The translations under genes were made by a program, and so were the position numbers. A DNA stretch of 64,000 nucleotides from a virus. Lineage: Duplodnaviria; Heunggongvirae; Uroviricota; Caudoviricetes. Positions 1 through 64,000 of the stretch are shown here, piece after piece; positions within the stretch are counted from its first letter, which is position 1; every line of letters starts with the position of its first letter. The stretch is from the IMG/VR virus record IMGVR_UViG_3300037067_004979, positions 10,733 through 74,732 of that record; one strand, 5' to 3'. Under the pieces are notes generated by a model. That model was not told the origin of the DNA, searched no databases, and saw only the letters and a program-made list of their open reading frames with translations.

Positions 1-132
1 ATAGAGGCCCTTGGTCTGAGTGATAGTCAATATAAGGCGGTGAGAAAGTTGGTTTTGTCAGAGATAAATGGCTGTCAGGAAGTAGTCCTTAGATCTCTGG
101 ATGATAAGGTAACAGTTATAGAAAATAAGTAA
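1..132 (+). CDS. 3' end of upstream gene (partial, C-terminal 43 aa)
   Basis: Open frame 1 from the window edge to TAA at 130-132; followed by RBS GGGAGGAAAA for the next gene. Confidence 0.4.
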   Translation: MEALGLSDSQYKAVRKLVLSEINGCQEVVLRSLDDKVTVIENK

Positions 133-158
133 ATCCACCTTAGTGGATGGGAGGAAAA

Positions 159-1376
159 ATGAGTGGAGATTTAAGAAAATCAATCTCTAGGTTGACCGAC
201 ATAGTAGCTGAGCTACAAAAGGGTGAGGTCAAGGCAGATGGAAGGGATGGTCACGCAACAGTTGGTAATCCAATGAAGGATAGCATGCCACATCAGATTG
301 CTAAGCCTGCTGGTATGCCACTGGCTAAGAGTGCCAATTCAAAGATACCAACCCCAAAGAAGGGTATACCTAAGCCAACACATAGAGTACCTGTTAAACA
401 CATAAACCCAACTAAGGAGAGAGCATATCTTAAGGTACAGAAGAGTATTGTTCTCATTAACAGGGAAATTGATGCATCTTCATTTAGACCAATGACTGAT
501 GATATGATTATGAAGTCATTTGGTAACATGCCTGATTTTATGCAGAATGTTAACTCTCGGCCTAGTGTATCATGGTGGGAACGTGGTATGGAGAGAGTTG
601 GTAACTATGAGAGCAAACCAGCTGATTATCTGAGTAATATCTGGTATGGTGATATCAACAAGGAAGCCCCCTGGTCTGAGGAGAGGGGCCAATCCAATGC
701 CCAACAGGAACTTAAGGGAGAAAACAAGGATGATGATCTAAAGAGATGGATTGCAAGCGCTCTTGAGGGTGGTGGTCTAGGTTCTCTAAGAAATCATCCC
801 AGAGCTGGTGATGCTATCAAGAAGGCCTGCTCATATGTAGGTAAGTCTATTCTTGGAAAGTCAAATAATCTGATTAAATCTGGTGTTGGTGATATTGATC
901 CAGAGGTTCTTGGTTCTGCTGTTATTGATGCAATTGATGAGATAGTGAATACCTCTGGTGATGAAAAGTTAGCTAAGGCCTGGTCTGGTACACTTGGTGG
1001 CATCATAACAAAGGATGCTGGTAGTGTTATTGGTACTGGTGTTGGTGGTGTTATGGGTGGTGCTGCTGCAGGTCCTATTGGTGCTGGAGTTGGGGCACTT
1101 GGTGGACAGAAAATTGGTGAACAATTTGATAAGAAATCAATTGATGTTCCAGCTGCTGTGGCTGCTGCTGGTAAGGGTATTAATGAGGGGTCTAAGGAAT
1201 ACAGAACACTGACACAGAAATCTGTTGCTGAACCAATAAGTAGTAAGTTTACCCCCAAAGCTCGTAAGGGCAGATTAGGAGAGGAGTATGACGGTGAGTC
1301 TGCTGTTTCTGGAGATGGCACCAAGCTAAATGTTGGTGATCTAACCAGTAAGAATGAGACAGTAAAGGATATCTAA
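159..1376 (+). CDS. Gly-rich hypothetical protein (possible internal virion/scaffold-like protein)
   Basis: Long ORF; start moved to ATG 159 behind GGGAGGAAAA RBS; Gly/Ala-rich low-complexity middle (GTGVGGVMGGAAAGPIGAGVGALGG); no catalytic motif recognised. Confidence 0.55.
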   Translation: MSGDLRKSISRLTDIVAELQKGEVKADGRDGHATVGNPMKDSMPHQIAKPAGMPLAKSANSKIPTPKKGIPKPTHRVPVKHINPTKERAYLKVQKSIVLINREIDASSFRPMTDDMIMKSFGNMPDFMQNVNSRPSVSWWERGMERVGNYESKPADYLSNIWYGDINKEAPWSEERGQSNAQQELKGENKDDDLKRWIASALEGGGLGSLRNHPRAGDAIKKACSYVGKSILGKSNNLIKSGVGDIDPEVLGSAVIDAIDEIVNTSGDEKLAKAWSGTLGGIITKDAGSVIGTGVGGVMGGAAAGPIGAGVGALGGQKIGEQFDKKSIDVPAAVAAAGKGINEGSKEYRTLTQKSVAEPISSKFTPKARKGRLGEEYDGESAVSGDGTKLNVGDLTSKNETVKDI

Positions 1377-1377
1377 G

Positions 1378-1704
1378 ATGTCTGAAGAAGAGATTGAATA
1401 TGAGGGAGAACCAGTAGATACCATCTTTGTCAGTTATGATGAGGACAACAAGGTCTTCTACATGGAGATCAATGATGATTATGGATTCATTCTTACTCCC
1501 CAGCAATCACTTGAGTTTGTTAATAAGTACATCAAGGTTATAGATGAGATAATAAAGGATGGGTTCAAGACTTCCATGAACTCATTTCTCAATGCACACA
1601 GACAGGCTGCAATGATTAAGATAGAGAGTGGTGATGAATCAAGAGCTGTTGAGGAGATAGAGAGAATGCTATCAGAAAATGACAATGGTACGATAGCGTC
1701 ATGA
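1378..1704 (+). CDS. small acidic protein
   Basis: ATG overlaps previous stop (TAAGATG); strongly acidic 108 aa. Confidence 0.5.
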   Translation: MSEEEIEYEGEPVDTIFVSYDEDNKVFYMEINDDYGFILTPQQSLEFVNKYIKVIDEIIKDGFKTSMNSFLNAHRQAAMIKIESGDESRAVEEIERMLSENDNGTIAS

Positions 1705-1715
1705 GGTGATTTACT

Positions 1716-4343
1716 ATGGGTAGAAGAGGACCACAACCTGGTGATATTGCTGGTAAGGTAAGGGTTATGGTACCAGCAGAAAAGAATGGTAAGAGATACT
1801 ATATACCTAGATATGTAACACAGGAAGCTGCATCAAAATACCAGCAATACACACCTGGTATGGAGGAGCAGGAACAATCCACAGGTAAAAAGAGACCAGA
1901 AAACTGGAAGGATCCAAGATTAAACCAGGTATATAATCTTCCACCAAATGATGAATCTAGATACCATTCTCACCAGGGATCACTAAAGTATCATCCTGTT
2001 CATCTCCCACATGACGATGATAATGTAAGCATAGAGCATCGTAATGAGAAGGATGCCTATGAAAATAGGTATTATGGCTCAAAGATGCAGAAACCTCTCT
2101 ATGAACAACTTGGTTTTGATCTTAATCGTAGTGTGCCAATAAACATGAGGGGATTGAGGCTAAAGGCAGATAAGTATGTGCATCCCAAGATAGGAAACTT
2201 CTATCTGTTTGATCACAAGGGATGGAGTTATGTTGTATCACCAGCCAACAAGATCACAAAACACTTCTATAATAAGTTAGATGGTGAGGATTTCATATTT
2301 AACTTGATAAGAGGGCCAAAGAAGTCATTTGAATCTAAATCACTCATACTAGATAAGATACAAAAGATGATACAGGCTTTCTCAAGTTATACATCTGGTA
2401 ACAATTCAGTCAGGATAGAGTATAATGGTAATGAATACTCTGTTTTGGTAAACAGCAACCCAATTATGCAGAGTGGTGATTTTGGATCAGCAATGTCAGA
2501 GTATTACAGACAGATAGGAGAGATAGTTAGACTGCAGGAGAGTGATCCAGACATCTCACTTAATATATTTGGGGATCAGGTTGTTAGAACAAACAGAGAG
2601 GCCATTGACAAGCTATCAATGATGGGTAAATCCATGGAAGCTGGGATGCTTAAGAATTTTGATTACTCTAATGTCAAGCTACCATTTGAGGATATCATTT
2701 TTAAGTATGAATCCCCCAGTAATCAGATAGGACAGGTACCAATACAGGAAGATATGGGGCAGGCTGCTGCAGAGACTGGTAATAAGCCTCGTAGATTAGA
2801 TGAAAACAGGGAGAGAAAACAGATTGGTTCTAATACATTTGAACTAAAGTCTATAGATAAGGATAGAGCTCAACGTATAGGTAGGAGCATTGGGATTGAT
2901 TTTGATAAGTATAATCTAGATCAATTCACAAGGGGCATAAATGTAGAGAGAGAACACGGTTCTAGGGATCCAGAAACCGATGTTATTGGTGATGACCCAT
3001 TTGCTGCCGGCAAGATTGCATGGGCACACCTAAAGGAAGTGCCAGACTACTACACCAAGTTAGAGATGGTGGAAAAGGAATTAAGAGATCTAGGCATGAG
3101 ACCCGCTCCAGAGGAAGCTCTACAAGATAGACACAGAGATGTTGATAGGCCGCATAAGGTAAGTCGTACCTTTCAACAGAGAAACTCTCCAAGTGAAGAG
3201 GTACCAATGGAGTTCAAGGATTTTCCGATGATGGCAGAGGGTGTACAAGCACATGAGAGTGTTAAGTTAGAGGGAACAGCTGATAAGATCGGTGGTAAAC
3301 CAAAACCAATAATTGGGAAGTCCTTTGGACCCATGATGGCAGTGGATAGAATTGGTGATAATCCCAAGCCAATAGATGGTAGAGACAGTGTTGGTAGCTT
3401 TTCTACAGAGCGTGATACCACATCTGAGCTAGAGAATCAAACTCAGGAGCAGCATGAGGTTGAGGAAAATAAGGAGCCATTCTATCACAAGAGATTTAAT
3501 ACTGATATGATCTATGACCAGTTAGAGGATATCCTTAAATCCCGCGGATTAATAGAGGGATCACAACCAATGGGTGTAAAGAGCATTGGTAATCAGGTAG
3601 AGCATGCAGTTTATCATGGCCTAAGAGATACTGTTAATGATTGGTTTTCTAGGATTGAACCCACCACACAACTTGATAAGGCTGTGCTGGATCTAAAGGC
3701 TGATCTTCTTAAGTGGGAGATTGGGGTGAGTAGAGATGTTGTAACAGATGTTAATGATATCTTTAATAAGGGTATTCAAGCTGGGATGGGAAATACAGGT
3801 ATTGCTGTTCCTGACAGATTAACTGGAATGTTTAACTATCAGATGTATAAACCAACTGGTATATCACCAGCTCTTGAGAATTTTCAAAACAGTGTCTTTG
3901 ACTCACTGTCTGGTATACTGAGAAAGCACTACGATAATGGCTTCCCAATTTACAGCACTAAGAGAGACATTGACTCATATCTCAGGAAAGCTAGATATAA
4001 CACCAGATTAATGATAAAGTCCGAGGTAGCCCAGATGGCCAACCTAGGCCAGATCATAGCATGGGAGCAGGATCCTGATAGGTACATGTATGAGTATTTC
4101 TGGAATGCAATTGATGATGATAGGATTAAGGTTATATCTAAGTCCAGACTGGATGGTAACCCATATGCATATCCTGAGATTCGTTTCCTCTGGGAAAACC
4201 AGATACAGATCATAGATGGTGTTGAGTACAATGACGTATTTAATCAGAGGTGTAGTATTTCCAGGGGTGATCTCCTTAGTAAAAGCTGGGATACAAATAG
4301 ATTTTCCTCTAGTGTGAATCTATTTAAGTCTACAATGATATGA
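1716..4343 (+). CDS. large virion-associated protein with MuF-like C-terminal region and N-terminal copy of the shared RYY module
   Basis: 875-aa ORF, RBS GAGGTGA; C-terminal YEYFWNAIDDDRIKVISKSRLDGNPYAYPE resembles phage Mu F/SPP1 gp7 head-morphogenesis signature (Y.W...D.R......LdG); N-term VRVMVPAEKNGKRYYIP similar to module in downstream paralogs. Confidence 0.55.
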   Translation: MGRRGPQPGDIAGKVRVMVPAEKNGKRYYIPRYVTQEAASKYQQYTPGMEEQEQSTGKKRPENWKDPRLNQVYNLPPNDESRYHSHQGSLKYHPVHLPHDDDNVSIEHRNEKDAYENRYYGSKMQKPLYEQLGFDLNRSVPINMRGLRLKADKYVHPKIGNFYLFDHKGWSYVVSPANKITKHFYNKLDGEDFIFNLIRGPKKSFESKSLILDKIQKMIQAFSSYTSGNNSVRIEYNGNEYSVLVNSNPIMQSGDFGSAMSEYYRQIGEIVRLQESDPDISLNIFGDQVVRTNREAIDKLSMMGKSMEAGMLKNFDYSNVKLPFEDIIFKYESPSNQIGQVPIQEDMGQAAAETGNKPRRLDENRERKQIGSNTFELKSIDKDRAQRIGRSIGIDFDKYNLDQFTRGINVEREHGSRDPETDVIGDDPFAAGKIAWAHLKEVPDYYTKLEMVEKELRDLGMRPAPEEALQDRHRDVDRPHKVSRTFQQRNSPSEEVPMEFKDFPMMAEGVQAHESVKLEGTADKIGGKPKPIIGKSFGPMMAVDRIGDNPKPIDGRDSVGSFSTERDTTSELENQTQEQHEVEENKEPFYHKRFNTDMIYDQLEDILKSRGLIEGSQPMGVKSIGNQVEHAVYHGLRDTVNDWFSRIEPTTQLDKAVLDLKADLLKWEIGVSRDVVTDVNDIFNKGIQAGMGNTGIAVPDRLTGMFNYQMYKPTGISPALENFQNSVFDSLSGILRKHYDNGFPIYSTKRDIDSYLRKARYNTRLMIKSEVAQMANLGQIIAWEQDPDRYMYEYFWNAIDDDRIKVISKSRLDGNPYAYPEIRFLWENQIQIIDGVEYNDVFNQRCSISRGDLLSKSWDTNRFSSSVNLFKSTMI

Positions 4344-7300
4344 ATGATATACTGTCTAGAATAGATGGTTTTCTTGTGAAGGCAAAGAAACATGGTGTAT
4401 CATATGCTGAGTATGTTAATAATACATCAATCAAGAGTGGGCATGATAAATTTAATGAGTATACCCCAAGTACACAGAGTAAAATCATTAAAAATCCTGC
4501 TGAGATATTAGATTATGATCTTGAGATTGGGGTAATTGATCAGGATGATTATGATAATATCATGGCATATCTTAAATCAATAAATAGTGAGCAGGCACCC
4601 CAACCACAGGGCCAAAAGGTATATCTCAAGCCTGGTGAGCACTCTCCTGAGGGTACCAGAGAGTATCAGGGCAAGCGTGGTGGGAGATACTACCTTGCTA
4701 CAGGCAAAACTGGATCAACTGGGGCAGAACAATATGACATTGATGCAGATTTAGATAGACAGATTAGGGAAGATCCTGTATTCTCTGATATGGTTAAGAC
4801 AGGTGGTGTGGGGGAATCAATCTATAGGGATATAGTTGGGTATCTTAAACTTGATAATAACCAACTGTTAGAGACATATCATCTTCGTGGTGATTCTGAT
4901 ATAAGTAATAAGATATTAAATGAGATAATAACTAGAAGAATTGCTAATGGTGATTTGAGTCTCAAGATTGATAAGACATATCTAATAGATTCTAGGCATG
5001 GCCTCATTGGGTATATATGGAGTGCCCCAAAAAACATAAAGATAGACTTTATCAAGAGTAACATAGATACTGATAATGTTAATATAGGTAGAGTTATACT
5101 GGATATTCTTGAAGATAACATAAATCTACCAGGTAGAGATAATCTATATCTTGATCTAGCACATGGATTGGGCTCTAAAAATTTAACTATAATGGAAAAC
5201 ATATTACATCATATCTCTAGTGACCATATCTCTGATAAGATCTTTATAAGAAGTAAATACCCAGAGGTGAGGAGTTTGGCCATGTCTAGAATATCAGATC
5301 CAGATTTAATCAGAAGAATGTTGAACAATGAGTTAGGTATGAGCCTTAAGAGTCCCTATATACTTGAACGAGGGTTATCTAGGGGTGATAAGGATCTGGT
5401 TACCAGCCCAAGATATCTTGAAGCCTGCGCTGCTGATGATAGGGTTAGTTTAGGACGTCTTCTTAATAGGAGTGGTGATCCTCTAACTATACCAGATATC
5501 TATGGTGTATATAAATCAGTACCAAGTGGTACGTTTATATCAATCATCTGGGGTTTAAATAGTGAAGAGGGCATACTTGATTTAATGAGATATAATGATC
5601 CTGTACTAAATAATTTGATTTTTAATAACAGAAATTTTGATAATCAATTCATATCCCAAATTATTGATAGTGATGATATAGATAAAACCAGTGACATGTG
5701 GCGTAACATACTATACGATACAGATAGTGAGGATATCATCAGTGGTAAGCTAGATGATCCTGACATTCAGACATCTCGTATAGCTCTATCTAGATTGATA
5801 GATCTTGGGGGTGTAAATCGTTTTGGTAATGATAACTGGGTGTTAACAGCATATAATCACACAAATGAGGATAATCTAGATTATGTTATATCTAAGAAAA
5901 GCCCAAAGTTAAGTAATCTCCTCTTTGATGAGATATTCATCAGTGATAAATTTAGTGTGGTTGATAAGGATGATGTGTTGGATTACTTTTCTAGATACAT
6001 ACCAGACGATGCCTTTGCAGAAAAGATAGTTGGGTACATGGATATCAATTCTGCTAAGGTAGAATCCATATTTTATGATTTTCCAGGACCAGACCTAGCT
6101 CTAAGGTTAAGAGATACAGAGAATGATGAATTGAGAAGAAAGATAGCTCTGTATCTAAGAGAAGAGGATATCAATGAATCTTATATGTTTGATAGCAATC
6201 TATATGTTAGAAGAGTAATTGCTGATAGATTAATGGATAAGGATAAGATACATCAGATGATAATTAATACTCCCTATGATTCATCTAATAATGAGGGTTC
6301 TCTCTATAATCGCATGATGGATAAATTACTGTGGAAAGCCTCCAGTGAGGATAAGATACATAAGTTTGATGAGTTATTGTCTAACTTTGCTAGGGATGAA
6401 CGTACATATATCTTAACATCAATACTAGCAGATGCTGAATATGATGTACTGTCACATGTTATAAATAACATTAATAACATACCAGATACACATCTTAGGG
6501 ATATCATGACAAACTGCTCTGCTGATGATATCATTAGACTATCTAAAATGGAGAGAATTCCTAAAGATAAAATTCTTACTACCAGATTAAAAAACATAGA
6601 GAATCTCGGTGGTGTTACTGCCATCAATAAATTTAGGGAAACTGGAGAGATTGATACCAATGCTATGAGGAAGGATTTTCTGGATAAGATAAGGAGAGTT
6701 GATGGGATTAATATTCAGGCTGAGGAAATTCATGATGATGATGAACCAGTTGGTCTAGATGAGTTTCTCCATCATCATAGAATTCATGCTGGGTTAAGAC
6801 AGGGATGGCTGTCTAGCTCAAATAGTAGTAAGTCTGCTCTGCTTAAGGAAGCTGCAAGAAGACTGTTTGGTGGGCACGTCTTTTATCATGATAATGCTAT
6901 TGCCAGTGATAAGAAGTGGGATGATGAGGTTACTCAATATAGTAAGGATAATAATATAGATATTGGAGAGGTTGAGAGTTATGTTAGAGATCTATATCAG
7001 ATGACCCAGCAATTACTATCTATTAGATTTCCTGGTAAGGAGGAGTTTACTCTCTGGAGGGGTTCATCTGAGGATGAGATTGCTGAGAAAACTGGAGAGC
7101 AAGATGAGTTTTACTTAACTCCTATTAAGATAAGGCAAAACTCTATCTCATCATGGACACTCAAGAAGAATGTTGCTGCATCATTTGGTAACACAATATT
7201 TGAGATCAAGGTACCCAAGAATGAGATCATAGCCAGCTATCTAATGTACTCATATTCTGGGTTTGAGGCCGAGATTCTTCTACATGGATCTGAGAATAGG

Positions 7301-7360
7301 GATGGATATATAGTACCAGCAAAGGGTATCTGGGAAGATATAACGATAAAGCATGGTTAA
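4340..7360 (+). CDS. polyvalent virion protein with C-terminal ADP-ribosyltransferase domain
   Basis: 1006 aa; KVYLKPGEHSPEGTREYQGKRGGRYYL module (nt 4616-4696); HEAT-like repeats (EVRSLAMSRISDPDLI, YVRRVIADRLMDKD); C-terminal LWRGSS ... SISSWT ... FEAEILL = R / S-x-S / E-x-E ART triad. Confidence 0.65.
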   Translation: MNDILSRIDGFLVKAKKHGVSYAEYVNNTSIKSGHDKFNEYTPSTQSKIIKNPAEILDYDLEIGVIDQDDYDNIMAYLKSINSEQAPQPQGQKVYLKPGEHSPEGTREYQGKRGGRYYLATGKTGSTGAEQYDIDADLDRQIREDPVFSDMVKTGGVGESIYRDIVGYLKLDNNQLLETYHLRGDSDISNKILNEIITRRIANGDLSLKIDKTYLIDSRHGLIGYIWSAPKNIKIDFIKSNIDTDNVNIGRVILDILEDNINLPGRDNLYLDLAHGLGSKNLTIMENILHHISSDHISDKIFIRSKYPEVRSLAMSRISDPDLIRRMLNNELGMSLKSPYILERGLSRGDKDLVTSPRYLEACAADDRVSLGRLLNRSGDPLTIPDIYGVYKSVPSGTFISIIWGLNSEEGILDLMRYNDPVLNNLIFNNRNFDNQFISQIIDSDDIDKTSDMWRNILYDTDSEDIISGKLDDPDIQTSRIALSRLIDLGGVNRFGNDNWVLTAYNHTNEDNLDYVISKKSPKLSNLLFDEIFISDKFSVVDKDDVLDYFSRYIPDDAFAEKIVGYMDINSAKVESIFYDFPGPDLALRLRDTENDELRRKIALYLREEDINESYMFDSNLYVRRVIADRLMDKDKIHQMIINTPYDSSNNEGSLYNRMMDKLLWKASSEDKIHKFDELLSNFARDERTYILTSILADAEYDVLSHVINNINNIPDTHLRDIMTNCSADDIIRLSKMERIPKDKILTTRLKNIENLGGVTAINKFRETGEIDTNAMRKDFLDKIRRVDGINIQAEEIHDDDEPVGLDEFLHHHRIHAGLRQGWLSSSNSSKSALLKEAARRLFGGHVFYHDNAIASDKKWDDEVTQYSKDNNIDIGEVESYVRDLYQMTQQLLSIRFPGKEEFTLWRGSSEDEIAEKTGEQDEFYLTPIKIRQNSISSWTLKKNVAASFGNTIFEIKVPKNEIIASYLMYSYSGFEAEILLHGSENRDGYIVPAKGIWEDITIKHG

Positions 7361-8549
7361 TACATATAACATAGATAACAACACAGATAACTCTGATTGG
7401 ATCCAGACAGTCAGGAGGTTAAATGAATTCAGTGATTTCAGAAAAACCTATCTGAGAACTGGCCAGAAACCTCCTAAGGGAAAGGAACTATATCAGGGGC
7501 CAAGAGGTGGGCACTTCTACCTTGCTAATGAGGATGATAAGTCTGAGGTTGAGTTCATGATTGATAATAATCTTATCTCTGAGTTAAGAGATAGTGTATT
7601 ATCCAACTGGTATCCAGTTATAAATAGGGTAGCATCATCTATACCAGATTGGATTACAAGAGATCTGAGAATACACATCAGTACCAATCTATATCTTGAA
7701 TCCAGGAAGATGTCAGAGGCAACAATTACTGGTAGGTATCTAGGGAAGGATGATATAATTATGATCAATCCACTCCTGCTTGTTATTAGTGATGAGGATG
7801 AATTGAGAATAAAGAGTGTTGATTATAATAATGAGATAAGATCCAGTGCATTTATATGTGTGTTAACTCATGAGCTTGGACACAGGGTAGAGAGAATACT
7901 ATACGATCACAGACCAAGATTGGTGTCTGATCTATTTGTTGAATATGAAAATACACCTGGTGCTGTTACTAGATATGGGAAAACCAATAAGAATGAGAGA
8001 TTTGCTGAGGCCTTCCTCTACTACAATCAGAATCCCAGAATTCTAGCAGGGAGAGACCCAACATCATATAAATTTATGAGGATGCACGTGTTTGATAACA
8101 GAGATATTGATAATCCAGTCTTAAAATCTGCTGATACTGGTGATATACCACTAGGGTCTGCCTGGATTGAGGATAGGGGGGCCTCCCTAAAATTCTTTGA
8201 GAAAGTCATTCGTGGAAAGAAGATTAGTGAATCTAAGAGAGATAAATCAAAGGATAATAAATCAGCTAATCCACCATTCATAACAATAGAGCCAGATCAG
8301 GGATTAATGCAGAAGTCTAAGATCTACTCTGAGATGGGTGAGGATAGCACAAAGACCACTGATGGCCCTAGAGGCCAACCACAGGAAGATCCACTTGAAA
8401 ATCCTGAGTATGGTTATGGTAATGCTGTTGGTAGCATGTCTATTGATAAGAGTGAGGGACTAGATTCTGTGAAGAAAAAAATAAGAGGGATAACACACGG
8501 TGATGCGGATGTTAAGAGTAAGCAAGACTATCCTTCAAGAGGAGAATAA
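7353..8549 (+). CDS. polyvalent protein with HExxH zinc-metallopeptidase motif
   Basis: KGKELYQGPRGGHFYLAN module near N-terminus; ICVLTHELGHRVE HExxH motif (nt ~7856-7894); start overlaps upstream stop. Confidence 0.6.
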   Translation: MVNTYNIDNNTDNSDWIQTVRRLNEFSDFRKTYLRTGQKPPKGKELYQGPRGGHFYLANEDDKSEVEFMIDNNLISELRDSVLSNWYPVINRVASSIPDWITRDLRIHISTNLYLESRKMSEATITGRYLGKDDIIMINPLLLVISDEDELRIKSVDYNNEIRSSAFICVLTHELGHRVERILYDHRPRLVSDLFVEYENTPGAVTRYGKTNKNERFAEAFLYYNQNPRILAGRDPTSYKFMRMHVFDNRDIDNPVLKSADTGDIPLGSAWIEDRGASLKFFEKVIRGKKISESKRDKSKDNKSANPPFITIEPDQGLMQKSKIYSEMGEDSTKTTDGPRGQPQEDPLENPEYGYGNAVGSMSIDKSEGLDSVKKKIRGITHGDADVKSKQDYPSRGE

Positions 8550-8970
8550 GAGGTGGGAATCCTATCAGATTGGTTCAAGAGTAAGCAAGAGAACCAAGTT
8601 ATTGATTGGTAACTCCCTCAGTATCATGGGATCCATCATAGGTAATGCAGATGATAATGTCAGAGCTGTTTATCATGGTGGTGAGTTACAGGGTGCTGTT
8701 GTCTATGGTGTTAGTAATGATGAGATGAGAGTTGCATTTATTGCTGTTGCCCCTTGGAATGTCTATGGTATGCCAGATAGACTGAGTGGGTGTGGGGCAT
8801 ACATGATGAGACATATTTTCAAAATAGTCAGCAGAGATGTTAAAATTAAGGGTGTATCACTGGTTGCCTTTGATGAGGCAGTCAATTTTTATAGGAAACT
8901 TGGATTTACTGAGAGAGGTGCATCAATGTTTATATCAAGAAGGAAGATCAATGGGAAACTGGGAAAATAG
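8500..8970 (+). CDS. GNAT family N-acetyltransferase
   Basis: VAFIAVAPW...RLSGCGAYMMRHI...FYRKLGF matches GNAT motifs A/B; overlaps both neighbours by short stretches (translational coupling). Confidence 0.55.
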   Translation: MMRMLRVSKTILQEENKRWESYQIGSRVSKRTKLLIGNSLSIMGSIIGNADDNVRAVYHGGELQGAVVYGVSNDEMRVAFIAVAPWNVYGMPDRLSGCGAYMMRHIFKIVSRDVKIKGVSLVAFDEAVNFYRKLGFTERGASMFISRRKINGKLGK

Positions 8971-10060
8971 AGCCAGAAAACTAGATTCTAGAAAGAAGCA
9001 GAGGGGATTTAAGACACACAATAAGGGTATGGCTAATCTACATGCTAATATTGCTAGTAAGAGATCCGCTGAGGCTGATGTGGTTCTTGATAAGATAAAT
9101 AGATTAACCAAGGGTAAGGTATACCTCTATGGTGATGAACACTCCCCTGAGAATACCCAGGAATTTAGAGGTCCTAAGGGTGCTAGATTCTACTACAGTG
9201 ATCAGTCAGGTGGTGGAGAAGTCCAACAATCACCAGACATATCCAGTTTAAATAGCAGAGAGATTGATGATAACACACTCCAAATTCTACAGAAGCAATC
9301 TGCTGTATGGAAGCAGTATGCAGAGAAATTTGGAGATGAGAACTCAGTTAATGCTGCATGGTTATTTGATGAGTTGGTTGGTGATATACAGGATTCTCAC
9401 ATACCACGTAGACTTAAATTTATATCATCTGACAGGGGCATTGAGAATGTTGCTGAGTTTAGGGATGTTAAGAAGAACAATGCCTACTACATTGATGTTC
9501 TAGCGTCTTCCCCACTAAATCAGGTTGGTTCAAGAGATAGAAGACCTGGTGGTGGTAATAAGCTACTCTATGATATATGCAGGGAAGCTGTTGATAATAA
9601 CAAGGATTACATCAAGTTAACCACTCTGGATGCTGCAAAACCATATTATCTCCAGAATGGATTTAGGGAATCCCAGACAGAGGGAGACATGATCTTATCA
9701 AGAGATGGTATTATGAGTTTTGTTAAGCAATATGAATCTAAACTTGGTAAGGCCATAGATATTGAGCCTGTCGCAATACCAGAGGGATCTAATATTAGAA
9801 AGGAGTTTGGTATGGCAGCTGATGTTAATACTCCCACATTTGGTGGTGGTTCAAGAAAAATCAGGGATAGAATCAAGATGATACTTGGGAAATCCCAAAA
9901 TCAAATAGATGACATACATGGGGAAGCTAAGCAGGTGGTACCTAAAACCCACATACAGAGAAGGGTTTTACATGAAGTAGAATATTTTGATGATGATAAT
10001 TTAAAAAAGAGTTTAATATTATATGAAGAAGGAGACAAATATTTTGTTGAAGTTATCTAA
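8951..10060 (+). CDS. polyvalent protein with RYY module and GNAT-like C-terminal domain
   Basis: Start placed at ATG 8951 (MGNWENRARK); track start 8837 would overlap the GNAT gene by 130 nt in another frame. KVYLYGDEHSPENTQEFRGPKGARFYY module (nt 9113-9196); YYIDVLAS...RDRRPGGGNKLLYDI...YYLQNGF GNAT-like. Confidence 0.5.
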   Translation: MGNWENRARKLDSRKKQRGFKTHNKGMANLHANIASKRSAEADVVLDKINRLTKGKVYLYGDEHSPENTQEFRGPKGARFYYSDQSGGGEVQQSPDISSLNSREIDDNTLQILQKQSAVWKQYAEKFGDENSVNAAWLFDELVGDIQDSHIPRRLKFISSDRGIENVAEFRDVKKNNAYYIDVLASSPLNQVGSRDRRPGGGNKLLYDICREAVDNNKDYIKLTTLDAAKPYYLQNGFRESQTEGDMILSRDGIMSFVKQYESKLGKAIDIEPVAIPEGSNIRKEFGMAADVNTPTFGGGSRKIRDRIKMILGKSQNQIDDIHGEAKQVVPKTHIQRRVLHEVEYFDDDNLKKSLILYEEGDKYFVEVI

Positions 10061-10796
10061 GAATTGTTTGAAATGTGGGAAAGAAATATTTGTAAAGCCT
10101 TCTATCTATAATAGAAAAAAATACTGTTCTAGAGAATGTAGAAAAACAGTAAAAATAGAACATGAATGTATAGGATGTCATGAGAAGTTTTATGTTTTTC
10201 CTAGTAGTAAAAAAATATATTGTTCACGTAAATGTCTAGATAAATATAGACCTAATGTTTGGCAGAAAAAATGGCCAAAAATATATGAATATGCTAATGT
10301 TAAATGTAATATGTGTGGGTCTCTAATGTATAGATCTTTAAAAAATAAAAATAATTATTATTGTTCTCAAAAGTGTTATCAAGAATATATAAAAAATAAT
10401 CCACATACTATCAGAATTGATCAAATTAACAACCAAGAGGTATTTTTACAAATTCTTTTAGAAATTATTTTGCCTACAGAATGGATATACGTTGGGAATA
10501 ACCAATTAAATATTTCTGGTAAAAATCCTGATTATGTACATAAAAGTGGTAATAAGTTAATAGAATATTATGGAAGATATTGGCATAGGAATGATAATCC
10601 AAATGAAAGAATTAAATTTTTTAGGGAAAGAGGCTATGAGTGTTTAGTAATATGGGAAGATGAATTATTTAAACAAGGCAAGACAAAATTATGCCCTAAG
10701 TGGTTAGAAACATTAGAAAAAATAGTGATATTTTCTGGTTATACAGGAGATAACTATGTAGGAGCTAGTAATGAGAAAAGAATTTGGGAATATTGA
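10023..10796 (+). CDS. free-standing homing-endonuclease-like protein (three zinc ribbons + Vsr/DUF559-like PD-(D/E)xK nuclease)
   Basis: Three C-x2-C...YCS(R/Q)xC(R/L/Y) zinc-ribbon repeats; C-terminal ISGKNPDYVHKSGNKLIEYYGRYWH...RERGYECLVIWEDE resembles Vsr/DUF559 fold and the intein endonuclease at 13563-14579; very AT-rich. Confidence 0.5.
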   Translation: MKKETNILLKLSKNCLKCGKEIFVKPSIYNRKKYCSRECRKTVKIEHECIGCHEKFYVFPSSKKIYCSRKCLDKYRPNVWQKKWPKIYEYANVKCNMCGSLMYRSLKNKNNYYCSQKCYQEYIKNNPHTIRIDQINNQEVFLQILLEIILPTEWIYVGNNQLNISGKNPDYVHKSGNKLIEYYGRYWHRNDNPNERIKFFRERGYECLVIWEDELFKQGKTKLCPKWLETLEKIVIFSGYTGDNYVGASNEKRIWEY

Positions 10797-11361
10797 TGAA
10801 GCCTCTAAATTTTTTAATAAAATGAAAATTAAATCTAAAATAAATTATATTTCTAAAGAATTGGATAGCTGTATTAATGAAGAGGGGATGATTCAAAAGT
10901 TCCTTAATGGTTATAAAAAGCTGGCTTTATTAAGTAAATCTTTTAACGGCCAAGAACTTAAAGATCTAGTAGATTTAGCTAAGTATGTTAATTCCATCAA
11001 GGGATTTAATCTATCTATGTCTGATAATCCAGATAGAATAGATAGGGTGTGTTACATAGATGCTGTTGCTCATAACCTGCACAAGCAGAAGCTGGTTGAT
11101 GGATCCTCAATATATAAGCAATTGGATGAGTTAGCATCAATCTCAAAATCAATTGGTGAGAGTAATAGGGAAGATAGGTTATTATTGTTGCAATCTCCAG
11201 TATATAATATTAATAAGATAAATAGTCTGGGAATAAGCATCCTCCAAAAATCATCTCTATCTCTTTGGGGGTTATATGAAAAAGCTATTAAGATTGGGGT
11301 GGAGAGATTATCAAATAGAGAACTGGTCTTACTCAGGGAATTCCTATGGAGTAAGATCTAG
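10771..11361 (+). CDS. hypothetical protein
   Basis: 196-aa ORF, no recognisable motif. Confidence 0.45.
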   Translation: MRKEFGNIDEASKFFNKMKIKSKINYISKELDSCINEEGMIQKFLNGYKKLALLSKSFNGQELKDLVDLAKYVNSIKGFNLSMSDNPDRIDRVCYIDAVAHNLHKQKLVDGSSIYKQLDELASISKSIGESNREDRLLLLQSPVYNINKINSLGISILQKSSLSLWGLYEKAIKIGVERLSNRELVLLREFLWSKI

Positions 11362-11372
11362 AGGAGGTAACT

Positions 11373-12557
11373 ATGGAAGACAAGAATCTATATAAGTCTA
11401 GGGATTATGATAAGGCTAATCAATTTGACAGGGTATTTCATAAGAGATATGAGTCTGGTTCATCCAAGATTGAGATTGGCCAGAGACCTGATAACATGGG
11501 TGTTGGTGGAAGAGCAATAGACATACTTCTTAATACCCCAATTTCTAAACTAGAATCAGTACTAAAGGCAGTTGGTGGTGTACCTGGTCAAAAGGCTGGT
11601 AGAAGAGTATATGTGGCACCAGGTGAAGCCCCACCCAAGGGTATTACTCTCTATAGAGGAAAGGAGGGTGGAAGATTCTATCTTGAAAACGAGTTTGAAC
11701 AGATGAAGGGATCACCATCTACCAGAGAAAACAAGCCTGATTATAAAAAAGAGCACTCATCTTTGTCTGATAGGGTCAAGTCTATTACTGAGAAGATGGA
11801 GAAGGAATACAACAATCTTGGTAATACTAAACCCAGAAATCCAGTAAATAGGTTTCAACCTGATCTACCACAAAATCAGGGTGTATTTAAGGGTAAGAAT
11901 CTAGCTACTGAGTATACACAAAAACCTGCTTCTCCAAAGTTTGAAGCTCCACAGGGTACTGTAAAGAACATCAAGCCCCCAAAGATTGAGAAGGAAGCTG
12001 GTCTTGGTGATGTTGGGTATAAGTCACCTGAGGTTGTATCTAAATCAATTAGTAGATTTCTGGCTAAACAGAATAATCCCTTTGCAATTGCTACTGCACA
12101 AGCTAAGAAGATGGGCTATCATAATTTTAAGGAGGGTACTCCTGGTGAGAAAAAGGTAGATGATATCTCTGAGGCTATCAAGGGCACAAAGAAGGTAGAG
12201 AAACAGAATCTTCCTAGCTTCAATCCAACTGGTAATCCAATGACTGGTATGGGTAACAAAGTAAAAGCTCAGGGCATAAAGAATAAACTTCTTGCTGGTC
12301 AAGGACAAGCTAAACTTGGTGCGGGTGGCAATATGCCGTCTAGTGCACAGAATGATATAGTAACTACAAATCAGCCACAAATACCTAAGACTATTGATCA
12401 AAGAAATCAAACCTTGTCAAGTAGGTCTGCTGGAATGTCTTCTCCAAAGATACAAGCTCCTGCAATGAGAAGTAGGGGTCCAAGAAATATACCATTTGCC
12501 CAATTTTCTTTGGCTGATAGAATAAATAAGTATATCCAGAAGAATGAAAAGAAATAG
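11373..12557 (+). CDS. Lys/Pro/Gly-rich protein carrying the RYY module (putative internal/ejection protein)
   Basis: RBS AGGAGGTAAC; RRVYVAPGEAPPKGITLYRGKEGGRFYLENE (nt 11601-11681); basic low-complexity C-terminal half. Confidence 0.5.
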   Translation: MEDKNLYKSRDYDKANQFDRVFHKRYESGSSKIEIGQRPDNMGVGGRAIDILLNTPISKLESVLKAVGGVPGQKAGRRVYVAPGEAPPKGITLYRGKEGGRFYLENEFEQMKGSPSTRENKPDYKKEHSSLSDRVKSITEKMEKEYNNLGNTKPRNPVNRFQPDLPQNQGVFKGKNLATEYTQKPASPKFEAPQGTVKNIKPPKIEKEAGLGDVGYKSPEVVSKSISRFLAKQNNPFAIATAQAKKMGYHNFKEGTPGEKKVDDISEAIKGTKKVEKQNLPSFNPTGNPMTGMGNKVKAQGIKNKLLAGQGQAKLGAGGNMPSSAQNDIVTTNQPQIPKTIDQRNQTLSSRSAGMSSPKIQAPAMRSRGPRNIPFAQFSLADRINKYIQKNEKK

Positions 12558-12571
12558 ATCTGAGGTATTAG

Positions 12572-12853
12572 TTGAGGAATCTCTTAAGGAGCCTCCAGGC
12601 GATTCTTTGGAATCCGAGGCAGAAGAAATCATACAAGATAATAAAGTATGTGTCAATAGTATTTGGGCATATAACCTTGCCACTGGACTTCTATGTGGCC
12701 ATAATGTGGGATGATGGAAGATTATTGATGGCATACATCTTGTTATTTACCCTGATTGTTCTGGGAATAATTGATAACATAGCCTGGGTTTGGATAATGG
12801 AGGAGATGGCTAAGGATAAGGTAAACTATGGTAGAAGAGGCAGAAGAAAATAG
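12572..12853 (+). CDS. small membrane protein
   Basis: 93 aa with two hydrophobic helices. Confidence 0.35.
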   Translation: MRNLLRSLQAILWNPRQKKSYKIIKYVSIVFGHITLPLDFYVAIMWDDGRLLMAYILLFTLIVLGIIDNIAWVWIMEEMAKDKVNYGRRGRRK

Positions 12854-12969
12854 TGGGTTGTCAGATCTGTCCAATCTGTGGTAAACCAAAGCCCTGCTAT
12901 GATGATATCTGCTATCAGTGTGAGCTAAGAGGTTATGAGGTACCAAAGAAAGATGATAAATTGGCTTGA
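12853..12969 (+). CDS. zinc-ribbon micro-protein (38 aa, GTG start), not in ORF track
   Basis: VGCQICPICGKPKPCYDDICYQCELRGYEVPKKDDKLA; two CxxC pairs. Confidence 0.25.
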   Translation: MGCQICPICGKPKPCYDDICYQCELRGYEVPKKDDKLA

Positions 12970-13058
12970 AATATTTATTTGTATTCCCGTTTGTTTATGT
13001 GTATGTGTTCCAACATGTTCACTGGTATGCTATCTACTAGATAAGAGGAGACACAATA

Positions 13059-14651
13059 GTGAAAAAGATTCTAAATAGAGTAGAGCAAGAGATTGAGAAC
13101 AGAAATATAGGAGAGGATGAGTTATCTGATATACTATCCTCATTTGAGCCAGCAAAAAATAGACGAATAATTGCAGGGTATGCCTCAGTATCAATTGTTG
13201 ATAGAGAGGGGCATCGAATAAGTATTGCTGCTCTTAAGGATGCTGCCTCAAGATTTATGAAGAGTGGTTATCCCCTTCTAAATGTTTTTCACAGTGATAT
13301 ATCAGTTGGTAAGGTCTTGCCAAGATGGACTGATCCTGAAACAGGTAAGATCTGGGAATCAAGAGTTGATGATAAGGGTTGGTTTGTTGTCTGTGAACTA
13401 AGATCTGACATAGAGATAGCTGATAAGGTTTGGGAAGAGGTTGTTAAGGGTAATCTTAGATCATTCTCCATAGCTGGTTCATCTAAGGCTAAGCATCAGG
13501 CCTATGAGGGTGGCCAACAGTTTACATCAATTGATGAGCTGGATTTGGCAGAAATTACAATTTGTTTACCTGGTGATCAAAAAGTATGGACTAAGTCAGG
13601 TCTTAAAGATATTAAAGACATACAAATTGGTGAGGAAGTTATATCTCATAAAGCTAAATGGAGAAAAGTTACCAAAAAATTTGAAAGGCTAATATCTGAG
13701 AAAATAATTAAGATAACTACTTCAAAGGGATCAGTTATTATAACAAAGAATCATCCTGTCAGAACTTTAATTTATGGTGGACAAAATATTGGAACACATT
13801 ATGAATGGAAAGAAGCTGGTTTTCTTAATGAGGGAGATCTAATATCTTTATTATCATTTAGAGGTGTATGCCCAAGATGTGGTTCTCCGATTTTTATGAC
13901 TAAAGGAAATAGAAATAGAGATTATTGTTCTCTAAAATGTAGATATACTATTGGCAATAGAAGAGGCAAAACATATGCTTCTGGTGATAAAGGAGCTTTG
14001 AAACGTAAAAAGAAAATGGAAGAATTCTATTCTTTTGAAGAAAACAGAAAAAAGATGGGTGCTGGTGGTAGATCAACATGGAATATACGAAAAAATAACC
14101 CAGAAAAATTAAAAGAATGGTTTATGAGATTTAGATCTAAAGATAACTCTAATCATTTTGTGTCTGGAGAAAATCATAAAAAAACTAAACCAGAAAGAGA
14201 GCTAGAGATCATTCTTAAAGAGCTTGGCCTCAGTGAATGGAAGTTTACTGGTGATGGTTCTTATCCTATAGCAGGCAAGTTTCCTGATTTTTATGATGGT
14301 GATAAAAAGATAATCGAGGTATTTGGTGGATATTGGCATAAAAAGGAAGAAGAACAAGAAAGAATAGAACATTTCAGGAAACATGGTTATGATTGTATCA
14401 TTTTATGGGATCATCAATTTGGTGATAAGGCTAGCATTAGAGATACAGTTAGTCAATTTAGCAGAAATAAATTATATAAGATATTAAAGATAGAAGAAAT
14501 GGAATATTCTGGTCTTGTATATAATTTAGAGGTAGAAGAGGATAATTCATTCTGCACAAATATCTGTTTGGTACATAATTGTGAAACTCCAGTCAATCAG
14601 ATGAGTAAGTTTGACATACTATGGAATCCTGGAAGGGTGGATGTTTTTTGA
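13059..14651 (+). CDS. HK97-family prohead protease (S78/U35) interrupted by an intein
   Basis: GTG start behind AGAGGAG RBS; N-extein IIAGYASVSIVDREGHRI...PLLNVFHSD...RSFSIAGSS matches HK97 gp4-type protease (His, Ser); intein begins CLPGDQKVWT and ends LVHN|CETPV. Confidence 0.8.
   Translation: MKKILNRVEQEIENRNIGEDELSDILSSFEPAKNRRIIAGYASVSIVDREGHRISIAALKDAASRFMKSGYPLLNVFHSDISVGKVLPRWTDPETGKIWESRVDDKGWFVVCELRSDIEIADKVWEEVVKGNLRSFSIAGSSKAKHQAYEGGQQFTSIDELDLAEITICLPGDQKVWTKSGLKDIKDIQIGEEVISHKAKWRKVTKKFERLISEKIIKITTSKGSVIITKNHPVRTLIYGGQNIGTHYEWKEAGFLNEGDLISLLSFRGVCPRCGSPIFMTKGNRNRDYCSLKCRYTIGNRRGKTYASGDKGALKRKKKMEEFYSFEENRKKMGAGGRSTWNIRKNNPEKLKEWFMRFRSKDNSNHFVSGENHKKTKPERELEIILKELGLSEWKFTGDGSYPIAGKFPDFYDGDKKIIEVFGGYWHKKEEEQERIEHFRKHGYDCIILWDHQFGDKASIRDTVSQFSRNKLYKILKIEEMEYSGLVYNLEVEEDNSFCTNICLVHNCETPVNQMSKFDILWNPGRVDVF
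13563..14579 (+). mobile_element. intein (339 aa) with zinc ribbon and Vsr/DUF559-like homing endonuclease domain
   Basis: Block A CLPGDQKVW after extein AEITI; block G VHN followed by Cys; internal CPRCGSPIF...YCSLKCR zinc ribbon and GDGSYPIAGKFPDFYDGDKKIIEVFGGYWH...HGYDCIILWDHQF nuclease paralogous to ORF 10023. Confidence 0.65.
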
Positions 14652-14657
14652 TATAAT
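14640..14657 (+). promoter_or_regulatory. conserved phage promoter motif GATGTTTTTTGATATAAT (extended -10)
   Basis: TGnTATAAT extended -10 with upstream T-tract; one of >=9 copies. Confidence 0.5.
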
Positions 14658-14676
14658 ATAAGTGGGCTTGTATCCA

Positions 14677-14720
14677 ATGTCCTGCCGGAAATCCCCTGGA
14701 GTCTAAAAAGATTCTGGGGG
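14677..14720 (+). terminator. rho-independent terminator
   Basis: GGAAATCCCC...GGGGATTTTTATT hairpin + T-run after protease gene. Confidence 0.6.
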
Positions 14721-14730
14721 ATTTTTATTG

Positions 14731-14748
14731 ATGTTTTTTGGTATAATG
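14731..14748 (+). promoter_or_regulatory. conserved promoter motif GATGTTTTTTGGTATAAT
   Basis: Immediately after terminator; drives small-protein cluster. Confidence 0.55.
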
Positions 14749-14844
14749 TGTATATGCCAACTATTGAAATTGAGTTTAATGTTGTGGTGGGGGGTAATAA
14801 GATATAACCTTAACCATAACACTGTTGAGGATAGGGGAAAGTGT

Positions 14845-15027
14845 ATGGCTTGTGGGTATATTTTCCCTAATTACAAGCACTATATGGTAATATGTGATAA
14901 CTGTTTTGATGTGTGGAGTAATAATAGGTTATCCAAGGGGAGAGATCACTTCTTTAGAAATTTTAGGAGAATACCAACCATTGAGGAATACAAGAGATAC
15001 CGATTGCTTGATAGTTTAAGAGGATGA
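14845..15027 (+). CDS. small zinc-ribbon protein (MML-tail family)
   Basis: Start moved to ATG 14845 after AGGGGAAAG; CxxC...CDNCF; C-term EEYKRYRLLDSLRG. Confidence 0.45.
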   Translation: MACGYIFPNYKHYMVICDNCFDVWSNNRLSKGRDHFFRNFRRIPTIEEYKRYRLLDSLRG

Positions 15028-15275
15028 CTAAATTAGATAGAGTGTTATTTGCCTACTACAGGTATCACACAAACAGTCACAGAGAAACTGGTATGTGTAT
15101 ATGCTGTGATGCAAGGTGTAAGAATAACAACATCATGTTTTGTGAGAGTTGTCTCAATATCTATCTAACATTCAGGCAATCACTCAAAAAAAGTGAGCTA
15201 TATACCTTAGCTAAAGCCAGCAGTGATTTTGCTGACTTCAAGTATAAGCTAATGATGCTGAGGTTAAAAGCATAA
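15024..15275 (+). CDS. small zinc-ribbon protein (MML-tail family)
   Basis: CICCDARC...MFCESCL; C-term KLMMLRLKA. Confidence 0.5.
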   Translation: MTKLDRVLFAYYRYHTNSHRETGMCICCDARCKNNNIMFCESCLNIYLTFRQSLKKSELYTLAKASSDFADFKYKLMMLRLKA

Positions 15276-15529
15276 TGGATATTGATATTGCTAGATTAGC
15301 TAGAGCTGTATATTATCATTATAATCAAACATCATATGAAAAGATCAAAGAGTGCGTTGTTTGTGGTAAGGATGTAGCTTCTAATATGATCTTTTGTTCA
15401 GAACATGATAAACAGTGGGAGGATTTTAAGCATTATTCTCTTGGTTTGGAAGATACCTATGCTATGTTAGCTTCATCAGAATCTGAGGATGAGTATATTA
15501 GAAACCTAATGATGAGGGTAATGAGATGA
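15275..15529 (+). CDS. small zinc-ribbon protein (MML-tail family)
   Basis: CVVCGKDV...FCSEHD; C-term IRNLMMRVMR. Confidence 0.5.
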   Translation: MDIDIARLARAVYYHYNQTSYEKIKECVVCGKDVASNMIFCSEHDKQWEDFKHYSLGLEDTYAMLASSESEDEYIRNLMMRVMR

Positions 15530-15601
15530 TAGAGGATTTATGTATCTGTATATTTTTGTTAGTGCCTTGTTTTATCATAGCATTTATATTTTTTTGGCAG
15601 G

Positions 15602-15796
15602 ATGATATATAGATCAATCCTGAGAATCAAGAGAATTCATGAGGTATATCTATTCAGTAGTAAGATACTAGAAGAGGATATTAATGAATATTGTCTCTTG
15701 CCACCATTTAGATATATGGTAGATAGACATGATATACCATTAGAGGATTTTGCTAAGACTGAGAGAATATTATACAGGATGAGAAATAGCATATGA
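15602..15796 (+). CDS. small hypothetical protein, paralog of 15812
   Basis: Shares LLPPFRYMVDRHDIPLEDFAKTERILYRMRNSI-type C-terminus with next ORF. Confidence 0.4.
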   Translation: MIYRSILRIKRIHEVYLFSSKILEEDINEYCLLPPFRYMVDRHDIPLEDFAKTERILYRMRNSI

Positions 15797-15811
15797 GGAT
15801 CTACTAATAAG

Positions 15812-16084
15812 ATGTTTAGTATATTTATTATGATTATTTTTTCTATCATGGTAATTTGTTCAATTCCTTTTATAGTGACTGGTTTTATCAAAATTCATGA
15901 GTGTAATAAGGACTTAAAGAGAAATGAAGAGGTATATGATTACAGAGTAAGGATGATAAAAAAAGATTATGAGGAGTTTCTTCTTCTGCCAAGTTATGAT
16001 AAGATGTTGGAGGATAGAGACACACCCGTAGATGGTTTTGCCATAAGGGAAAGAATGCTGCATAGGATGAGAAAGAGTGTATGA
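15812..16084 (+). CDS. small protein with N-terminal TM helix, paralog of 15602
   Basis: LLLPSYDKMLEDRDTPVDGFAIRERMLHRMRKSV parallels previous ORF. Confidence 0.4.
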   Translation: MFSIFIMIIFSIMVICSIPFIVTGFIKIHECNKDLKRNEEVYDYRVRMIKKDYEEFLLLPSYDKMLEDRDTPVDGFAIRERMLHRMRKSV

Positions 16085-16368
16085 GTATCTGTGAAGATAT
16101 CCACTGCCCAGCCTGTTATTCAGTGAGTGGAGACCATGCAACTTATGAAATAGTACCAAAGTATACCTGTGGGACAATCTGGTGTGTGGGTGAGTGTATT
16201 ACTGGTGAGGCTGGTAACAGACTACAGTGCTGTTATCTATGTAGAAAGAGAGGCAGGTGTGATGAGTATGCACTGGTATATAAGGGTAGTGGACTAGAGG
16301 GTATCATGAGAACAAGAGCTATCAGAAAACACATAAGGAGATACTATAGAGATAATGAGTATATGTGA
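16081..16368 (+). CDS. Cys-rich small protein (CC-x-L-C subfamily)
   Basis: CPACYS...CGTIWCVGEC...CCYLCRKRGRC. Confidence 0.5.
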   Translation: MSICEDIHCPACYSVSGDHATYEIVPKYTCGTIWCVGECITGEAGNRLQCCYLCRKRGRCDEYALVYKGSGLEGIMRTRAIRKHIRRYYRDNEYM

Positions 16369-16621
16369 TGATATTAGGTGTCCCTGTGGTTATGATGTGC
16401 ATGGTATCTCTAGGTATGATCTTCACCCAAAATATGTAGATGATACATTACGATGTGATGAGTCTTGCCCCGATTCAAAGGATCATTTGTATGCATGCTG
16501 TTATCTATGTGATAGCAGAGATAAATGCAGTGTATTTACAGCTACCTTTGGTGGTCTTGAGGGTATAATAAGAGAAAAAAAGATCCGAGATCATCTGAAG
16601 GAACACTATGGTAAGTCCTGA
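16355..16621 (+). CDS. Cys-rich small protein (CC-x-L-C subfamily), tandem paralog
   Basis: MSICDDIRCPCGY...CCYLCDSRDKC; same N-terminus MSIC(E/D)DI as previous. Confidence 0.5.
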   Translation: MSICDDIRCPCGYDVHGISRYDLHPKYVDDTLRCDESCPDSKDHLYACCYLCDSRDKCSVFTATFGGLEGIIREKKIRDHLKEHYGKS

Positions 16622-16694
16622 GTATAGCTCAGTCTGGTAGAGCACTTGGCCTGGGACCAAGGGGTCGTTGGTTCGAATCCAACTACTCAGACCA
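16618..16694 (+). tRNA. tRNA-Pro (anticodon UGG), CCA encoded
   Basis: Cloverleaf read by hand: acceptor CTGAGTA/TACTCAG, D-arm GCTC-AGTCTGGTA-GAGC, anticodon arm CTTGG-CCTGGGA-CCAAG, T-arm GTTGG-TTCGAAT-CCAAC, ACCA 3' end. Confidence 0.75.
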
Positions 16695-16721
16695 AATAGA
16701 TGTTTGTTGTATAATGTAATT

Positions 16722-16982
16722 ATGCCAATAATAAAATTCTTTAGTAGTGATCTAGGATGCAGGATGGAGGATAATTCATCCTGTGAGTATAACACTGACA
16801 CTGGTGAGCTCATCTGTGCTGAGGAGTGTGATAGAATAACTGATAGTGATAACAATCACATCTGTTGTTTATTTTGTGGTAAATTTCCCTGTAAGGGATG
16901 GGATGAACCACTTGGAGCTATTATGATTAAGAACAATGCAATGAAGAAGATAGGTTATTGCATTGAGGAGAAACAACAGTGA
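16722..16982 (+). CDS. Cys-rich small protein
   Basis: Start trimmed to ATG 16722 to avoid tRNA; CEYNTDTGELICAEEC...CCLFCGKFPC. Confidence 0.4.
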   Translation: MPIIKFFSSDLGCRMEDNSSCEYNTDTGELICAEECDRITDSDNNHICCLFCGKFPCKGWDEPLGAIMIKNNAMKKIGYCIEEKQQ

Positions 16983-17278
16983 GTTGTGAGATCTGTGGTA
17001 GTCCTGATAAATTTAAGATCTGTTCATTTACCAGTGGAATCCGTTCAAATAGTTTGTATCATATCTTAGATCTGAAATCAGTAAATAACATGAATAGTGA
17101 GATTACTATACACCACAAGTTTTGCTCAGAACATCTAATTGAATTTTATCGTATGGAACTCATATTAAATGGGTTAAGAGATAATAACCTCCCTGTTGTG
17201 GGTGGTTGTAGGAGATGTAAGGATATACTAAAAAATTTATTTTCTGAGAGGGGACATGATATTACCAATCTACTCTGA
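16979..17278 (+). CDS. small zinc-ribbon protein
   Basis: CEICGSPDKFKIC...CSEH...CRRCKD. Confidence 0.45.
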   Translation: MSCEICGSPDKFKICSFTSGIRSNSLYHILDLKSVNNMNSEITIHHKFCSEHLIEFYRMELILNGLRDNNLPVVGGCRRCKDILKNLFSERGHDITNLL

Positions 17279-17446
17279 GATTATAGATATAATCATAGAG
17301 AGGAGGTTACCACTCCCCATGAATTGCAGTGGGAAAACAAATCATAACATGATGATGCTTCATCTCTGGTTTAACTCACTCATTGCAAGAGACAGGATTG
17401 TTTATCTGGATAGGAATGGTTATATACAGGAGGTTATGTTATAGAT

Positions 17447-17731
17447 ATGATTAAAGAATTAAGGGATTATATTGATATTTTCTTAAAAGTTGAAGAATTA
17501 GAGAATCAAGCAAGAACAGCAACTTCAGAGCTATATGGTATTCGTAATAAGACGTTCAAATTACTACAGGAAATAGGACACTCTGTTGCAATCTGTGTTG
17601 ATAATAAAGTTATTGTGCTTCAATCAGAGGGGACTTCCTCTGTAAAAGTCACTATTCACTACAGTGAGGATGAGGCTATCAAAAAATTAATGTTGGAGAA
17701 ACTGAATGACAAGAATCTGCCCAAAGTGTAA
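17447..17731 (+). CDS. small coiled-coil protein with LMLEKL C-terminal helix
   Basis: No Cys; C-term AIKKLMLEKLNDKN parallels ORF 18938. Confidence 0.45.
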   Translation: MIKELRDYIDIFLKVEELENQARTATSELYGIRNKTFKLLQEIGHSVAICVDNKVIVLQSEGTSSVKVTIHYSEDEAIKKLMLEKLNDKNLPKV

Positions 17732-17987
17732 GACAATTCTGTTTAGGGATGGCAAAAATACATATCATTGTATTGGTTGCTCTCTCAATGGTTCATACAT
17801 TGATATGGAGAGGCAGGCAATACAGATAAGAGATAGGGTAGAGAGACATGCCATCAAGGTCGAGTGTGTTAGGTGTGGTGTGAGAAAGGTACTCAATAAG
17901 GAGATATCCTGCTCTACACTAATCAATAATAACTCCAGATTTATCTGTCATGATTGCCAGAGTATTATCAGAATTGGTAGAAGATAA
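17706..17987 (+). CDS. small zinc-ribbon protein
   Basis: CPKCKT...CIGC...CVRCG...CHDCQ. Confidence 0.45.
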   Translation: MTRICPKCKTILFRDGKNTYHCIGCSLNGSYIDMERQAIQIRDRVERHAIKVECVRCGVRKVLNKEISCSTLINNNSRFICHDCQSIIRIGRR

Positions 17988-18358
17988 TGAGAATATACGC
18001 CAAGTTTAGTGAGATACATAATGTAGAGGTAAATGTGTCACATGTTGGATCATTCCACATGCCAGATTTATTGAAGATCCCTGGCGCTGAGATCACAGTT
18101 ATCAAGTGTAATAAATTTAATATAACCAAGGATAATAAGTATAATCCTAAGATTGTTGGTGATTTAATCAAACACATGAATTATAGATGGCATAGGGTTA
18201 AAGTTAAACTGTGTATTCCTGGTACCAGGTGTACTCTCACATACTCATCAGAGAGACTAATGGCAAGTGAGGTGAAGGCACTTGGGTTAGAGCCAATTGA
18301 ATCTGCTATTCTCAAGGAAGAGCAGTATGCCATGTTTGGAGCTATATCAGGTGGGTAA
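17987..18358 (+). CDS. hypothetical protein
   Basis: 123-aa ORF, no motif. Confidence 0.4.
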   Translation: MRIYAKFSEIHNVEVNVSHVGSFHMPDLLKIPGAEITVIKCNKFNITKDNKYNPKIVGDLIKHMNYRWHRVKVKLCIPGTRCTLTYSSERLMASEVKALGLEPIESAILKEEQYAMFGAISGG

Positions 18359-18533
18359 TTCTAGTGAGATAATCCTAATGATGCGTGCACAGTTAGACAG
18401 ATTACTGATTATCACTGGTGAGCTTGACATTAATCTGAGTGCTAGTGATTCTGTCTATGATGATATCATTCCATCTGTGGAAGCCATAAGAAGAGAACTG
18501 GCATCCATAGAGAGAGTCATCAGTAATGTATGA
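18297..18533 (+). CDS. hypothetical small protein
   Basis: 78-aa ORF, overlaps previous; weak. Confidence 0.3.
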   Translation: MNLLFSRKSSMPCLELYQVGNSSEIILMMRAQLDRLLIITGELDINLSASDSVYDDIIPSVEAIRRELASIERVISNV

Positions 18534-18611
18534 TACCATTGGCTTTATAATCTGGATTATTGTCTTTGTGGTTATTCTTGTGGTGTCTGCTATAGTTGGG
18601 AGGTCAAGCAG

Positions 18612-18896
18612 GTGAACTACGACAGAATAAGAAAGTTAGCATCAATTATAGTGGATTATTGTGAGGATCAATACCATACTGTTAAATATGATGGTAGATG
18701 TAGAGTGTGTGATGTGCTTATAGAACACGAATGTGTGTATTGCTGTAACACATGTTGGGAAACTTATTTTGAAAGTGGTATTTCCTTGATTGGGTGGGAT
18801 CCATCAACAGACTCCCTAATTAATTTCTATAGAAGTTTTAGAAATCTGTCTGATGAAGAAATCAGGTTGAAATTAATGCTAGGATCACTAAGGTAA
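18612..18896 (+). CDS. small zinc-ribbon protein (MML-tail family)
   Basis: GTG start after GGGAGG; CRVCDV...CVYCCNTCW; C-term IRLKLMLGSLR. Confidence 0.5.
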   Translation: MNYDRIRKLASIIVDYCEDQYHTVKYDGRCRVCDVLIEHECVYCCNTCWETYFESGISLIGWDPSTDSLINFYRSFRNLSDEEIRLKLMLGSLR

Positions 18897-18912
18897 GTTG
18901 TTTTTTGATATA
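18895..18912 (+). promoter_or_regulatory. conserved promoter motif GTTGTTTTTTGATATAAT
   Basis: Extended -10 copy; followed by GGAGGATTT RBS. Confidence 0.5.
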
Positions 18913-18937
18913 ATTATCATGTTTGGAGGATTTAACA

Positions 18938-19270
18938 GTGTTTAGAGAGAAATATCATGAGGTAAAAGCCATTGACGAAGAGGTAAAAAACATACAAAAA
19001 GAGATTGTTTCTTTTCTTGCCAAAACCCAGGCTAAATATTCTGATATGCAGATAGAGCTTCGTAAGAAAACTGGTGAACTTATCATGAAGAGAGGGGCTC
19101 TAATTGAATCCCTTGAGAAACTTGGTACAAATGTCTTTATTGAGGATGGTGACAAGAAGGTTATGATTACCTTCTTTACCAATAAGACTGGCAAGAAATC
19201 TGTGTTCTTTAATGAGGGAATTACCCCAGAGGAAGCAGATAGACAACTCATGCTGGAGAATCTAAAGTAG
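18938..19270 (+). CDS. small coiled-coil protein with LMLENLK C-terminus
   Basis: GTG 18938 sits 8 nt after GGAGGA (same RBS spacing as other genes after this promoter type); C-term ADRQLMLENLK. Confidence 0.45.
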   Translation: MFREKYHEVKAIDEEVKNIQKEIVSFLAKTQAKYSDMQIELRKKTGELIMKRGALIESLEKLGTNVFIEDGDKKVMITFFTNKTGKKSVFFNEGITPEEADRQLMLENLK

Positions 19271-19272
19271 AG

Positions 19273-19575
19273 ATGAAAACATACTTTGGGATAATTGATG
19301 ATATGGGCATAGAGAGTTTCATTGATCTTGAGGGTCTAAAGAGGGAGGATATGCTGAGGGCCCTCAAGAATGAGAAAAAATATAAGATGGCCTCTACCAT
19401 AAACTATCTATTACTCAGAGCAAGAATGAATCCACACAGGCACTCTCAGGTATACTGTGTCACTCTGAGTGATGGCCTTGCTAAGAAGATGAATAGCATG
19501 ATAGAGCGTGGTTTATATATGGAAGCTGTTAGGTTTCTTGGAAAGCATGACATAGAGATAGTAAAGATCAAATGA
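19273..19575 (+). CDS. hypothetical protein
   Basis: 100-aa ORF. Confidence 0.4.
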   Translation: MKTYFGIIDDMGIESFIDLEGLKREDMLRALKNEKKYKMASTINYLLLRARMNPHRHSQVYCVTLSDGLAKKMNSMIERGLYMEAVRFLGKHDIEIVKIK

Positions 19576-19793
19576 AGAAATCCGAGTGTGAGTTTGCTGT
19601 GTATTGCCCATTTGGTAATGATAGATACTGTGCTGGGATACCACATAAAACATATCACTGTTTTGAACCCAAAGCAAGTCATCTATTCTGTACTGATCAG
19701 TGTCATGTTAGGGGCGAGGTTATTAGTAATTTTGGCGAGTTTAGGGCTCTGATACTTAGACGCAAGGTGTTGGCATATCTTGAGAAAGCATAG
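19572..19793 (+). CDS. Cys/His-rich small protein
   Basis: CEFAVYCPFGNDRYCAG...HCFEP...CTDQCH. Confidence 0.45.
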   Translation: MKKSECEFAVYCPFGNDRYCAGIPHKTYHCFEPKASHLFCTDQCHVRGEVISNFGEFRALILRRKVLAYLEKA

Positions 19794-20079
19794 GATCATG
19801 TGTTATATCTGCGGTAAGCAGGAGTCTGAGTTTGTTGTATATAGAGACGACGAGATGTTATTCTTCTATTACCCACATAAAACCTACCTCCTATGTAAGA
19901 AGTGTGCTGTGTTGGAGAGGCTGACAAATTCCACATACACCATGTATAAGATACGCAGCATAAGAAATGTTGAGGAACACTCCAAGTGGATTCGTAAGGC
20001 TGTTGTCTATGTTATTATAGAGAATAGAAAACACGTGAAGAAACTCATTAGAGCCTGGGGGATCGATGTCAGGAAGTAA
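19780..20079 (+). CDS. small zinc-ribbon protein
   Basis: CYICGKQE...LCKKCAV. Confidence 0.45.
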   Translation: MRKHRIMCYICGKQESEFVVYRDDEMLFFYYPHKTYLLCKKCAVLERLTNSTYTMYKIRSIRNVEEHSKWIRKAVVYVIIENRKHVKKLIRAWGIDVRK

Positions 20080-20182
20080 GTGCCCAGTCTGTAATAACTA
20101 TTGTAGTGATCCTGGTGGTGTATGTGTTTATTATTGTTGTAATCATGAACAAACCTGTTGTCTGGTCTGTGATCATTTTTAA
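20066..20182 (+). CDS. Cys-rich micro-protein (38 aa, 10 Cys), not in ORF track
   Basis: MSGSKCPVCNNYCSDPGGVCVYYCCNHEQTCCLVCDHF; contains CC-L-V-C motif of the local family; competes with overlapping ORF 20106-20324. Confidence 0.35.
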   Translation: MSGSKCPVCNNYCSDPGGVCVYYCCNHEQTCCLVCDHF

Positions 20183-20329
20183 GAGAGTTGCTGCAAAGAA
20201 ACTTAGGGGACACTGTGGTCTTCTTCAGGGTGGCCTCTACAAGAAGGTATTTGAAACATATAATATCACTGATTATTGTTTTCCCCTGAAAAACCCAAAG
20301 AGCAAGAGAGAGCTTAGTAAGTAGTATTA

Positions 20330-20347
20330 ATTGTTTTTTGGTATAAT
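20330..20347 (+). promoter_or_regulatory. conserved promoter motif TTGTTTTTTGGTATAAT
   Basis: Extended -10 copy followed by GGAGGATTT RBS. Confidence 0.5.
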
Positions 20348-20366
20348 TTCAAGTGGAGGATTTCAA

Positions 20367-21083
20367 ATGATTGAATTAACGCCAATTGAGAAAAAAATAC
20401 TGAGTGTATTTAAGGCTAGGGGAGCAGATGATGCTCTTAACATTGTTAAAGCACTAAAACAGAAACCAATCTACTATCAGGTGAGTGGCCTGAGACAGGA
20501 ATATAACCTAAGATTTGTTAAGGCTCTGATGAAGACATCCAGTCCAGCTGGAGCCAATGAGTACATCATATACTCCAATGGTGATTTGGGTAGTTACCAC
20601 AATGAAAAATACTTCTCAGGTTCGTTTACTGTGGGTGGATATCACAGAATCTATAATGGTTCTAATATCTCAGCTATTGAGACACCCAGCTGGGTATCTT
20701 CCTGCTTTGGCAAGACTGTTTCTGATGAGATCATTCAATACATAACAGATAATCTAAAAAGAGAGCAGGTTGTGGGAAGTCTGATTAGTAGAATTTGTGC
20801 AGGTTTAATTAAGAATATGGGTGAGGAGGATTGGGGATACACAGTGTTTAAGTATCTCATGACTGATGAGCATCTAACTGCACTGGATCTAACACTAGAG
20901 AATCTAATTCAACCTAATAAGAAATATGGTGCGCGTGACCTACAGGAGTATATCAGTGATATACTTAAGGGATACATCAATGATAACTTTGAGAACTACC
21001 TATCTGGGGACAGGTCATTTATGAATGTATCTCTGTCAGAGTGTTTGAGAAAATCAATGATGCTGAGTTTACTAAGAAGGTAG
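20367..21083 (+). CDS. hypothetical protein
   Basis: Start placed at ATG 20367 after GTGGAGGATTTCAA; 238 aa. Confidence 0.5.
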   Translation: MIELTPIEKKILSVFKARGADDALNIVKALKQKPIYYQVSGLRQEYNLRFVKALMKTSSPAGANEYIIYSNGDLGSYHNEKYFSGSFTVGGYHRIYNGSNISAIETPSWVSSCFGKTVSDEIIQYITDNLKREQVVGSLISRICAGLIKNMGEEDWGYTVFKYLMTDEHLTALDLTLENLIQPNKKYGARDLQEYISDILKGYINDNFENYLSGDRSFMNVSLSECLRKSMMLSLLRR

Positions 21084-21100
21084 ATATTTTTTGATATAAT
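21083..21100 (+). promoter_or_regulatory. conserved promoter motif ATTTTTTGATATAAT
   Basis: Extended -10 copy; GGAGGATTT RBS; ATG 21121. Confidence 0.5.
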
Positions 21101-21120
21101 TAAAAAATGGAGGATTTATT

Positions 21121-22152
21121 ATGAAACCATCACAAGTACTGGAGGCAATGGCTGTCTCCTACAAGAACAACGGACCACGTATCATTCTCATTGGTAGCCC
21201 CGGCACTGCAAAGACAAGTCTGGTAAATCAGCTGCCAGCATACATGAAGAAACCCAATCTTCCTGTATACACATTCCAGGCAACACTCTATGCACCTGAT
21301 GAGGTAAAAGGTTTACCCACTCTTGTTACCAAGTCTGATGGTAGGCAAGAGGCTGTATTCCTTCCGTTTCAGGATATGCCATCTGCACCGGAGGGTATAC
21401 TCAACATTGATGACCTGCCACATGCACCGACAGCTACACAGAATGCCTTTATGAGACTGATTCTTGAAAACATCTGTGGGGCATGGAATCTGGGTGGTAT
21501 CAGACCATTTGCCACAGGAAACCGGTCAAGTGATCGAGCTGGTGCAAAGGATCTGCAATCTGCAATGGCCAACAGGTTTACCAGAATAGAGGTAGACATC
21601 AACTATGAGGATTGGAGATCCTGGGCAATAGGACAGAACATACGACCAGAGATCATATCATTTCTTGGTGCTCCCTATGGAGCAGAGTGGCTCAACAATG
21701 ACAAGTTTGATCCTGGTAGGCAGGTCAATCCCACCCCAAGGTCATGGGAGTTTGCCTCAAGGTGGTTTGAGGCCTTCAAGGGACAGGGTGAGGTGCTTCA
21801 TGAGTGTCTGAATGGATGCATTGGTGGAGCGGCTACATCAAAGTTCATGGGCTGGTTGAAGGTCTACTCTGAGTTGCCAGATCTTAATCTGATCATGCAG
21901 GGTGCTAAGACATACCCTGAAAAACTTGACATCTTCTATGCCTGCATATCTGGTCTGGTACAACTAGCCAGAAACTCAACAAAGAGAGCACAGGCTTTCC
22001 AGACTCTGGTTGATTATGCCACCACCATACCTGATAAGTATATTGAGATGGGTGCCATGCTCAGTAAAGACCTATTTCTTTTGGATGAGAAGGTCTTTAC
22101 CAAGTGCAACATCAGCAAGTGGCAAAACAGATATGAGGATGTAATTCTCTAA
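21121..22152 (+). CDS. MoxR-like AAA+ ATPase
   Basis: Walker A LIGSPGTAKTS, Walker B LNIDDL, sensor/arginine finger region; size 343 aa typical of MoxR/CbbQ family; GC-richer than flanks. Confidence 0.7.
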   Translation: MKPSQVLEAMAVSYKNNGPRIILIGSPGTAKTSLVNQLPAYMKKPNLPVYTFQATLYAPDEVKGLPTLVTKSDGRQEAVFLPFQDMPSAPEGILNIDDLPHAPTATQNAFMRLILENICGAWNLGGIRPFATGNRSSDRAGAKDLQSAMANRFTRIEVDINYEDWRSWAIGQNIRPEIISFLGAPYGAEWLNNDKFDPGRQVNPTPRSWEFASRWFEAFKGQGEVLHECLNGCIGGAATSKFMGWLKVYSELPDLNLIMQGAKTYPEKLDIFYACISGLVQLARNSTKRAQAFQTLVDYATTIPDKYIEMGAMLSKDLFLLDEKVFTKCNISKWQNRYEDVIL

Positions 22153-22206
22153 TATTCCAACGCAGTCCATCATTCACATGGTGGACTGAATGGAGGATTA
22201 AAGAAA

Positions 22207-23373
22207 ATGGATAAGAAAGTAATAAGAGCTAAGGTACAACTGATGTTGAAGTACCCCTTCTTTGGGGCTCTGTCAGCTCTTCTTGAACTTGTAGATTATG
22301 ATGGTAATACCTTTGCTACTGATGGAAAGCACATCTTTGTACCACCGAAGGAATACTATGATGGCACCAAGGGGCTTCTCTATGATGACTCACAACTGAT
22401 AACAGTCATAGCCCATGAAACTGCTCACTGTGCATTCCTGCATAGCTACAGAGAGGGCAATCGTAACCACATGGGATGGAATGTAGCTGGTGATCTTGCC
22501 ATTAATCCAATCCTGAAACAGGCAGGGCTGAGTGTTAATCCGGCCTGGTTATACAACAAGGATTATGAGGGGATGACTGCAGAGAGAATATATGAGCTTC
22601 TACCAAAGGTTTATGTTTCCTCTTCAGGTGGTGGATCTGGGTCTGGATCTGGGGGTGGCATGTCTGTTCCAGGAAATATGAATGACATCAAGGACTCAAA
22701 GGGTCAGAATAAGTCTAAGGGTAAGGACACTAACGATAGATACATGACTGAAAATGACTGGAAGGATGCTGTTGCTCAGGCTGCTCAGGATGCAAAGCAG
22801 AAGGGAAAGCTACCAGGTGGTCTTGAACAGTACATAGAGGAATTTCTTAATCCAAAGATTCCCTGGCAACAGGTGCTCATGAGATACCTGCAAACATCAA
22901 GGGGATGCAGTGACTATCGTAGTTATCCATATCGCCGGGCTCATCTTCACAGAGGATTATACATGAGTTCACTTGCTGGAGACAGCATTGAGTTGGTCTG
23001 TGCAATTGATACCTCTGGATCCATTGGTGATGTTGAGTTTAAATCATTCCTGGGTGAGATATGTGGAATATGTCAAGCCTTTGGTGAATATCAGATACAC
23101 CTATTTCAGTGTGATGCTCAAATTCATGAGTATACTGTGATAGAATCAGAGGCTGATGTTCCTCACAAGATGAAGGGTCGTGGTGGTACCAGTTTTGTAC
23201 CGGTATTTGAGAAGGTTAATGAACTTGAGCTTGATGATCTACCCCTGGTGTACTTCACCGATCTGTGTGGTGATTTCCCATCAGAGGGTAAATCTAACAC
23301 ATATTGGGTTGTTAGGGAGGAGTTTGCCAAGCAATTTAAGCCACCATTTGGGGAGGTCATCGAGCTAGACTAA
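22207..23373 (+). CDS. VWA-domain protein with N-terminal HExxH metallopeptidase-like domain (DUF2201-like partner of MoxR)
   Basis: AHETAHCAFLH HExxH; Gly/Ser linker; MIDAS motif CAIDTSGSIGD; adjacency to AAA+ ATPase. Confidence 0.65.
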   Translation: MDKKVIRAKVQLMLKYPFFGALSALLELVDYDGNTFATDGKHIFVPPKEYYDGTKGLLYDDSQLITVIAHETAHCAFLHSYREGNRNHMGWNVAGDLAINPILKQAGLSVNPAWLYNKDYEGMTAERIYELLPKVYVSSSGGGSGSGSGGGMSVPGNMNDIKDSKGQNKSKGKDTNDRYMTENDWKDAVAQAAQDAKQKGKLPGGLEQYIEEFLNPKIPWQQVLMRYLQTSRGCSDYRSYPYRRAHLHRGLYMSSLAGDSIELVCAIDTSGSIGDVEFKSFLGEICGICQAFGEYQIHLFQCDAQIHEYTVIESEADVPHKMKGRGGTSFVPVFEKVNELELDDLPLVYFTDLCGDFPSEGKSNTYWVVREEFAKQFKPPFGEVIELD

Positions 23374-23386
23374 ATCCTCCATTAGT

Positions 23387-23434
23387 ATGGGTGCTGGGGT
23401 ATATCTCTAGCACCCATATTCTCTCTTTATTTGG
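23387..23434 (+). terminator. rho-independent terminator
   Basis: Perfect 9-bp stem ATGGGTGCT/AGCACCCAT then T-rich tract. Confidence 0.55.
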
Positions 23435-23446
23435 TGAGGAAATCAA

Positions 23447-23749
23447 ATGAAAAATTCAGATAAGATTAAGACAATCCTAACAATCCTAGATGAATACTAT
23501 TCCTGTCATGAGACTAGTGATTCCTGGAGTCTTAGTTATACCAGAGAAACCAAATGTAGATGTTGTGATAAGATTCTGGAAGATCATGACTTTCCTATTC
23601 TATGTACTAGATGTTATCTATATATGTGTGATCAGGTTATTCGCAGTTTTCCTCATTTTAGTGGTTGGTTTTGGAAGGACATATTCAAAGAGTTTACAGT
23701 AGAGGAGATATATAAATCAATTCTCACGAGGAGTCTTTCTGGTGGATAG
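23447..23749 (+). CDS. small zinc-ribbon protein
   Basis: CRCCDK...LCTRCYLYMCD. Confidence 0.5.
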   Translation: MKNSDKIKTILTILDEYYSCHETSDSWSLSYTRETKCRCCDKILEDHDFPILCTRCYLYMCDQVIRSFPHFSGWFWKDIFKEFTVEEIYKSILTRSLSGG

Positions 23750-23999
23750 AGCTATCTGTTGTAGACTATTTTTGTGCAAGCAAGCAGAAGAAAGGCCTGA
23801 GGCACAATTAAAAATTATCAATGGATCCCTCTATTGTGGTAGTTGTGATAGGTATACTGGAATACACTCATGCTGTGTGTATTGTAATACAGATAGATAT
23901 TATGGTTGTAAGACACTTACCAAATACATAAGCAAATCTTTCATAGAAGAGAAAATACCTGAGATAAAGCTCGCCATGATGCTGAGAAATCTATCATGA
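23742..23999 (+). CDS. Cys-rich small protein (CC-x-Y-C, MML tail)
   Basis: CCRLFLC...CGSC...CCVYCNTDRYYGC; C-term KLAMMLRNLS. Confidence 0.5.
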   Translation: MDRAICCRLFLCKQAEERPEAQLKIINGSLYCGSCDRYTGIHSCCVYCNTDRYYGCKTLTKYISKSFIEEKIPEIKLAMMLRNLS

Positions 24000-24256
24000 A
24001 CAGACAGATTTGTTATGATCTGATTAAGTGTAAACAAGCCGAAAATGCCCTATATGATGAATTGATTCTCATTAATGATATGTTACATTGTGGTTACTGC
24101 TCCAATCTTGGACTTTTGCATCCCTGTTGTGTTTTCTGTAAAGAGAAATGTAAGGGTAGAGACTATGTAAGAGGTATTAATAAGAGTATGATCATCAAAG
24201 CTCTTCCTAAGATAAAGAAAGCCATGATGTTGGAGGCCTTGAATGATAGAGACTAA
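23996..24256 (+). CDS. Cys-rich small protein, tandem paralog
   Basis: CGYC...CCVFCKEKC; C-term IKKAMMLEALNDRD. Confidence 0.5.
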   Translation: MNRQICYDLIKCKQAENALYDELILINDMLHCGYCSNLGLLHPCCVFCKEKCKGRDYVRGINKSMIIKALPKIKKAMMLEALNDRD

Positions 24257-24551
24257 CAAGGTTAGATATGTGTTATCTACAATGGAGAAATTCTATCAAG
24301 ATAAAACTTACAAGACAGTTTGGGTTATTGGAGAGAATAATACAGATGTCTGCCCAACTTGTGGGAAACATGTCAAATATAAAGAATATATTTATGGGGT
24401 TTGTACACCATGCTATATAGATGTTTGTGATTTAGTGCGCTCAGCTATTGGTAGCTTTGAATATGGATACTGGGATGAAATTATAAGTGGAATAGGTGTT
24501 GAGAAACTGGTTGAGCTCTGCATGCTTAAGAAACTTGGGAGTACAGAGTAG
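24243..24551 (+). CDS. small zinc-ribbon protein
   Basis: CPTCGKHV...CTPCYIDVCD. Confidence 0.5.
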   Translation: MIETNKVRYVLSTMEKFYQDKTYKTVWVIGENNTDVCPTCGKHVKYKEYIYGVCTPCYIDVCDLVRSAIGSFEYGYWDEIISGIGVEKLVELCMLKKLGSTE

Positions 24552-24666
24552 ATGGTTGAGCTACTATTTGTGATATCAATCATCTCATTCATAGTTCAGT
24601 GCTATGCTAAGAAGAGAGAGAAGGAATGCAAGCATGATGAAAACAGAGAGGCTATGCTAAGGAAAC

Positions 24667-24888
24667 TTGGTGGTGATGACTAGTTTCTGTAGGATGGCCA
24701 GATGTACTATTAGTAGTGACTTCTTTAATGTTGCAACAAGAGAGTGCAGTTTTTCCTGCGGTAATGGTTCACGGCTGACTTGTTGTGTATTTTGTGGTAA
24801 GGAAAAATGTAGTCTCAGATGTGCTAAACAGATTATGGATACTCAGGAAATAAAAAGGATGATGATGCTATGTCAGTTAAGTCAGTAA
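24667..24888 (+). CDS. Cys-rich small protein (MML tail)
   Basis: CSFSCGNGSRLTCCVFCGKEKC; C-term IKRMMMLCQLSQ. Confidence 0.45.
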   Translation: MVVMTSFCRMARCTISSDFFNVATRECSFSCGNGSRLTCCVFCGKEKCSLRCAKQIMDTQEIKRMMMLCQLSQ

Positions 24889-25136
24889 AATGTCATGACG
24901 TGATTGGTAAGTGTGATTATGTCTTTACACAACATGGTGAGATATTAGAGGGAGCCATAGTTTGTAATAACTTAGCATATCAGTCAACCAATAATTCATG
25001 TTGTAAGACCTGCTGTTATCTATGTAAAAGTGATCGTAAGTGTCTGACTATAACAGGAGAGGGTGAGGGATTGTCTCTACTAATGAAAAAAAGAAAGATT
25101 ATGAAGATAATCAGAGACATGAAAAGATGTTTATGA
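24870..25136 (+). CDS. Cys-rich small protein (CC-x-L-C subfamily)
   Basis: CCKTCCYLCKSDRKC. Confidence 0.45.
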   Translation: MSVKSVKCHDVIGKCDYVFTQHGEILEGAIVCNNLAYQSTNNSCCKTCCYLCKSDRKCLTITGEGEGLSLLMKKRKIMKIIRDMKRCL

Positions 25137-25157
25137 TAAGATATCAATTGGAGGATT

Positions 25158-25403
25158 ATGAACATGAAAACAGAGAAAGAACTTGAATTAGCAGCAACAC
25201 TAATCAATGCTGTTTCAACAGAAGCCTCAAGGGGATTACCAACCTCAATCACTGAGGTATCACTCATGTGCCCCGGTGTGCTAACAGCCCTGGAAGCAGT
25301 TTCTCAATCAGAGGACAATAGGATTGCTCAGGCTGGATTCAGGATTGGAGCCTACGTTGGATTCCTTCTTAGCATTCAGATTGCCTTCGGGCAGAGGAAG
25401 TAA
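25158..25403 (+). CDS. hypothetical small protein
   Basis: RBS GGAGGATT; 81 aa. Confidence 0.45.
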   Translation: MNMKTEKELELAATLINAVSTEASRGLPTSITEVSLMCPGVLTALEAVSQSEDNRIAQAGFRIGAYVGFLLSIQIAFGQRK

Positions 25404-25697
25404 ATGAATATCCCAACCTTTGATGAATTGACCAGAAAATATAACATCACTGAACCAAATAGGGTACAGAAAGCCATTGACTTTGCCACTACCATGACAG
25501 ACTATGATGAGGCTCTTACACTGCTTATCATCACACATGATGAACATACCAAAGCTTTTAGAAATTCAAATTTAACAAAGCTTATGGAATCACCATTAGC
25601 AAATTATATCTTAAAGAATTTGCAGGATCACCCCATCTTTGTACAACTTCATGGTTGCCCTGTGTATATTGAAAATATAAAAAATATGGATGATTAA
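25404..25697 (+). CDS. hypothetical protein
   Basis: 97-aa ORF. Confidence 0.45.
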   Translation: MNIPTFDELTRKYNITEPNRVQKAIDFATTMTDYDEALTLLIITHDEHTKAFRNSNLTKLMESPLANYILKNLQDHPIFVQLHGCPVYIENIKNMDD

Positions 25698-25700
25698 AAA

Positions 25701-25985
25701 ATGTTAAAGAAAATATCAAATGTGATCAAAGAGTACCAAGGTAGGAGGAGGAATTTTAAATCTCTGCAGTCTGAGTATCAAAAGAAATTGAATGTCCTGT
25801 TACAAGATACATCAATGGATATTCAATACAGGCTTCTCTTTATCTGTCGCATGCGCATAGAGAATGAGAAGTTATTTGACAGTTTGGATTTATCTGTTTT
25901 TCAGGAGATATATGAGCAATATGTCCTTGATAAGAAATTCTATGATGGTTGGCTTGCCTGGGTAAGAGAAAATAAACTCGTCTAG
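25701..25985 (+). CDS. hypothetical protein
   Basis: 94-aa ORF. Confidence 0.45.
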   Translation: MLKKISNVIKEYQGRRRNFKSLQSEYQKKLNVLLQDTSMDIQYRLLFICRMRIENEKLFDSLDLSVFQEIYEQYVLDKKFYDGWLAWVRENKLV

Positions 25986-26002
25986 ATGTTTTTTGGTATA
26001 AT
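25985..26002 (+). promoter_or_regulatory. conserved promoter motif GATGTTTTTTGGTATAAT
   Basis: Exact copy of motif at 14731. Confidence 0.55.
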
Positions 26003-26041
26003 ACAGAATATAAAAATATTTTAAAAGGAGGAATTTAGAAT

Positions 26042-26686
26042 ATGTCAAAGAAAAACAAGGTCACTCATGCAGGGGGCATGACAGTAGAGCGAGTTGACAA
26101 TCTCCAGGAAATTCTGCCTGAGGTAGAGAAGTCAACAGCAAACTCTGTAGAACATACAGAGACAGACACCAAGCAAATGTATGATAGCTTTTTCGAGAAG
26201 CTCATACAGAAACTTGGCATTAAGCCTTCATGGGCCGGCACGCGTCATCTCAGGATATTCAATTCTGAGAAAGGCAGCAATTACTTCGTGGTTGTTTTCC
26301 ATCCAAAGACAGGACTGGTTGGCTGCGAGTTCTGGATGAGAGGAAAGAGGTCATTCACAGAAGAGATGCTGGAGAGGCTGCCCAGTCTCGGTCTAAATGA
26401 GGAAGTTGTACCAAAATACAACAACGGGAAGGATGCACACATCCAGGTCAGCATGGAAACAAAAAATGCCACCCCTGAATGGGCATCAAAGACATTGAAA
26501 AAAATGATGGACATCATCAACCCGCTTCTCAAAGTTGAAGAGACCACAGCGCCGGCGGCAACAGAAGAGAAAAAATCACATAAAGGCAAGGCCAGGAAGG
26601 TAGCTGAGGTGACCACTCCGACTGAGGAACACCTTGATGTTGAGGTTACTGATCAGGGTGCGGGGGAACCCCTTCTGATTAAATAG
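26042..26686 (+). CDS. hypothetical protein (compositionally GC-richer gene)
   Basis: RBS AAGGAGGAATT; 214 aa; visibly higher GC (e.g. GGGCCGGCACGCGTC, CAGCGCCGGCGGCAAC). Confidence 0.5.
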   Translation: MSKKNKVTHAGGMTVERVDNLQEILPEVEKSTANSVEHTETDTKQMYDSFFEKLIQKLGIKPSWAGTRHLRIFNSEKGSNYFVVVFHPKTGLVGCEFWMRGKRSFTEEMLERLPSLGLNEEVVPKYNNGKDAHIQVSMETKNATPEWASKTLKKMMDIINPLLKVEETTAPAATEEKKSHKGKARKVAEVTTPTEEHLDVEVTDQGAGEPLLIK

Positions 26687-26760
26687 AATTCCCAATCACA
26701 ACAAGATATTTGGGTAGGACAATAACAGTCCTACCCATTTTCTTTGTCTGTTGAGAACTA

Positions 26761-26778
26761 GATGTTTTGTGATATGAT
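26761..26778 (+). promoter_or_regulatory. variant of conserved promoter motif GATGTTTTGTGATATGAT
   Basis: Degenerate copy followed by ACGGAGGATTAG RBS. Confidence 0.4.
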
Positions 26779-26814
26779 ATATACATCTTAATAAAAAAAC
26801 GGAGGATTAGATAA

Positions 26815-27015
26815 ATGGCAAAGAAAGTACAGACACAGGAAACTGAGACCAAGACAAAGGCCATCAAGGTAGATATAACACAGATGGTAATAACTCACGC
26901 CTACCAGAGAAATTACAAAACTGGTTCAACTGGGTTCTTTGGCCAGGGAATGGATCCACAGACTGGAAAGAAGTATCAGATTCTCGGTTGTGTTGAGGTC
27001 AAACCGAAAGCATAA
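26815..27015 (+). CDS. small basic protein
   Basis: 66 aa, own promoter and terminator. Confidence 0.5.
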   Translation: MAKKVQTQETETKTKAIKVDITQMVITHAYQRNYKTGSTGFFGQGMDPQTGKKYQILGCVEVKPKA

Positions 27016-27035
27016 ATCAATTCAATTCATAATTT

Positions 27036-27068
27036 GGGGGAGTTGAAAGATATTCCCCCTTTTTATTG
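27036..27068 (+). terminator. rho-independent terminator
   Basis: GGGGGA-loop-TCCCCC followed by TTTTTATTGTT. Confidence 0.6.
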
Positions 27069-27069
27069 T

Positions 27070-28290
27070 TATTAAAAACTAGTCATATATGAACATCATA
27101 TTATATGAAGCTAATCATCCATCAATATAGACTCCAATCCAAATCAAATACGCAATATAAATGATGCCACAATAGCCAAGAGACACACACAAATACAAAA
27201 CCAATATAAACCTATATCAATAAAATGTGGGGCAAAAGAAAGATAGAACAAATGTATTAAACCTAGATACATGACAATATGATCAAATAAGAAGAGTACG
27301 ATTGAGACAGAATCAAACCAATTCAAAGCCAATTCAAAGTTGCTACCTCATCTCTCTGCCAACAGGTTCATATAAGACTATTTTTATCCAGGCGGACGGA
27401 GAAAGTACACTTTAGAACAAATGTATTATAATATTACCAGGTAGCAAATCGTATCCAAAACACGATCAATTATACAACAAATTTGCGCTCAGAATGACCA
27501 AGAATGATGCCGAAGTCATTTATTAATGATAGTATATTGATAAACACTTGTTCTATTAATCTTGAGCAAACGGGGCATTAAAAAGAACAAATACGTATGG
27601 ATGACTAGAACACTTGTATTATTCATATATGACTGTTTCTGAGACATCTTTATTGTAAAGCTGGAATTGGAATCAAATTCTATTCACGCCGTCAATGATA
27701 TAATATCAACAAATATGACTTTGTATTTGGTTAGAGAGTTCATTTATGACCATCAAAAGTTACTCAATTTGATCGTAATATTGCCAATTCCTAATTCAAG
27801 TATGTTTCTTTGACGCCACGAAGCTCAAGGATGATGCCGAGACAAGTTATGCGCTAGATTCTATTGGTGGATGAAATATATACTTATTTGCGCTCCAGAA
27901 GACCCTGATTAATAGCACAATTGTGTTGTCATATATGACTATTTGATCGTATCCTTATGTAAAGAAGCACACTTGTACTAGTTTGTTATAGAACAAATGG
28001 GCTAATTAGAACAGATGTGCTGTGTATCATTATGTAATGTAATTAACTAACTATCATATATGACATACATAATAACAAATATGGTTGGTTAATTAATACA
28101 TATATGACTATCTCTATGATATATGCTATATGACCATCATATATGACTGTCTTCCATGATTGTCTCATAACCCCCCATTATGTCAAATGCTTACTATATG
28201 ATATTCATATGTGACTATTGACCTGCAAGTCAGGGACTTACTTGAAAATTTTTTGACCTGAATTTATATCTGGGAACAATATATGATATC
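27070..28290. repeat. 1.2-kb non-coding divergent region with iterated motifs (TCATATATGACT x>=8; ACACTTGTA; AGAACAAATG)
   Basis: No ORF >62 aa; copies at ~27084, 27624, 27942, 28055, 28103, 28130, 28139, 28205; candidate origin/regulatory hub. Confidence 0.55.
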
Positions 28291-28544
28291 TATTGATGGT
28301 ACTCCTGTCGACTGTATTTTAGATATCTATGATACTTCTTGATGAATATTATGTGTGACAGTGGTTCAACACCCTCTAGTTTACCATCACATTTCTTTAT
28401 ATTTTTACATAGCATACAACACTTACACATATTTCTGTTGTGTATTTCCCAGACCACACAGCTAACAATACCATTCTCCATTCTATACCTACCATACATA
28501 CACCCCACTGATAGACAGTCTCTTGGATCGATTGGATTATTCAC
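28290..28544 (-). CDS. Cys-rich small protein (CC-M-L-C subfamily)
   Basis: CLSVGCMYG...CKCCMLCKNIKKC. Confidence 0.5.
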   Translation of the reverse strand: MNNPIDPRDCLSVGCMYGRYRMENGIVSCVVWEIHNRNMCKCCMLCKNIKKCDGKLEGVEPLSHIIFIKKYHRYLKYSRQEYHQ

Positions 28545-28557
28545 TGTGATCTACTCA

Positions 28558-28818
28558 TCATGTTAATTTAGATCTACTGTATCTTCTATACTTGAGATAT
28601 TTTTGGGAGAACATTAGACGTGCTAGGGGTTCTACCATTGCTAGGATGTTATGTTCTCTATCACATTCCCCTATATTCCTACATATCAGACAGCACTTGC
28701 ATTGATCTTTTTCACTTGTATTCCATATCTCACAGCTAAAAATACTGTTATTCTTTCTTGTTTTTCCATACTTGCATCCAACTGAGATGCAATCATCTAT
28801 ACTAATTGGGCTCTTCAT
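28558..28818 (-). CDS. Cys-rich small protein, tandem paralog
   Basis: CISVGCKYG...CKCCLICRNIGEC. Confidence 0.5.
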   Translation of the reverse strand: MKSPISIDDCISVGCKYGKTRKNNSIFSCEIWNTSEKDQCKCCLICRNIGECDREHNILAMVEPLARLMFSQKYLKYRRYSRSKLT

Positions 28819-29098
28819 CTCTAACCCCCAGATATTTTTGTCTAAAGACTAGTAGCATCAGTGGATCAACATCACTCATTTTCCCAACAACATTCCTGTG
28901 CCAGTTGCATGTGTCATCACACAGCAAACAGCACCCAGTTATACTGTTCATTCTATTAGAAATAGTGGGGGGATAGACTTTAAATCCATCACCTCTTCTA
29001 CAAACCTTTCCACAGTCATGTAAAGTTTTCATACTTGGTATTAACTCACTGTGTGGGCATCTGAGAGATTCACAGTCCTCTCTTCTTATAAATCTCAT
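28802..29098 (-). CDS. Cys-rich small protein
   Basis: CESLRCPHS...CGKVC...CCLLCDDTC. Confidence 0.45.
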   Translation of the reverse strand: MRFIRREDCESLRCPHSELIPSMKTLHDCGKVCRRGDGFKVYPPTISNRMNSITGCCLLCDDTCNWHRNVVGKMSDVDPLMLLVFRQKYLGVRDEEPN

Positions 29099-29439
29099 CT
29101 CATGTTCTCAAGTATTATTATTTTTTTAAACTCATCAAATGATATATTAACTACTTCTTCCATACTCATCCTTGTTACTCTTATTAATATATGATATATC
29201 ACATTTATCTCATCCCTAAATATCCTAGCTAATTTATCATGACAATGCAAGTGCATTTGATATGGCCATGATGACATAAAATAATCTGATTTACGTATAT
29301 GCACCGGATTATTACAGTAAATACATATTTGATCATATGATAGTGGTTGAACACGAGCGGACATCTTTTGAGATATCAGATATTTCTTTATCTGTATGAA
29401 GTCATTGATATCAATCACTCTAACCCCCCATATTTCCAA
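29095..29439 (-). CDS. hypothetical protein
   Basis: 114 aa; C-term IIILENMR. Confidence 0.4.
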   Translation of the reverse strand: MEIWGVRVIDINDFIQIKKYLISQKMSARVQPLSYDQICIYCNNPVHIRKSDYFMSSWPYQMHLHCHDKLARIFRDEINVIYHILIRVTRMSMEEVVNISFDEFKKIIILENMR

Positions 29440-29671
29440 TCATCAAGACCCTTCTATAATCGGGATCTGTTGGTAGTATTCCTTTATTTCTATAGTCACC
29501 AATTGCTGATATAAAACTAAAGATCTCATTATTGTGCTTATGAAAACACTTTTTGCAGCTGTAGAAGACTCTATCATGATGACAGTCTCTACCACAGATA
29601 AGGCACCTGCGGAGAGGTACAGCCCTGGTAGTATGCTGCTGATATATACCTAGTAATATCTCAAATTTCAT
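29420..29671 (-). CDS. small zinc-ribbon protein (MML tail)
   Basis: CLICGRDCHHDRVFYSCKKCFHKH; C-term RRVLMIGNMGG. Confidence 0.5.
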   Translation of the reverse strand: MKFEILLGIYQQHTTRAVPLRRCLICGRDCHHDRVFYSCKKCFHKHNNEIFSFISAIGDYRNKGILPTDPDYRRVLMIGNMGG

Positions 29672-29882
29672 TACTGCCTCATCCTTAAAAGCATTATCAG
29701 TCTTTTTACAGTATCTTCATTATTTTCTGTTATCTTTAAATTAACCTGAAAACATACTTGTCTTTTATTAACATAAAGACACTCATAACAGCAAACATAA
29801 TCATTGCATAACTACTGTCCACCAAAACAGTCCTCTCTGAATGAACAATTAAGCTTATCACACAATTCATTTCTCATTGTTT

Positions 29883-29957
29883 TGGTACCCCCGGCAGGAG
29901 TTGAACCTGCATTCTCTGTTTAGAAGACAGATGCTCTATCCACTGAGCTACGGAGGC
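29883..29957 (-). tRNA. tRNA-Arg (anticodon UCU), CCA encoded
   Basis: Reverse complement GCCTCCG-TA-GCTC-AGTGGATA-GAGC-A-TCTGT-CTTCTAA-ACAGA-GAAT-GCAGG-TTCAACT-CCTGC-CGGGGGT-A-CCA. Confidence 0.8.
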
Positions 29958-29962
29958 ACACA

Positions 29963-30214
29963 CTATCTTGACTCCAACTTTCCGAGCATTATTACTCTTC
30001 TGTATGTCTCATCATTTGGCAGTATTTGATATGAGTAATATAGATCGATTGCTGAGATAAACTTCCTTGCCTCATTACCATGAATAGCCCAACAGTCATT
30101 ACACATAAATATTGTTTGATCATCCCTACAGTATTTACCACAGACTGGGCAATCTTCTATTATCCCATAATAGTAGCATCTTCTATATATGTGTTGCAGT
30201 ATTGAGATATCCAT
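29963..30214 (-). CDS. small zinc-ribbon protein (MML tail)
   Basis: CPVCGKYCRDDQTIFMCNDCW; C-term RRVIMLGKLESR; close paralog of 29420. Confidence 0.5.
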   Translation of the reverse strand: MDISILQHIYRRCYYYGIIEDCPVCGKYCRDDQTIFMCNDCWAIHGNEARKFISAIDLYYSYQILPNDETYRRVIMLGKLESR

Positions 30215-30221
30215 GTATTTA

Positions 30222-30584
30222 CTAGATCCTCTTTCTGACAGGCCTTGTCTCCCTTACTGTTTTAGAGACCACCTTATTGGTTTCCTTAAATAAACCGGAT
30301 TGATAAAATCTGATTTCCTCACCACAAAATGGGCAGAATTTAATTTTCCTGGTTGAGGATTCATCATCAAAATAGGCATGACCAAGATATATCTCAATGA
30401 TTGGCTTGGGGTCTTCCATGGTGTCATAATAGGCACCAAAAGATACATGATGATCTGAATAGGCTTCCTCTAATTCATCACAGCAAAACTCCCTGGTCTT
30501 ATACTCTTCTAGGTAGGGTAGTTCCCTCTTGGATTTCCCTCCATCCATAACCTCTCTGATAACTCTATTGTATTCAAAAATCAT
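30222..30584 (-). CDS. hypothetical protein with C-terminal zinc ribbon
   Basis: CPFCGEE; RBS GAGGTGA; preceded by conserved promoter motif. Confidence 0.5.
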   Translation of the reverse strand: MIFEYNRVIREVMDGGKSKRELPYLEEYKTREFCCDELEEAYSDHHVSFGAYYDTMEDPKPIIEIYLGHAYFDDESSTRKIKFCPFCGEEIRFYQSGLFKETNKVVSKTVRETRPVRKRI

Positions 30585-30602
30585 ATATCACCTCATGTTA
30601 TT

Positions 30603-30619
30603 ATTATATCAAAAACATC
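30603..30619 (-). promoter_or_regulatory. conserved promoter motif (minus strand) GATGTTTTTGATATAAT
   Basis: Reverse complement of + strand attatatcaaaaacatc; followed by GAGGTGA RBS and ATG of 30584. Confidence 0.5.
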
Positions 30620-30855
30620 TATTCACTTTTTCTCAGTTGGTTGAGCATGGCTAGCTGTATTAGTTCACTCTCAGATAAATTTTGTAGAGTGGTGCACTCT
30701 TCCAGTACATGATAATTATTTTTTATGACAAGCATGAATTTTCTCCAGCAATCATCACAGGCAAATACTCTTGGCATCTTAATACCACAGTATGGGCACT
30801 CAGTGTGATTAATGGGGCTTTTGCTAAGCATTTCACTTATTATTTCCCTGTACAT
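30619..30855 (-). CDS. small zinc-ribbon protein (MML tail)
   Basis: CPYCGIKMPRVFACDDCW; C-term LAMLNQLRKSE. Confidence 0.45.
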   Translation of the reverse strand: MYREIISEMLSKSPINHTECPYCGIKMPRVFACDDCWRKFMLVIKNNYHVLEECTTLQNLSESELIQLAMLNQLRKSE

Positions 30856-30878
30856 CAGCTATCTTAATCCATCTTTAC

Positions 30879-31130
30879 TCATTGTGTAAAGTTACTTATT
30901 ATTGCTTCCTGTATTGTGTAATAGGTTGGATTACCCTTTTCCAATTTTATTTGACTATCATAAGAATCAAGATGATATGTATGAGCTGATTCATACCTTA
31001 CGAAGGCTCTCTCAAGCCAGATTATTCTCCCATCATTTAAGTTGTGTGGGAGAAAACAAAACACCGTATAACCAACTTGTAATCTCATTACCTTTTTGTT
31101 TATATCTTCTTTACATTTACCAATTATCAT
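30879..31130 (-). CDS. hypothetical small protein
   Basis: 83 aa. Confidence 0.4.
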   Translation of the reverse strand: MIIGKCKEDINKKVMRLQVGYTVFCFLPHNLNDGRIIWLERAFVRYESAHTYHLDSYDSQIKLEKGNPTYYTIQEAIISNFTQ

Positions 31131-31402
31131 TTTAATATCCCTATCTTTATAAACATCTTAATTTTCTGTATGAGTGATTGTGATTTACCTTCATATTGAC
31201 TTTTCTTGCACACTATAAAAAACATAAATTTTGTGTCTTTATCAACCTCTCCGGAAAAAAAACAGTAATCTGTGTCATTATCTATGTGACATTTAACACA
31301 ACAGATATACTTTTTACTTTGTCCACATAAGTGAGTTCGACAATGTAACATATTTTTTTGTGGACAAATAATTTGACATTGTTTTTCTGTGGGTACAAAC
31401 AT
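31127..31402 (-). CDS. Cys-rich small protein
   Basis: CQIICPQ...CRTHLCG...CCVKCH. Confidence 0.45.
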   Translation of the reverse strand: MFVPTEKQCQIICPQKNMLHCRTHLCGQSKKYICCVKCHIDNDTDYCFFSGEVDKDTKFMFFIVCKKSQYEGKSQSLIQKIKMFIKIGILK

Positions 31403-31428
31403 ATTATATAACCTCTAGTTAATATGAG

Positions 31429-31515
31429 TGGCGGAGTCGGTGAGATTTGAACTCACGATGCTGTTAGCATGACCGCTTTCAAGACGGCTCCGATAAACCA
31501 CTCCGGCACGACTCC
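31429..31515 (-). tRNA. tRNA-Ser (anticodon UGA), type II, CCA encoded
   Basis: Reverse complement GGAGTCG...GCCGT-CTTGAAA-GCGGT, long variable arm CATGCTAACAGCATC, T-arm GTGAG-TTCAAAT-CTCAC, CGACTCC-G-CCA. Confidence 0.75.
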
Positions 31516-31590
31516 TGGTAGGGAGTGCAAGATTCAAACTTGCGTCTCCGAGATATAAGCTCGGTATCCTAATCACTGAACTAACTCCCC
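31516..31590 (-). tRNA. candidate tRNA-Ile (anticodon UAU), CCA encoded; weak D-stem
   Basis: Reverse complement GGGGAGT..CCGAG-CTTATAT-CTCGG..GCAAG-TTTGAAT-CTTGC-ACTCCCT-A-CCA; anticodon loop has U33 and A37; D-stem has 2 G-U pairs. Confidence 0.55.
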
Positions 31591-31598
31591 CCATCAAG

Positions 31599-32387
31599 CT
31601 AGTCTGTTGGTAATACAATAGGCATGCCCTGTGGTACAACAACAATCTTTGCATCAGGAGCAAGCTTATTAATGTATAGATACTGTAGATACTCCCTTGT
31701 CAATGTTGATTGTAATACCTTGATGGCCTCTGCCTGTCCCTTGGCCTGAGCAACAGCCTGTTCTGCCTCTACTCTTATTTGGAGTAACTTATTTTCGGCC
31801 TTTAAGACATCCTGTGCAGCAGCTACCTTTGATTCAATTGCAGCAGAGAATTCCTTGGAAAAGGCAAAATCAGTAAGACTGACAGTCTCAACAACTATGT
31901 GTCTTAGTGCTAGACGCTCAGTTATAGCCTTTGCAATATCATCCTTAACCTGGGCTCTCTTGGTAATCATCTCCTCTGCAGGATACTTTGCAGTGATTTC
32001 CTTTAGTGTTTCCTGAATCATGTTGTGCCCAACTGTATTCATATAACTAACACCCAGTTGATTGTAGACATCAATGGCATAGTTCTTATCAAGATGATAG
32101 TTTATCTTTATGGTAGTTTTTACTTCCTGAAGGTCCCTGGTACCAGCAGATGATTCTGGTTCCTCATATAGCTGTGTTTGAAGTGATATGAGCTGTAAGC
32201 CCTCAAACAATGGCATCTTAACGGAGTATCCAGCCTCTCTCACACCAACAGCCTTACCACCCTGAAGAACAATATTTAGGTGTCCTGCAGGTGTGGTTAT
32301 GATACCACCAACAAGGGTAACAATGAGTAATATAACTATTACCACTGCCCCAAAAATGATTAAACCGACCTTAGTATCTTCGTCCAT
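31599..32387 (-). CDS. SPFH/band-7 (prohibitin/HflK/C-like) membrane protein
   Basis: N-terminal TM helix; SPFH core ...IVLQGGKAVGVREAGYSVKMPLFEGLQLISLQTQ...; C-terminal coiled coil AEQAVAQAKGQAEAIKVLQ; GC-richer. Confidence 0.7.
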   Translation of the reverse strand: MDEDTKVGLIIFGAVVIVILLIVTLVGGIITTPAGHLNIVLQGGKAVGVREAGYSVKMPLFEGLQLISLQTQLYEEPESSAGTRDLQEVKTTIKINYHLDKNYAIDVYNQLGVSYMNTVGHNMIQETLKEITAKYPAEEMITKRAQVKDDIAKAITERLALRHIVVETVSLTDFAFSKEFSAAIESKVAAAQDVLKAENKLLQIRVEAEQAVAQAKGQAEAIKVLQSTLTREYLQYLYINKLAPDAKIVVVPQGMPIVLPTD

Positions 32388-32557
32388 TTTTCTTTTCTCC
32401 TATTTATTTTATTTGTTGCTAGTTCTGGTTAGAGACTTGTTGTATGTATGAAAATAACACCTCCTGAAATTTTTTACAGTAATTAATCAATTCAGCCACA
32501 TATAAAAAATTTTACAAAACATAAAAAATATGATACAATAAATTCTGTCCTTCCAAC

Positions 32558-32821
32558 CTAATATAATCTATTTAACATTATTGTCTTCTTTATTTTTCTA
32601 TTAGATATACCCTCTCTACATAATCTAATTATCTCATACCTTTCACTCTGAAATTCACTAGATAAATCCAAGTATATACCAACACAATCATTACACAAGA
32701 TAAAAGCTCTTTCTCTTGATACTTTACACAGACAAAAACAGCAAACACTCCTATCAGAAGTTGGTGATGAATAATTAGTCATTGACCTAATCATATTAAT
32801 ATATTTATCTATACTACTCAT
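32558..32821 (-). CDS. small zinc-ribbon protein (MML tail)
   Basis: CCFCLCKVSRERAFILCNDCV; C-term KKTIMLNRLY. Confidence 0.5.
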   Translation of the reverse strand: MSSIDKYINMIRSMTNYSSPTSDRSVCCFCLCKVSRERAFILCNDCVGIYLDLSSEFQSERYEIIRLCREGISNRKIKKTIMLNRLY

Positions 32822-33086
32822 TATTTAGCCTATGCAGCATACATTTCTTTACTATATCATCAATACTATATCTTTCTAGTAGACCCTCAATACTAGTAGT
32901 ACCAGGAAATAACACAATATTAAGATCTCTTAGATATTTATTTCTGCAACTACCGCAGACAGGGTATCTTGTTAATACAAAACTATTATTCTTCTCACAC
33001 AGTATACAAACATCAGGTGGATCTATCTCTCTATTTGTGGCAAAGAAATCTTTTATCTTTTCTAGAACTTCTCTAAAAGACATCAC
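32814..33086 (-). CDS. small zinc-ribbon protein (MML tail)
   Basis: CILCEKNN...CGSCRNKY; C-term VKKCMLHRLNNE. Confidence 0.5.
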   Translation of the reverse strand: MMSFREVLEKIKDFFATNREIDPPDVCILCEKNNSFVLTRYPVCGSCRNKYLRDLNIVLFPGTTSIEGLLERYSIDDIVKKCMLHRLNNE

Positions 33087-33529
33087 TTATCATTCCAAAA
33101 TTTAGATTTTCTGAGATACTGCTGTTGTCTCTTATCATTCCAAGAGTCCATTCTTGATAGATTAGATAGTCTGTCTGCAAATTTCAGCATAATAGCCTTT
33201 TTGGTGTGGAGTCTGGGGAAGTAATATCCATGTTCATCATTGGTGCCATCATGCGTTACCTCATTCACAAGATCTGCTATCACAGGACCAAAATTCTCTG
33301 TTAGTTCCTCAAGAGTGGTGTCTGTATCTTCCAGTGTATCATGTAGATATGCAGCACAAATTATGTCATCATCATCAGTTACCATGGATAGTATACGTAC
33401 CACATTAAGTATGTGAGCAGATAGATAATCTCTATTATCATCATCTACCTGTCCATGATGTTTTACCATGGCAAAGCCATATGCTTTTGATCTTAGGGAT
33501 AAATCTTTTTCTGGAAATCCAACTTTCAT
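33083..33529 (-). CDS. small HD-domain phosphohydrolase (RelA/SpoT-like HD, candidate small alarmone hydrolase)
   Basis: HGQ...H...AAYLHDTLEDTDTT matches SpoT/Mesh1 HD motif (HD..ED); 148 aa. Confidence 0.6.
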   Translation of the reverse strand: MKVGFPEKDLSLRSKAYGFAMVKHHGQVDDDNRDYLSAHILNVVRILSMVTDDDDIICAAYLHDTLEDTDTTLEELTENFGPVIADLVNEVTHDGTNDEHGYYFPRLHTKKAIMLKFADRLSNLSRMDSWNDKRQQQYLRKSKFWNDK

Positions 33530-33536
33530 ATATTAC

Positions 33537-33552
33537 ATTATATCAAAAACAT
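33537..33552 (-). promoter_or_regulatory. conserved promoter motif (minus strand) ATGTTTTTGATATAAT
   Basis: -10 ends 7 nt before ATG 33529: near-leaderless, or true start is downstream. Confidence 0.4.
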
Positions 33553-33665
33553 TAAATTGTCTGTAATATTTTAGAAGTTTGAGTTTCTTTAATATAATAA
33601 AGAGTAGGAGACGGGTCGATTCCGCCTCTATTTTTTATTATTAGGAGGTATCAGAGAAAGAACCT

Positions 33666-34451
33666 ATGGCTGATAATGCTTTATGGGGTGAAATGTTGGA
33701 TGTCCTTAAGGACATTGGAGAGTATTTGAATAAACAAGATGCTCATCAAGAGCAGGCTAAGATAGATAAACCTCCCAAGATAGGTGAAAATCAGGCTAAA
33801 CAACCAATCAAGGGTGGTGAAGCTCCTGGATTTGGTCCTGGTAAGGATGCTCTAGTACAAAAAGAGTATCCTGGTGTAGTTAATGAACCAAGGGTAAATG
33901 ATAGTGAGCCTATAGATGCTAAGGAAGGAACTCTTCTAAAGGAAGATAATCTTGAAGCCTTAGAGGAAGATGGAGAGAATGAGGATTATAGGGATGATGA
34001 ACCATCTGAGTATCAATCTCTGAATAGAGAAGATCGTGGTGATGAGGATGAGGAACTGGAGCTTAAATCTATATTAAAGGACATCAGAAGTGCTCTGAAT
34101 GTTATTAAGAGTTCTAAATCTACTGAATCATCTAAGACCAAGGAAAAATCTACTAAGAGTTCAGAATCTGTTTCAAAGTCTTTGGTGGATGGTGTTGTGA
34201 CTGAGATTAAGAAAGCTCTGCCTTCTATAGTTAGTGCAGAATCTCATAGAATGCTTAGAAAGATGGGATTTTCTCCCTCTAGGCCAGATATTGTAAAGTT
34301 TGGTTTGGATGAAGACATCAAGAAAAGTGAAGATGTAAAGGATGAATCCAAAGAGGTTGAGAAGGTCGTTAATGAGCTCTCCCACAAATCATGGGGAGAA
34401 CTTGGAGCTCTTAGAGAGAGTACTGGTGGATTCAACGCCTTCAGTAGATAA
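33666..34451 (+). CDS. acidic coiled-coil protein, putative scaffolding protein
   Basis: RBS AGGAGGT; very acidic (EEDGENEDYRDDEPSE..); sits immediately upstream of capsid-like gene. Confidence 0.45.
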   Translation: MADNALWGEMLDVLKDIGEYLNKQDAHQEQAKIDKPPKIGENQAKQPIKGGEAPGFGPGKDALVQKEYPGVVNEPRVNDSEPIDAKEGTLLKEDNLEALEEDGENEDYRDDEPSEYQSLNREDRGDEDEELELKSILKDIRSALNVIKSSKSTESSKTKEKSTKSSESVSKSLVDGVVTEIKKALPSIVSAESHRMLRKMGFSPSRPDIVKFGLDEDIKKSEDVKDESKEVEKVVNELSHKSWGELGALRESTGGFNAFSR

Positions 34452-34473
34452 ACATAGGAGGTGAGTTTATAAA

Positions 34474-35847
34474 GTGGCAGATATTTCATTAGGTGAATAT
34501 TTAGCGCAAGCACAGAGATCCATGGGTGGAGGCCAATTCGGAAGAGTTAGTGGTCCTCTTAGTGGATATCTCTTTGGTCCGGATTTTTTTAGGAAACAGA
34601 CCTATCTTCAGGTAGCGGATACATTTACTGCTACATATGGTAAAAAGGTTTGGGATGCCCTAAATAACAAAACTGTAACATTCAATGCAATTAAAAAAGT
34701 TGATTGGGGTCCTACGGTTGGTTGGCGTCTTAGGACAGATCGTGGTAAGACTGGTGCTTCTTCTGAAACCATAACAAAGCGTTCTCGTCCTGTTACAGAG
34801 ACAGGGTCTCTTCCAACTATAGATGTATCAAATTATGTTGGTGTCTATAGCTATCCAAAGAACATAGTGTCTACCTTTGGTGTGAGCTTGAAATCTCAGG
34901 CTGTGTCAGCACTTGAAGGCGGCATTGGGAACCAATTTGCTGTGGAGCAGGAGGGTGCATCTCGTGACCACATCAAAGAAATAAACCAGGAAATAATGGC
35001 TTCTGGTGGATATCTGATGTCTGGTGGAAGTTCTGATTATGGTATAGTTGGTACTGCTACTGCTACCTTTGCTCTGGCTGATCACTTTAAGATCGGTGAT
35101 GGAGTGGCAAAATCTGGTACTGATACATCCAGGACAGTTACATATGTTACCACAGCTGATGGACATGTAAATGCAACATCTCTCAGTGGTGCAGATGGTT
35201 ATACTGTTTATGTAAAATCAAGGGCTGGTCTTACTAGCATTGATGATATCGTAGCAGATGATTCTCAGAAGATTGGCAATGTAACAACCCCCATAGATGT
35301 ATATAATCTTACCACAAGAACAGCTGGTGGGTATGCTGCTGCAGCCTACTGCAGTGATAATGCAGGTTCTGGCAGAGATCTTACTCTAAAGTTAGTTGAT
35401 CAGTGCTTTGAGAATATACGTCAGAATGGTGGTGAACCAAAACTTATCATAACTGGTCTTGATCAGTATGATAACTTTAACCAGCTTTTACAGGCTCAAC
35501 AGAGATTTGTAGATGTGACTGATTACATTGTTGGTGCTGGGGATGAGAGGACCTACCCTGGAACAAGAGCAGGCTTCCAGCTTGCTACCTACAGGGGTGT
35601 TCCCATTCTTCCTGATCCTGATACTCCAAAATCAATGAGTTCAGCAGATGCCTTACTTGGTAGTAATTTATATGTACTGGATACTGATTATCTGGAAACT
35701 GCTGTCATGTATCCTACTCAGTACATTGAAAATAGAGACTACTTTGCGGCAAATGCTCTTGTGATAAGAGGCATGTTTATCACAATGGCAGAAACCAGGG
35801 CTCTTAGGTTTGATGTACATGCAAAGCTGTCTGACTTAAATACATAA
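34474..35847 (+). CDS. putative major capsid protein
   Basis: 457 aa after scaffold-like gene, RBS AGGAGGTGAG, followed by strong terminator; family not provable by eye. Confidence 0.5.
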   Translation: MADISLGEYLAQAQRSMGGGQFGRVSGPLSGYLFGPDFFRKQTYLQVADTFTATYGKKVWDALNNKTVTFNAIKKVDWGPTVGWRLRTDRGKTGASSETITKRSRPVTETGSLPTIDVSNYVGVYSYPKNIVSTFGVSLKSQAVSALEGGIGNQFAVEQEGASRDHIKEINQEIMASGGYLMSGGSSDYGIVGTATATFALADHFKIGDGVAKSGTDTSRTVTYVTTADGHVNATSLSGADGYTVYVKSRAGLTSIDDIVADDSQKIGNVTTPIDVYNLTTRTAGGYAAAAYCSDNAGSGRDLTLKLVDQCFENIRQNGGEPKLIITGLDQYDNFNQLLQAQQRFVDVTDYIVGAGDERTYPGTRAGFQLATYRGVPILPDPDTPKSMSSADALLGSNLYVLDTDYLETAVMYPTQYIENRDYFAANALVIRGMFITMAETRALRFDVHAKLSDLNT

Positions 35848-35884
35848 TCTGATATTTTAGCATAAGCTAAATAAGTTATATAAT

Positions 35885-35918
35885 ATAGAGAGGCTTAATA
35901 ACCTCTCTATATTTTTGT
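35885..35918 (+). terminator. rho-independent terminator
   Basis: ATAGAGAGG-cttaataa-CCTCTCTAT + TTTTTGTT. Confidence 0.65.
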
Positions 35919-35929
35919 TCAAGGAGATT

Positions 35930-36445
35930 TTAGTGTATTCAAGAGAATTGATGGGAGAAGAAAGATATAATAAAATTAATGAAAAGAGGAAATTAAAAAT
36001 AAGTTTAAATTCAAACAAAGAAGGATGTAGAAATGGACAGAGATTGGGTGTTGAGTCTAGAAGAAAAAATGGTACTAAATGGTCTGTTTATGCAAAAGGT
36101 AGAACAAGTGAAAAATATAAGGGAAGAGTTCCTTGGAATAAAGGACTAACAAAACTAACCGATGCTAGAATTAAGAAACTTGCTGACTCTAAAACTATTC
36201 ATCATGAAAAAATAAATCGCAAGGACTATGGTTGGACTCTTGAACTACGTCAGAAAATTCGTACTAGAGATAATTGGTGTTGTACAAAGTGTGGTAAGAA
36301 TCAACATCATCTAAGGTGGGTATTATGTATACATCATATTGATCTTAACCCTAAAAATAATTCTGAAGATAATCTTATATCAATGTGTAGAGCTTGTCAT
36401 AATGCATTTCATAGTTCTTTATTTCCAAAGCGAAAAAAGTTTTAA
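35930..36445 (+). CDS. HNH homing endonuclease with AP2-like VPWNKGL motif
   Basis: GRVPWNKGLTK; CCTKCGKNQ...HHIDLNPKNN...CRACHN = HNH; very AT-rich insertion between capsid and decoration genes; start ambiguous (TTG 35915 / GTG 35930 / ATG 35951). Confidence 0.65.
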   Translation, partial: LVYSRELMGEERYNKINEKRKLKISLNSNKEGCRNGQRLGVESRRKNGTKWSVYAKGRTSEKYKGRVPWNKGLTKLTDARIKKLADSKTIHHEKINRKDYGWTLELRQKIRTRDNWCCTKCGKNQHHLRWVLCIHHIDLNPKNNSEDNLISMCRACHNAFHSSLFPKRKKF

Positions 36446-36532
36446 GTGTATCGGTTTATCAATATATAATGAATAATCACATCCAGTATGGATGTCTAGA
36501 TTATGGCTATGAGATATTAGGAGGTATAATTA

Positions 36533-36874
36533 ATGGGTGCTTTATCCTTAGGTAGTCCCACAATTGTATTTAAGTCTGTTTTTGGTAATAAGAGAGTTGT
36601 GGTTTGTACTCTCACATTTGGGGATGGTTCCTCAACCTGGACATCAGGTGGTTTTGCATTTACACCATCACAGGTTGGTATGACAAAGTTTGAATTTGTG
36701 GCAATTGATGGTGATGGACAGCAATTCTATATCTATGATTACACAAATGAGAAGATTAATGCTTACTTACCTGGGTCTACTACAGGTGCTACATATGTAA
36801 TGGGTTTGGCTAGTGCTAGTACACCTGCTGCAGGAACAATAAGACTTCTTTGTATTGGATATGGTGCATTTTAA
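36533..36874 (+). CDS. 113-aa structural protein (possible head decoration/fibre), tandem duplicate A
   Basis: RBS TAGGAGGT; LTFGDG...FTPSQVGMTKFEFVAIDGDG...TIRLLCIGYGAF. Confidence 0.5.
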   Translation: MGALSLGSPTIVFKSVFGNKRVVVCTLTFGDGSSTWTSGGFAFTPSQVGMTKFEFVAIDGDGQQFYIYDYTNEKINAYLPGSTTGATYVMGLASASTPAAGTIRLLCIGYGAF

Positions 36875-36892
36875 TTACGGAGGTGAAAATTA

Positions 36893-37234
36893 ATGGCTGA
36901 TGTAACTTTAGGTAATCCAACCACAATTTTCAGATCCGTATTTGGTAACAAGAGAATTGTAACTGCTACCCTAACTTTTGGTGGTGGTACACTTGATTGG
37001 CCAAAAGAAGGGCTCTCTTTTACACCATCACAACTGGGATTGACTAAATTCGAATTTGTTAAGATAGATTCTGATGGAGAATTTCTCTATTGGTATAATT
37101 ATACAAGTCAGTTAATCATGGCTTTTACAGCGGCTTCAGTTCCTGGTGCTAGTGTATTAAATGTAGTGGTGGATGATGCTCATAAAACATCTTGTACTAT
37201 AAGATTGTTATGTGTTGGTTATGGTGCTGGATAA
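36893..37234 (+). CDS. 113-aa structural protein, tandem duplicate B
   Basis: Colinear with A: LTFGGG...FTPSQLGLTKFEFVKIDSDG...TIRLLCVGYGAG. Confidence 0.5.
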   Translation: MADVTLGNPTTIFRSVFGNKRIVTATLTFGGGTLDWPKEGLSFTPSQLGLTKFEFVKIDSDGEFLYWYNYTSQLIMAFTAASVPGASVLNVVVDDAHKTSCTIRLLCVGYGAG

Positions 37235-37251
37235 GGAGGAGGTGATATTTA

Positions 37252-37815
37252 ATGGCTACCAAGATCCTTAGAGTTGTACAAGACATAGCACATGATCAGC
37301 TAACTGTATATAGCACTCTACAGAATCTGATTAATACCAATCATGTATATTCAGATGAAATAAAGGACTATGAGGTAACTCCATTTGGAGCTAATCAATT
37401 TCTCATATCTCTGATATTCCTGTGGTTACAACAGGAGTGGGCAGAAGGAATGATAAAGCTCCAAGTTGGTGTTGCTAGACGGCTTAAAAAGAGATGTACT
37501 AAGGCAATTGGATTTGTTGTGAAAACAATAAAGACCTTTCAGGTTAATCATCTCATGAGTAAAACCTCTACACTATTACTAACTGCTGTTAAAGCCTTTA
37601 GGATTAGATATAAGAGATCAATAAATACAACTAGTGTGTTAATCACAGCTGTACTGGTGCATCTTGTAAGGCACTATTGGTCTGCTGATACTCTACTTGT
37701 GGTGATTAAGACATTCCTGAGTGGATTTAGTCGTAGTGGTACTAATCTTAATCTATATTGTGTAACAACAAATTATAGAGCTTGGTATAATGGAGTAGAA
37801 GTAGAGCAGGGTTAA
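37252..37815 (+). CDS. basic hydrophobic hypothetical protein
   Basis: RBS AGGAGGT; 187 aa. Confidence 0.45.
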   Translation: MATKILRVVQDIAHDQLTVYSTLQNLINTNHVYSDEIKDYEVTPFGANQFLISLIFLWLQQEWAEGMIKLQVGVARRLKKRCTKAIGFVVKTIKTFQVNHLMSKTSTLLLTAVKAFRIRYKRSINTTSVLITAVLVHLVRHYWSADTLLVVIKTFLSGFSRSGTNLNLYCVTTNYRAWYNGVEVEQG

Positions 37816-37827
37816 AGGAGGTAAATA

Positions 37828-38010
37828 ATGACTGTTAAGAAGGAAAAGGGAATATCTGTTGGTAAGGTAGTTAAATCTAAGAAAAATAATAAATACCTTG
37901 AGTGTACTTTTTGTGGTAATAAACAAACCACTCTTAATAACCTAGATGAAACTGCATTCTGGTGTACAGTATGTGGTAGATGTAATTTGGCGAGGTGGAA
38001 AGAGGATTAG
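37828..38010 (+). CDS. small zinc-ribbon protein
   Basis: RBS AAGGAGGT; CTFCGNKQ...CTVCGRC. Confidence 0.45.
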   Translation: MTVKKEKGISVGKVVKSKKNNKYLECTFCGNKQTTLNNLDETAFWCTVCGRCNLARWKED

Positions 38011-38384
38011 GCTTAATGGAATGGAGAGATCTAGTACCAATACTGATATCAATATTTACACTAATAATAGGATTTGTTATTCAGTACTTTACCATAATCA
38101 GTAAGATAACTGAGAGATTAAAAGAGGTTGAGATAAAGGTTGAACCATTCTGGAAGATAATTGAGCAGGAGATACCAAAGATACTACACTCTCCCCACAC
38201 TCCAGAATTAGACAGTCTACTGGAAAAGATGATGGCTGGTAACCTAACCAGTGGTGAGGCCTATACTCTAAAGTGTATTTTAAAGAGAGATCTTGATACG
38301 GAATCTGATAAGGTTAGGGCTCTTTCAATGGTTCTTTTAATGGCTAGATTGGAACAATATGATAAGAGGATGTGCATAAAGTGA
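37995..38384 (+). CDS. membrane-anchored hypothetical protein
   Basis: N-terminal TM helix. Confidence 0.4.
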   Translation: MERGLGLMEWRDLVPILISIFTLIIGFVIQYFTIISKITERLKEVEIKVEPFWKIIEQEIPKILHSPHTPELDSLLEKMMAGNLTSGEAYTLKCILKRDLDTESDKVRALSMVLLMARLEQYDKRMCIK

Positions 38385-38698
38385 TACCAATACTAAATTT
38401 AATAGATGTTTTTGCTCTATTGATTGTTACGTCATGTACAATTGTATCATGGAAGATGTATCGATTAATACCAATAAAGCATCTCTTATTTCTATTTGTG
38501 GGGTTTTTGTTACTGATAATAACAAGAATTGGATTTGTTGTTATCAATTATCTGCCTCTTGGTGAGGACGTTATGATAAATAGATTTATTGGTGAAAACA
38601 TGGTGGCCTTTGCAGTAGTTCCCTATACATTTATATTACTTGGATTGTACTTTCTTTATCAGGCGATCAATACATTTATTGGAGGAGATGGTGAGTAA
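38372..38698 (+). CDS. multi-pass membrane protein (holin-like candidate)
   Basis: Three hydrophobic helices in 108 aa. Confidence 0.35.
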   Translation: MHKVIPILNLIDVFALLIVTSCTIVSWKMYRLIPIKHLLFLFVGFLLLIITRIGFVVINYLPLGEDVMINRFIGENMVAFAVVPYTFILLGLYFLYQAINTFIGGDGE

Positions 38699-38984
38699 GA
38701 CACGAGAGAAAGTTGTTTTAAAAGTTAGAATACCTAAATTTATAATTAGTATGTTAGATAGGAGTGGTCTGCTAGGTCTTGAGAAAAATATAACTGAGAG
38801 TGAATTTCAGCAGATTGCTCTTTATAACTATGAACATAGAACTTCCGAGGGAAGGATTAAGGCCTCAGGTAAGTCCTATGTTGACTGGCTTGGAAATGTA
38901 CATTTTATACAGAGGGATGCTAAGGGTAGGAAGATATCTGAATCAATTCACCTACCTGATGGGCGCATATTAAATAGGAGGTAA
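38640..38984 (+). CDS. hypothetical protein
   Basis: 114-aa ORF. Confidence 0.35.
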   Translation: MDCTFFIRRSIHLLEEMVSKTREKVVLKVRIPKFIISMLDRSGLLGLEKNITESEFQQIALYNYEHRTSEGRIKASGKSYVDWLGNVHFIQRDAKGRKISESIHLPDGRILNRR

Positions 38985-38990
38985 TTAAAA

Positions 38991-39392
38991 TTGGCTGTAG
39001 TTATTAATAGTGGTTTTACTGAGACTGCCTTACTTATGATCGGTGGGTCTGCTACTGCATTTAAGATCATGGGTCTTGGTACTGGATCTCTAGCAGATAG
39101 TGTTGCACAGACTTCAACAGCTCTTGCTACTCTAATTACTGAGGATAGTGGTTTGTCAAAAGCTACCGCTACCACAGCAGTAGCAAACAGTGCGGTAACA
39201 GGTGATACCTCAACCTTTGAGTATACCTGGACTTCAACAAAGGGTTCTACCGTTAATGTGAAGGAGTGTGGTGTATTTAACAGTGCTGGTTCGCCTGTTG
39301 AGTTATGCTATGGTACCTTTGCAAACGCAATACCTATGGAATCAGGTGATACTCTTAAGGTTTCTTGGTCTGTACAAGTTAAGGGTCCGTAA
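38991..39392 (+). CDS. Ala/Thr/Ser-rich structural protein
   Basis: 133 aa followed by terminator. Confidence 0.45.
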   Translation: MAVVINSGFTETALLMIGGSATAFKIMGLGTGSLADSVAQTSTALATLITEDSGLSKATATTAVANSAVTGDTSTFEYTWTSTKGSTVNVKECGVFNSAGSPVELCYGTFANAIPMESGDTLKVSWSVQVKGP

Positions 39393-39431
39393 AACAAATA
39401 GTTAAAAAAGAGCAGGGTGTTGCTCTATAAA

Positions 39432-39475
39432 ACAGGGTGGAGGTTGATGAGACTTTCGCCCTGTTTTTATTTTTG
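39432..39475 (+). terminator. rho-independent terminator
   Basis: ACAGGGTGG...CGCCCTGT + TTTTTATTTTT. Confidence 0.6.
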
Positions 39476-39490
39476 AAAGGAGGTATAGCT

Positions 39491-39622
39491 ATGAATATAG
39501 AATTACATGCAGTTAGATATAATCCTAATGTTGCAGGGGATGCCATCACTATAAAAATTAATTGTGATAAGGATGAGTATGCCGCTGCTATGAAACTAAT
39601 AGACAAATTTAAGAATAGTTAA
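39491..39622 (+). CDS. small hypothetical protein (43 aa)
   Basis: RBS AGGAGGT; track ORF 39437 trimmed to this ATG. Confidence 0.35.
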   Translation: MNIELHAVRYNPNVAGDAITIKINCDKDEYAAAMKLIDKFKNS

Positions 39623-39633
39623 GGAGGTAGGTT

Positions 39634-41679
39634 TTGAAACTCATTTGGCATAGTACCGCAAATTTTGTGGGGACTGGTTATGGTGTAATAACCAGAGACC
39701 TTGTGCATAGAATAAAGAGTCTTGGTCATGATGTAGATATCTACACAAAGCACTTTCTAGGTGGAAACATAGTTGTTGAGGGTGTTAATAACTATGATGG
39801 TACTCAGATGGATGTAATTAATCATAAACTTGAGAGTGAGGGGTACGACTACATTATTACCTTTGGGGATGCTTGGGTGTATCCAGATAGAGTAAATTAC
39901 TACTTTACAAAAAACAAGTGGGTGTCATCTATGTTTTTGGATGTGCAATTTATGCATCCAAGAATGGTAGAGGCCATGAATCAGTGTCAATACCAGTTAA
40001 CTCTTACAAAGCACGGTAAGAGTGAGTTGGAGAGATCTGGATTTAAGCCACTCTATGCACCACTTGGTGTTGACATGAAGAAATTTAGGCCAGATGAGGA
40101 GCTACGTAATTCATTTAGGAAGAAGTATGGTTGGGAGGATAAATTTGTTTATGGTTTTTTAGGTATCAACTATGGTACAGATAGAAAAAATATCATAAAT
40201 CTAATAAAGGCCTTCCAGGCAATAAACAAGAAGCATCCAGAAACAATCCTATACTTGCATACATCTTTGAATGGTGCACCAACAAGTGGTTTACCAATAG
40301 ACTGGATACTTCAATCATGTGGATTTCCAGTAGATAATACTGGTCCAGTTAGGTTTTGTAACCAGGATGACTACAGGACCTGGGTTATATCTCAAGATGA
40401 ACTTGTTGGTCTCTATAATGCATTTGATGTATTTGCATTCCCAACACAGGGTGAGGGATTTGGTATGCCAATTGTTGAGGCTCAGGCTTGTGGTTGTCCG
40501 ATCATAACAACTGATACCACAAGTGGTGGGGAGCTATTTAAGAGTGGTTGGTTAATTCCAATTGATGATGATGATTATGAGTTCTCCACACATAAGTCAT
40601 GGTTTGCCAAGGTTAGATTAAATAAGATTTATGAATATATGGAGAAATCCTATAATGATGTTAAAGCTGATACTGATAATATTCTAAGAAAAAATGCAAG
40701 AAATAATATACTTGAGTATGATATAGATACAGTATTTAATAAGTATTGGGTACCAATGCTAAACTTCCTTGAAGAGGCCAAGAAAACCCCTGTTAAGTTA
40801 CCAAACTGGACAAAGGAGATATATAGTGTTTGTGGTGGTAGAATATATCCTGACGCAGGGGATTGTGGGGCCTATCACTCATGTGATAGACAGTGTGATA
40901 AATTAAATCTATTTAGATTTCCATGTGAACCTCTTACAGAGGGTAGAAGTTTAATGATGAGAAGTTATCCATTATTCCCAGATAGAGATATGAAGGACAT
41001 GCTTATAGATTCTAGATGTCCAATGTCTAAGTGGGTAGCTGAGAGATTTACAGATGAGGTAAATGCTGCATGGGATAGAGTTATTGAGTACCCATCTCTA
41101 AGAAGATTCTATAAGGATAAGTGTGATGAGGGATTCTTTGATAACTTTGTTACCTCTAAATTGAAAGATAGAAACCTTAATTTTGATTCTGAGTATTCAA
41201 GGATCTTTTCTCTGCCATGGACAACCATATTTCAGGTAAGTGAAGAGGTTATAAATTTCTTTAGTGATTGCAAGCAGGTTCTTGATATTGGTTCTGGGGA
41301 AGGCAAGATAGTTAGAGCTCTTAATGATAGAGGAATAAATACAAAGGGTCTTGAGATAAACAGGGATAGAGTTGATAATAATCTAATTCTTTATGGTAAT
41401 GTTACAGATATACCATATGGGGATAAGACAATAGATGGCATAATTTGTATTGATACACTAGAGCATATCAGTGATCCTATCAAGGCCTTAAGAGAGATAT
41501 TTAGGGTAGCTAGAAAACGTGTTTTAATACAGGTTACATCTCTTAATTCGTGGGCTTTCAGAGAGGATCCTACACACGTTGTAAAGTGGCAGGATTACAG
41601 ATGGTGGAGAGAGATAGCTGAATTTGGTAGGATTATCAAGAAGGACGGCCAGAGGTTCTATGTGGAGGTAGTAGACTAA
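39634..41679 (+). CDS. GT4 glycosyltransferase fused to C-terminal class I SAM methyltransferase
   Basis: TTG start after AAGGAGGT; EGFGMPIVEAQACGCPIITTD (GT4 E-x7-E); Cys-rich middle; VLDIGSGEGKIV...D methyltransferase motif I. Confidence 0.65.
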   Translation: MKLIWHSTANFVGTGYGVITRDLVHRIKSLGHDVDIYTKHFLGGNIVVEGVNNYDGTQMDVINHKLESEGYDYIITFGDAWVYPDRVNYYFTKNKWVSSMFLDVQFMHPRMVEAMNQCQYQLTLTKHGKSELERSGFKPLYAPLGVDMKKFRPDEELRNSFRKKYGWEDKFVYGFLGINYGTDRKNIINLIKAFQAINKKHPETILYLHTSLNGAPTSGLPIDWILQSCGFPVDNTGPVRFCNQDDYRTWVISQDELVGLYNAFDVFAFPTQGEGFGMPIVEAQACGCPIITTDTTSGGELFKSGWLIPIDDDDYEFSTHKSWFAKVRLNKIYEYMEKSYNDVKADTDNILRKNARNNILEYDIDTVFNKYWVPMLNFLEEAKKTPVKLPNWTKEIYSVCGGRIYPDAGDCGAYHSCDRQCDKLNLFRFPCEPLTEGRSLMMRSYPLFPDRDMKDMLIDSRCPMSKWVAERFTDEVNAAWDRVIEYPSLRRFYKDKCDEGFFDNFVTSKLKDRNLNFDSEYSRIFSLPWTTIFQVSEEVINFFSDCKQVLDIGSGEGKIVRALNDRGINTKGLEINRDRVDNNLILYGNVTDIPYGDKTIDGIICIDTLEHISDPIKALREIFRVARKRVLIQVTSLNSWAFREDPTHVVKWQDYRWWREIAEFGRIIKKDGQRFYVEVVD

Positions 41680-42806
41680 TGAAGATAATGTGGTCTTTTA
41701 TATCTCCATTAACACCATTTGGGTATGGTGTTGTTAGTAAGAACATGGTTCCAAGAATGATGGCAGATGGGCATGAGGTCATTGTTTGTGCATCACAGTA
41801 TGTTGGTCATCCAATGCAATATAATGGCATGAATATGATTTCCTTTCTTGATTGGCATGTGGTTAGGAATCTGTGTGATCACTTTGGTGTGGATTATATC
41901 TTTGATCTGTATAACTATAAGTTACCAGAGCAGCCACACTATAGAGACTGGGTAATGTGTGCAGCAATGGATTTTCCCTTTATGTATGATAGATATGCTG
42001 GACACATAAATGAGTTGGCTTCTCATGTGATAGCACCATCTAAACATAACATTAAGGAAATAAAGAGATTTGGGTTTAATCCTACATATGCTCCCTGGGG
42101 AGTTGATACAAAGTTATATAGACAGGATATGGATGCCAGAAAGAGAAAGAGAGATTCACTAAAGATAGATGATGATGTATTCATTGTTGGTACTGTGGGG
42201 GCAAACATATTTGATGATAGAAAAAATCTATTCAATACAATAAGAGCATTTAATAAGTTAGCCTCAGTTCATCCGGATGTGGCTCTATATATACACTGTT
42301 ATTTACATTCATCTTTACCATTGCTTAGATTTATTCAAACCAGTGGTTTTTCAGATAGAATTTACTATCCAGATCAGAGAAAGATAGAGCTGATGTCTAT
42401 ACAGGATGAGGAGATGGTAGATACATATAATGCAATGGATGTATTTGTCTGTGCTTCAAAGGGTGAGTCCTTTTGTTTACCTCTTGTTGAGGCACAATCC
42501 TGTGGTGTACCAGCCATAGTGACTGATACAACTGCCTTACCAGAGATGCTATATGGTGGATGGAAAATACCAGTTGATGAGGACGACTATGAATGGGCAT
42601 ACTTTGGTGGATGGTGGCCTAAGGTAAGGGCACAAAGTATATATGAACAGATGGAAATAGCTTATCAGGAGTGGAAAACTGGGACCATACAGTGTGAATC
42701 AGAAAGAGCTGAGCAGATCAGAACAGAGTTTGATTGGGATGTTGTCTATGATAAGCATTGGAAGCCTCTTTTAAAGGATCTGGAGAGTAAAAAATGCACC
42801 TTATAG
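41679..42806 (+). CDS. GT4 glycosyltransferase
   Basis: GESFCLPLVEAQSCGVPAIVTD; paralog of N-domain of previous. Confidence 0.65.
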   Translation: MKIMWSFISPLTPFGYGVVSKNMVPRMMADGHEVIVCASQYVGHPMQYNGMNMISFLDWHVVRNLCDHFGVDYIFDLYNYKLPEQPHYRDWVMCAAMDFPFMYDRYAGHINELASHVIAPSKHNIKEIKRFGFNPTYAPWGVDTKLYRQDMDARKRKRDSLKIDDDVFIVGTVGANIFDDRKNLFNTIRAFNKLASVHPDVALYIHCYLHSSLPLLRFIQTSGFSDRIYYPDQRKIELMSIQDEEMVDTYNAMDVFVCASKGESFCLPLVEAQSCGVPAIVTDTTALPEMLYGGWKIPVDEDDYEWAYFGGWWPKVRAQSIYEQMEIAYQEWKTGTIQCESERAEQIRTEFDWDVVYDKHWKPLLKDLESKKCTL

Positions 42807-43588
42807 TATTCCCAACTTTTAGATGTGGATTAAACTGTCCTTACTGTAGTTATATACATGATGGTGATAAATTGATCTTTCGTGGTTCTGGCATGGAGTT
42901 CGATCAGAATAGTATAATTAGTGCCAGTGAATGGATAGATATTTTCAATCAACAAAGAGCAGATATAATTGAATTTTCAGGGGGAGGTGAGCCATATAAA
43001 CATCCAGAGATACTTTCCATATTATCAGGGGTTCCTAGTAAATGGGCAATCACATCAAACACTCTTAATTCAAAAATTAATGAAACAGATTTATCTAAGT
43101 GTTGTTTATGGACTGCTAGTTTTCATCCACAGGTGTCAGACAAGGCAAAAATAACATTTTTTAATAATATACACTTTATAGCATCAAAAGTACCAACTTC
43201 TGTTACTCTAGTAGCAACACCACAAAGAATACAAGAGACTCTCCAGTGGGCTAATAGAATTCATAATATGGGTTTTAGAGTAAATATACATCCCTACTAT
43301 GATGATAGGGAGTTTAGTTGGTATGATTATCCAAACGAACTAGCCTTTCTTAAAAGATCAAAATTTGTGGTTTATGATGAAATGATGTTTAAATATAGTG
43401 GATATAAGAGTCCTAGATTATGTGGGGCTGGTAACAATTATAAGATGTACGGACCAGATGGAAAATCATACAGATGTATGTCTGATTTGATGTTTAAAAG
43501 GGATTCAACAGAAGCTGTTTTTTGTGATAATTTTTGTCCTTTCCCTTGTGATTGGAGTCAAGTGATTAAAGATGATAGAAACATTTAG
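42794..43588 (+). CDS. radical SAM enzyme with Cys-rich C-terminal region
   Basis: FRCGLNCPYCSY (CxxxCxxC), SGGGEP motif; C-terminal C...C...C-x3-C-x3-C. Confidence 0.65.
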   Translation: MHLIVFPTFRCGLNCPYCSYIHDGDKLIFRGSGMEFDQNSIISASEWIDIFNQQRADIIEFSGGGEPYKHPEILSILSGVPSKWAITSNTLNSKINETDLSKCCLWTASFHPQVSDKAKITFFNNIHFIASKVPTSVTLVATPQRIQETLQWANRIHNMGFRVNIHPYYDDREFSWYDYPNELAFLKRSKFVVYDEMMFKYSGYKSPRLCGAGNNYKMYGPDGKSYRCMSDLMFKRDSTEAVFCDNFCPFPCDWSQVIKDDRNI

Positions 43589-44270
43589 ATTTAGAGGTAA
43601 GTCAAATAGTGGTGTTTTCTTTTTTAAGGGTAAACCCTATCAATATTACAATCATACATATAATGCTGTTGGTTTAAATGAAAGAACTATAGAAATACCA
43701 ATAATTAATGGCTACTTTGAGAAATACAGAGGAAAAGATGTATTGGAAATAGGACACACTCTTGGACACTATCTAACTAAATATGATCATGATATAGTTG
43801 ATAAGTGTGAAGAAGCTCCTGGGGTAACCAATGTTGATATAGTAGATTTTGAGCCCACTAAAAAATACGATTTAATATTTTCTATATCTACTATGGAGCA
43901 TGTTGGTAATGATGAGGCTTTTGAGGAAAGCCCAGATAAAGATAAGGTTAAAGTGGCCTTTGATAGGTGTGTATCTTGGTTAAAGCCAGATGGAGCATTT
44001 ATCTGTACTTTCCCACTAGGGTTTAACTATCACCTTGATACTAGAGTTATGAATGGTGAAATAAAGTTTGATGAGTTGTATTGTTTTGGTAGGGAGAGTT
44101 CTACTATCAATCATTGGATATTTACCTCCTTTGAAACAGCTTATAAATCAGATCTTAAGGTAATGAGGACTTCTATTAAAGATATAAATGGTGTTTTACA
44201 GCCATTTACAATATGTTTCTTTGTAGCTATAGGTATAATTTATGGAGGAAATAATGACAGAGAAGAATAA
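43572..44270 (+). CDS. putative SAM-dependent methyltransferase-fold protein
   Basis: DVLEIGHTLGHY, DLIFSISTMEHV, LKPDGAFI resemble MTase motifs I-III; tentative. Confidence 0.4.
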   Translation: MIETFRFRGKSNSGVFFFKGKPYQYYNHTYNAVGLNERTIEIPIINGYFEKYRGKDVLEIGHTLGHYLTKYDHDIVDKCEEAPGVTNVDIVDFEPTKKYDLIFSISTMEHVGNDEAFEESPDKDKVKVAFDRCVSWLKPDGAFICTFPLGFNYHLDTRVMNGEIKFDELYCFGRESSTINHWIFTSFETAYKSDLKVMRTSIKDINGVLQPFTICFFVAIGIIYGGNNDREE

Positions 44271-44913
44271 ACATATTCCATGGAATAGAGGTCTTACTAA
44301 GTATTCAGACAACAGAATTATGAAAGTTTCTATTGAAATGTCCGGGAAAATTAGATCAAAGGAACACAGTTTAAATATTTCTCTATCTAAAATTGGTGTA
44401 AAAAATATAAAAAAATCTATACAAATGAAAGATAATTCTAGTGGTTCTAAGAATTTATTCTATGGTCATCATCATACACAAGAAACTAAAAACAAGATTA
44501 GTATTGCAAATAAAGGTAGAAGATACCCAGGCAGAAAATTACCCTCTCTTATGGGAAATAATAACCCATCTAAACGTCCGGAAGTAAGATTATTGATAAG
44601 TAAGAGAGTTAGTGAAACTCATTGGAATACTTCCTTAGAGAAAAATCCTAACTGGAGAGGAGGTATATCTTTTTTACCTTATAAACCTTATAGACATCTA
44701 AAAAATCAAATTATTCATAGAGATAAATCTGATAGATGTCTTTTATGCGGAGAGGACACTAAGGTCCGTGTTATTCATCATATAGATTATATTAAGGTAA
44801 ATAATAATTTAAATAATCTATGTATATTATGTAATAGTTGTAATTCTAAAGTTAATAAAAATAGGTCTTATTGGGAAAACTATTTTGTTGGGAGGATTAA
44901 AGATGGAGTATAA
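44242..44913 (+). CDS. HNH homing endonuclease (AP2-like IPWNRGLTK)
   Basis: IPWNRGLTKYSD; CLLCGED...HHIDY...N...CNSCN HNH motif; AT-rich insertion in glycan cluster. Confidence 0.6.
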   Translation: MEEIMTEKNKHIPWNRGLTKYSDNRIMKVSIEMSGKIRSKEHSLNISLSKIGVKNIKKSIQMKDNSSGSKNLFYGHHHTQETKNKISIANKGRRYPGRKLPSLMGNNNPSKRPEVRLLISKRVSETHWNTSLEKNPNWRGGISFLPYKPYRHLKNQIIHRDKSDRCLLCGEDTKVRVIHHIDYIKVNNNLNNLCILCNSCNSKVNKNRSYWENYFVGRIKDGV

Positions 44914-45910
44914 ATTTACTTCAGAAGTACAAATGAACTATGAACACAGTAAGAAAAAATTAATTTCTTGTATATCTGGGGTTAATGGACAAGATGGTTC
45001 GTTTTTGGCTGAAATATTGTTAGAAAAAGGGTACGAAGTACATGGGATACTGCGTAGAAGTAGTGTTTCTAATACAAAAAATATAGATCATATAAAGAAT
45101 AATATATACTTACATGTGGGTGATGTAAATGATTCTAATTTTATTAATACTATACTCTATGATATACAACCAAATGAGTTTTATCATTTAGCTGCTCAGA
45201 GTCATGTCGGGTTAAGCTTTGATATCCCCATTTATACAGCTGAAACTGTTGCTATAGGTACATTAAATGTTCTCGAATCTGTAAGAAAATATTCCCCATT
45301 CACTAAAATATATTATGCGGGGACTTCTGAGTTATATGGCTCAGCTAAACCTCCTCAGAATGAAAATACTTTAATGCATCCCAATAGTCCATATTCTATA
45401 TCAAAGTTATTTGGTTTTGAGATGTCTAGATTATATAGAAAATCATATAATTTATTTATATCATGTGGCATACTTTTCAACCACGAATCTGAACGCAGAG
45501 GTGATGAATTTGTAACACAAAAAATTGTTAAGGGGTTGATAAACTGTAAATTAGGCAAACAAAAAAAGTTATACTTGGGCAATCTAGATGCTAAGAGAGA
45601 TTGGGGTTATGCAAGAGATTACTGTGAAGCTATGTGGATGATGCTTCAGCATGGAGAAGCAGATGATTTTGTTATAGGGACTGGAGAATCTTATTCAATA
45701 AGAGATTTTTTAAATGTTACTGGAGACTATGTTAAGATAGATTGGAAGGACTATGTTGAAATTGATTCTAATTTATTCAGACCCACTGAAACTGAGTACC
45801 TATTGGCAGCTCCCGGTAAGGCCTTCAGTAAGTTGGGTTGGAGACCTAAGGTTAGATTTGAACAATTGGTAAGAATTATGGTTGATGCACAGATAAATTT
45901 GGAGGTATAA
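44903..45910 (+). CDS. gmd: GDP-mannose 4,6-dehydratase
   Basis: ISGVNGQDGSFLAEILLEKGYEVHGILRRSS (Rossmann GxxGxxG), YSISK, catalytic region; start moved to ATG 44903 after GGAGGATTAAAG. Confidence 0.75.
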   Translation: MEYKFTSEVQMNYEHSKKKLISCISGVNGQDGSFLAEILLEKGYEVHGILRRSSVSNTKNIDHIKNNIYLHVGDVNDSNFINTILYDIQPNEFYHLAAQSHVGLSFDIPIYTAETVAIGTLNVLESVRKYSPFTKIYYAGTSELYGSAKPPQNENTLMHPNSPYSISKLFGFEMSRLYRKSYNLFISCGILFNHESERRGDEFVTQKIVKGLINCKLGKQKKLYLGNLDAKRDWGYARDYCEAMWMMLQHGEADDFVIGTGESYSIRDFLNVTGDYVKIDWKDYVEIDSNLFRPTETEYLLAAPGKAFSKLGWRPKVRFEQLVRIMVDAQINLEV

Positions 45911-45911
45911 T

Positions 45912-46631
45912 ATGCCAGGTTTTGGTTGGGTTAAGGATAAATTTGATATCAGAGATTTTAATGTCAGGAGTTTAATTACTCCAGAGAAAAAGCAAGCTCT
46001 GCTACCAAATCACTTCGTTGTCTATGATGGTACAATCATATATGATCAGGGTCAGACATCAAAGTGTGTTGCATACTCTGCTAGTGGTGTTAAGACAGAT
46101 CAGGAATTTATACAGTATGGTAAGCAATATCGATTTGATGCAAACTGGCTCTATTCTGAGTGTAAGAAGATAGATGGCATACCAAATGAAAATGGCACGT
46201 ATCCCAGAATAGCCTGTAAAATACTTCAGGAAAAGGGTGATAAACTAGATACATCAAATCTGTGCTTTCTTAAGAAAATGGTATCTGGTCCAGATAAAAA
46301 GTGGGGCATAGATTCCTACTATAGGATAGATATATCAAATACAGATGAGGACATCAAGCAAATTCTGTTTTCCTATGGTAGTTTTATAGCTGCATCATCA
46401 TGGTATAGCAATTGGATGGATAAGTTTACTGAGTTTCCAGAACCAAATGGCATTGTTGATGGTGGCCATGCCTATCGAATAATTGGCTGGAATGAAAAGG
46501 GCTGGATAATTGCTAACTCATGGGGTACCATTCTATGGGGTGACGGTGGTAAGGCAACAATGTCATATGATATTTTTAGAAGAAGGGTATTGTCTGAAGG
46601 CGACTGCTGGAAGCTAGTCGATTCAAAATAA
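45912..46631 (+). CDS. papain-like (C1 family) cysteine peptidase
   Basis: QGQTSKCVAYSA (Gln...Cys), GGHAYRIIGW (His), NSWG (Asn-Ser-Trp). Confidence 0.6.
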   Translation: MPGFGWVKDKFDIRDFNVRSLITPEKKQALLPNHFVVYDGTIIYDQGQTSKCVAYSASGVKTDQEFIQYGKQYRFDANWLYSECKKIDGIPNENGTYPRIACKILQEKGDKLDTSNLCFLKKMVSGPDKKWGIDSYYRIDISNTDEDIKQILFSYGSFIAASSWYSNWMDKFTEFPEPNGIVDGGHAYRIIGWNEKGWIIANSWGTILWGDGGKATMSYDIFRRRVLSEGDCWKLVDSK

Positions 46632-46640
46632 GGAGGAAAA

Positions 46641-47414
46641 ATGAAGGATAATTTAGATCAAATCATCGTAGCACTGTGTTCACTTGCTGCGGCAATAATT
46701 CTGTTTGTTTGGCCAGATAAGACACAGCTTGCAGGGTTGATAACCAGTACAGTTGGTCCTACTCTGTCAATTGTTGTTGGTATAATCTATACCTGGATTG
46801 CTGGTAGTCAGAAGATTGAGGTTGCTAAGCAGAGGACTGCTGAATTGCAGTACAAGTTAGCAATGCTTAGTCCGAAGGGAACTGGTGCAAAACCATCTGC
46901 AAGTACAATCCCAACATATACCTATACCAGTAAGGATGTTGAGATTGTTGAGAGTGAGGCAAAGGCAGATATTCAAGGTAACTCTCTAACTGTAGATAAG
47001 CTAAATTTTGCAGAGTATAACTATACTCACATGTCTAACTATGACTTGAGGCCTGTTGCAAGGGAGTTAAGGGTAGACCTAGCTAAGGAATTTCTTGATA
47101 ATGAGGTCTCACTGTTGAACGATGCCTGGGTGTTTGCTACAAACATTCAGACTCCACCAACTCCAGAGCAGGCGGCTAGTAAGTCAACAAGCATGTACTA
47201 CTTCAAGAAGGAGTGGGAAAAGGCAAATGGTCTTAAGTGTGGAGACAATGTGTATACCACAATGTCTACGCTGCTTGGGTACTACAATGGAACATACTCA
47301 GCTCTTTCTGGTGTAGAATCACTCATAGGCAAGACTGTTGATTACAGTGTGTTTGGGGGTGGTATGTTTAGTCCGACCTCACTGGGTTGGGAAGCTGCAA
47401 ACCTAGTTGTATAG
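46641..47414 (+). CDS. membrane-anchored hypothetical protein
   Basis: RBS AGGAGGAAAA; N-terminal TM helix. Confidence 0.45.
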   Translation: MKDNLDQIIVALCSLAAAIILFVWPDKTQLAGLITSTVGPTLSIVVGIIYTWIAGSQKIEVAKQRTAELQYKLAMLSPKGTGAKPSASTIPTYTYTSKDVEIVESEAKADIQGNSLTVDKLNFAEYNYTHMSNYDLRPVARELRVDLAKEFLDNEVSLLNDAWVFATNIQTPPTPEQAASKSTSMYYFKKEWEKANGLKCGDNVYTTMSTLLGYYNGTYSALSGVESLIGKTVDYSVFGGGMFSPTSLGWEAANLVV

Positions 47415-47427
47415 ATAAAGTGTGATG

Positions 47428-47464
47428 CCCGGTGATATAGATTTTTTCATGTCACCGGGTATTT
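47428..47464 (+). terminator. hairpin, possible terminator
   Basis: CCCGGTGA...TCACCGGG 8-bp stem, weak T tract. Confidence 0.35.
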
Positions 47465-47474
47465 AGGAGGATGA

Positions 47475-48968
47475 ATGGCAACAACCTTTCTGGTACCAAA
47501 GAATAATGCTGCTACAACTCTAAATGGGGATATAAATAACTCTGTAACCTCAATAGTGGTGACAGCTAGCTCTGTGTTTCCAACTACCTATCCATTTCAT
47601 ATCACAATTGATAGCGAGATCATGGAGGTTAATAATAATAACACAGGGACAAACACACTCACAGTTGAGGCCAGAAATGGTGATGCAGCAAAGTGTGAGG
47701 GTACTGCTGCAGCAACACACTCAAGTGGGGCTGTTGTTAGGTTAAATATCACAGCAAAGGCTATCAGTGATATCAGTACTGCAGTAAATACATTAGAGGG
47801 CTGTGTTTATCCAAGTGGTTCTACTTTTCCAACTGGTTCTACCGGTATGCTCTTTACACACTCTGTTACTGGAAGAAGTATCCTATATGAGTATGATGGT
47901 TCTTCGTGGATACCTTTATATTCTATTGGAGCCATGACGGTTTATGTTGATTCTACTGATGGAACAGATGATAGAGACCATGGTACTGCAGTAGATGCTT
48001 CAGCATTTAAAACTATACAATATGCTATAAATCAAATACCGCCTATATTTACTGGTAATGTATCTATTTATATAGCTGCTGGTACATATGCTGAAAGTAT
48101 TGGTGTTGTGGGTAAAACACCAAGTGGTTCTTATACTATTTCAATATATGGAACATTAATTGCTCATGATGCTGAAAATCAAATAATGGATGGTGATGGT
48201 GTAAAAGGAGCAACTACTTCTCAATCTTCAGTACATAAGCATGGTCTATCTGCTGATCATTATCAGAATCAATTAATTAAGTTTACAAGTGGTACAAATA
48301 ATAATTTATATAGAATAGTAGACAGTAATACTACTACAGATTTAATTTTGGTTGGTACCACATTATCAGCACAGCCGTTAACTGGTGATACCTTTACTAT
48401 CTACGATTGGGGAACTATAATAACAACCGTGACTATATCAGATTCACAAAATTTTGTTTATTTATATGATTTAAAGGTAGATGCTAGTTCAGCAGCAGCA
48501 CTTACGGTCGGTTTGAATGCTGTGGTTTATATAAATCGTTGTTGGTTTAATGGCTCTGGATTTTTATTTTATTCACAACGGAGAGGATCAATAAAACCAT
48601 ACTGGTCATTTCTTTCTTCTACCACAGGTAGCGTAGTTGGATATCATTGTGAAAATTCTCTTTGTGAATATAAAAGTTGTAAGGTTACAGTTACAAACGG
48701 TACAGGATTAACTTCTGCTAGTTGTTCATATGTAGATATTAATGCTTGTGTGATAGACGGTATTACGAAAGCAACTCAAGTAGGAATATCTTCAACTGGT
48801 GTTTCTTCATTTGTTTGTTCAGGTAGCCCTTATAATATTATCAGACATTTAGGAACAGGTGTAACTGCTTCTACAGGAGGTCAAGTTACAGGTACATCAG
48901 CTAATGTTTATACTGATAATACAGCAGATGAGTCTGCTACAGCGGCTTCATATGGATATATAGATTAA
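47475..48968 (+). CDS. putative tailspike/fibre with right-handed beta-helix (pectate-lyase-like) domain
   Basis: RBS TAGGAGGATGA; TIQYAINQIPPIFTGNVSIYIAAGTYAE; Thr/Ser/Gly-rich. Confidence 0.45.
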   Translation: MATTFLVPKNNAATTLNGDINNSVTSIVVTASSVFPTTYPFHITIDSEIMEVNNNNTGTNTLTVEARNGDAAKCEGTAAATHSSGAVVRLNITAKAISDISTAVNTLEGCVYPSGSTFPTGSTGMLFTHSVTGRSILYEYDGSSWIPLYSIGAMTVYVDSTDGTDDRDHGTAVDASAFKTIQYAINQIPPIFTGNVSIYIAAGTYAESIGVVGKTPSGSYTISIYGTLIAHDAENQIMDGDGVKGATTSQSSVHKHGLSADHYQNQLIKFTSGTNNNLYRIVDSNTTTDLILVGTTLSAQPLTGDTFTIYDWGTIITTVTISDSQNFVYLYDLKVDASSAAALTVGLNAVVYINRCWFNGSGFLFYSQRRGSIKPYWSFLSSTTGSVVGYHCENSLCEYKSCKVTVTNGTGLTSASCSYVDINACVIDGITKATQVGISSTGVSSFVCSGSPYNIIRHLGTGVTASTGGQVTGTSANVYTDNTADESATAASYGYID

Positions 48969-48976
48969 AGGGTTTT

Positions 48977-50128
48977 TTGATGTACAATGCTTACTTATAT
49001 AATGAAGCAGAATATAATAAACACTCATTTGGGGCAATTAAGACTACTGTTCTCATTGTCTCTTCTATATCCACACTCCTAAAAAACATAACAAAGAATT
49101 CAAATAGAGTAATTACATCTCTTATAACAGAAATGCATGGCTGTATAGCTACTATATTAAGAGCTATATTACTACAAGCTATTAATAGGAGTTCTAATAT
49201 TGAATTCAATAGATATCTAGATGTAATTACTGTTATGAGCTCTGTAATAGATATTCTCATTTACTATGGCAGATTAATCTTCGTAGAATTGATAATTAAT
49301 GGTGTGGATAGCCATACCACAAAATTTACTCGTATCATAGAAATATATGTTGATCTAATTCTCAACAAGATTCAACAGATAAATTTCAATATCACAAGAT
49401 ACTTAAGTATCATTATGTATACTGTGATCTATAGAATCATAGGTATAAATAGATTAATATTAATTGTCTTGAATATTCTAGATGTATTTAATAAGAAATA
49501 CGCAGATATTGAAGAGATAATCACAGCAGCAAAGGTAATGACTGCTAACAATGACTTTGTAATAAACTATAACAGAGACATAGATGATCTAATATATGCC
49601 GTATCTAACTTACTCTACAGAGGTAATCTGGTAAGAGATATAAGGGTATCTGAATTGATGGAATCTATGCTGATTAGATATATTAACATCAATAGAATCA
49701 GTGCAATAATATCTGTTATTGCTTGTATTGTATGGATAAACACTACCCTACATAGAATAATCACATCTAATCTATTGATATCACAGGTATTATCTAACTC
49801 AGTTAGATATATGAGATCAAGTGGGTTGATCATAAGGATGGAATCCAGATTAAGAAGAACATTACATGATATTGAGGTAATAATCATAACTGGTTTTGCG
49901 TTTATGGTTAGGATAACCAGGGGTTTTAGGAAATATCTATTCTCAATTGGTGTGTTAAGCCCAAGATTAACCAGGATATTAAACATAAAAAAGACGGTGA
50001 TAACTATTATTAAATTGGGGGTATTACCATTGTCATATTTTCTTAGTAGGAAGGGCTTGAAATGGATGAAATTCTGGGTTAGGGATTACTCTGTTAGTAT
50101 AAAGAAGACCTCAGTGAGATCATATTAA
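48977..50128 (+). CDS. Ile/Leu/Arg/Tyr/Asn-rich hypothetical protein (IRYN family member 1)
   Basis: MMYNAYLYNEAEYNKH N-terminus; extremely AT-rich. Confidence 0.45.
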   Translation: MMYNAYLYNEAEYNKHSFGAIKTTVLIVSSISTLLKNITKNSNRVITSLITEMHGCIATILRAILLQAINRSSNIEFNRYLDVITVMSSVIDILIYYGRLIFVELIINGVDSHTTKFTRIIEIYVDLILNKIQQINFNITRYLSIIMYTVIYRIIGINRLILIVLNILDVFNKKYADIEEIITAAKVMTANNDFVINYNRDIDDLIYAVSNLLYRGNLVRDIRVSELMESMLIRYININRISAIISVIACIVWINTTLHRIITSNLLISQVLSNSVRYMRSSGLIIRMESRLRRTLHDIEVIIITGFAFMVRITRGFRKYLFSIGVLSPRLTRILNIKKTVITIIKLGVLPLSYFLSRKGLKWMKFWVRDYSVSIKKTSVRSY

Positions 50129-50928
50129 TGACTACATATAATGATTATCTATACAATGAGGAAGTATATAACATACACCCTATAAGATATATTATCTCAT
50201 ATGTAAAATCACTTATTAATAAGATAAAGTTAATAATTCATGGTAGATGGTCAGAGGAATTTTTAATATCAGTAATTACCAGCGGGGTTTTAAGAAGGAT
50301 TGCGCCATCTAGCGTGCTATTTAATATTCTATTTAGATTAGATAATGTATTTATATTTAGAGGTTCAAGGTATGTTGAGTTTGATTTGATTGTATCTGTG
50401 ATACAATCAAATCTAAAAAAATCTAAGGCATATATTAGATATATACTTCTAGAGCTTATTCAGTTAAGAAAATTAGTGAGAAATATATCTATAATTAGGG
50501 GATATATATTATATATAACCTTTGCCTGGTATCATAGGGTAGAGAATACTATAGAATTCAGTAATATTCTGTATATCATTAACAAGATACATATTTATAC
50601 AAGATATATCAGGATAAATAATATATCTACTAAGCTATCTCTGGTATTATCAAGAAGATTATATAACTTTAGCCGTAAGATGGCTATTAGATACATATTT
50701 ATTATATATAAGAGAGTAAACTATACCGGTATATTCAGGTCTGTAATATCTTTGATATCATCAATTATAAAAATCTATGGCTCTAATGTTATTATTAAGC
50801 TAGTAGTTAGACGTGTTTGTTCACTTATAGGTCTGAAATATGGTGTTATAGAAGAACAGAGAAATACAAAATTTTTGGGAAGAGAGTATGTTGTGGATAT
50901 AAAGATAATATATGAGAGAGATTATTAA
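50128..50928 (+). CDS. IRYN family member 2
   Basis: MTTYNDYLYNEEVYNIH N-terminus paralogous to member 1. Confidence 0.45.
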   Translation: MTTYNDYLYNEEVYNIHPIRYIISYVKSLINKIKLIIHGRWSEEFLISVITSGVLRRIAPSSVLFNILFRLDNVFIFRGSRYVEFDLIVSVIQSNLKKSKAYIRYILLELIQLRKLVRNISIIRGYILYITFAWYHRVENTIEFSNILYIINKIHIYTRYIRINNISTKLSLVLSRRLYNFSRKMAIRYIFIIYKRVNYTGIFRSVISLISSIIKIYGSNVIIKLVVRRVCSLIGLKYGVIEEQRNTKFLGREYVVDIKIIYERDY

Positions 50929-51707
50929 TGACAACTGACACATTCTATGCTGTTGCTGATGATTCTATAGATAGATCAACTACAGAAGAAACTTGGGCTG
51001 CTAAGCATGATGCAGCCAGTGGTAGTACATTATATCAGTATGGATCTATAAATTTACTTTGTGGTTTGAGTGGTTATGATAGTCTTAGACGGTATATATG
51101 TACATTTGATACATCTTCAATTTCAGATACAGCTAGAATTACATCTGCTACTCTGTATATTAGGGGTTATTCTAAAACCAATGATCAAGCTGGGAGCTGG
51201 TTTCCTACCATAAATGTTGTTTCCTCAACACCAGCTTCAAATACAGAAATAGTAATTGGAGATTATGATCAATTAGGTACTTCAGCTCTTTCTTCAGCCA
51301 TAAGTTATTCATCATTTAGTAGTTCTGGCTGGAACAGCTTTTCTTTAAACTCTACAGGTTTGGATTTGATCAGTAAAGTTGGGTATACCAGACTAGGTAT
51401 TAGAGAAATGGTATATGATGCTGCGAATAGCCCTCCTTATATTTTTGGTGGAAATAGATTTGAATTTAGATTTTATGGTAATGAAAATGGCACCTACCCA
51501 ATACATTTGGAAGTTATATATTCCACACAAACCGATTATACAGAGTCTTTAAGCACACAAATTTTAAGGAGCTCTTCTTTTTCTAGAAAAGTGCCACCCA
51601 ATATTCATTGGTCTATGCCAGAAACTAAATCTGTGATAGATAGGGCCTCACTAAAAAAGAAAACAAATTATCATAGAGACTCAAAATATTGGAGATCAAG
51701 GTGGTAA
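50928..51707 (+). CDS. Ser/Thr-rich structural protein (fibre-like)
   Basis: 259 aa, ATGA overlap with previous. Confidence 0.45.
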   Translation: MTTDTFYAVADDSIDRSTTEETWAAKHDAASGSTLYQYGSINLLCGLSGYDSLRRYICTFDTSSISDTARITSATLYIRGYSKTNDQAGSWFPTINVVSSTPASNTEIVIGDYDQLGTSALSSAISYSSFSSSGWNSFSLNSTGLDLISKVGYTRLGIREMVYDAANSPPYIFGGNRFEFRFYGNENGTYPIHLEVIYSTQTDYTESLSTQILRSSSFSRKVPPNIHWSMPETKSVIDRASLKKKTNYHRDSKYWRSRW

Positions 51708-51710
51708 TGA

Positions 51711-52247
51711 ATGTCAGCTATTATAACAGTTTGTGAAAAGAACGGTGTTAGTGGTGTGGTATCATCTCTGGTTAATAACAACATCAGGTATTGTACATCT
51801 GATGCATTTAATCCAGGTACTCAATACACAATCCCAAATCCCACATCAGGTATACAGAGAAGTTACTGGAAGAGTATCTGTCTAGCCATATCTGGTACAT
51901 ACACACAGATTTCAAATATAAGATTATATATTATGGATCTGGTATGGTCTAATATAAATATATACATAGGTAGTCCTACTCTGACTACAGCACAGTATTC
52001 CATTGCTACTGGTACGCCAAGTGTATCTGGTAATGCCATGGTAGGTAGTCACCCAAACATAACCTCAAGAACATCATTATTTTCTTACACATCTAGTAAT
52101 ACATTTCTGGTTGATTCTAGTACATACACATATTCACCCTCTGTAATATACACCAAGCATGTTGTTTTACAGATGGAGGTTTTACCAGGTGTTTCTAATG
52201 GTCCTATTGCAGCAAAAAATTTAACCTGGATTTATGATGAAGTATAA
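51711..52247 (+). CDS. Ser/Thr-rich structural protein
   Basis: 178 aa. Confidence 0.45.
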   Translation: MSAIITVCEKNGVSGVVSSLVNNNIRYCTSDAFNPGTQYTIPNPTSGIQRSYWKSICLAISGTYTQISNIRLYIMDLVWSNINIYIGSPTLTTAQYSIATGTPSVSGNAMVGSHPNITSRTSLFSYTSSNTFLVDSSTYTYSPSVIYTKHVVLQMEVLPGVSNGPIAAKNLTWIYDEV

Positions 52248-52587
52248 GATTGGATGGCGTGTGTATTTTGATGATAATTCAGTACTCTCTCAATATAAGA
52301 TAAATTCATTAACTGAAACGTCATACTCAGAGGTAATAGAAAAGAGTAAAGCCTGTAATATAACTAGAATTGATTGGTTATATTACATTGGTATGGACTC
52401 CACAAATATTGAGATATTCTCTACTGTGGTTGAAGATGGGTCTGTTGCAGAAGTATTTAGTAGACACTATATTACCGGATCTAATGAGGTTATTGAATAC
52501 TGTGTTGCACTAAGTAAAAATGGTGTAAAGACAGTCTATTATATTTCACCAGATGGTAGTATCAAGACTGAAGTAACAAATGGATAA
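52234..52587 (+). CDS. hypothetical protein
   Basis: 117 aa. Confidence 0.4.
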   Translation: MMKYKIGWRVYFDDNSVLSQYKINSLTETSYSEVIEKSKACNITRIDWLYYIGMDSTNIEIFSTVVEDGSVAEVFSRHYITGSNEVIEYCVALSKNGVKTVYYISPDGSIKTEVTNG

Positions 52588-55500
52588 CATTGAAAAGTTA
52601 AGACAGATAAAAAAAGACAAGCGAGACGCTGTATTTAAAAAACCCAATGTAGTAGGCTTGTCTGTTGGTTATAAGGAAATACAGGGTATCCTAACTGATA
52701 CTCCGTGTATAAAGGTATTTGTCTCTAAAAAGATAGATAAGAAGAAAATCAAGAAGAGTGATCTAATACCAGAGTCAATTGATGGTGAGATGACTGATGT
52801 TATAGAGAGCATGCCAGAAGCTCTGGATGTTAGAACATCTAAGCAAAGACCTGCCTTTGGTGGTATTTCCATAGGACATCCAAGTATAACGGCTGGTACA
52901 CTTGGATGTTTGATTAATACTGGTGGCTCAAATTACATCATCTCAAATAATCACGTGTTAGCTGCTGTAAATACAGCAACCATTGGTGATTACATATATC
53001 AACCAGGTGTTTATGATGGAGGTACTGCCTCTGATATAATAGGCCGTTTAACAAAATTTGTACCAATAACTCTCTATGAAAATATAGTAGAGGATCCAAC
53101 TGTAAACTATGTTGATGGAGCATTGTGTTTACCAACAACTCAATCACTTGTAAATAACACAATCTATGAGGTAGGTACTTACTCAGGATTAGTTGTAGAG
53201 CCATACCTTGGACAGACAGTTACAAAATCTGGTAGAACCACAGGTGTTTCTGTTGGCACAGTCTCATCCATAGATTTTGAGGGCTGGGTTTCATACAGTA
53301 CACATGGTTATGGATATTTTGTTGATCAAATACAGGTTAGTGCTACAGTAGCTGGTGGTGATTCTGGTAGTGCTGTATTAGATAGTTCAATGGGGTTTGT
53401 TGGGCTTCTGTTTGCTGGTGGTGGTGGATATTATGTTGCAAGTAAATCTGGTCAGGTGTTTACTAGACTAATATATGGTAACTTTTCACAGTCTTCTATG
53501 GATTCAATCATAGGTGGTTTAGTACAAACCAATACAATGGATGCCTTTATAGGTACATATAACATGACTGTCATAACTCAGTATATGTCTGGGTTTAACA
53601 TAGATACATATACAGCATTGCGGTCAATTGTAAGAGATTCCAGTGGTACTCTTTGGTATGCAGATAAATTAGGTAGAGGGGCTGTTGGTGGAACCTGGGG
53701 TATTGTTAGAGTTTTTAACTCTGTTGATAATGGTGTTACCTGGTCTTATGAGAATTTAGCAGTGCCGGTTTTTCCATCTGGGGAGGGTATTGGTAATTTT
53801 TTCTATAATCCACACATAATCACCAATGGCCTAGATATATATGTTGTGGCATATGGATGGATTTTGCCTCACTATAATACATACCCAGTTGATTATGGTA
53901 TTTATGGATTTTATAGGAATCACACCACTGGTGTATGGAGTGGTCCTGAAGCTGTAGCATTAGCATCAGAAATAGGTATAAGCACATTTGGTAGTTATAC
54001 CATTGAACCAGCTGCAATATATGATGAGTTTGATAATATACATTTTGTCTGGTCAAATCTAGGCACCATACCATTTTATAGAAAAAAGAGTTCATCTGGG
54101 GTATTTTCTGCTATAGAAATACCAAGTGTTACTTACAAGGTACCAGGGGCTTTCTTTAATTCAGTGGCTCCATTAATCTTTATGGATAAAATTACAAGAG
54201 ATATATATCTAGTTATGCCTGGTTGTATCTATCCAAATTCAACTCCCTTTGTAATTTATTGTTTTGTTAAGGATTACATTACAAATCAATGGTCCACAGA
54301 GGTAGTGGATAGCTATCTAACAAATATATCTTTCTGGTCTTCTTGTATGGATAGTGATAACACCATACATGTTGTATATGGTGGTTCAAAGGGTAATCCA
54401 TATCTAGATATATACTATACAAAGAGAACTACATCAGCTGGGTGGTCTACACCCATAAAATTAGTTACAAATACAACGGGAGACGTATTTGATGCAGATA
54501 GTATATCATCTGATATAAATAACAATCTGTATGTTTTATATAATTCAAGATCTGGTGAATTACCAGACACCACAAAACCAACATTACACTTGATTAGATG
54601 TGTTTCTAATGTATGGCAAAGTCCAGAGATTATCATAGATAGTTCTGTTGGTGGTCATAGAGGTAGACTAATACATCAAAATACTCCAAATAATTATAAT
54701 TTGACAAAGAGTGGATATTATGGTAGTGCAGAAGATAGGATTGATTCTGGTACTATGACAGGATATTCAATTATGGCTATACCAGATAGTGCTATATTTA
54801 CTTCACAAACTACTAATTATACCAAGATAGTTGCAGCACCATTGATATTTTTAAATAGAATGGTTAGAAAAATTGCTGGTAAGAGAATAGAGAACATTAG
54901 ATTAATATTAACTAGAGTCTTGTCAAAACACACAAAGAAAAATGCAGAATTCCTTGTTGGTGTGTTGTCTTTTTATAATTTATTAACTAAGAAAGATAAA
55001 AATTCCCCAGAAGAATTCATAAGAAATTTTATAATCTCTATGAAGGTAATCCTTAATGATATATCTATAAATGAGATTGCTAGTTTCATTGTTGGTGTTA
55101 TAGTTAATCAAGTGAAGAAGAGGACTTCTGGTAAATTGATTACCAAACAGATATCACTATCAAAGAATATACAGAGTAGCCATGGTTTTATAAGATCTAT
55201 TCTATTACAATTAAAGACAAAGAGTTTAGAGACTAAGTTAATGGCTATATCAAAAACCATTCTTACCAGAATATACATGACAAACACTAGATTAATAAAG
55301 TTTATATCTAAATTAATTAGGATATCCATATATACACGTAATGATCTGGATTTTGATAATAAAAATATAAAGAGGTTTAGAGTAACTGGTTTTATTAGTT
55401 CAAAGATAAATAGATCAGTTAATTTGAGTAGTATCTATAAACCACCTATAATATTCAGTTCTGTTAAGAGATTGAATTGGCCTACAAGTGTTCTGATTAC

Positions 55501-55609
55501 ATTGTTATTTACCAGTGGTTCTAGACTTATTTATCTATATATAAAAGGCAGATTTATAAGTGTGTCTATATATCTTAACTCTAGCATGGATAGATTTTCT
55601 GCTATTTAG
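52580..55609 (+). CDS. 1009-aa multidomain fibre protein: trypsin-like serine protease + BNR/Asp-box domain + IRYN-like basic tail
   Basis: NNHVLAA (His), DGALCLP (Asp), GDSGSAVL (Ser) protease triad; SVDNGVTWSY Asp-box; last ~250 aa of IRYN composition. Confidence 0.55.
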   Translation: MDNIEKLRQIKKDKRDAVFKKPNVVGLSVGYKEIQGILTDTPCIKVFVSKKIDKKKIKKSDLIPESIDGEMTDVIESMPEALDVRTSKQRPAFGGISIGHPSITAGTLGCLINTGGSNYIISNNHVLAAVNTATIGDYIYQPGVYDGGTASDIIGRLTKFVPITLYENIVEDPTVNYVDGALCLPTTQSLVNNTIYEVGTYSGLVVEPYLGQTVTKSGRTTGVSVGTVSSIDFEGWVSYSTHGYGYFVDQIQVSATVAGGDSGSAVLDSSMGFVGLLFAGGGGYYVASKSGQVFTRLIYGNFSQSSMDSIIGGLVQTNTMDAFIGTYNMTVITQYMSGFNIDTYTALRSIVRDSSGTLWYADKLGRGAVGGTWGIVRVFNSVDNGVTWSYENLAVPVFPSGEGIGNFFYNPHIITNGLDIYVVAYGWILPHYNTYPVDYGIYGFYRNHTTGVWSGPEAVALASEIGISTFGSYTIEPAAIYDEFDNIHFVWSNLGTIPFYRKKSSSGVFSAIEIPSVTYKVPGAFFNSVAPLIFMDKITRDIYLVMPGCIYPNSTPFVIYCFVKDYITNQWSTEVVDSYLTNISFWSSCMDSDNTIHVVYGGSKGNPYLDIYYTKRTTSAGWSTPIKLVTNTTGDVFDADSISSDINNNLYVLYNSRSGELPDTTKPTLHLIRCVSNVWQSPEIIIDSSVGGHRGRLIHQNTPNNYNLTKSGYYGSAEDRIDSGTMTGYSIMAIPDSAIFTSQTTNYTKIVAAPLIFLNRMVRKIAGKRIENIRLILTRVLSKHTKKNAEFLVGVLSFYNLLTKKDKNSPEEFIRNFIISMKVILNDISINEIASFIVGVIVNQVKKRTSGKLITKQISLSKNIQSSHGFIRSILLQLKTKSLETKLMAISKTILTRIYMTNTRLIKFISKLIRISIYTRNDLDFDNKNIKRFRVTGFISSKINRSVNLSSIYKPPIIFSSVKRLNWPTSVLITLLFTSGSRLIYLYIKGRFISVSIYLNSSMDRFSAI

Positions 55610-55623
55610 AAAAATTTTGAATA

Positions 55624-55859
55624 CAATGATATACTCTATAAATAGGAGAGTATTAATTGGCAGAAATAGAAAACTGTCATCAATTCTTAAATATATCAAT
55701 ACACTATGGTCTGAGCACATACGTTTACCCAAGGTATATTATTTTAAATTTGAGAAGAGCTTAATTGTTATTAGAGCTTCTAATTCTGTGCAAAAATTAC
55801 TTGTACTAGGAAAAACCTGGGTCAAGTTCTTATATGATAATAAGACATTTAGATCTTAA
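55624..55859 (+). CDS. small IRYN-like basic protein (uncertain)
   Basis: Fills 270-nt gap; composition like IRYN family. Confidence 0.25.
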
Positions 55860-55882
55860 TGATAGGGGTTTTATAATTAACT

Positions 55883-56302
55883 ATGGCTAATGAGTTAAAG
55901 CATGCAGATCCAGGTGGTTCCTTACCAAAAGCTACATATACGAGTACAAGTGCCCATATAGCTGATGGACAGATTCTAGGGGATACATTTTATTTTAATG
56001 GTTCTACCTGGATCAGAAGACCCATAAATTATCAGAATGTAACTATTCAAACTGGTGGTACTTATTCTGTACAACTAAGTGATTTTACGGTTATTTGTAA
56101 CAATGCTACTGCAATTACAGTATCTTTACCAGCTGCCACTGGTACTGGAAGGATAATAGAGATAAAGAATATTGGGGAAGGTAATACCACAATTGATGGT
56201 AATAGTAGTGAAACAATTGATGGTGATTCTACACAGACATTATACCAGTGGGAAGGAATAAAAGTTGTGGATTATTCAGCTGGTGCCTGGATAGTACTAT
56301 AG
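55883..56302 (+). CDS. structural protein (fibre/baseplate-like)
   Basis: 139 aa, Thr/Gly-rich. Confidence 0.45.
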   Translation: MANELKHADPGGSLPKATYTSTSAHIADGQILGDTFYFNGSTWIRRPINYQNVTIQTGGTYSVQLSDFTVICNNATAITVSLPAATGTGRIIEIKNIGEGNTTIDGNSSETIDGDSTQTLYQWEGIKVVDYSAGAWIVL

Positions 56303-56311
56303 GAGATAATT

Positions 56312-57139
56312 ATGGCAGATATTCATGGGATAAAATGGATTGACACAGATGGTGTAGTAAGATCATTTGAAAATATTGGTGGTGATCCTTGTGTGGCGTC
56401 TCACGATTACTTGTATCAGATGTCACAAGGCAATGTACCGGGTCATTCTCCATGGTTCAAACTAGGTTATAATCCAGATGTAGGTACCACAGAAGAGGAC
56501 ATATGGCCTGTTGGTGGTATATATGTTCCTCCCTCAGCTGAAATGCAAATGAGAGTATTGGGAGCTAATGCTTCAGATACCTCAGCAGGTACTGGTATAA
56601 GGACAGTAAGGCTGAGATACTTAGATGATTTATACGCCGAAAAATATGAAGATATAACTCTCACTGGGACAACTCCGGTAAACACAGTGGCAACAGATAT
56701 TTTTAGAGTTCAAAGTTTTAGAGCTCTTACTGTTGGATCAAATGGTTCTGCAGTGGGTAATGTATACCTACAGAATACAGGTGGTACTACATACTATGGT
56801 CAAATATCTGCTGGAAGAACAAAGGCTAGGACAATATTTTACACTGTTCCAGCAGGAAAAGTCTTATACATAACCAGTGTTAAGTTTAGTGCTGGTTCTT
56901 CACAGTCAGGGAAGCATGTTGTTTTTACTACAAAGGCTACATATGATGATGCCACGGCCTCAGTGAATACCTTTTTTATGAGCTATCATGAAATGGGTGT
57001 ACAAGATGGGGCTTTTACAGTTGATCTAGAACTACCTACTAGGTTTCCAGCTACTGTGGATCTAAAAGTTAGTGCTATATCTGATAGTTCTGGTGCTGTT
57101 TGTACTAGTGCTCTAAGAGGTTGGTTAGAGACTGCCTAA
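56312..57139 (+). CDS. structural protein
   Basis: 275 aa. Confidence 0.45.
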   Translation: MADIHGIKWIDTDGVVRSFENIGGDPCVASHDYLYQMSQGNVPGHSPWFKLGYNPDVGTTEEDIWPVGGIYVPPSAEMQMRVLGANASDTSAGTGIRTVRLRYLDDLYAEKYEDITLTGTTPVNTVATDIFRVQSFRALTVGSNGSAVGNVYLQNTGGTTYYGQISAGRTKARTIFYTVPAGKVLYITSVKFSAGSSQSGKHVVFTTKATYDDATASVNTFFMSYHEMGVQDGAFTVDLELPTRFPATVDLKVSAISDSSGAVCTSALRGWLETA

Positions 57140-57148
57140 GGAGTAATA

Positions 57149-58246
57149 ATGCCTTTTCCTTATGACTGGCCAATAATATGGGACCATGAAGAGAGTGGTT
57201 CTTTTGAGATAGATTTTAATTCTGTAAATTCAAAGAGATCTATACTAAGTAGAATCAAAAATGCCTATCTGTATTATCCTTCTTACATAGATAGATTGAT
57301 TAATAGTAGTATAATAAAATCCTCTAATTTCAAAGAAACAGCCTTATATTTTAATGATAATTGGTATATAAGAAGCTTATCTAAATATCTGTCATTAGAA
57401 ACAAAGACACTAAAAGATATATTTCTACATTTTGTAACATCGTTAAATATTAGACCTGCTTTAAATAAAACAGCAAATTATGTAAAAGCTTCTGCAATAC
57501 AAATTTCTAATGGTATAGAAAATGTAATATCCTTAAGTAAGTCATTTATTTCTGAATTTAATTTTAGTGGCTTGTTAAACCGTAATATTAATATAAATAA
57601 TGTAATTATATCTACTGTAGGCTACTTTACTATGTATATAGAAGAGAGCTTTTTGCACAATGGCTTATATACATATATGAGAAATATCATATCTACTGTT
57701 AAAGTAGAACACAATATAGGTAGATTGTTGTTTTACTATAGGCTATATACCATAAATATAATAAGTGCCTTTCTTTTAATCAAGAACATAACCAAATCGT
57801 TTAAAGCATATAAGTTATTAAGTGGCATTAAAAATTCGATATCTTGGTTCTCTAGAAACATGTTATCTAATATTGTAACAGAGATAACACTAGGAAGGTC
57901 ATATAGAAAAATATCAGTTTATAGACTTGTATTACAAAATAGTATATCCAAGAAAATTGGGCAAGGCAAGAAACTTAGTGTTCAATTCTACCTGCTTAGC
58001 TTGAGAGAAGACTTAGCTGGATATTGGGAACACCCTGTTGTGTATATGATTACAAGATTAACTGTATTAAGAAATATAGTGGTTAATCAACTTTATAGTA
58101 TTAGAGTTAGTGTTAGTCCTAGAGAGTATAAGTATGCTAATATATATAAGAGATTCAGAATATATCTATTGGTGTTATCTAGTGTTATTTCTGGTATTAC
58201 AGATAAATACCTTAAGAGAATATTGAGTGCTGTATTTATTAGATAG
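57149..58246 (+). CDS. IRYN family member 3
   Basis: 365 aa of same composition (ILRNSYK-rich), AT-rich. Confidence 0.45.
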   Translation: MPFPYDWPIIWDHEESGSFEIDFNSVNSKRSILSRIKNAYLYYPSYIDRLINSSIIKSSNFKETALYFNDNWYIRSLSKYLSLETKTLKDIFLHFVTSLNIRPALNKTANYVKASAIQISNGIENVISLSKSFISEFNFSGLLNRNININNVIISTVGYFTMYIEESFLHNGLYTYMRNIISTVKVEHNIGRLLFYYRLYTINIISAFLLIKNITKSFKAYKLLSGIKNSISWFSRNMLSNIVTEITLGRSYRKISVYRLVLQNSISKKIGQGKKLSVQFYLLSLREDLAGYWEHPVVYMITRLTVLRNIVVNQLYSIRVSVSPREYKYANIYKRFRIYLLVLSSVISGITDKYLKRILSAVFIR

Positions 58247-58285
58247 AGTTTTTAAATAATGAACAGGAGGAATTATAATAAGTAG

Positions 58286-58633
58286 ATGGCTACTGATTCA
58301 ATAAGTATAAGAGAGGGCACTACCTCTGACATAGAGATGCAATTATTATCTGGTTCTACTCCTATTGACCTGTCTGGGATAGACCATCTAGAGCTAGAGA
58401 TGAGAGATTCAAAGAGAAAGGTATATAGATATAGTACCAGTGATGCCTCACCAAAGATATCAATAGTTAGTGCATCACTTGGGAGAGTAAAGTATTCACC
58501 ACCAAATAATAAGATATTTCTGGCTACAAACTCTCCATATAGGGGATATTGGATAATATATGAAACATCTACTAAGGAATACACTGTGCCTGAAGATAAT
58601 GAATGGGAAATAAAGATCAGGGAGGATTTTTAA
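58286..58633 (+). CDS. hypothetical structural protein
   Basis: 115 aa. Confidence 0.45.
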   Translation: MATDSISIREGTTSDIEMQLLSGSTPIDLSGIDHLELEMRDSKRKVYRYSTSDASPKISIVSASLGRVKYSPPNNKIFLATNSPYRGYWIIYETSTKEYTVPEDNEWEIKIREDF

Positions 58634-59713
58634 TTGCTGCGTCCTGAGGCTGTATGGAAGTATTCAGCTGGTACACCAAGTGGAACATATACTGACTATA
58701 CAAACAATGTCAGAGTTAATTCAGATATAACTTTTTTGGGGTTAACCACAGACTACTTTTACATAGGTTTCCCAAGAAGATTTACTGGAATCTATGTTGA
58801 TTTATCAACAAATGGGTCATATTCTGGATTAACATATGAATTCTATGATGGTACTCAATGGGTCAGTTTATCTCTGATAGATACATATACATTTTCAGAG
58901 TCAAAGTATCTTAGATGGGTTATGCCAGATCAGTGGCAGAAATATAGATTATCAAGTGAGGAACCTCACGTAGGTATTACCCCACCAGACAGCACAGAGA
59001 GATATTGGGTTAGAGTTAATGCAGCAACATCAGTAACAACTGCTGCAGTGATCAGTAAGATAAGAGTTATACCCTATTCAATGTATACGACTCCAACAAA
59101 GGTATTTCAGATGCTCCAGTTTAAGAAGGACTTTGATCACAGCACCACTCCCAGTGATCTAACTGTAGAAGATATAATTAGAAGGGCTGAGGATAGGATA
59201 GATTATTTAACAACTAAATCATGGCGTGCAAATGTTATAGATAGTGAATTAGTATCATATAATAGATATGGTTTATTCCCAAGATATAAAAATTTTATAA
59301 AGATATATTCTATAAAGTTATGGAATGGTAGTGGTTGGACAACAATGACAGAGGGTAGAAATAATGATTACTTTATTGATTATGATAGAGGTATGATTTA
59401 TTTTACTAGACTATTCTTATTGCCAGCTTCCTATGGGATAAGTGGGAGATATTTTCACTATGGTTTTGGAGAATTCGCTTATTCATGTCAATTAAATTAT
59501 ATATATGGTAGAGATATAGAAAAAGATTCTCAGTTTTTTCTTGTTGAAGATGTAGCTACTAAGATAGCTGCTTTGGACATACTCAAACATCATGATTACT
59601 CTACAATGGTTGTTAGTGGTACAGATAAATTTGATTTACCATCAAAAGTTAGGTTTCTTGAAGAAGAAGTTGAGAAAAAGATTGAAGACTTGAAGGGTGT
59701 AACACTATGGTAA
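58634..59713 (+). CDS. hypothetical structural protein
   Basis: 359 aa. Confidence 0.45.
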   Translation: MLRPEAVWKYSAGTPSGTYTDYTNNVRVNSDITFLGLTTDYFYIGFPRRFTGIYVDLSTNGSYSGLTYEFYDGTQWVSLSLIDTYTFSESKYLRWVMPDQWQKYRLSSEEPHVGITPPDSTERYWVRVNAATSVTTAAVISKIRVIPYSMYTTPTKVFQMLQFKKDFDHSTTPSDLTVEDIIRRAEDRIDYLTTKSWRANVIDSELVSYNRYGLFPRYKNFIKIYSIKLWNGSGWTTMTEGRNNDYFIDYDRGMIYFTRLFLLPASYGISGRYFHYGFGEFAYSCQLNYIYGRDIEKDSQFFLVEDVATKIAALDILKHHDYSTMVVSGTDKFDLPSKVRFLEEEVEKKIEDLKGVTLW

Positions 59714-60504
59714 TATGTAAGATTTGTGGACAGAAAATGAAAAGATTACAATCTCATTTAAGAATTCATGGGATTAATTCTATTAAATATCTTGAAAAAT
59801 TTCCAGGTTCAGAAATTGAATCAATAGAAACTAGAAATTTGAGAACTGGTATTTTAAGAAAATACTGGGATAGTAATGATTATAGATCTAAGTTGAGTGT
59901 TGTCCATATGGGAATAAAACCTTCAAAGGAATCTATCATAAAAAGAACAAATTCAAGGAGACGTAATGGTTGGTATTCTGATAGAGATAGTACAGTAGCT
60001 AAGATATCTGCTGCAAATAAATCACAGGTACCATGGAATAAGGGTTTAAGAATAGAAGATCACTCATCATTAAAATCTTGGCACGAAAAAATGAAAAAAT
60101 ATTATGGTGATCAAGACTGGATAGAAAATAGACAGAGAAGAATCAAACATTCAGGTATAGGTAAGAGTGGTTTTAGAGAAGATATAGGACACTTTGTCAG
60201 ATCTACTTGGGAGGCAAATTTTGCTAGATGGTTAAGATATCTAGATATCCCATATATCTATGAGCCAAAGGGTTTTAGATTATCCAATGGTAAGGTATAC
60301 ATATTAGATTTTTGTATATATCCAGATAGTGATATACCAACTTATATAGAAATAAAGGGTTACAAGAATAATGAATTTATGGATAAATATAATTTATTTT
60401 GTAGTGATTATCCTAATATAGAAGTTGGATTGATCTGTTCTGATGATTACAGATGTATAGAAAAACAATGGTCTTCCAAAATAGAATTATGGGAGAAATC
60501 TTAA
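59707..60504 (+). CDS. homing-endonuclease-like protein (C2H2-like finger, VPWNKGL, PD-(D/E)xK-like C-terminus)
   Basis: CKICGQKMKRLQSHLRIH; VPWNKGLRIEDH; ILDFCIYPDSD...YIEIKGY (D...E-x-K). Confidence 0.5.
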   Translation: MVICKICGQKMKRLQSHLRIHGINSIKYLEKFPGSEIESIETRNLRTGILRKYWDSNDYRSKLSVVHMGIKPSKESIIKRTNSRRRNGWYSDRDSTVAKISAANKSQVPWNKGLRIEDHSSLKSWHEKMKKYYGDQDWIENRQRRIKHSGIGKSGFREDIGHFVRSTWEANFARWLRYLDIPYIYEPKGFRLSNGKVYILDFCIYPDSDIPTYIEIKGYKNNEFMDKYNLFCSDYPNIEVGLICSDDYRCIEKQWSSKIELWEKS

Positions 60505-60505
60505 T

Positions 60506-60958
60506 ATGCCATATACTGCAGAATTTGATCCCGTATCCACAATGAGAGATCTATTAGAGGATAACTGGGTTCCCTATAATGAGTGCCCAGCTCCATCTAT
60601 TGTTGTTGGTAATGAGGCAGAGGAACCATATGCAAGAATTGATATAAATCTCGGTGATTACATTGTTATAAGATCTGGTGGGGGAGAGATATTTAAGGGA
60701 CGTGGTAATCTTAAATACTTTGATAAGGAGTATCCAATAACACTAGATGTCTGGACTAAGTATAATCGTCAGAGATTAAGAGATATATATAGAGAGATAA
60801 AGGCAATATGCATGGCTAATAAGTTTAGCTTTACTGGGTTTCAACTTATTCTCCCAGTTTCCTATACAGAGATGGTTAATGAGCAGTTGAACATATGGAG
60901 AGCAGAGGTACAGATTAAGGTTACCTCAGCAGGAGTGTGTGTGGATACAATATCATGA
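60506..60958 (+). CDS. hypothetical protein (tail-completion-like position)
   Basis: 150 aa. Confidence 0.4.
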   Translation: MPYTAEFDPVSTMRDLLEDNWVPYNECPAPSIVVGNEAEEPYARIDINLGDYIVIRSGGGEIFKGRGNLKYFDKEYPITLDVWTKYNRQRLRDIYREIKAICMANKFSFTGFQLILPVSYTEMVNEQLNIWRAEVQIKVTSAGVCVDTIS

Positions 60959-61100
60959 TGGAACAGAAGATATGTCCTCATTGTAATACCTCTAACCCAA
61001 TTGATATAATATACTGTGTATCCTGTGGTGCTAATCTTAAGTATCTAAGGGTGATGGTTGAGGCTGAAAAAATTCTTAAGAAGAAGAGGGGTGATAGATA
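60955..61100 (+). CDS. zinc-ribbon micro-protein (48 aa), not in ORF track
   Basis: MMEQKICPHCNTSNPIDIIYCVSCGANLKYL; ATGA/TAATG overlaps both neighbours. Confidence 0.4.
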
Positions 61101-62147
61101 ATGGGCTATGTGATTCGTGGAGAGAATTTTAAGGTAACCTATGCAGTGGAATCAGCGTATGGCACAGATCCTGGTACTGCAAGTCTGGTAAATTCATTTG
61201 GTGTGGTTCAAACTGCTAACATAACTGATCCACAGATTGATTACATGCCATTCTGGGGTATGAGTACTGGACAGTATAGAAACTGGTGGATTACCTACAA
61301 GGGTAAGATATCACTGGGTATGTCAATTCCAGATATAGTTCTTCTTAATGGTGCCCCCCTGTTTCTTCCACTAGGGTCTTGTACAACCACAGGAACAAAT
61401 CCATATACTCACACAATGGCAGAAACATATGATCTGCCAACAATAACAACTCATGTTACGTATACTGATACCAATGATGCTGACGTACTCATGAGAAGAT
61501 TCTGTGGGGGTAAGGTTGGTAGAGCTACATACTCTGCCACAGAGGGTGGATTCCTGACAATGGCTTTAGAGGATATACAGTTTAAGAATCTTTATCATAA
61601 TAAATCTGGACATACTTGGTATAGTGCAAATGTTGCAGATGTAACACCATCATATCCTTGCACAGAACCATACCTATTTTCATATGGGTCTCTTACACTA
61701 GATGGATCAGAGTTTGCTCGTGTCAAGGAATGGAGATTAAGTGTTGATAATGCTCTAGAACCAAAATACTATGTTACCAATGATGCAATTAGTCAATTAC
61801 CATATGAGCATAGAGAGGGTAGAAGGCAATATCAGATGTCAGTAACATGTGATATAGAGGATGCCGCCTTATATCAGGAACTAATTGACCAGGGTACATA
61901 CTCAAGTGTATATAAGGGATTTGTAGCAACAATGGTATTTACCAGGGGATCAAATGATACAATCACATTCACCACACCATCAAGTGGTTCAGTTGCTTGT
62001 GGTGGTGGTAATATGGGATGTTTAATAAAGACTGCACCTCACTCCATAGTGTCTGATCCTATAGTTCCAGTATCATTAGATATAATTTGTAGAAGCTTAA
62101 GCATTGTTTCTGTTGATGCAGTATCTACCTATAGTGGTAGTGTTTAA
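61101..62147 (+). CDS. putative major tail protein
   Basis: 348 aa immediately upstream of G/GT chaperone pair. Confidence 0.45.
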   Translation: MGYVIRGENFKVTYAVESAYGTDPGTASLVNSFGVVQTANITDPQIDYMPFWGMSTGQYRNWWITYKGKISLGMSIPDIVLLNGAPLFLPLGSCTTTGTNPYTHTMAETYDLPTITTHVTYTDTNDADVLMRRFCGGKVGRATYSATEGGFLTMALEDIQFKNLYHNKSGHTWYSANVADVTPSYPCTEPYLFSYGSLTLDGSEFARVKEWRLSVDNALEPKYYVTNDAISQLPYEHREGRRQYQMSVTCDIEDAALYQELIDQGTYSSVYKGFVATMVFTRGSNDTITFTTPSSGSVACGGGNMGCLIKTAPHSIVSDPIVPVSLDIICRSLSIVSVDAVSTYSGSV

Positions 62148-62163
62148 TAATTAGGAGGTAAAG

Positions 62164-62505
62164 ATGGATATAAATGATATCTTCGTAAAAGAGGATGTTC
62201 AAGAGGTGTGGCTGGATTATCGAGAGCAGAAGATAGGACCAATTAAGGTTAGATCTCTTTCCTGGAGTCGCAAGAATCAGATACTAACTAACTGTTTTAC
62301 ATATGGTCAGGATGGTCAAATGAAGTTTAATTTTGATAAGTATATGAAAGATATGCTTTCAGAGATAATCATTGAAGCTCCATGGGGAAAAACAGATCAG
62401 ATATTTCTAAGTAGGATCAAACCAGACTTTGGAACAACACTAGAGAAACTTGTACCGAAGGCGTTTGAGGAGATAGCTAATGCGGATTTTTTCGCAAGAG
62501 AGTAA
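62164..62505 (+). CDS. tail assembly chaperone (G-like)
   Basis: RBS TAGGAGGTAAAG; 113 aa; slippery T_TTT_TTC 4 codons before stop. Confidence 0.55.
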   Translation: MDINDIFVKEDVQEVWLDYREQKIGPIKVRSLSWSRKNQILTNCFTYGQDGQMKFNFDKYMKDMLSEIIIEAPWGKTDQIFLSRIKPDFGTTLEKLVPKAFEEIANADFFARE

Positions 62506-62714
62506 GAAGGCTACTGTCTGGTGGAATACAAAATCCAGACATGTTTGATGGACTATTATCTCGTAAGTTAGTTGATGTTTATCTAATGAAGAGAGGCATA
62601 TCTTATAATAGCATAAATCAAATGTGTGAGAGAGATGTAATGGAGTATTACTTCATATTACAGGAAATGGACAAAATAGAGATGGAATCCATGGAAAAGA
62701 ATATCAGGAGATAA
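62164..62714 (+). CDS. tail assembly chaperone -1 frameshift fusion (GT-like)
   Basis: -1 slip at 62487-62493 opens a 74-codon extension ending TAA 62712-62714, 2 nt before next gene. Confidence 0.45.
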
Positions 62715-62716
62715 GT

Positions 62717-63676
62717 ATGGCAGAAGAAACCTGGAAGGTAATTTTAGAGGAAGGTACTGCTGGGACTGGTTCTACCACAGGTTCAGCTGGGGGAACATCA
62801 GGTGGTAAATCACCAGTAACACAGAGCAAGACCTGGGGGGATATAGGTAAGATAGCCGGTGCTGTGGCAGGATTTGCTTCTGCTATTGGATTTATCATAC
62901 AAGCATTGAGAAGAAGTAAGATTCTCTCTACCTTTACAGATAATCTATTAACCATAATGGGTGCTGTTGTTGATATGCTATTGATTCCACTCATACCAGT
63001 ATTAGTTCCATTCCTTCAACTAGCAGTGAAGTTACTGCCAATAGCAAAGAAAATTGGTGAAATGGTGGCTCCAGTACTTGAACAATTAGTCAAGGCTATA
63101 GGGGTTTTACTAGATACTGGTGATCTTGGCCCAATAGTTCAATGGTTTGATGATCTTTTTAATAAATATTTGATACCATGGATTAGGGATTTCTTTACTA
63201 ATGTTATGCCTAAGGTAATGGAGTTTTTAAAGGCTGTTATACCAAAGGTTGTGTCATTTTTATCTGAGATAATACCAGTAATAATTAAGACCTTGACTGA
63301 GTTGTGGCCAATGATAGTTGGGGCTCTTGTTGGTTTATGGAATTTAATAGCACCATATGTAAACGACTTTTTAATTAACATAGTTTTGCCGACCATAAAA
63401 ACTCTAATAGATTCAATATTATCTTATACCATAGAATTTATCAAAAATATGGCAGATTGGTTACCAAAGGTAATCGGTGTGGCCATAAATAATAATCTAC
63501 CAGATGTACTTAAAATACCTGGTTTTTGGAAATCACAAGAAATGCCTGATTTTCAAATGCCAACATTCAAGATAGATCTTCAGATAAATGGCCAGAAAGT
63601 AAAGAGCACAACATCTACATCTGGTGGTACATCTCTGAGTTGGGAAGATTCATTTTTTAGTTCAGCTTTAGGATAG
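62717..63676 (+). CDS. tape-measure-like protein (short)
   Basis: Gly/Ser/Thr N-terminus then long hydrophobic helical region; downstream of chaperones. Confidence 0.4.
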   Translation: MAEETWKVILEEGTAGTGSTTGSAGGTSGGKSPVTQSKTWGDIGKIAGAVAGFASAIGFIIQALRRSKILSTFTDNLLTIMGAVVDMLLIPLIPVLVPFLQLAVKLLPIAKKIGEMVAPVLEQLVKAIGVLLDTGDLGPIVQWFDDLFNKYLIPWIRDFFTNVMPKVMEFLKAVIPKVVSFLSEIIPVIIKTLTELWPMIVGALVGLWNLIAPYVNDFLINIVLPTIKTLIDSILSYTIEFIKNMADWLPKVIGVAINNNLPDVLKIPGFWKSQEMPDFQMPTFKIDLQINGQKVKSTTSTSGGTSLSWEDSFFSSALG

Positions 63677-63680
63677 TAAG

Positions 63681-64000
63681 ATGTCATTATTAGTAAATAT
63701 ACAAAAGACAGGTGAAACACCTAGTTCATATAATTTGAAGGTAGATACTGTTCAACACAGTATGGTGAGGATGCCCATACAATCTGGTTTACCAGGTGAT
63801 ATAGACAATAATTCCATTAATTTGTTTGGGCTGGATCTTGGTCAATGTATAGAACAGATAACAATAACTGGTGTGGTTGATGAGGTTCCAGAATCAGGTG
63901 AACCCTCAAAAAAGAATCTAGAAAGTGTGGTTAGATCATGGTGGTCAGAGGAATGTAATGATCAATCAACTTGTACTGATGGTATTGGATTAACAATTGA
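63681..64000 (+). CDS. hypothetical tail protein (partial, continues beyond window)
   Basis: Open to window end. Confidence 0.4.
   Translation, partial: MSLLVNIQKTGETPSSYNLKVDTVQHSMVRMPIQSGLPGDIDNNSINLFGLDLGQCIEQITITGVVDEVPESGEPSKKNLESVVRSWWSEECNDQSTCTDGIGLTI

Follow-up and report, generated by a model that had tools for sequence, protein, structure and literature searches.

What is the 339-residue segment that interrupts the prohead protease of this tailed virus, and how is it related to a similar nuclease gene lying a short distance upstream? An earlier note on the window (the whole 64,000-nt stretch of DNA that was analysed) read the segment as an intein with a Vsr/DUF559-like endonuclease and held that the same homing endonuclease is present there in an intein-embedded and a free-standing form. 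Our analysis indicates that the segment (nt 13563-14579) is very probably a mobile class 1 intein carrying an EDxHD/Vsr-like homing nuclease, and that the upstream gene (ORF 10023-10796) is a distant relative that arrived independently, within a gene-splitting cassette. The protease gene is arranged as follows:

13059..14651, + strand: prohead (head-maturation) protease precursor, a single ORF of 530 aa (61.2 kDa)
13059..13562, + strand: N-extein, aa 1-168, ending in …LAEITI and holding the invariant His78 and Ser137
13563..14579, + strand: class 1 intein (Cys1 … His338-Asn339 / Cys+1), 339 aa, 39.6 kDa, 1017 bp
13563..13853, + strand: N-terminal part of the Hint domain, blocks A and B (Cys1, Thr61-x-x-His64), intein aa 1-97
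13854..13952, + strand: zinc ribbon (Cys103, Cys106, Cys122, Cys126), its motif located at nt 13869-13940 by regular expression; presumed DNA-binding
13953..14174, + strand: basic helical linker, aa 131-204, of variable length among homologues and low model confidence
14175..14462, + strand: EDxHD/Vsr-like nuclease domain (Glu211, Asp242, Glu252, His259, Glu264/266), aa 205-300
14463..14579, + strand: C-terminal part of the Hint domain, blocks F and G (Asp327, His338, Asn339), aa 301-339, pLDDT 93-98, in invariant columns
14580..14651, + strand: C-extein, 23 aa, beginning with the nucleophilic Cys+1 (CETPVNQMSKF…) and aligning to intein-less C-termini

The host is an HK97-type prohead protease, as the earlier note had recognized. 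The N-extein matches the PHROG head maturation protease family (E 2.5e-11), and in a tblastn search of the phage collection it matches the prohead proteases of haloarchaeal tailed viruses (HVTV-1/HCTV-5) at 30-32% identity; that search returned no intein-containing cultured relative, only the N-extein being matched, in haloarchaeal viruses, at ~30% identity. When the exteins are ligated in silico (191 aa), Pfam Peptidase_S78 (PF04586) reaches 33.8 bits (cut-off 21), and the match (aa 100-180) crosses the junction at 168/169, where the peptide reads …LAEITICETPVNQ…; the unspliced precursor gives only a sub-threshold match to S78_2 in the Pfam scan. His78 and Ser137 are invariant in 13 aligned sequences of the protease family and, by analogy with the His/Ser dyad of HK97 gp4, are the probable catalytic pair; it is this conserved pair, together with the model score above threshold, that places the protein among the Peptidase_S78 prohead proteases.

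The boundaries of the inserted segment agree to the base with those first proposed. It begins with CLPGDQKVW at precursor aa 169 (nt 13563) and ends with VHN at aa 507 (nt 14579), followed directly by CETPVNQ…, so that the canonical splice junctions are in place, and the insertion point falls within a conserved C-terminal strand of the protease (E-I-T-I/C-E-T-P-V-N). The Pfam Intein_splicing model scores 36.1 on the precursor, barely over its cut-off of 35.8. The residue set of a class 1 intein is complete (C1, T61, H64, D327, H338, N339, and Cys+1); among 11 homologues that are 35-52% identical, Cys1, Thr61, His64, Asp327, and Asn339 never vary, and conservation of His338 is 90% or more. A Hint fold with its family model over threshold, in an in-frame insert missing from orthologous alleles, assigns the element to the class 1 inteins. 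Its base composition is also distinct (GC 0.309 and GC3 0.186, vs GC 0.39 and GC3 0.29-0.33 in the exteins).

Related alleles occur with and without the element. The same intein is found at the same protease position in about ten divergent proteases (including P0002-P0006, P0008, and P0012-P0014; 37-48% identity), and occupation of one precise site across many divergent alleles is a hallmark of homing. Intein-less alleles of the kind that the earlier note had in mind also exist: P0015, P0018, and P0020, whose proteases are 54-74% identical, do not have the 339 aa and close exactly over the site (…LDLAEVTI/CEQGINQMSKF…). These three carry an HNH-containing intein at a second protease site, at the invariant His (VFH/S), and both sites are occupied in P0012 and P0017. 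One homologue (P0007) retains the Hint domain and zinc ribbon; deletion of the nuclease and linker has reduced its element to a mini-intein of 169 aa. Other homologues of the protease are long multidomain fusions (P0008, P0014, P0051, and P0053). Around the insertion site, the nearest intein-less allele found agrees at only 55 of 90 nt (~61%), so no recent homing event is documented.

The nested part of the intein contains every motif that had been quoted for it: a zinc ribbon (CPRCG…YCSLKC, intein aa 103-126), followed by GKFPDF, IEVFGGYWH, and HGYDCIILWD. Among intein homologues, Cys103, Cys106, and Cys122 do not vary, and conservation of Cys126 is 90% or more; the zinc-ribbon families in Pfam give only weak matches. 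The linker is poorly modelled (pLDDT 32-52 for aa 155-203), and its length differs by ~90 aa across P0002-P0006. The nuclease is a compact α/β domain that is modelled confidently (pLDDT 74-93) and has the Vsr-like nuclease core of the EDxHD/I-Bth0305I family. No nuclease family was returned when the unspliced precursor and ORF 10023-10796 were scanned with Pfam. Scanned as a domain alone, the intein nuclease scores 19.0 for DUF559 (PF04480; threshold 20.6) and 16.5 for Vsr (PF03852; threshold 27), both below the gathering thresholds, and the nuclease domain of ORF 10023-10796 matches neither family. Because these scores are sub-threshold, the assignment needed fold comparison, and the nuclease is filed under the EDxHD/Vsr-like fold class, not as a DUF559 Pfam member; nucleases within related inteins do pass the DUF559 threshold (P0112, 72.2 bits; P0051, 27.9 bits; and P0061, 23.9 bits). 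The order of domains is that of the I-Bth0305I family, but the presumed DNA-binding module ahead of the nuclease is here a zinc ribbon with a basic helical linker. Pfam NUMOD matches are absent from both window nuclease proteins; NUMOD3 is matched in the linker region of three relatives in the family (P0025, P0047, and P0064).

A phmmer alignment to I-Bth0305I (PDB 3r3p) pairs E211, D242, H259, and E264 of the intein with E170, D196, H213, and D222, which, together with N208, are the catalytic residues of that enzyme (PMC3239194); the N208 position is occupied by F254. The composite EDxHD motif is therefore present, and its final position is Glu, not Asp, in both window nucleases, a conservative change. 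Across homologues only 35-52% identical, conservation is 90% or higher at E211, D242, E252, H259, and R267; E252 is the extra family-specific Glu, at the position of Vsr Phe62, remarked on by Dassa et al. (PMC2677866). The conservation of E211, D242, E252, and H259 suggests that the nuclease is catalytically competent. Two homologues have a non-acidic residue at the final motif position and some have Val or Ala near it; with Glu as the final residue here, the activity of individual copies is therefore uncertain.

The second nuclease gene belongs to a cassette that lies ~3 kb upstream of the intein and separates two fragments of a conserved head-module gene:

8837..10060, + strand: 407-aa upstream fragment of the split gene, in which homology to the intact gene stops at aa 389 (nt 10003)
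10004..10875, + strand: low-GC endonuclease cassette, 872 bp, its bounds set by aligning the intact genes L001:2-1402 and L004:4507-6201
10023..10796, + strand: second gene for an EDxHD/Vsr-like homing endonuclease, 257 aa, with three zinc ribbons and then the nuclease at aa 133-226 (nt 10419-10700)
10771..11361, + strand: downstream fragment of the split gene, 196 aa; strong homology from aa 36-37 (nt 10876)

The endonuclease has three CxxC…CxxxC motifs (aa 15-39, 49-71, and 95-118) ahead of GKNPDY…IEYYGRYWH…RGYECLVIWED, and its EDxHD residues are E139, D170, H188, and E195. In a syntenic relative (L001, the Logan contig carrying P0015), a single gene, L001:2-1402, spans both window fragments: aa 95-389 of ORF 8837-10060 align with L001 aa 1-305 (42% identity), and aa 10-196 of ORF 10771-11361 with L001 aa 279-466 (64% identity). 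In another relative (L004, NCBI GCA_043956695.1), both fragments are again covered by one gene, L004:4507-6201, which encodes 564 aa and is 58% identical to the downstream fragment from aa 37. In the window, homology stops after …EVEYFDDDNL (nt 10003) and restarts with NEEGMIQKFL (nt 10876), which defines an insert of 872 bp. The GC content of the insert is ~0.26 and coincides with a compositional trough (0.262 for ORF 10023-10796 vs ~0.38 for the flanks). The split gene itself has no Pfam or PHROG match.

The cassette contributes an 18-aa tail and a stop codon (10058-10060) to the upstream fragment, and an ATG (10771) and a 35-aa leader to the downstream fragment, whose start overlaps the endonuclease ORF by 26 nt. 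Dassa et al. proposed that an invading element supplies stop and start signals in this way (PMC2677866), and the same-strand endonuclease with insert-borne stop and start corresponds to the intein-less 'fractured gene' of their model (Dassa 2009, step Ia). This ORF is thus more than the free-standing gene of the earlier note: it lies in an 872-bp cassette splitting a gene that is contiguous in L001 and L004. An intron-encoded origin for ORF 10023-10796 was rejected, because no Rfam intron model matched over 9700-11200 at E<=1 and because the insert is nearly all ORF. BLAST placed downstream aa 10-36 on L001 residues that correspond to the upstream C-terminus; a 27-aa duplication flanking the cassette is treated as not demonstrated, because identity is only ~7/27 and the L004 alignment begins at aa 37.

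The two nucleases are clearly homologous and share their module order, as first noticed. BLASTP aligns the intein element with ORF 10023-10796 at E 4e-20 (26% identity over 212 aa), and a profile built from intein nuclease copies alone matches that ORF (E 3.9e-28) and nothing else in a six-frame search of the window; no further Hint or nuclease copies were found in the 64,000 nt by six-frame profile search. Kinship was assessed by aligning 161 nuclease domains with a profile as guide. The cores of the two window copies share 35% identity; as each other's neighbours they rank 143rd and 151st among 160 family members, and many free-standing members from elsewhere reach ~50% identity to each. These ranks led us to reject a recent duplication of the nuclease within the genome. 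In L004 the intein is present and the upstream gene intact, and in L001 neither element is found; the two elements are thus distributed independently among relatives. Identity of 35%, with such neighbour ranks, points to separate acquisition: the two nucleases are distant paralogues and independent arrivals, not one enzyme in two forms. Of the claim that the same endonuclease exists in two forms, membership in one family stands and identity of the enzyme does not.

In the mechanism that we propose, translation of the protease gene would yield a 61-kDa precursor, from which the Hint domain (aa 1-97 and 301-339) would excise itself via Cys1, Asn339, and Cys+1, releasing the protease and the free intein (computed masses: precursor, 61.2 kDa; ligated protease, 21.6 kDa; intein, 39.6 kDa). 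The zinc ribbon, basic helical linker, and Vsr-like nuclease, located at the canonical endonuclease-insertion site of the Hint domain, would together form a homing endonuclease of the EDxHD (I-Bth0305I/Vsr-like) family. During co-infection this nuclease would cleave protease alleles that have no intein, close to the insertion site, and the intein would be copied in by recombinational repair. The boundaries, fold, conservation of splicing and catalytic residues, presence and absence among alleles, nuclease-deleted derivative, and foreign composition are shown by the analysis, and from these we infer actual splicing, cleavage, and homing of the intein.

A splicing intein whose nuclease is inactive or decaying, in a late 'fixed' stage of the homing cycle at which inheritance is vertical and homing is over, is the most substantial alternative, and we consider it unlikely. 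It would account for the nuclease-deleted P0007 in the same lineage, for the highly variable linker, and for the failure to find a nearly identical intein-less allele (the best being 55/90 nt), and it gains from a fifth motif residue that is Glu instead of Asp and is non-acidic in two homologues. However, the ORF is intact, its nuclease domain is modelled at pLDDT 74-93, and conservation of 90% or more at E211, D242, E252, H259, and R267, among homologues of only 35-52% identity, implies purifying selection on the nuclease. Less probable still is that both nucleases serve chiefly as weapons or recombination drivers against co-infecting viruses (through competitor cutting or marker exclusion), their place in the head module marking exchange boundaries. 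The two copies do lie within 4 kb of each other in the conserved morphogenesis module; the family has very many members, most of them free-standing (1371 representatives at E<=1e-30, with 126 of the best 150 matches short and stand-alone); and published work ties phage nuclease genes to exchange boundaries (PMC10448857). Such a role is compatible with homing, not exclusive of it, and the same protease codon is precisely occupied in many divergent alleles.

A further reading takes the 339 aa for a native part of the protease that never splices out, so that the mature enzyme would keep, for instance, a DNA-binding or nuclease domain; this is effectively refuted, and we regard it as extremely improbable. 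The multidomain fusions P0008, P0014, P0051, and P0053 show that the protease family tolerates extra domains; yet there are orthologues without exactly this segment, the segment breaks a conserved β-strand motif, it has a Hint fold with invariant splicing residues, and Peptidase_S78 is matched only once it is removed. The earlier note had named a native insertion domain with no conserved splicing motifs as the case against its own reading; that case fails because the 339 aa are missing from orthologues and the splicing residues are invariant. A mobile intein with a homing nuclease thus remains the preferred explanation for nt 13563-14579, and it is what intein biology predicts mechanistically.

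Inteins are usually described with LAGLIDADG or HNH endonucleases. A search with the intein profile against 1.84 billion cluster representatives gave 19,774 matches at E<=1e-3 and 1,371 at E<=1e-30; the best 150 include 126 short stand-alone proteins and at least 25 with a full in-frame Hint-N/nuclease/Hint-C arrangement. Among the hosts of the in-frame Vsr-like inteins are fused prohead proteases, DnaE, GHMP kinases, a DegT aminotransferase, a Toprim primase, and a TMEM260-like protein, and Pfam DUF559 matches fall inside the inteins of P0051, P0061, and P0112. Some of the proteins carry the JGI pipeline label 'very-short-patch-repair endonuclease/phage head maturation protease'.

Earlier work places the Vsr-like/EDxHD family in group I introns, in stand-alone genes, and between the two halves of split inteins (PMC2677866, PMC3239194). 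In-frame integration of the nuclease corresponds to the hypothetical steps IIa/IIIa of the gene-breaking model of Dassa et al. and was not reported there for the Vsr-like family (PMC2677866). The searchable literature, of which coverage is incomplete and where absence of evidence is not proof, yielded no description of an in-frame Vsr-like/DUF559 intein or of a protease-hosted intein of this kind. The family is therefore known and its in-frame fusion was predicted (Dassa et al. 2009); the architecture is undescribed in the literature found, yet widespread in databases. The chances seem to us evenly balanced that contiguous in-frame EDxHD/Vsr-like inteins form an undescribed, widespread class, with a further type of nested nuclease after LAGLIDADG and HNH, in prohead proteases, DnaE, GHMP kinases, DegT aminotransferases, and Toprim primases, and that the window shows the endonuclease family at two stages of evolution less than 4 kb apart, as a gene-splitting cassette and as a fused intein domain, thereby supplying the 'missing' steps IIa/IIIa. 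The in-frame version shows that a free-standing gene from this endonuclease family can turn into a genuine domain of an intein, as models foresaw, and the profile search indicates that such fusion occurred in many host proteins.

Two uses may follow. The split intein gp41-1 is used in protein engineering; the protease intein is related to it, and its endonuclease could serve as a compact nuclease scaffold with a zinc ribbon as its guide. Conserved DNA targets, helpful in following gene flow among tailed viruses that are uncultured and probably archaeal, are marked by the split head-module gene and by the protease with its two independent intein sites.

Several known systems resemble the two elements in part. 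The Vsr mismatch endonuclease and DUF559 proteins (PDB 1cw0, 3hrl) are matched by the window nuclease only with sub-threshold Pfam scores; its mobile context and extra invariant Glu (E252) point to a homing-endonuclease lineage instead of the Vsr/DUF559 repair enzymes. Inteins with LAGLIDADG or HNH endonucleases (PI-SceI, PI-PfuI, and phage HNH inteins) share the position of nesting within the Hint domain, the splicing chemistry, and the presumed homing cycle; they carry a LAGLIDADG or ββα-metal nuclease, whereas the nuclease here is a Vsr-like derivative of the PD-(D/E)xK type, with another fold and mechanism. I-Bth0305I (PMC3239194; PDB 3r3p) is encoded by a group I intron, whereas the window nucleases lie in-frame in an intein or in a gene-splitting cassette; it has two NUMOD-2 helix-turn-helix motifs where these have one or three CxxC…CxxxC zinc ribbons before the nuclease, and sequence identity to it is only 20-25%.

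The actinobacteriophage inteins with antisense VSR-like endonucleases (bioRxiv 10.1101/2025.01.02.630785) are likewise full-length, located in phage structural or replication genes, and associated with Vsr-like/EDxHD nucleases. Their nuclease is encoded on the opposite strand, outside the intein polypeptide, whereas here it is an in-frame domain of the intein. That preprint states that no association with inteins besides split inteins had been reported, and it also proposes an origin from free-standing endonuclease genes (bioRxiv 10.1101/2025.01.02.630785). The 'fractured genes' of Dassa et al. (2009), in which genes for Vsr-like endonucleases lie between the halves of split inteins, with one intein-less split in an SbcD-like gene (PMC2677866), share their endonuclease family with the window elements, and the gp41-1 split intein from that study is the closest in sequence to the Hint part. 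The inteins of that study are split; the protease intein is contiguous, with its nuclease in-frame. The intein-less SbcD-like case is matched by the cassette at 10004-10875, with its insert-borne stop and an ATG overlapping the 3′ end of the endonuclease gene. Because this cassette has split a head-module gene beside a fused intein, the window holds step Ia and steps IIa/IIIa of the gene-breaking model together.

The prohead protease (ORF 13059-14651) is a two-site intein hot spot that receives two different nuclease types. In addition to the Vsr-like-nuclease intein of the window (13563-14579), a distinct intein whose endonuclease is of the HNH type was identified in the proteases of relatives (P0015, at L001:3636-5111, and P0018, P0020, P0017, and P0012); it is located immediately after the invariant His of the protease (…NVFH|SD…), and in P0017 and P0012 both sites are occupied. 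A further homolog, P0007 (363 aa, on a 31-kb Logan contig), carries the window's intein at the identical site but has lost its linker and nuclease; what remains is a mini-intein of 169 aa, which retains the zinc ribbon and is an apparent intermediate of endonuclease loss.

The second Vsr-like nuclease gene (ORF 10023-10796) had been described in the earlier note as free-standing, a description that needs correcting: it lies in a cassette that interrupts a conserved head-module gene, found as one uninterrupted ORF in two relatives (L001, the syntenic contig carrying P0015, and L004, GCA_043956695.1). Both the stop codon of the upstream piece and the start codon of the downstream piece come from the cassette.

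Upstream piece of the split gene: 8837-10060
Endonuclease cassette: 10004-10875, 872 bp, low GC
Downstream piece of the split gene: 10771-11361

Upstream of the head genes (1716-8549) are three large ORFs with unusual domains; their products are possibly effectors or toxins packaged in the virion. DUF5661 is also present in the fused protease homologs P0051 and P0053, where it comes after the protease.

1716-4343: DUF5661
4340-7360: C-terminal DRAT-like ADP-ribosyltransferase domain (E 3.8e-16)
7353-8549: anthrax-lethal-factor-like domain (E 1.1e-6)

BLAST cross-hits revealed a short motif, VY(L/V)..GE..P.G….RG..GGRFY, common to three non-orthologous neighboring ORFs of the window and also borne by their L001 counterparts (genes 2-1402 and 1404-3113); the motif may serve head-module proteins as a common signal for targeting or assembly.

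ORF 7353-8549: motif at aa 18-84
ORF 8837-10060: motif at aa 75-123
ORF 11373-12557: motif at aa 76-117

Immediately 3′ of the protease gene, about ten small ORFs (64-104 aa) are arranged in tandem (14728-17278), a run also found in L001 and L004. Many are Cys-rich, with CxxC pairs, and several are clear paralogs of one another, among them 16081-16368 and 16355-16621, which share the N-terminal sequence MSIC(E/D)DI(H/R)CP.

The window belongs to a very divergent tailed-virus genome, and an endonuclease identical to the window's is present on a JGI contig of 106 kb. Other structural genes are as follows.

34474-35847: major capsid protein, SU10_MCP-like
47-62 kb of the window: tail genes

For the protease, the closest cultured relatives are found in viruses of haloarchaea, which makes an archaeal host plausible, although unproven.

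What the first reader, a model, noticed from the sequence alone, without database searches (positions are those of the whole stretch)
14652..33665. A 19-kb accessory island splits the head-morphogenesis module
The prohead protease ends at 14651, and the scaffold and capsid genes resume only at 33666. The interval is bracketed by a terminator plus promoter pair on the left and a divergent promoter on the right. It holds the small-protein family, tRNAs, the MoxR/VWA pair, SPFH/HD genes and a 1.2-kb repeat region. Protease, scaffold and capsid genes are normally contiguous. This looks like a large hypervariable insertion hot-spot.
Basis: inference. Interest (0 to 1): 0.6.

Follow-up and report, generated by a model that had tools for sequence, protein, structure and literature searches.

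The report
Hypervariable accessory island splitting phage head genes
A 19-kb stretch of small fast-evolving genes, tRNAs and a few accessory enzymes sits between the capsid protease and the scaffold/capsid genes of an uncultivated virus. Its relatives carry 0.4 to 29 kb of mostly unrelated DNA at the same junction, so it is a well-documented example of an ordinary "plastic region" of a large phage genome.

Summary
The protease, which carries an intein, ends at 14651 and the scaffold starts at 33666. Between them lie about 48 ORFs, 4 tRNAs, a MoxR/VWA pair, SPFH and HD genes and a 1.27-kb non-coding repeat region. Independent assemblies cover both edges at 100% identity.

In relatives with MCP 58–74% identical, the protease-to-scaffold gap measures 0.38, 0.39, 1.1, 1.46, 2.1, 9.2 and 28.9 kb, against 19.0 kb here. 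Only 4 of 49 island ORFs have a homolog in the 100-kb relative, against 19 of 27 flanking genes (p=3e-8). tRNA numbers in relatives range from 0 to 28.

It does not look like recent foreign DNA. Its composition matches the rest of the window. It carries its own promoter-like motif, GTTTTTTGRTATAAT, nine times, with one weak match elsewhere in the 64 kb. About half of its ORFs belong to two orphan Cys-rich paralog families.

"Normally contiguous" holds only partly. A sister clade has the order scaffold–MCP–protease, again followed by variable small ORFs.

It most resembles the hyperplastic regions of T4-type phages with their promoter/stem-loop cassettes. I rate it a new member of a known kind, of moderate interest.

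The parts
13059..14651 (+). Left flank: prohead (head-maturation) protease. The protease domain is aa 1-168 plus aa 508-530. A 339-aa intein with an endonuclease domain interrupts it at nt 13563-14579.
   Evidence: An intein-free allele in L004 joins at exactly the same residues.
14643..14747 (+). Left boundary cassette: promoter-like motif (14643-14657), hairpin terminator with an 18-bp stem and a T-run (14687-14726), and a second promoter-like motif (14733-14747).
14728..20324 (+). Plus arm, block 1: about 20 small ORFs (62-123 aa), mostly Cys-rich members of families 1 and 2. It contains tRNA-Pro(tgg) at 16618-16694 and an internal promoter motif at 18900-18914.
   Evidence: No Pfam or PHROG family matches.
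20331..23420 (+). The only block conserved in a distant relative. It comprises a roughly 240-aa ORF carrying the family tail motif (20367-21083), the MoxR-type AAA+ ATPase (21121-22152), the DUF2201 VWA/metallopeptidase protein (22207-23373) and a terminator (23384-23420). Promoter motifs lie at 20333 and 21086. GC is 0.42-0.455.
   Evidence: MoxR is 52.6% and the VWA protein about 46% identical to their homologs in the rel100 island.
23447..27059 (+). Plus arm, block 2: ten small ORFs that include tandem paralogs, a 214-aa Lys/Glu-rich ORF (26042-26686), a bidirectional terminator (26711-26737), a 66-aa ORF (26815-27015) and a terminator (27036-27059). Promoter motifs lie at 25988 and 26764.
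27016..28289 (.). 1.27-kb non-coding zone where the two arms converge. It holds about 10 copies of the (G)TCATATATGAC palindrome and several copies of TAGAACAnnTGT. GC is 0.33. No RNA family or tRNA remnant was found.
   Evidence: The sequence is identical in independent assemblies L166 and L167.
28290..33529 (-). Minus arm: about 14 ORFs, including three tandem family-2 paralogs, five family-1 members, SPFH (31599-32387) and the HD phosphohydrolase (33083-33529). tRNAs are Arg(tct) 29883-29957, Ser(tga) 31429-31515 and Ile(tat) 31516-31590. Promoter motifs on the minus strand lie at 30603-30617 and 33537-33551.
33530..33665 (.). Right boundary: a divergent intergenic region. It holds the island promoter motif on the minus strand (33537-33551), a generic -35/-10 match on the plus strand (33570-33598), a short hairpin (33608-33628) and an AGGAGG before the scaffold start.
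33666..35847 (+). Right flank: the putative scaffold (33666-34451) and the major capsid protein (34474-35847). The two are adjacent in every relative.

Best explanation
The interval is a hyperplastic (accessory) region of a large uncultivated tailed virus. It sits at the junction between the protease gene and the scaffold-capsid operon.

It is not needed for head assembly. Some relatives have the two genes about 0.4 kb apart.

It appears to be transcribed independently of the head genes. It has nine copies of its own promoter-like motif, a T-tract followed by an extended -10 (GTTTTTTG[G/A]TATAAT). Most copies are followed by a GGAGGA ribosome-binding site and a start codon. Hairpin terminators punctuate the units.

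Its content turns over quickly by several routes:
- Tandem duplication and divergence of two orphan families of small zinc-ribbon-like proteins.
- Gain and loss of tRNA genes.
- Gain, loss and inversion of gene blocks.

By analogy with T4-type phages, recombination between the repeated promoter/stem-loop cassettes may mediate this turnover (inferred).

The likely role of most of the genes is early host takeover or counter-defence, plus translation support from the tRNAs. That role is inferred, not shown.

What is shown: the anatomy, the variable size and content, the native composition, the restriction of the motif to the island, and the paralog expansion. What is inferred: promoter activity, early timing, the recombination mechanism and the gene functions.
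For: Size series at one junction, measured from protease stop to scaffold start:
- L063: 0.38 kb
- L044: 0.39 kb
- L004: 1.10 kb
- L008/L042: 1.46 kb
- L039: 2.14 kb
- L037: 9.17 kb
- this window: 19.01 kb
- rel100 (IMG/VR 3300027899_001695): 28.9 kb
- L002, L027, L035, L046: at least 9.2 kb

Content turnover:
- 4 of 49 island ORFs have a rel100 homolog, against 19 of 27 flank genes (Fisher p=2.9e-8).
- There are no shared genes next to the scaffold in relatives whose MCP N-terminus is 82-89% identical.
- The island is on the plus strand in rel100, L027 and L046, on the minus strand in L037, L035 and L002, and on both strands here.
- tRNAs upstream of the scaffold number 0, 1, 3, 4, 11, 14, 25, 25 and 28 across contigs. 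Only tRNA-Pro looks orthologous to its rel100 counterpart (87% identity).

Native character:
- Tetranucleotide, dinucleotide and GC values do not differ significantly from the rest of the window.
- The promoter-like motif gives 10 hits with up to 2 mismatches against 1.1 expected. Nine are inside the island, and all nine are co-oriented with the genes, on both arms.

In-situ expansion:
- Family 1 has 12 paralogs on both arms.
- Family 2 has 11 paralogs.
- Several paralog pairs are adjacent.
- A family-1 profile searched against 1.84 billion proteins finds only the window's own copies plus one other small protein.
- No small island ORF has a Pfam or PHROG family, apart from two marginal zinc-ribbon matches.

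Terminators are enriched: 16 found against 9.0 +/- 3.0 expected, with strong ones at unit ends.

Published analogue: hyperplastic regions and PeSL cassettes of T4-type phages (PMC2839356, PMC4122927).
Against: - MoxR and the VWA protein are conserved at this position in a relative with only 63% MCP identity. Part of the region is therefore stable and may have a fixed function.
- All crown-group relatives keep a large region here, which could mean that something in it, such as an origin of replication or the tRNAs, is required.
- Promoter activity and timing are untested.
- The exact motif is absent from relatives. Recombination between cassettes of different genomes therefore cannot be demonstrated.
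- The MCP tree is neighbour-joining without support values, so the direction of change (growth or shrinkage) is uncertain. The sister lineages L044 (0.39 kb) and L046 (at least 9.2 kb) show that the change is not monotonic.
- Two kb of the rel100 island could not be retrieved.
Confidence: 0.8

Rival explanations
1. A recently acquired foreign mobile element (integrative island, transposon or captured host DNA) inserted between the protease and the scaffold gene.
For: - The MoxR/VWA block has higher GC (0.42-0.455) and the largest tetranucleotide distance in the window.
- Its homologs occur in 631 unrelated phage records, with Bacillus phage G the best hit.
- The region is bracketed by regulatory signals, as morons are.
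Against: - No integrase, transposase or recombinase family was found.
- No flanking direct repeats were found apart from the promoter motif.
- Overall composition is native.
- The same promoter motif and the same paralog families occur on both arms.
- MoxR and the VWA protein already sit at this position in rel100, so that block is old.
Confidence: 0.04
2. A required, position-fixed functional module, not dispensable cargo. The region would hold the replication origin or a regulatory centre (the 1.27-kb array of palindromes), the tRNA set and the MoxR/VWA machine. It would therefore be kept between the head genes, with only the small ORFs around these anchors varying.
For: - The clustered palindromes resemble iterons or operator arrays and lie in the most AT-rich kilobase of the island.
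- MoxR and the VWA protein are conserved at this position.
- The seven crown-group contigs with at least 9 kb of upstream sequence, this window included, all have a large region here.
- In the sister clade a variable region also abuts the protease.
Against: - Relatives L063 and L044 have nothing at the junction, and L004, L008 and L039 have only 1-5 small ORFs.
- L037's complete 9.2-kb island lacks MoxR and the VWA protein.
- The palindrome motif is absent from all fetched loci.
- The GC-skew switch at 27 kb is explained by the change of gene orientation.
Confidence: 0.12
3. The split is the scar of a genome rearrangement and not of growth in place. The head genes would have been shuffled as blocks, perhaps promoted by the inteins and homing endonucleases in and near the protease gene. 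The island would then be a pre-existing variable region that came to lie between them.
For: - The position of the protease differs among clades. The order is P-S-M in outgroups and basal lineages and S-M-x-x-P in about 55 sister-clade loci.
- Two connector-like genes lie after the MCP here but before the protease in rel100.
- Cargo-protein homologs lie after the MCP in L044.
- In L004, L008 and L063, minus-strand accessory genes lie upstream of the protease.
- The protease carries two different inteins at two sites.
Against: - Within clade A the order P-gap-S-M holds wherever both genes are seen, and the gap ranges from 0.38 to 28.9 kb. That pattern fits growth at a fixed junction.
- This rival is compatible with the main explanation and is not exclusive of it.
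Confidence: 0.25
4. An assembly artefact: a chimeric join of two viruses within the repeat-rich non-coding region.
For: In the Logan assembly of SRR18595300 the region is fragmented into several contigs.
Against: - Contigs from three sources (Logan, ENA ERZ27247358 and JGI Ga0172380) overlap at 99.9-100% identity. They span both island edges and the convergence zone.
- Only 21365-22998, inside the MoxR and VWA genes, lacks an independent contig. rel100 has the same gene order there.
Confidence: 0.01

Closest known systems
Hyperplastic regions (HPRs) of T4-type phages, with PeSL promoter/stem-loop cassettes (Arbiol et al. 2010, PMC2839356; Comeau et al. 2014, PMC4122927)
   Same: - A block of small, mostly ORFan, non-essential genes is interspersed among conserved core genes.
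- Indels and replacements distinguish relatives.
[quoted passage not shown] Here the composite stem-loop plus motif occurs at 14687-14747 and 26711-26778.
- tRNA genes and homing endonucleases live in such regions. HNH genes lie inside the tRNA arrays of rel100 and L027.
   Different: - The virus lineage is unrelated. Its MCP is SU10-type and distantly similar to the MCPs of haloarchaeal and methanogen tailed viruses.
- The region separates the protease from the scaffold and MCP. In T4 (from my own knowledge) genes 21-22-23 are adjacent.
- The promoter motif lacks a -35 element and has a T-tract instead.
- PeSL-mediated exchange and mini-circles were shown experimentally in T4-type phages. Here they are only inferred.
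Morons of lambdoid and HK97-like phages: autonomous promoter-gene-terminator units inserted between late genes (Hendrix and colleagues; cited from my own knowledge)
   Same: - Extra genes lie between two morphogenetic genes.
- They are bracketed by their own promoter and terminator.
- They are absent from relatives in which the flanking genes are adjacent.
   Different: - Morons are one or a few genes, often of deviant composition.
- This region has about 48 ORFs and 4 tRNAs, native composition, two convergent arms and internal paralog families.
tRNA-gene regions of large lytic phages such as T4, T5 and KVP40/nt-1
   Same: Relatives place arrays of up to 25-28 tRNAs in this region, interspersed with small ORFs and HNH endonucleases.
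   Different: This window keeps only 4 scattered tRNAs, of which only tRNA-Pro is clearly orthologous to that of a relative. tRNAs are a minor part of this island.
Phage MoxR-like AAA+ ATPase plus DUF2201 VWA/metallopeptidase gene pair (phrog_1297 and phrog_1314), as in N4-like phages, Bacillus phage G and several jumbo phages
   Same: The two genes are adjacent in the same order and match both families strongly (1.6e-53 and 2.2e-86). Homologs of the VWA protein occur in 631 phage records.
   Different: The function of the pair in phages is unknown, and many records mislabel it "HNH endonuclease". Here a protein carrying the island-specific C-terminal tail lies directly upstream.

Membership tests
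Hyperplastic / plastic accessory region of a large phage genome | It is flanked by conserved core genes that are adjacent or nearly adjacent in some relatives. | tested here: met
   The protease-scaffold gap is 0.38-0.39 kb in L063 and L044. The outgroups L014/L015 have a fused protease-scaffold protein.
Hyperplastic / plastic accessory region of a large phage genome | Its size and gene content differ among relatives while the flanks stay conserved. | tested here: met
   Gaps range from 0.38 to 28.9 kb. Only 4 of 49 island ORFs are shared with rel100, against 19 of 27 flank genes (p=3e-8).
Hyperplastic / plastic accessory region of a large phage genome | It is rich in small ORFan genes. | tested here: met
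   The median ORF is 91 aa, against 248 aa outside the island. The small ORFs have no Pfam or PHROG family. The family-1 profile finds one small homolog outside this virus among 1.84e9 proteins.
Hyperplastic / plastic accessory region of a large phage genome | The genes are dispensable for growth. | not testable with these tools
   Inferred only, from their absence in relatives.
PeSL-type mobile regulatory cassettes (T4-type phages) | A repeated composite of a sigma-70-like early promoter and a stem-loop terminator lies between genes of the region. | tested here: inconclusive
   The nine motif copies are restricted to the island. Only two or three of them are next to a strong stem-loop (14687-14726 and 26711-26737). 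The others stand alone.
PeSL-type mobile regulatory cassettes (T4-type phages) | Indel and replacement breakpoints between close relatives fall at the cassettes. | not tested
   No relative close enough was found. The nearest distinct one, L077/L082, has a scaffold protein only 44% identical, with about 72-75% DNA identity over two short stretches of the scaffold gene and none upstream. The motif is absent from the fetched loci.
Moron | A single autonomous transcription unit, usually of deviant nucleotide composition. | tested here: not met
   There are many units on two arms, and overall composition is not deviant. Only the MoxR/VWA block stands out.
Integrative mobile element / genomic island in the strict sense | An integrase, transposase or recombinase gene, and flanking target repeats. 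| tested here: not met
   No such family was found in Pfam, PHROGs or PADLOC scans. The repeat search found no flanking direct repeats other than the promoter motif.
HK97-fold head module (protease, scaffold, MCP) | A protease of the prohead serine protease type, and an MCP family match. | tested here: met
   phrog_23555, phrog_3017 and phrog_9427 (head maturation protease) match. Peptidase_S78_2 matches below its cutoff. SU10_MCP is above its cutoff. His78 and Ser79 are invariant in the protease alignment.
HK97-fold head module (protease, scaffold, MCP) | Scaffold protein identity of 33666-34451. | tested here: inconclusive
   There is no family or PDB hit, and no detectable similarity to the scaffold-like C-terminal part of the L014 fusion protein. 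The assignment rests on position, composition and conservation next to the MCP.

The most novel reading that the evidence does not exclude
The island may be a coordinated system and not a loose collection of cargo. At least 15 proteins with unrelated N-terminal parts end in the same about 14-residue helix, S-x-E-E-h-x-K-x-h-M-L-x-x-L. They comprise 12 zinc-ribbon proteins of family 1, three of family 2, two Cys-poor proteins and the roughly 240-aa protein just upstream of MoxR.

This tail could be a docking peptide. It might deliver a diversifying panel of small effectors to one partner. Candidates are the MoxR-VWA machine encoded in the middle of the island, the procapsid, or a host hub protein.

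On this reading the promoter-flanked minigenes would be a cassette array evolving by duplication and exchange. The adjacent array of about 10 palindromes could be its regulatory or replication centre.
Probability: 0.1. Interest if true: 0.75.

Novelty: new member of a known kind. Interest (0 to 1): 0.38.

Why it matters
- It gives a clean natural series for studying how plastic regions of large virus genomes grow. One junction holds 0.4 to 29 kb across relatives in an uncultivated, widely distributed lineage from groundwater, sediment and lake metagenomes.
- It shows that the protease-scaffold-capsid adjacency used as an annotation heuristic can fail by tens of kilobases.
- It flags two orphan zinc-ribbon families with a shared C-terminal tail as candidates for host-takeover or anti-defence functions.
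- For annotation pipelines, the island would otherwise make the head module look incomplete or the contig look chimeric.

Tried and rejected
- Megablast of 24 kb against 50,697 phage records found nothing. The virus has no sequenced close relative. tblastn with the MCP gave only hits below 30% identity, to haloarchaeal and Methanofastidiosa tailed viruses.
- I tested whether the non-coding repeat zone is a decayed tRNA array, because relatives have arrays of 25-28 tRNAs nearby. A relaxed Rfam scan found no tRNA-like or other credible RNA.
- PADLOC found no defence-system hits for MoxR, the VWA protein, SPFH, HD and four other island ORFs.
- Pfam and PHROGs scans of all small ORFs, concatenated, gave only two marginal zinc-ribbon hits (Auto_anti-p27, and a Lar-like match over 24 residues).
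- An AlphaFold model of a family-1 member (pLDDT 71) searched against BFVD gave no match with E below 0.3.
- The cargo proteins' shared N-terminal motif is unrelated to the small proteins' C-terminal tail, so there is no evidence for a common capsid-targeting signal.
- The 250-aa ORF upstream of MoxR has no similarity to the ORF at the same position in rel100. The conserved block is therefore two genes, not three.
- Host assignment failed. The only hit in 185,579 species genomes is a 4.1-kb contig binned in a Candidatus Aenigmatarchaeota MAG, which is weak evidence. The extended -10 motifs, GGAGGA ribosome-binding sites, hairpin terminators and encoded CCA ends look bacterial. The host remains open.
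- One viral-contig scan was wasted trying to close the 2-kb gap in rel100.
- The exact promoter and palindrome motifs are absent from all fetched loci.

Full report
**What is there**

The window is a large tailed virus with no sequenced close relative (no megablast hit).

ORF 13059-14651 is a head-maturation protease. Residues 1-168 match protease families. His78 and Ser79 are invariant among eight homologs.

The protease gene is interrupted by a 339-aa intein (C169...HN507|C508, nt 13563-14579). An intein-free homolog in locus L004 joins at exactly these residues.

ORF 34474-35847 is the major capsid protein (SU10_MCP, phrog_24667). ORF 33666-34451 sits 23 nt upstream of it. It is acidic, low-complexity and Cys-free, and it is present next to the MCP in every relative. 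I accept it as the scaffold by inference only, because it has no family hit.

The interval 14652-33665 (19,014 nt) holds about 48 ORFs (median 91 aa, against 248 aa outside) and four tRNAs. Its main parts are:
- a plus-strand arm (14.7-27.0 kb) that includes a MoxR-type AAA+ ATPase and a DUF2201 VWA/metallopeptidase protein;
- a 1.27-kb non-coding zone;
- a minus-strand arm (28.3-33.5 kb) with the SPFH and HD genes.

**It is not an artefact**

Independent contigs from Logan, ENA and JGI assemblies are 99.9-100% identical to the window. They cover 7565-21364, 22999-28983, 24780-29951 and 29268-45847. Both edges and the convergence zone are therefore confirmed.

**Synteny**

I fetched 160+ related loci from IMG/VR, JGI metagenomes and GTDB genomes.

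Within the window's own clade (MCP 58-74% identical over its full length, and up to about 90% over partial matches), the order protease-gap-scaffold-MCP holds wherever both genes are seen. The gap sizes are:

| Locus | Gap (kb) | Content of the gap |
|---|---|---|
| L063 | 0.38 | none |
| L044 | 0.39 | one 50-aa ORF |
| L004 | 1.10 | one minus-strand ORF |
| L008/L042 | 1.46 | two ORFs |
| L039 | 2.14 | five ORFs |
| L037 | 9.17 | all minus strand, 14 tRNAs; the protease C-terminus lies at L037 4-93 |
| this window | 19.01 | about 48 ORFs, 4 tRNAs |
| rel100 (100-kb IMG/VR contig 3300027899_001695) | 28.9 | all plus strand, 25 tRNAs; rebuilt from L013, L017, L018 and L007 with 2 kb missing |

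Four further contigs have at least 9.2 kb upstream of the scaffold without a protease. They carry 1, 28, 11 and 1 tRNAs.

Only four window island ORFs have a homolog in rel100: MoxR (52.6%), the VWA protein (46%), and two small ORFs at 25% and 46% identity over partial alignments. By contrast 19 of 27 flanking genes have one (Fisher p=2.9e-8).

The nearest distinct relatives have an MCP N-terminus 82-89% identical. They share none of the genes adjacent to the scaffold.

The stated check (protease directly followed by scaffold elsewhere) is positive.

**Nuances from the wider phylogeny**

A neighbour-joining MCP tree, without support values, places several short-gap genomes on early branches and most large islands in a crown group. 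However, L046 (at least 9.2 kb) is sister to L044 (0.39 kb), so the change is not one-directional.

The outgroups L014/L015 encode a 668-aa protease-scaffold fusion directly before the MCP.

A large sister clade (about 55 loci, MCP 46-52% identical) has the order scaffold-MCP-two genes-protease. In the five loci examined, a run of mostly unshared small ORFs starts right after the protease.

So the variable region is associated with the 3' side of the protease gene in both clades. The head genes have also been rearranged as blocks. "Normally contiguous" is a useful expectation here, not a rule.

**Nature of the island**

In 3-kb windows, GC is 0.376 against 0.356 and tetranucleotide distance is 122 against 104, with Mann-Whitney p above 0.15. 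Only the MoxR/VWA block (GC up to 0.455) and the non-coding zone stand out.

The island has its own regulatory vocabulary. GTTTTTTG(G/A)TATAAT gives 10 hits with up to 2 mismatches in 64 kb, against 1.1 expected. Nine of them are in the island and are co-oriented with the genes on both arms. Six of the nine are followed within 10-30 nt by GGAGGA or a close variant and a start codon. One copy sits 7 nt before the HD start codon at the right edge. Two copies flank the strong hairpin at the left edge.

Strong hairpin/T-run terminators close the units at 14687-14726, 23384-23420, 26711-26737 and 27036-27059.

Generic sigma-70 matches are not enriched. The promoter claim rests on the repeated motif alone, and activity is untested.

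**Gene content**

Family 1 has 12 members on both arms. Each has an N-terminal helix, a CxxC...CxxC knuckle, and a C-terminal helix of the form S-x-E-E-h-x-K-x-h-M-L-x-x-L. AlphaFold gives pLDDT 71, with the tail helical.

Family 2 has 11 members with the signature CC-x2-C-x2-9-C, and none outside the island.

Several paralogs are adjacent, which points to tandem duplication.

A strict regular expression for the tail finds it in 10 of 49 island ORFs, in 0 of 52 outside ORFs, and in 0.4 on average after shuffling. By eye, at least 15 proteins carry it. These include two Cys-poor proteins and the roughly 240-aa protein just upstream of MoxR.

A profile of family 1 searched against 1.84 billion representative proteins recovers only the window's own copies and one other small protein. 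No small ORF has a Pfam or PHROG family.

The MoxR/VWA pair belongs to phrog_1297 and phrog_1314. Homologs of the VWA protein occur in 631 phage records, including N4-like phages, jumbo phages and Bacillus phage G. Its function is unknown. There are no PADLOC hits.

**The non-coding zone**

Region 27016-28289 lies between the two converging arms. It contains about ten (G)TCATATATGAC palindromic sites. The window has 19 matches with up to 1 mismatch against 3.7 expected, nearly all of them here. It also has several TAGAACAnnTGT repeats.

It has no RNA-family or tRNA-remnant signal, and the motif is absent from relatives. It may be a binding array for a dimeric DNA-binding protein, acting as an origin, an operator or a partition-like site. 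This is unexplained.

**Mechanism, as far as supported**

Shown: the junction tolerates from 0 to 29 kb. Content, orientation and tRNA complement turn over. The region is compositionally native. It expands by local paralogy. It carries its own repeated promoter-like and terminator signals.

Inferred: the genes form separately transcribed, probably early, host-takeover or auxiliary units. Recombination between repeated regulatory cassettes, together with homing endonucleases (HNH genes lie inside the tRNA arrays of rel100 and L027), drives the shuffling. The model for this is the hyperplastic regions and PeSL cassettes of T4-type phages (PMC2839356, PMC4122927).

**Verdict**

The phenomenon is of a known kind: a hyperplastic accessory region. 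It is documented here in a new, uncultivated lineage at an unusual place, with an unusually clear size series.

Interest is moderate. The orphan tail-bearing protein families and the palindrome array are the parts most worth a further look.

Noticed in passing
window 13563-14579 (within the protease gene 13059-14651); also L008, L039, L042, L063, and L013 8897-10351: The prohead protease carries a 339-aa intein (C...HN|C) with an endonuclease domain. Relatives have the same intein at the same site, or no intein (L004, L037, L044). The 100-kb relative has a different, HNH-type intein at another site (VFH|SD, next to the invariant His-Ser).
   Followed up: partly
window 10023-10796 (+): This free-standing ORF (phrog HNH endonuclease) is paralogous to the endonuclease part of the protease intein (blastp E=1e-17). 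It may be the donor or a derivative of the intein's homing endonuclease. Further HNH genes lie at 35915-36445 and 44242-44913.
   Followed up: no
window 4340-12557 (+): Four large proteins upstream of the protease share an N-terminal motif, KVYLxxGExxPxGxxxYxGxRGGRFYL. They have different C-terminal domains, including a DRAT-like ADP-ribosyltransferase (4340-7360) and an anthrax-lethal-factor-like domain (7353-8549). They look like a set of packaged or ejected toxin-bearing cargo proteins.
   Followed up: partly
window 14779-33086 (12 + 11 ORFs on both arms): Two orphan Cys-rich small-protein families are present. A roughly 14-residue C-terminal helix (…EEhxKxhMLxxL) is shared across families and also by non-Cys proteins. 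A profile search of 1.84e9 proteins finds only one small homolog outside this virus.
   Followed up: partly
window 27016-28289: This 1.27-kb non-coding region has about 10 copies of the palindrome GTCATATATGAC and several copies of TAGAACAnnTGT. It lies between convergent terminators. It could be an origin or operator array, but it is unexplained.
   Followed up: partly
window 39634-47414 (+): A glycan-modification cluster lies inside the structural region. It comprises a glycosyltransferase-methyltransferase fusion, a second GT1, a GDP-mannose 4,6-dehydratase and a papain-like protease. It is partly conserved at the same place in the 100-kb relative.
   Followed up: no
L001 15-2177; L007 5441-8302; L027 3077-8517: Relatives carry arrays of 25-28 tRNA genes just upstream of the scaffold gene. 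HNH endonuclease genes are embedded in two of them (L007/rel100 and L027). This window has only four scattered tRNAs, all with an encoded CCA end.
   Followed up: partly
L165 (JAZDMZ010000062.1, 4.1 kb): The only hit among 185,579 species-representative genomes is a short contig binned in a Candidatus Aenigmatarchaeota (DPANN) MAG. Its MCP is 68% identical. The window's expression signals look bacterial, so the host domain is unresolved.
   Followed up: no
L089-L164 (sister clade, e.g. L139 5439-10900): In about 55 IMG/VR loci the head genes are ordered scaffold-MCP-87 aa-310 aa-protease. In the five loci examined, a run of mostly unshared small ORFs begins immediately after the protease. The variable region tracks the protease gene, not the scaffold.
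   Followed up: partly
window 33666-34451 compared with L077/L082: The putative scaffold diverges much faster than the adjacent capsid protein. It is 44% identical where the MCP N-terminus is 89% identical.
   Followed up: no

Follow-up and report, generated by a model that had tools for sequence, protein, structure and literature searches.

Two kinds of described proteins offer possible analogies to products of the locus analysed here. Cargo is directed to shells by the capsid-targeting sequences of phage T4 and by the C-terminal loading peptides of encapsulins, which act on HK97-fold shells. WhiB-type (Wbl) regulators are iron-sulfur proteins with a C-x2-C-x5-C spacing that dock on the primary sigma factor. 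Wbl proteins are actinobacterial.

The present locus lies in a 64,000-nucleotide stretch of an uncultured tailed phage (the window). Between 14.7 and 33.1 kb, some 48 tiny, tightly packed genes form an island of about 19 kb that splits the head module, with the prohead protease gene (13059-14651) on one side and the scaffold and major capsid genes (33666-35847) on the other. The products matched no known family, by sequence or fold. Searches of 5.8 billion protein clusters with the small cysteine-rich proteins returned matches only from this phage itself, and HMMER, run over the full set of 1.84 billion representatives, gave one outside homologue, in line with the lineage-restricted expansion proposed in a preliminary description of this DNA. 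Related contigs were recovered in metagenomes of groundwater, lakes and sediment. The G+C content of the phage is 36%. The host is probably a bacterium; two observations count against this, namely that the capsid protein, among deposited phages, matches only archaeal tailed viruses (26-29% identity) and that a 68%-identical capsid copy is carried by a contig that was assigned to the bin of an Aenigmatarchaeota MAG.

The island and its genes

About half of the island products are rich in cysteine and probably bind metal. Our count gave 27 products of at most 120 aa with 4-10 cysteines at 14.7-33.1 kb, and two more (15275-15529 and 29095-29439) with three cysteines and His ligands, at the positions reported in the preliminary description. 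Only 2-4 comparable ORFs are present in the remaining 45 kb of the window. Two families, A and B, with 12 members each, emerged from all-against-all BLAST and alignment and account for 24 products, and cysteine makes up 6.9% of residues in families A-D together. Both cysteine patterns reported earlier were recovered, CxxC...CxxC in 12 proteins and CC-x2-C-x3-7-C in 12.

Several observations indicate that the island ORFs are genes. Within each block they are closely packed on a single strand, with overlapping stops and starts, and an SD-like GGAGG or GAGG is located 6-18 nt 5′ of the start codon in 31 of 48 genes. In paralogue pairs, conservation at codon positions 1, 2 and 3 is 55%, 61% and 43%, respectively, and orthologues are found in a second phage. 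The 38-aa ORF 20066-20182, which overlaps an unassigned 72-aa ORF (20106-20324), is doubtful.

Two cysteine-rich families

Family A is laid out as an N-terminal helix, CxxC-x10-15-CxxC and then two helices (alignment A1, 12 proteins), and all 12 members end in the type-1 tail described below. Six are on the plus strand: 14779..15027 (82 aa, start taken from database protein P0004; CMAC...CDNC; tail EEYKRYRLLDSLRG, 9.8 bits; alignments A1 and A4); 15024..15275 (83 aa; tail DFKYKLMMLRLKA; BLAST links to 15275, 32558 and 29420); 15275..15529 (84 aa; CVVC...CSEH; tail DEYIRNLMMRVMR, 11.2 bits, outside the training set); 18612..18896 (94 aa; tail EEIRLKLMLGSLR, 23.5 bits); 23447..23749 (100 aa; tail EEIYKSILTRSLSGG; E 1e-10 to 24243-24551); and 24243..24551 (102 aa; tail EKLVELCMLKKLG; alignment A1 and tail score). 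On the minus strand, the divergent member 29095..29439 (CIYC...HLHCH; start uncertain; tail DEFKKIIILENMR, 10.6 bits) is accompanied by 29420..29671 (83 aa; tail PDYRRVLMIGNMGG), which is 38% identical to 29963..30214 (83 aa; E 1e-17), by 30619..30855 (78 aa; tail SELIQLAMLNQLRKSE) and 32558..32821 (87 aa; tail RKIKKTIMLNRLY), both placed by alignment A1 and tail score, and by 32814..33086 (89-90 aa; tail DDIVKKCMLHRLNNE, 19.0 bits).

The member 29963..30214 was chosen for structure modelling. Its AlphaFold2 model is confident (pLDDT 82.8, pTM 0.67) and comprises helix 3-15, knuckles C22xxC25 and C38xxC41, helix 39-61 and the tail helix 68-81. The long helix begins at, or is capped by, the second CxxC knuckle, and the tail is a defined terminal helix, the third of a compact bundle. 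The model supports a treble-clef-like finger, as had been anticipated, bearing a putative metal site in a three-helix bundle.

Family B proteins contain 7-10 cysteines around the core CCxxC-x3-7-C (alignment A2, 12 proteins). The type-1 tail is present in three: 23742..23999 (+; 85 aa, 9 Cys; PEIKLAMMLRNLS, 25.5 bits), 23996..24256 (+; 86 aa, 8 Cys; CCVFCKEKC; PKIKKAMMLEALN, 22.8 bits) and 24667..24888 (+; 70-73 aa, 10 Cys; CCVFCGKEKC; QEIKRMMMLCQLS, 14.1 bits). The other nine have a different ending, of the G/P-L-x2-ΦΦ...K-Y-L type. Those with a type-2 tail on the plus strand are 16081..16368 (95 aa, 10 Cys; CCYLCRKRGRC; GLEGIMRTRAIRKHI), 16355..16621 (88 aa, 9 Cys; CCYLCDSRDKC) and 24870..25136 (88 aa, 10 Cys; CCYLCKSDRKC), and those on the minus strand are 28290..28544 (84 aa; CCMLCKNIKKC; EPLSHIIFIKKYHRYLKY), 28558..28818 (86 aa; CCLICRNIGEC) and 28802..29098 (98 aa; CCLLCDDTC); 16355, 24870, 28558 and 28802 were assigned by BLAST and alignment A2. 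For 16764..16982 (+; 72 aa; CCLFCGKFPC) we retained the first ATG 3′ of tRNA-Pro, since the ORF from 16668 would overlap this tRNA (16618-16694). Two members are weak. The first, 19572..19793 (+; 73 aa, 6 Cys; tail ALILRRKVLAYLEKA), was assigned by cysteine pattern only; it has no BLAST link to family B members at E<0.05 and no type-1 tail by the matrix, and its 59-bit score is circular because it belongs to the training alignment A2. The second, 31127..31402 (−; 91 aa, 9 Cys; CCVKC), also without type-1 tail by the matrix, is linked by BLAST solely through 13 residues to 24667 (E 0.03), and its 41-bit score is circular for the same reason.

Pairs previously called tandem near-duplicates are only 38-45% identical: in family B, 39% for 16081/16355 (E 7e-21), 41% for 23742/23996 and 45% for 28290/28558 (E 4e-29). 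The AlphaFold check proposed earlier for representatives gave a fold for family A; for family B the model of 23996..24256 was of low confidence (pLDDT 47) and the fold was not obtained.

The C-terminal tail and its possible roles

The tail is a 13-residue C-terminal motif, [DE][DE]Φx[KR]xΦMLxxL, present in 21 island proteins: 12 of family A, three of family B, two Cys-free pairs, a 238-aa protein and a 43-aa membrane-anchored mini-protein. In every case 0-8 residues separate it from the C-terminus, and it is built from a capping box ([ST]x[DE]E) and, after this, an amphipathic helix, Φx[KR]xΦMLxxL. Of 47 island genes, 13 have the pattern [ILMVAC][ML]L..L within their final 14 residues. None of 50 genes outside the island has it, nor has any of 301 internal windows of 14 residues, and among 282 off-frame ORFs there are two matches; after shuffling of the proteins the mean number of matches was 0.14 (maximum 2). 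With a leave-one-out 13-column matrix the scores of the 21 proteins run from 3.8 to 25.5 bits, and no off-frame ORF (278 scored) exceeds 1.7 bits and no gene beyond the island 0.9. The shared helix that the preliminary description had noticed, also on Cys-free proteins, is thus far beyond chance. Its presence on many copies holds for these 21 proteins and fails for the nine family B members that end otherwise.

Family C comprises 17447..17731 (+), a 94-aa Cys-free helix/strand protein (tail DEAIKKLMLEKLN, 24.8 bits leave-one-out; alignment A6), with a 29-residue BLAST match to family A 32814 (E 7e-4) that falls on the tail at the C-terminal end, and 18938..19270 (+; about 110 aa, no Cys; tail EEADRQLMLENLK; alignment A6 and tail score), whose GTG start is 7 nt 3′ of GGAGGA, downstream of the promoter copy 18897-18914. 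Family D pairs the Cys-poor 15602..15796 (+; 64 aa; tail DFAKTERILYRMR, 4.2 bits) with 15812..16084 (+; 90 aa; tail GFAIRERMLHRMR, 11.9 bits, outside the training set), which are 39% identical (E 2e-13). The latter has an N-terminal hydrophobic membrane-type helix, and its orthologue in the second phage (L088 4617-4850) has a TM segment and the tail ERMLSKLDD. The 238-aa protein 20367..21083 (+; type-1 tail ECLRKSMMLSLLRR, 14.8 bits) is not Cys-rich, has no Pfam or PHROG match and finds only itself among the 5.8 billion protein clusters. Finally, the mini-protein 24552..24683 (+; 43 aa) consists of an N-terminal hydrophobic helix LLFVISIISFIVQCY, a basic linker and the tail ENREAMLRKLGGDD (6.1 bits leave-one-out), with no room for a folded domain besides the tail.

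The tail was found on at least six unrelated N-terminal architectures, and its presence on this 43-aa anchor, on the TM-anchored 15812-16084 and on the other unrelated heads argues for an autonomous module. The proposal of one small-protein family did not hold: a profile-profile comparison of A with B aligns only the 17-column tail (probability 0.6%), and at least four further unrelated architectures carry it. Neither a shared origin nor a shared function can be proved from a motif of 13 residues. The earlier observation is confirmed, and its interpretation partly supported.

The second phage (L087/L088) encodes a protease of 70% identity, followed by genes in the same order (A, A, A, D, B...). 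Its small proteins are 24-36% identical to those of the window, and five of seven carry the tail, with up to 20.8 bits for a matrix trained on the window only. This comparison indicates that the heads evolve fast, with Cys ligands and tail kept. Outside the phage analysed, the canonical tail was found in one phage only; more distant relatives have just a looser ΦLΦxKKΦ ending.

One helix on 21 otherwise unrelated products suggests many heads and one common partner. We give an even chance to a hypervariable accessory island of modular proteins, with variable heads on a shared docking or assembly tail helix. The island would have been inserted into the head-gene module of a tailed phage and would be transcribed from an extended -10 promoter present in about ten copies, presumably early and by the host polymerase. 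It encodes at least two unrelated, fast-evolving families of small cytoplasmic proteins, A and B, that probably bind metal, alongside several non-Cys proteins, two of them with membrane anchors. Each variable head would recognise one of many host or phage targets, and the constant tail helix could be the common docking or assembly element through which all heads meet one partner or one another, perhaps at the membrane by way of the anchored members. Within each family pI ranges from 4.4 to 9.4, a spread more in keeping with different targets than with a single role in nucleic-acid binding.

As helix 3 of the compact bundle in the family A model, the tail may however be a core structural element and not a free docking surface. 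In that case all tail-bearing proteins would go back to a single small helical ancestor in which the last helix closed the hydrophobic core; divergence or replacement would have made the N-terminal parts unrecognisable, and the proteins would act singly, with no shared partner. This is possible, if rather unlikely. The motif is indeed a well-formed terminal helix, with a capping box and then hydrophobics at i, i+4, i+5, i+6 and i+9, and no family A member lacks it. However, neither the 43-aa protein nor the TM-anchored proteins have a bundle to close, and core packing does not usually call for anything as specific as the invariant Met-Leu pair. Moreover, nine of the 12 family B proteins end differently on the same Cys domain, an indication of module exchange and not of vertical descent.

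We regard a signal role of the tail in sorting or turnover as improbable, whether as a procapsid cargo-loading peptide for co-injection, similar to the T4 and encapsulin peptides, or as a degron for timed proteolysis. The motif is strictly C-terminal on unrelated proteins, the island lies between prohead protease and scaffold/capsid genes in two phages, and the genes for an AAA+ ATPase and a metallopeptidase/VWA protein lie within it, directly 3′ of that for the tail-bearing 238-aa protein. However, the scaffold protein lacks the motif, the island has its own promoter class, absent from structural genes, membrane-anchored members are improbable as capsid cargo, and where other phages have homologous AAA+/VWA pairs, none of the neighbours bears the tail.

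There is an equally small probability that family B proteins bind iron-sulfur clusters instead of zinc, like WhiB-type regulators. The exact C-x2-C-x5-C follows distant Cys residues in 16081, 16355, 24870, 28290 and 28558, the settings of the related contigs are presumed largely anoxic, and AlphaFold, which is blind to cofactors, fails on this family. However, the spacing is x3 to x7 or more in other members, the G[VI]WGG turn is missing, there is no Pfam Whib match at E ≤ 0.1, Wbl proteins are actinobacterial whereas the phage has 36% G+C, and eight conserved cysteines suit two tetrahedral sites equally.

Finally, that the motif is a by-product of a nucleotide-level gene-end signal (RBS, coupling element or next-gene promoter), or that the ORFs are not genes, is hardly credible: although the genes are coupled and the next Shine-Dalgarno often falls within the last codons, hence the endings ...GG and ...GGDD, this reading is effectively refuted by the use of all six Leu codons at the conserved leucines, where flanking codons vary and the constraint thus acts on protein and not on a DNA signal, by the absence of the motif from the off-frame ORFs, by the retention of motif and Cys columns in the second phage, by a distance to the next start that is not fixed and by the stronger conservation of codon positions 1 and 2 than 3.

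Promoter-like repeats and embedded genes

Ten promoter-like copies, GATGTTTTT(T)GrTATAAT, are all located within 14.6-33.6 kb (8 matches observed vs 0.46 expected for the motif), in agreement with the repeated promoters suggested earlier. The copy at 14640..14657 (+), GATGTTTTTTGATATAAT, has an extended -10, TGnTATAAT. Other plus-strand copies are at 14730-14747, 16698-16715 (weaker), 18897-18914, 20330-20347, 21083-21100, 25985-26002 and 26761-26778. GGAGGA and a start codon follow the copies within 20-40 nt.

The island also encodes, on the plus strand, a MoxR-type AAA+ ATPase (21121-22152) and a DUF2201 metallopeptidase/VWA protein (22207-23373), identified by Pfam AAA_5, DUF2201_N and DUF2201; the neighbours of distant homologous pairs in other phages lack the tail. 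A strong hairpin with a T-run, 23384..23420 (+), is located 3′ of the VWA gene, and similar terminators are found at 14687-14726, 26711-26737 and 27036-27059. There are 16 terminator-like sites against 8.3 ± 2.9 in shuffles, and the four named here lie between genes, on the coding strand. Strong intrinsic terminators sit at the ends of transcription units.

On the minus strand, the copy 30603..30620, AGATGTTTTTGATATAAT, is upstream of 30222-30584. In the copy 33537..33554 (−), TATAAT is 7 nt before the ATG of an HD-domain gene (33083-33529). This gene heads the minus-strand block, and such a spacing would give a leaderless mRNA.

Gene content and transcription signals of the island

The window is part of a ~106-kb contig of an uncultured tailed phage. 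Between 14.7 and 33.1 kb it carries an island of ~48 tightly packed genes, arranged as a plus-strand block (14779 to 27015) and a minus-strand block (33529 to 28290). On one side lies the prohead protease gene (13059-14651), interrupted by an intein (PF14890) with an endonuclease-like insert, and on the other a scaffold-like gene (33666-34451) followed by the gene of the HK97-type major capsid protein (34474-35847; PF17236). The protease and scaffold genes are separated by 19 kb in the window, compared to 1-3 kb in L005, L009 and L034, three contigs of related phages. Thus the island is a hypervariable accessory insert in the head module, and this position a hotspot for accessory-gene gain. 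The protease intein is also present in L009 (484-aa ORF) and L034 (ORF of at least 439 aa), and an uninterrupted protease of 190-191 aa is encoded by L005 and by another relative, L088.

Twenty-seven island products of at most 120 aa contain 4-10 cysteines, and two further ones contain three cysteines plus His; the remaining 45 kb of the window hold 2-4 Cys-rich ORFs of this kind. The island ORFs are gene-like, with stops overlapping starts and a Shine-Dalgarno (SD)-like match upstream of 31 of the 48. Across six paralogue pairs, conservation at codon positions 1, 2 and 3 is 55%, 61% and 43%, respectively. By these features, together with orthologues in a second phage, the ORFs behave as genes, as the preliminary description had assumed. 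The island also encodes a MoxR-type AAA+ ATPase paired with a DUF2201 metallopeptidase/VWA protein, an SPFH protein and an HD-domain protein. Among the small genes lie four tRNA genes (Pro-TGG, Arg-TCT, Ser-TGA and Ile-TAT; 16618-16694, 29883-29957 and 31429-31590), and in two relatives, L002 and L008, translated ORFs hint at tRNA genes in the matching place.

Expression from repeated promoters had been proposed for the small genes, and such promoters were indeed found: ten copies of GATGTTTTT(T)GrTATAAT, all within 14.6-33.6 kb, the structural genes being devoid of this promoter class. Five copies are followed by GGAGGA and a start codon, and a sixth (30603) by the related GAGGTGA before the start. 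As the SD sequence lies inside the predicted leader, transcription must start ~7 nt after the -10 element. At one promoter copy (33537-33551), the start codon itself occupies this position: TATAAT and the ATG of the HD-domain gene (33529) are separated by exactly 7 nt. The same arrangement apparently precedes the first gene of family A (CxxC-type small proteins) in L088 (3880-3896), which suggests leaderless mRNAs for both genes. Four strong terminators, each a hairpin plus a T-run, close transcription units.

The plus and minus blocks converge on a non-coding gap of 1.27 kb (27016-28290). It contains about nine palindromic sites (G)TCATATATGA(C), a sequence found 19 times in the window against 3.7 expected and nearly always there, as well as three copies of TAGAACAAATGTATTA. 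From its sequence, the gap resembles an array of iterons or operators, which makes it a candidate for a replication origin or for a region bound by a regulator.

Two cysteine-rich families and their C-terminal helix

All-against-all BLAST and alignments yielded two families of Cys-rich proteins, each with 12 members. Family A proteins consist of an N-terminal helix, CxxC-x10-15-CxxC, ~35 more residues and a C-terminal motif hereafter called the tail. Of the four putative metal-ligand columns of family A, three are invariant Cys; at the fourth, each of the 12 members has Cys or His. Family B has the pattern C-x4-C...C...CC-x2-C-x3-7-C. Two Cys-poor pairs, 17447/18938 (family C) and 15602/15812 (family D), complete the set. 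The island had been described as the burst of one small-protein family with tandem near-duplicates, and neither statement survived. Profile-profile comparison of A and B aligned the last 17 columns only, in the tail, with a probability of 0.6%; A and B are therefore not one family. Identities within the supposed near-duplicates are 38-45%, and pI within families spans 4.4 to 9.4. A doubtful ORF of 38 aa and nine Cys (20066-20182) includes 30 nt that are 83% complementary to 30122-30151, on the opposite strand, which encode the first zinc knuckle of the family-A gene 29963-30214 (CPVCNNYC in the ORF, CPVCGKYC in the gene). Judged from these sequences, the ORF looks like a recombination remnant or a gene fragment.

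Aligned on its Met-Leu, the tail reads [DE][DE]-Φ-x-[KR]-x-Φ-M-L-x-x-L and ends 0-8 residues before the stop. Of 47 island genes, 13 have a simple form of the pattern within their last 14 residues, whereas it is absent from 50 other genes and from 301 internal windows and occurs in 2 of 282 off-frame ORFs. With a leave-one-out matrix, 21 island proteins score 3.8-25.5 bits and everything else 1.7 bits or less, so that the C-terminal helix motif ascribed to many of the small proteins was clearly recovered. The carriers are all 12 family-A proteins, three of family B (23742, 23996 and 24667), both members of C and of D, a 238-aa orphan (20367-21083) and a 43-aa protein made of a hydrophobic anchor and the tail alone (24552-24683). 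The other nine family-B proteins have a different end helix, G/P-L-x2-ΦΦ...K-Y-L. All six Leu codons are used at the conserved Leu columns; the constraint thus acts on the protein, and a nucleotide-level artefact is effectively excluded.

A confident AlphaFold model of family A was obtained from an alignment of the 12 paralogues (pLDDT 82.8, pTM 0.67). It comprises a helix (3-15), two knuckles (C22xxC25 and C38xxC41), a second helix (39-61) and the tail as a helix (68-81). β-bridges are predicted at residues 21 and 28, and helix 39-61 begins at the second knuckle, directly after C38, in a treble-clef-like manner. The model thus predicts a treble-clef/zinc-ribbon geometry, with the first knuckle on a β-hairpin and the second at a helix N-terminus. 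This agrees with the finger first proposed for the CxxC proteins. For the CC-x2-C proteins of family B, modelling gave no usable structure (pLDDT 47). Family A resembles known treble-clef and zinc-ribbon small proteins in having two CxxC knuckles 10-15 residues apart, the second starting a helix. However, its sequence-profile matches in the PDB (generic zinc fingers, uS14, eS27a/eS31, bL32, the ClpX zinc-binding domain and McsA) were all weak, being non-significant or generic, and Foldseek of the model against the PDB and viral models gave no match at E < 1. Family B had no match in the PDB.

TraR/DksA and P2 Ogr/P4 Delta proteins, C4 zinc-finger regulators of phages and plasmids that bind RNA polymerase, are similar to family A in size (70-100 aa), in phage origin and in their helix-zinc finger-helix layout. 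However, their Cys spacings, x17 and x22, differ from the x10-15 found here, and neither TraR/DksA (PF01258, four family-A representatives) nor Ogr/Delta (PF04606) was matched at E ≤ 0.1 in a Pfam search that covered four representatives of family A and three of family B. These regulators are nonetheless a plausible analogy for the way in which a family-A head might act. HNH endonucleases were rejected: hits to phrog_25983 and phrog_35854 (E 0.012 and 0.097) covered the Cys knuckles alone, and no HNH-family Pfam entry was matched at E ≤ 0.1.

Family B might be read as WhiB-like iron-sulfur proteins. In 5 of 12 family-B members the Cys core has exactly the C-x2-C-x5-C spacing of Wbl proteins, and in the others x3, x4, x7 or more. 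Wbl proteins are also small and have phage-encoded precedents. However, family B has extra conserved Cys, the phage has a low GC content, and the G[VI]WGG turn expected after the Cys motif is absent from family B, where G/P-L-x-x-Φ follows the last Cys. WhiB (PF02467) was not matched at E ≤ 0.1 by 16081, 23996 or 28558, and the single Pfam hit of 24870 was an unrelated sub-threshold one (PBP_sp32, E 0.097). We consider this reading improbable.

A second phage, wider distribution and the host

Pfam and PHROGs gave nothing significant for ten representatives or for the other island genes, and when the profiles of both families and the 238-aa protein were run against an index of 5.8 billion clusters, the phage's own proteins were the only hits. 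HMMER, applied in full to 1.84 billion representatives, recovered family-A members, unrelated multi-zinc-finger repeat proteins matching at the knuckles only, and one true outside homologue, P0041, encoded on contigs L087/L088. The expansion is thus lineage-restricted, as had been suspected. The L087/L088 protease is 70% identical to the extein of the window's protease. It is followed by genes of families A, A, A, D (membrane-anchored), B, A and B, an order that matches 14779-16621 of the window. These small proteins are 24-36% identical to their window counterparts, and five of seven keep the tail (17.9, 20.8, 9.1, 4.8 and 2.8 bits when scored with the matrix trained on the window). Since tail and Cys ligands are kept at such identities, the heads evolve fast while the tail and ligands are held.

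Metagenomes from groundwater, lakes and sediments contain relatives of the capsid protein with 48-81% identity. The family HMMs had no significant match in 450 kb of related phage loci, and the strict tail matrix detected nothing in L002-L081, capsid-anchored loci of more distant relatives. Outside the window, the tail was found in L087/L088 and, weakly, in L002 only. Small CxxC...CxxC proteins with looser ΦLΦxKKΦ endings, and single family-B-like genes, are present in the more distant L008/L014, L002 and L003, with no score in the strict matrix. Protease-anchored scans of viral contigs revealed no new relatives with an island, a search with the AAA+ ATPase gave nothing, and the window had no nucleotide match among deposited phages. 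A link between the tail and the AAA+/VWA pair was discarded: the relatives of this pair are CobS/CobT-like genes of unrelated T4-like phages, whose neighbours include no Cys-rich or tail-bearing genes. By eye, the island protein 19798-20079 (~93 aa, CxxC...CKKC) resembles a 109-aa protein (8342-8671) encoded just upstream of the scaffold gene in L008, a relative of 100 kb; from this likeness, its gene may belong to the small number in the island whose conservation extends to L008.

The host is quite probably a bacterium. The promoter repeat contains an exact extended -10 (TGnTATAAT), an SD sequence lies in the leader and the terminators are intrinsic. The NusG of a relative scores 104 bits to bacterial NusG versus 28 bits to archaeal Spt5, and relatives encode a bacterial-type DnaJ (DnaJ_bact) and Gad1. 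Because of these features, an archaeal virus was rejected as the main reading. On the archaeal side, the only matches of the capsid protein among deposited phages are archaeal tailed viruses (26-29% identity), and a capsid gene with 68% identity lies on L081 (JAZDMZ010000062.1), a contig of 4 kb that was binned with a Candidatus Aenigmatarchaeota MAG. If the binning is not at fault there, the host assignment would have to be reconsidered. The 100-kb relative (L035/L008) carries its own bacterial-type NusG/LoaP-like antiterminator gene (2933-3439) among small zinc-ribbon genes.

Possible roles of the tail and of the island

Most of what is still unexplored in the coding capacity of phages consists of small orphan proteins, a source of many inhibitors of host machinery and defence systems. 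Small orphan early-gene clusters and zinc-ribbon mini-proteins are familiar in phages. However, a full-text literature search found no description of a single terminal helix across at least six unrelated architectures of one genome and conserved in a diverged relative. Here one genome provides a natural experiment, in which about two dozen diversified, probably metal-binding heads and several unrelated proteins have all retained one 13-residue terminal helix. It has also persisted between phages that have otherwise lost most of their similarity.

We give roughly even chances to a modular organization, in which each of the variable heads, probably metal-binding, would have a target of its own and the constant tail helix would be a common docking or assembly element, holding all heads on one partner or on each other. 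The strongest arguments for an autonomous module are the mini-protein made of anchor and tail, and the partial distribution of the tail in family B. Were the helix a docking tag, the tail peptide could serve as bait to pull down a central hub of host or phage origin, and the heads would constitute a ready-made panel of binders with different specificities.

In the main rival reading, distinctly less probable than docking, the tail would simply be a helix that closes the core of an ancient fold, which is what the model of family A suggests; the anchored mini-protein and the untailed family-B members speak for an autonomous module instead. Should the tail be merely structural, A and B would represent, on present sequence comparisons, two new small Cys-rich folds without relatives in current databases. 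A bolder form of the docking reading, which we consider unlikely, takes the tail as a phage-specific 'address tag', an autonomous C-terminal helix routing more than 20 different effector heads (zinc-knuckle, multi-Cys, Cys-free and membrane-anchored mini-proteins) to a single hub, which would be a host protein or a hetero-oligomer of the tails themselves. If true, effectors would be delivered or assembled in a combinatorial manner, by a type of system that has not been described in phages.

A sorting signal or degron is improbable. The nearest likeness is to the T4 capsid-targeting sequence and encapsulin loading peptides, which are also short conserved terminal motifs that otherwise unrelated proteins of a genome have in common, in the neighbourhood of HK97-type head genes. 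However, the T4 signal is N-terminal and cleaved whereas the tail is C-terminal, encapsulin peptides are Gly/Ser-rich extended segments whereas the tail is a capped helix, and the membrane-anchored tail carriers do not fit a capsid-targeting peptide. The tail does not fit the consensus of β-clamp-binding motifs, PIP-boxes, SsrA-like tags, MinD membrane-targeting helices or the FtsZ C-terminal peptide. MIM1-type helices of ESCRT-III were considered for their [DE]xxΦxxxΦxxL[KR] likeness. Their partner is a Vps4/MIT-domain protein in an archaeal or eukaryotic host; this reading was set aside because the host evidence (extended -10 with SD, terminators, NusG at 104 versus 28 bits) favours bacteria.

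As a cluster of small genes under repeated host-type promoters, the island fits, from its sequence, the operational class of host-takeover or early accessory modules. The closest parallel is the host-takeover module of the lytic Bacillus phage SPO1, a cluster of ~24 small early genes in which strong promoters recur many times. Like the SPO1 module, the island is a dense set of dozens of small orphan genes in short operons, each led by one copy of a host-type promoter and a strong SD, lineage-specific and fast-evolving. However, half of its products are Cys-rich and fall in two paralogous families, 21 have a common C-terminal helix not described for SPO1, and it sits inside the head-gene module. 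A 1006-aa protein (4340-7360) has a DRAT-like ADP-ribosyltransferase domain at its C-terminus, and the adjacent product (7353-8549) an anthrax-lethal-factor-like domain (PF07737, ATLF). From their position next to the head-protease gene, both could be virion-associated.
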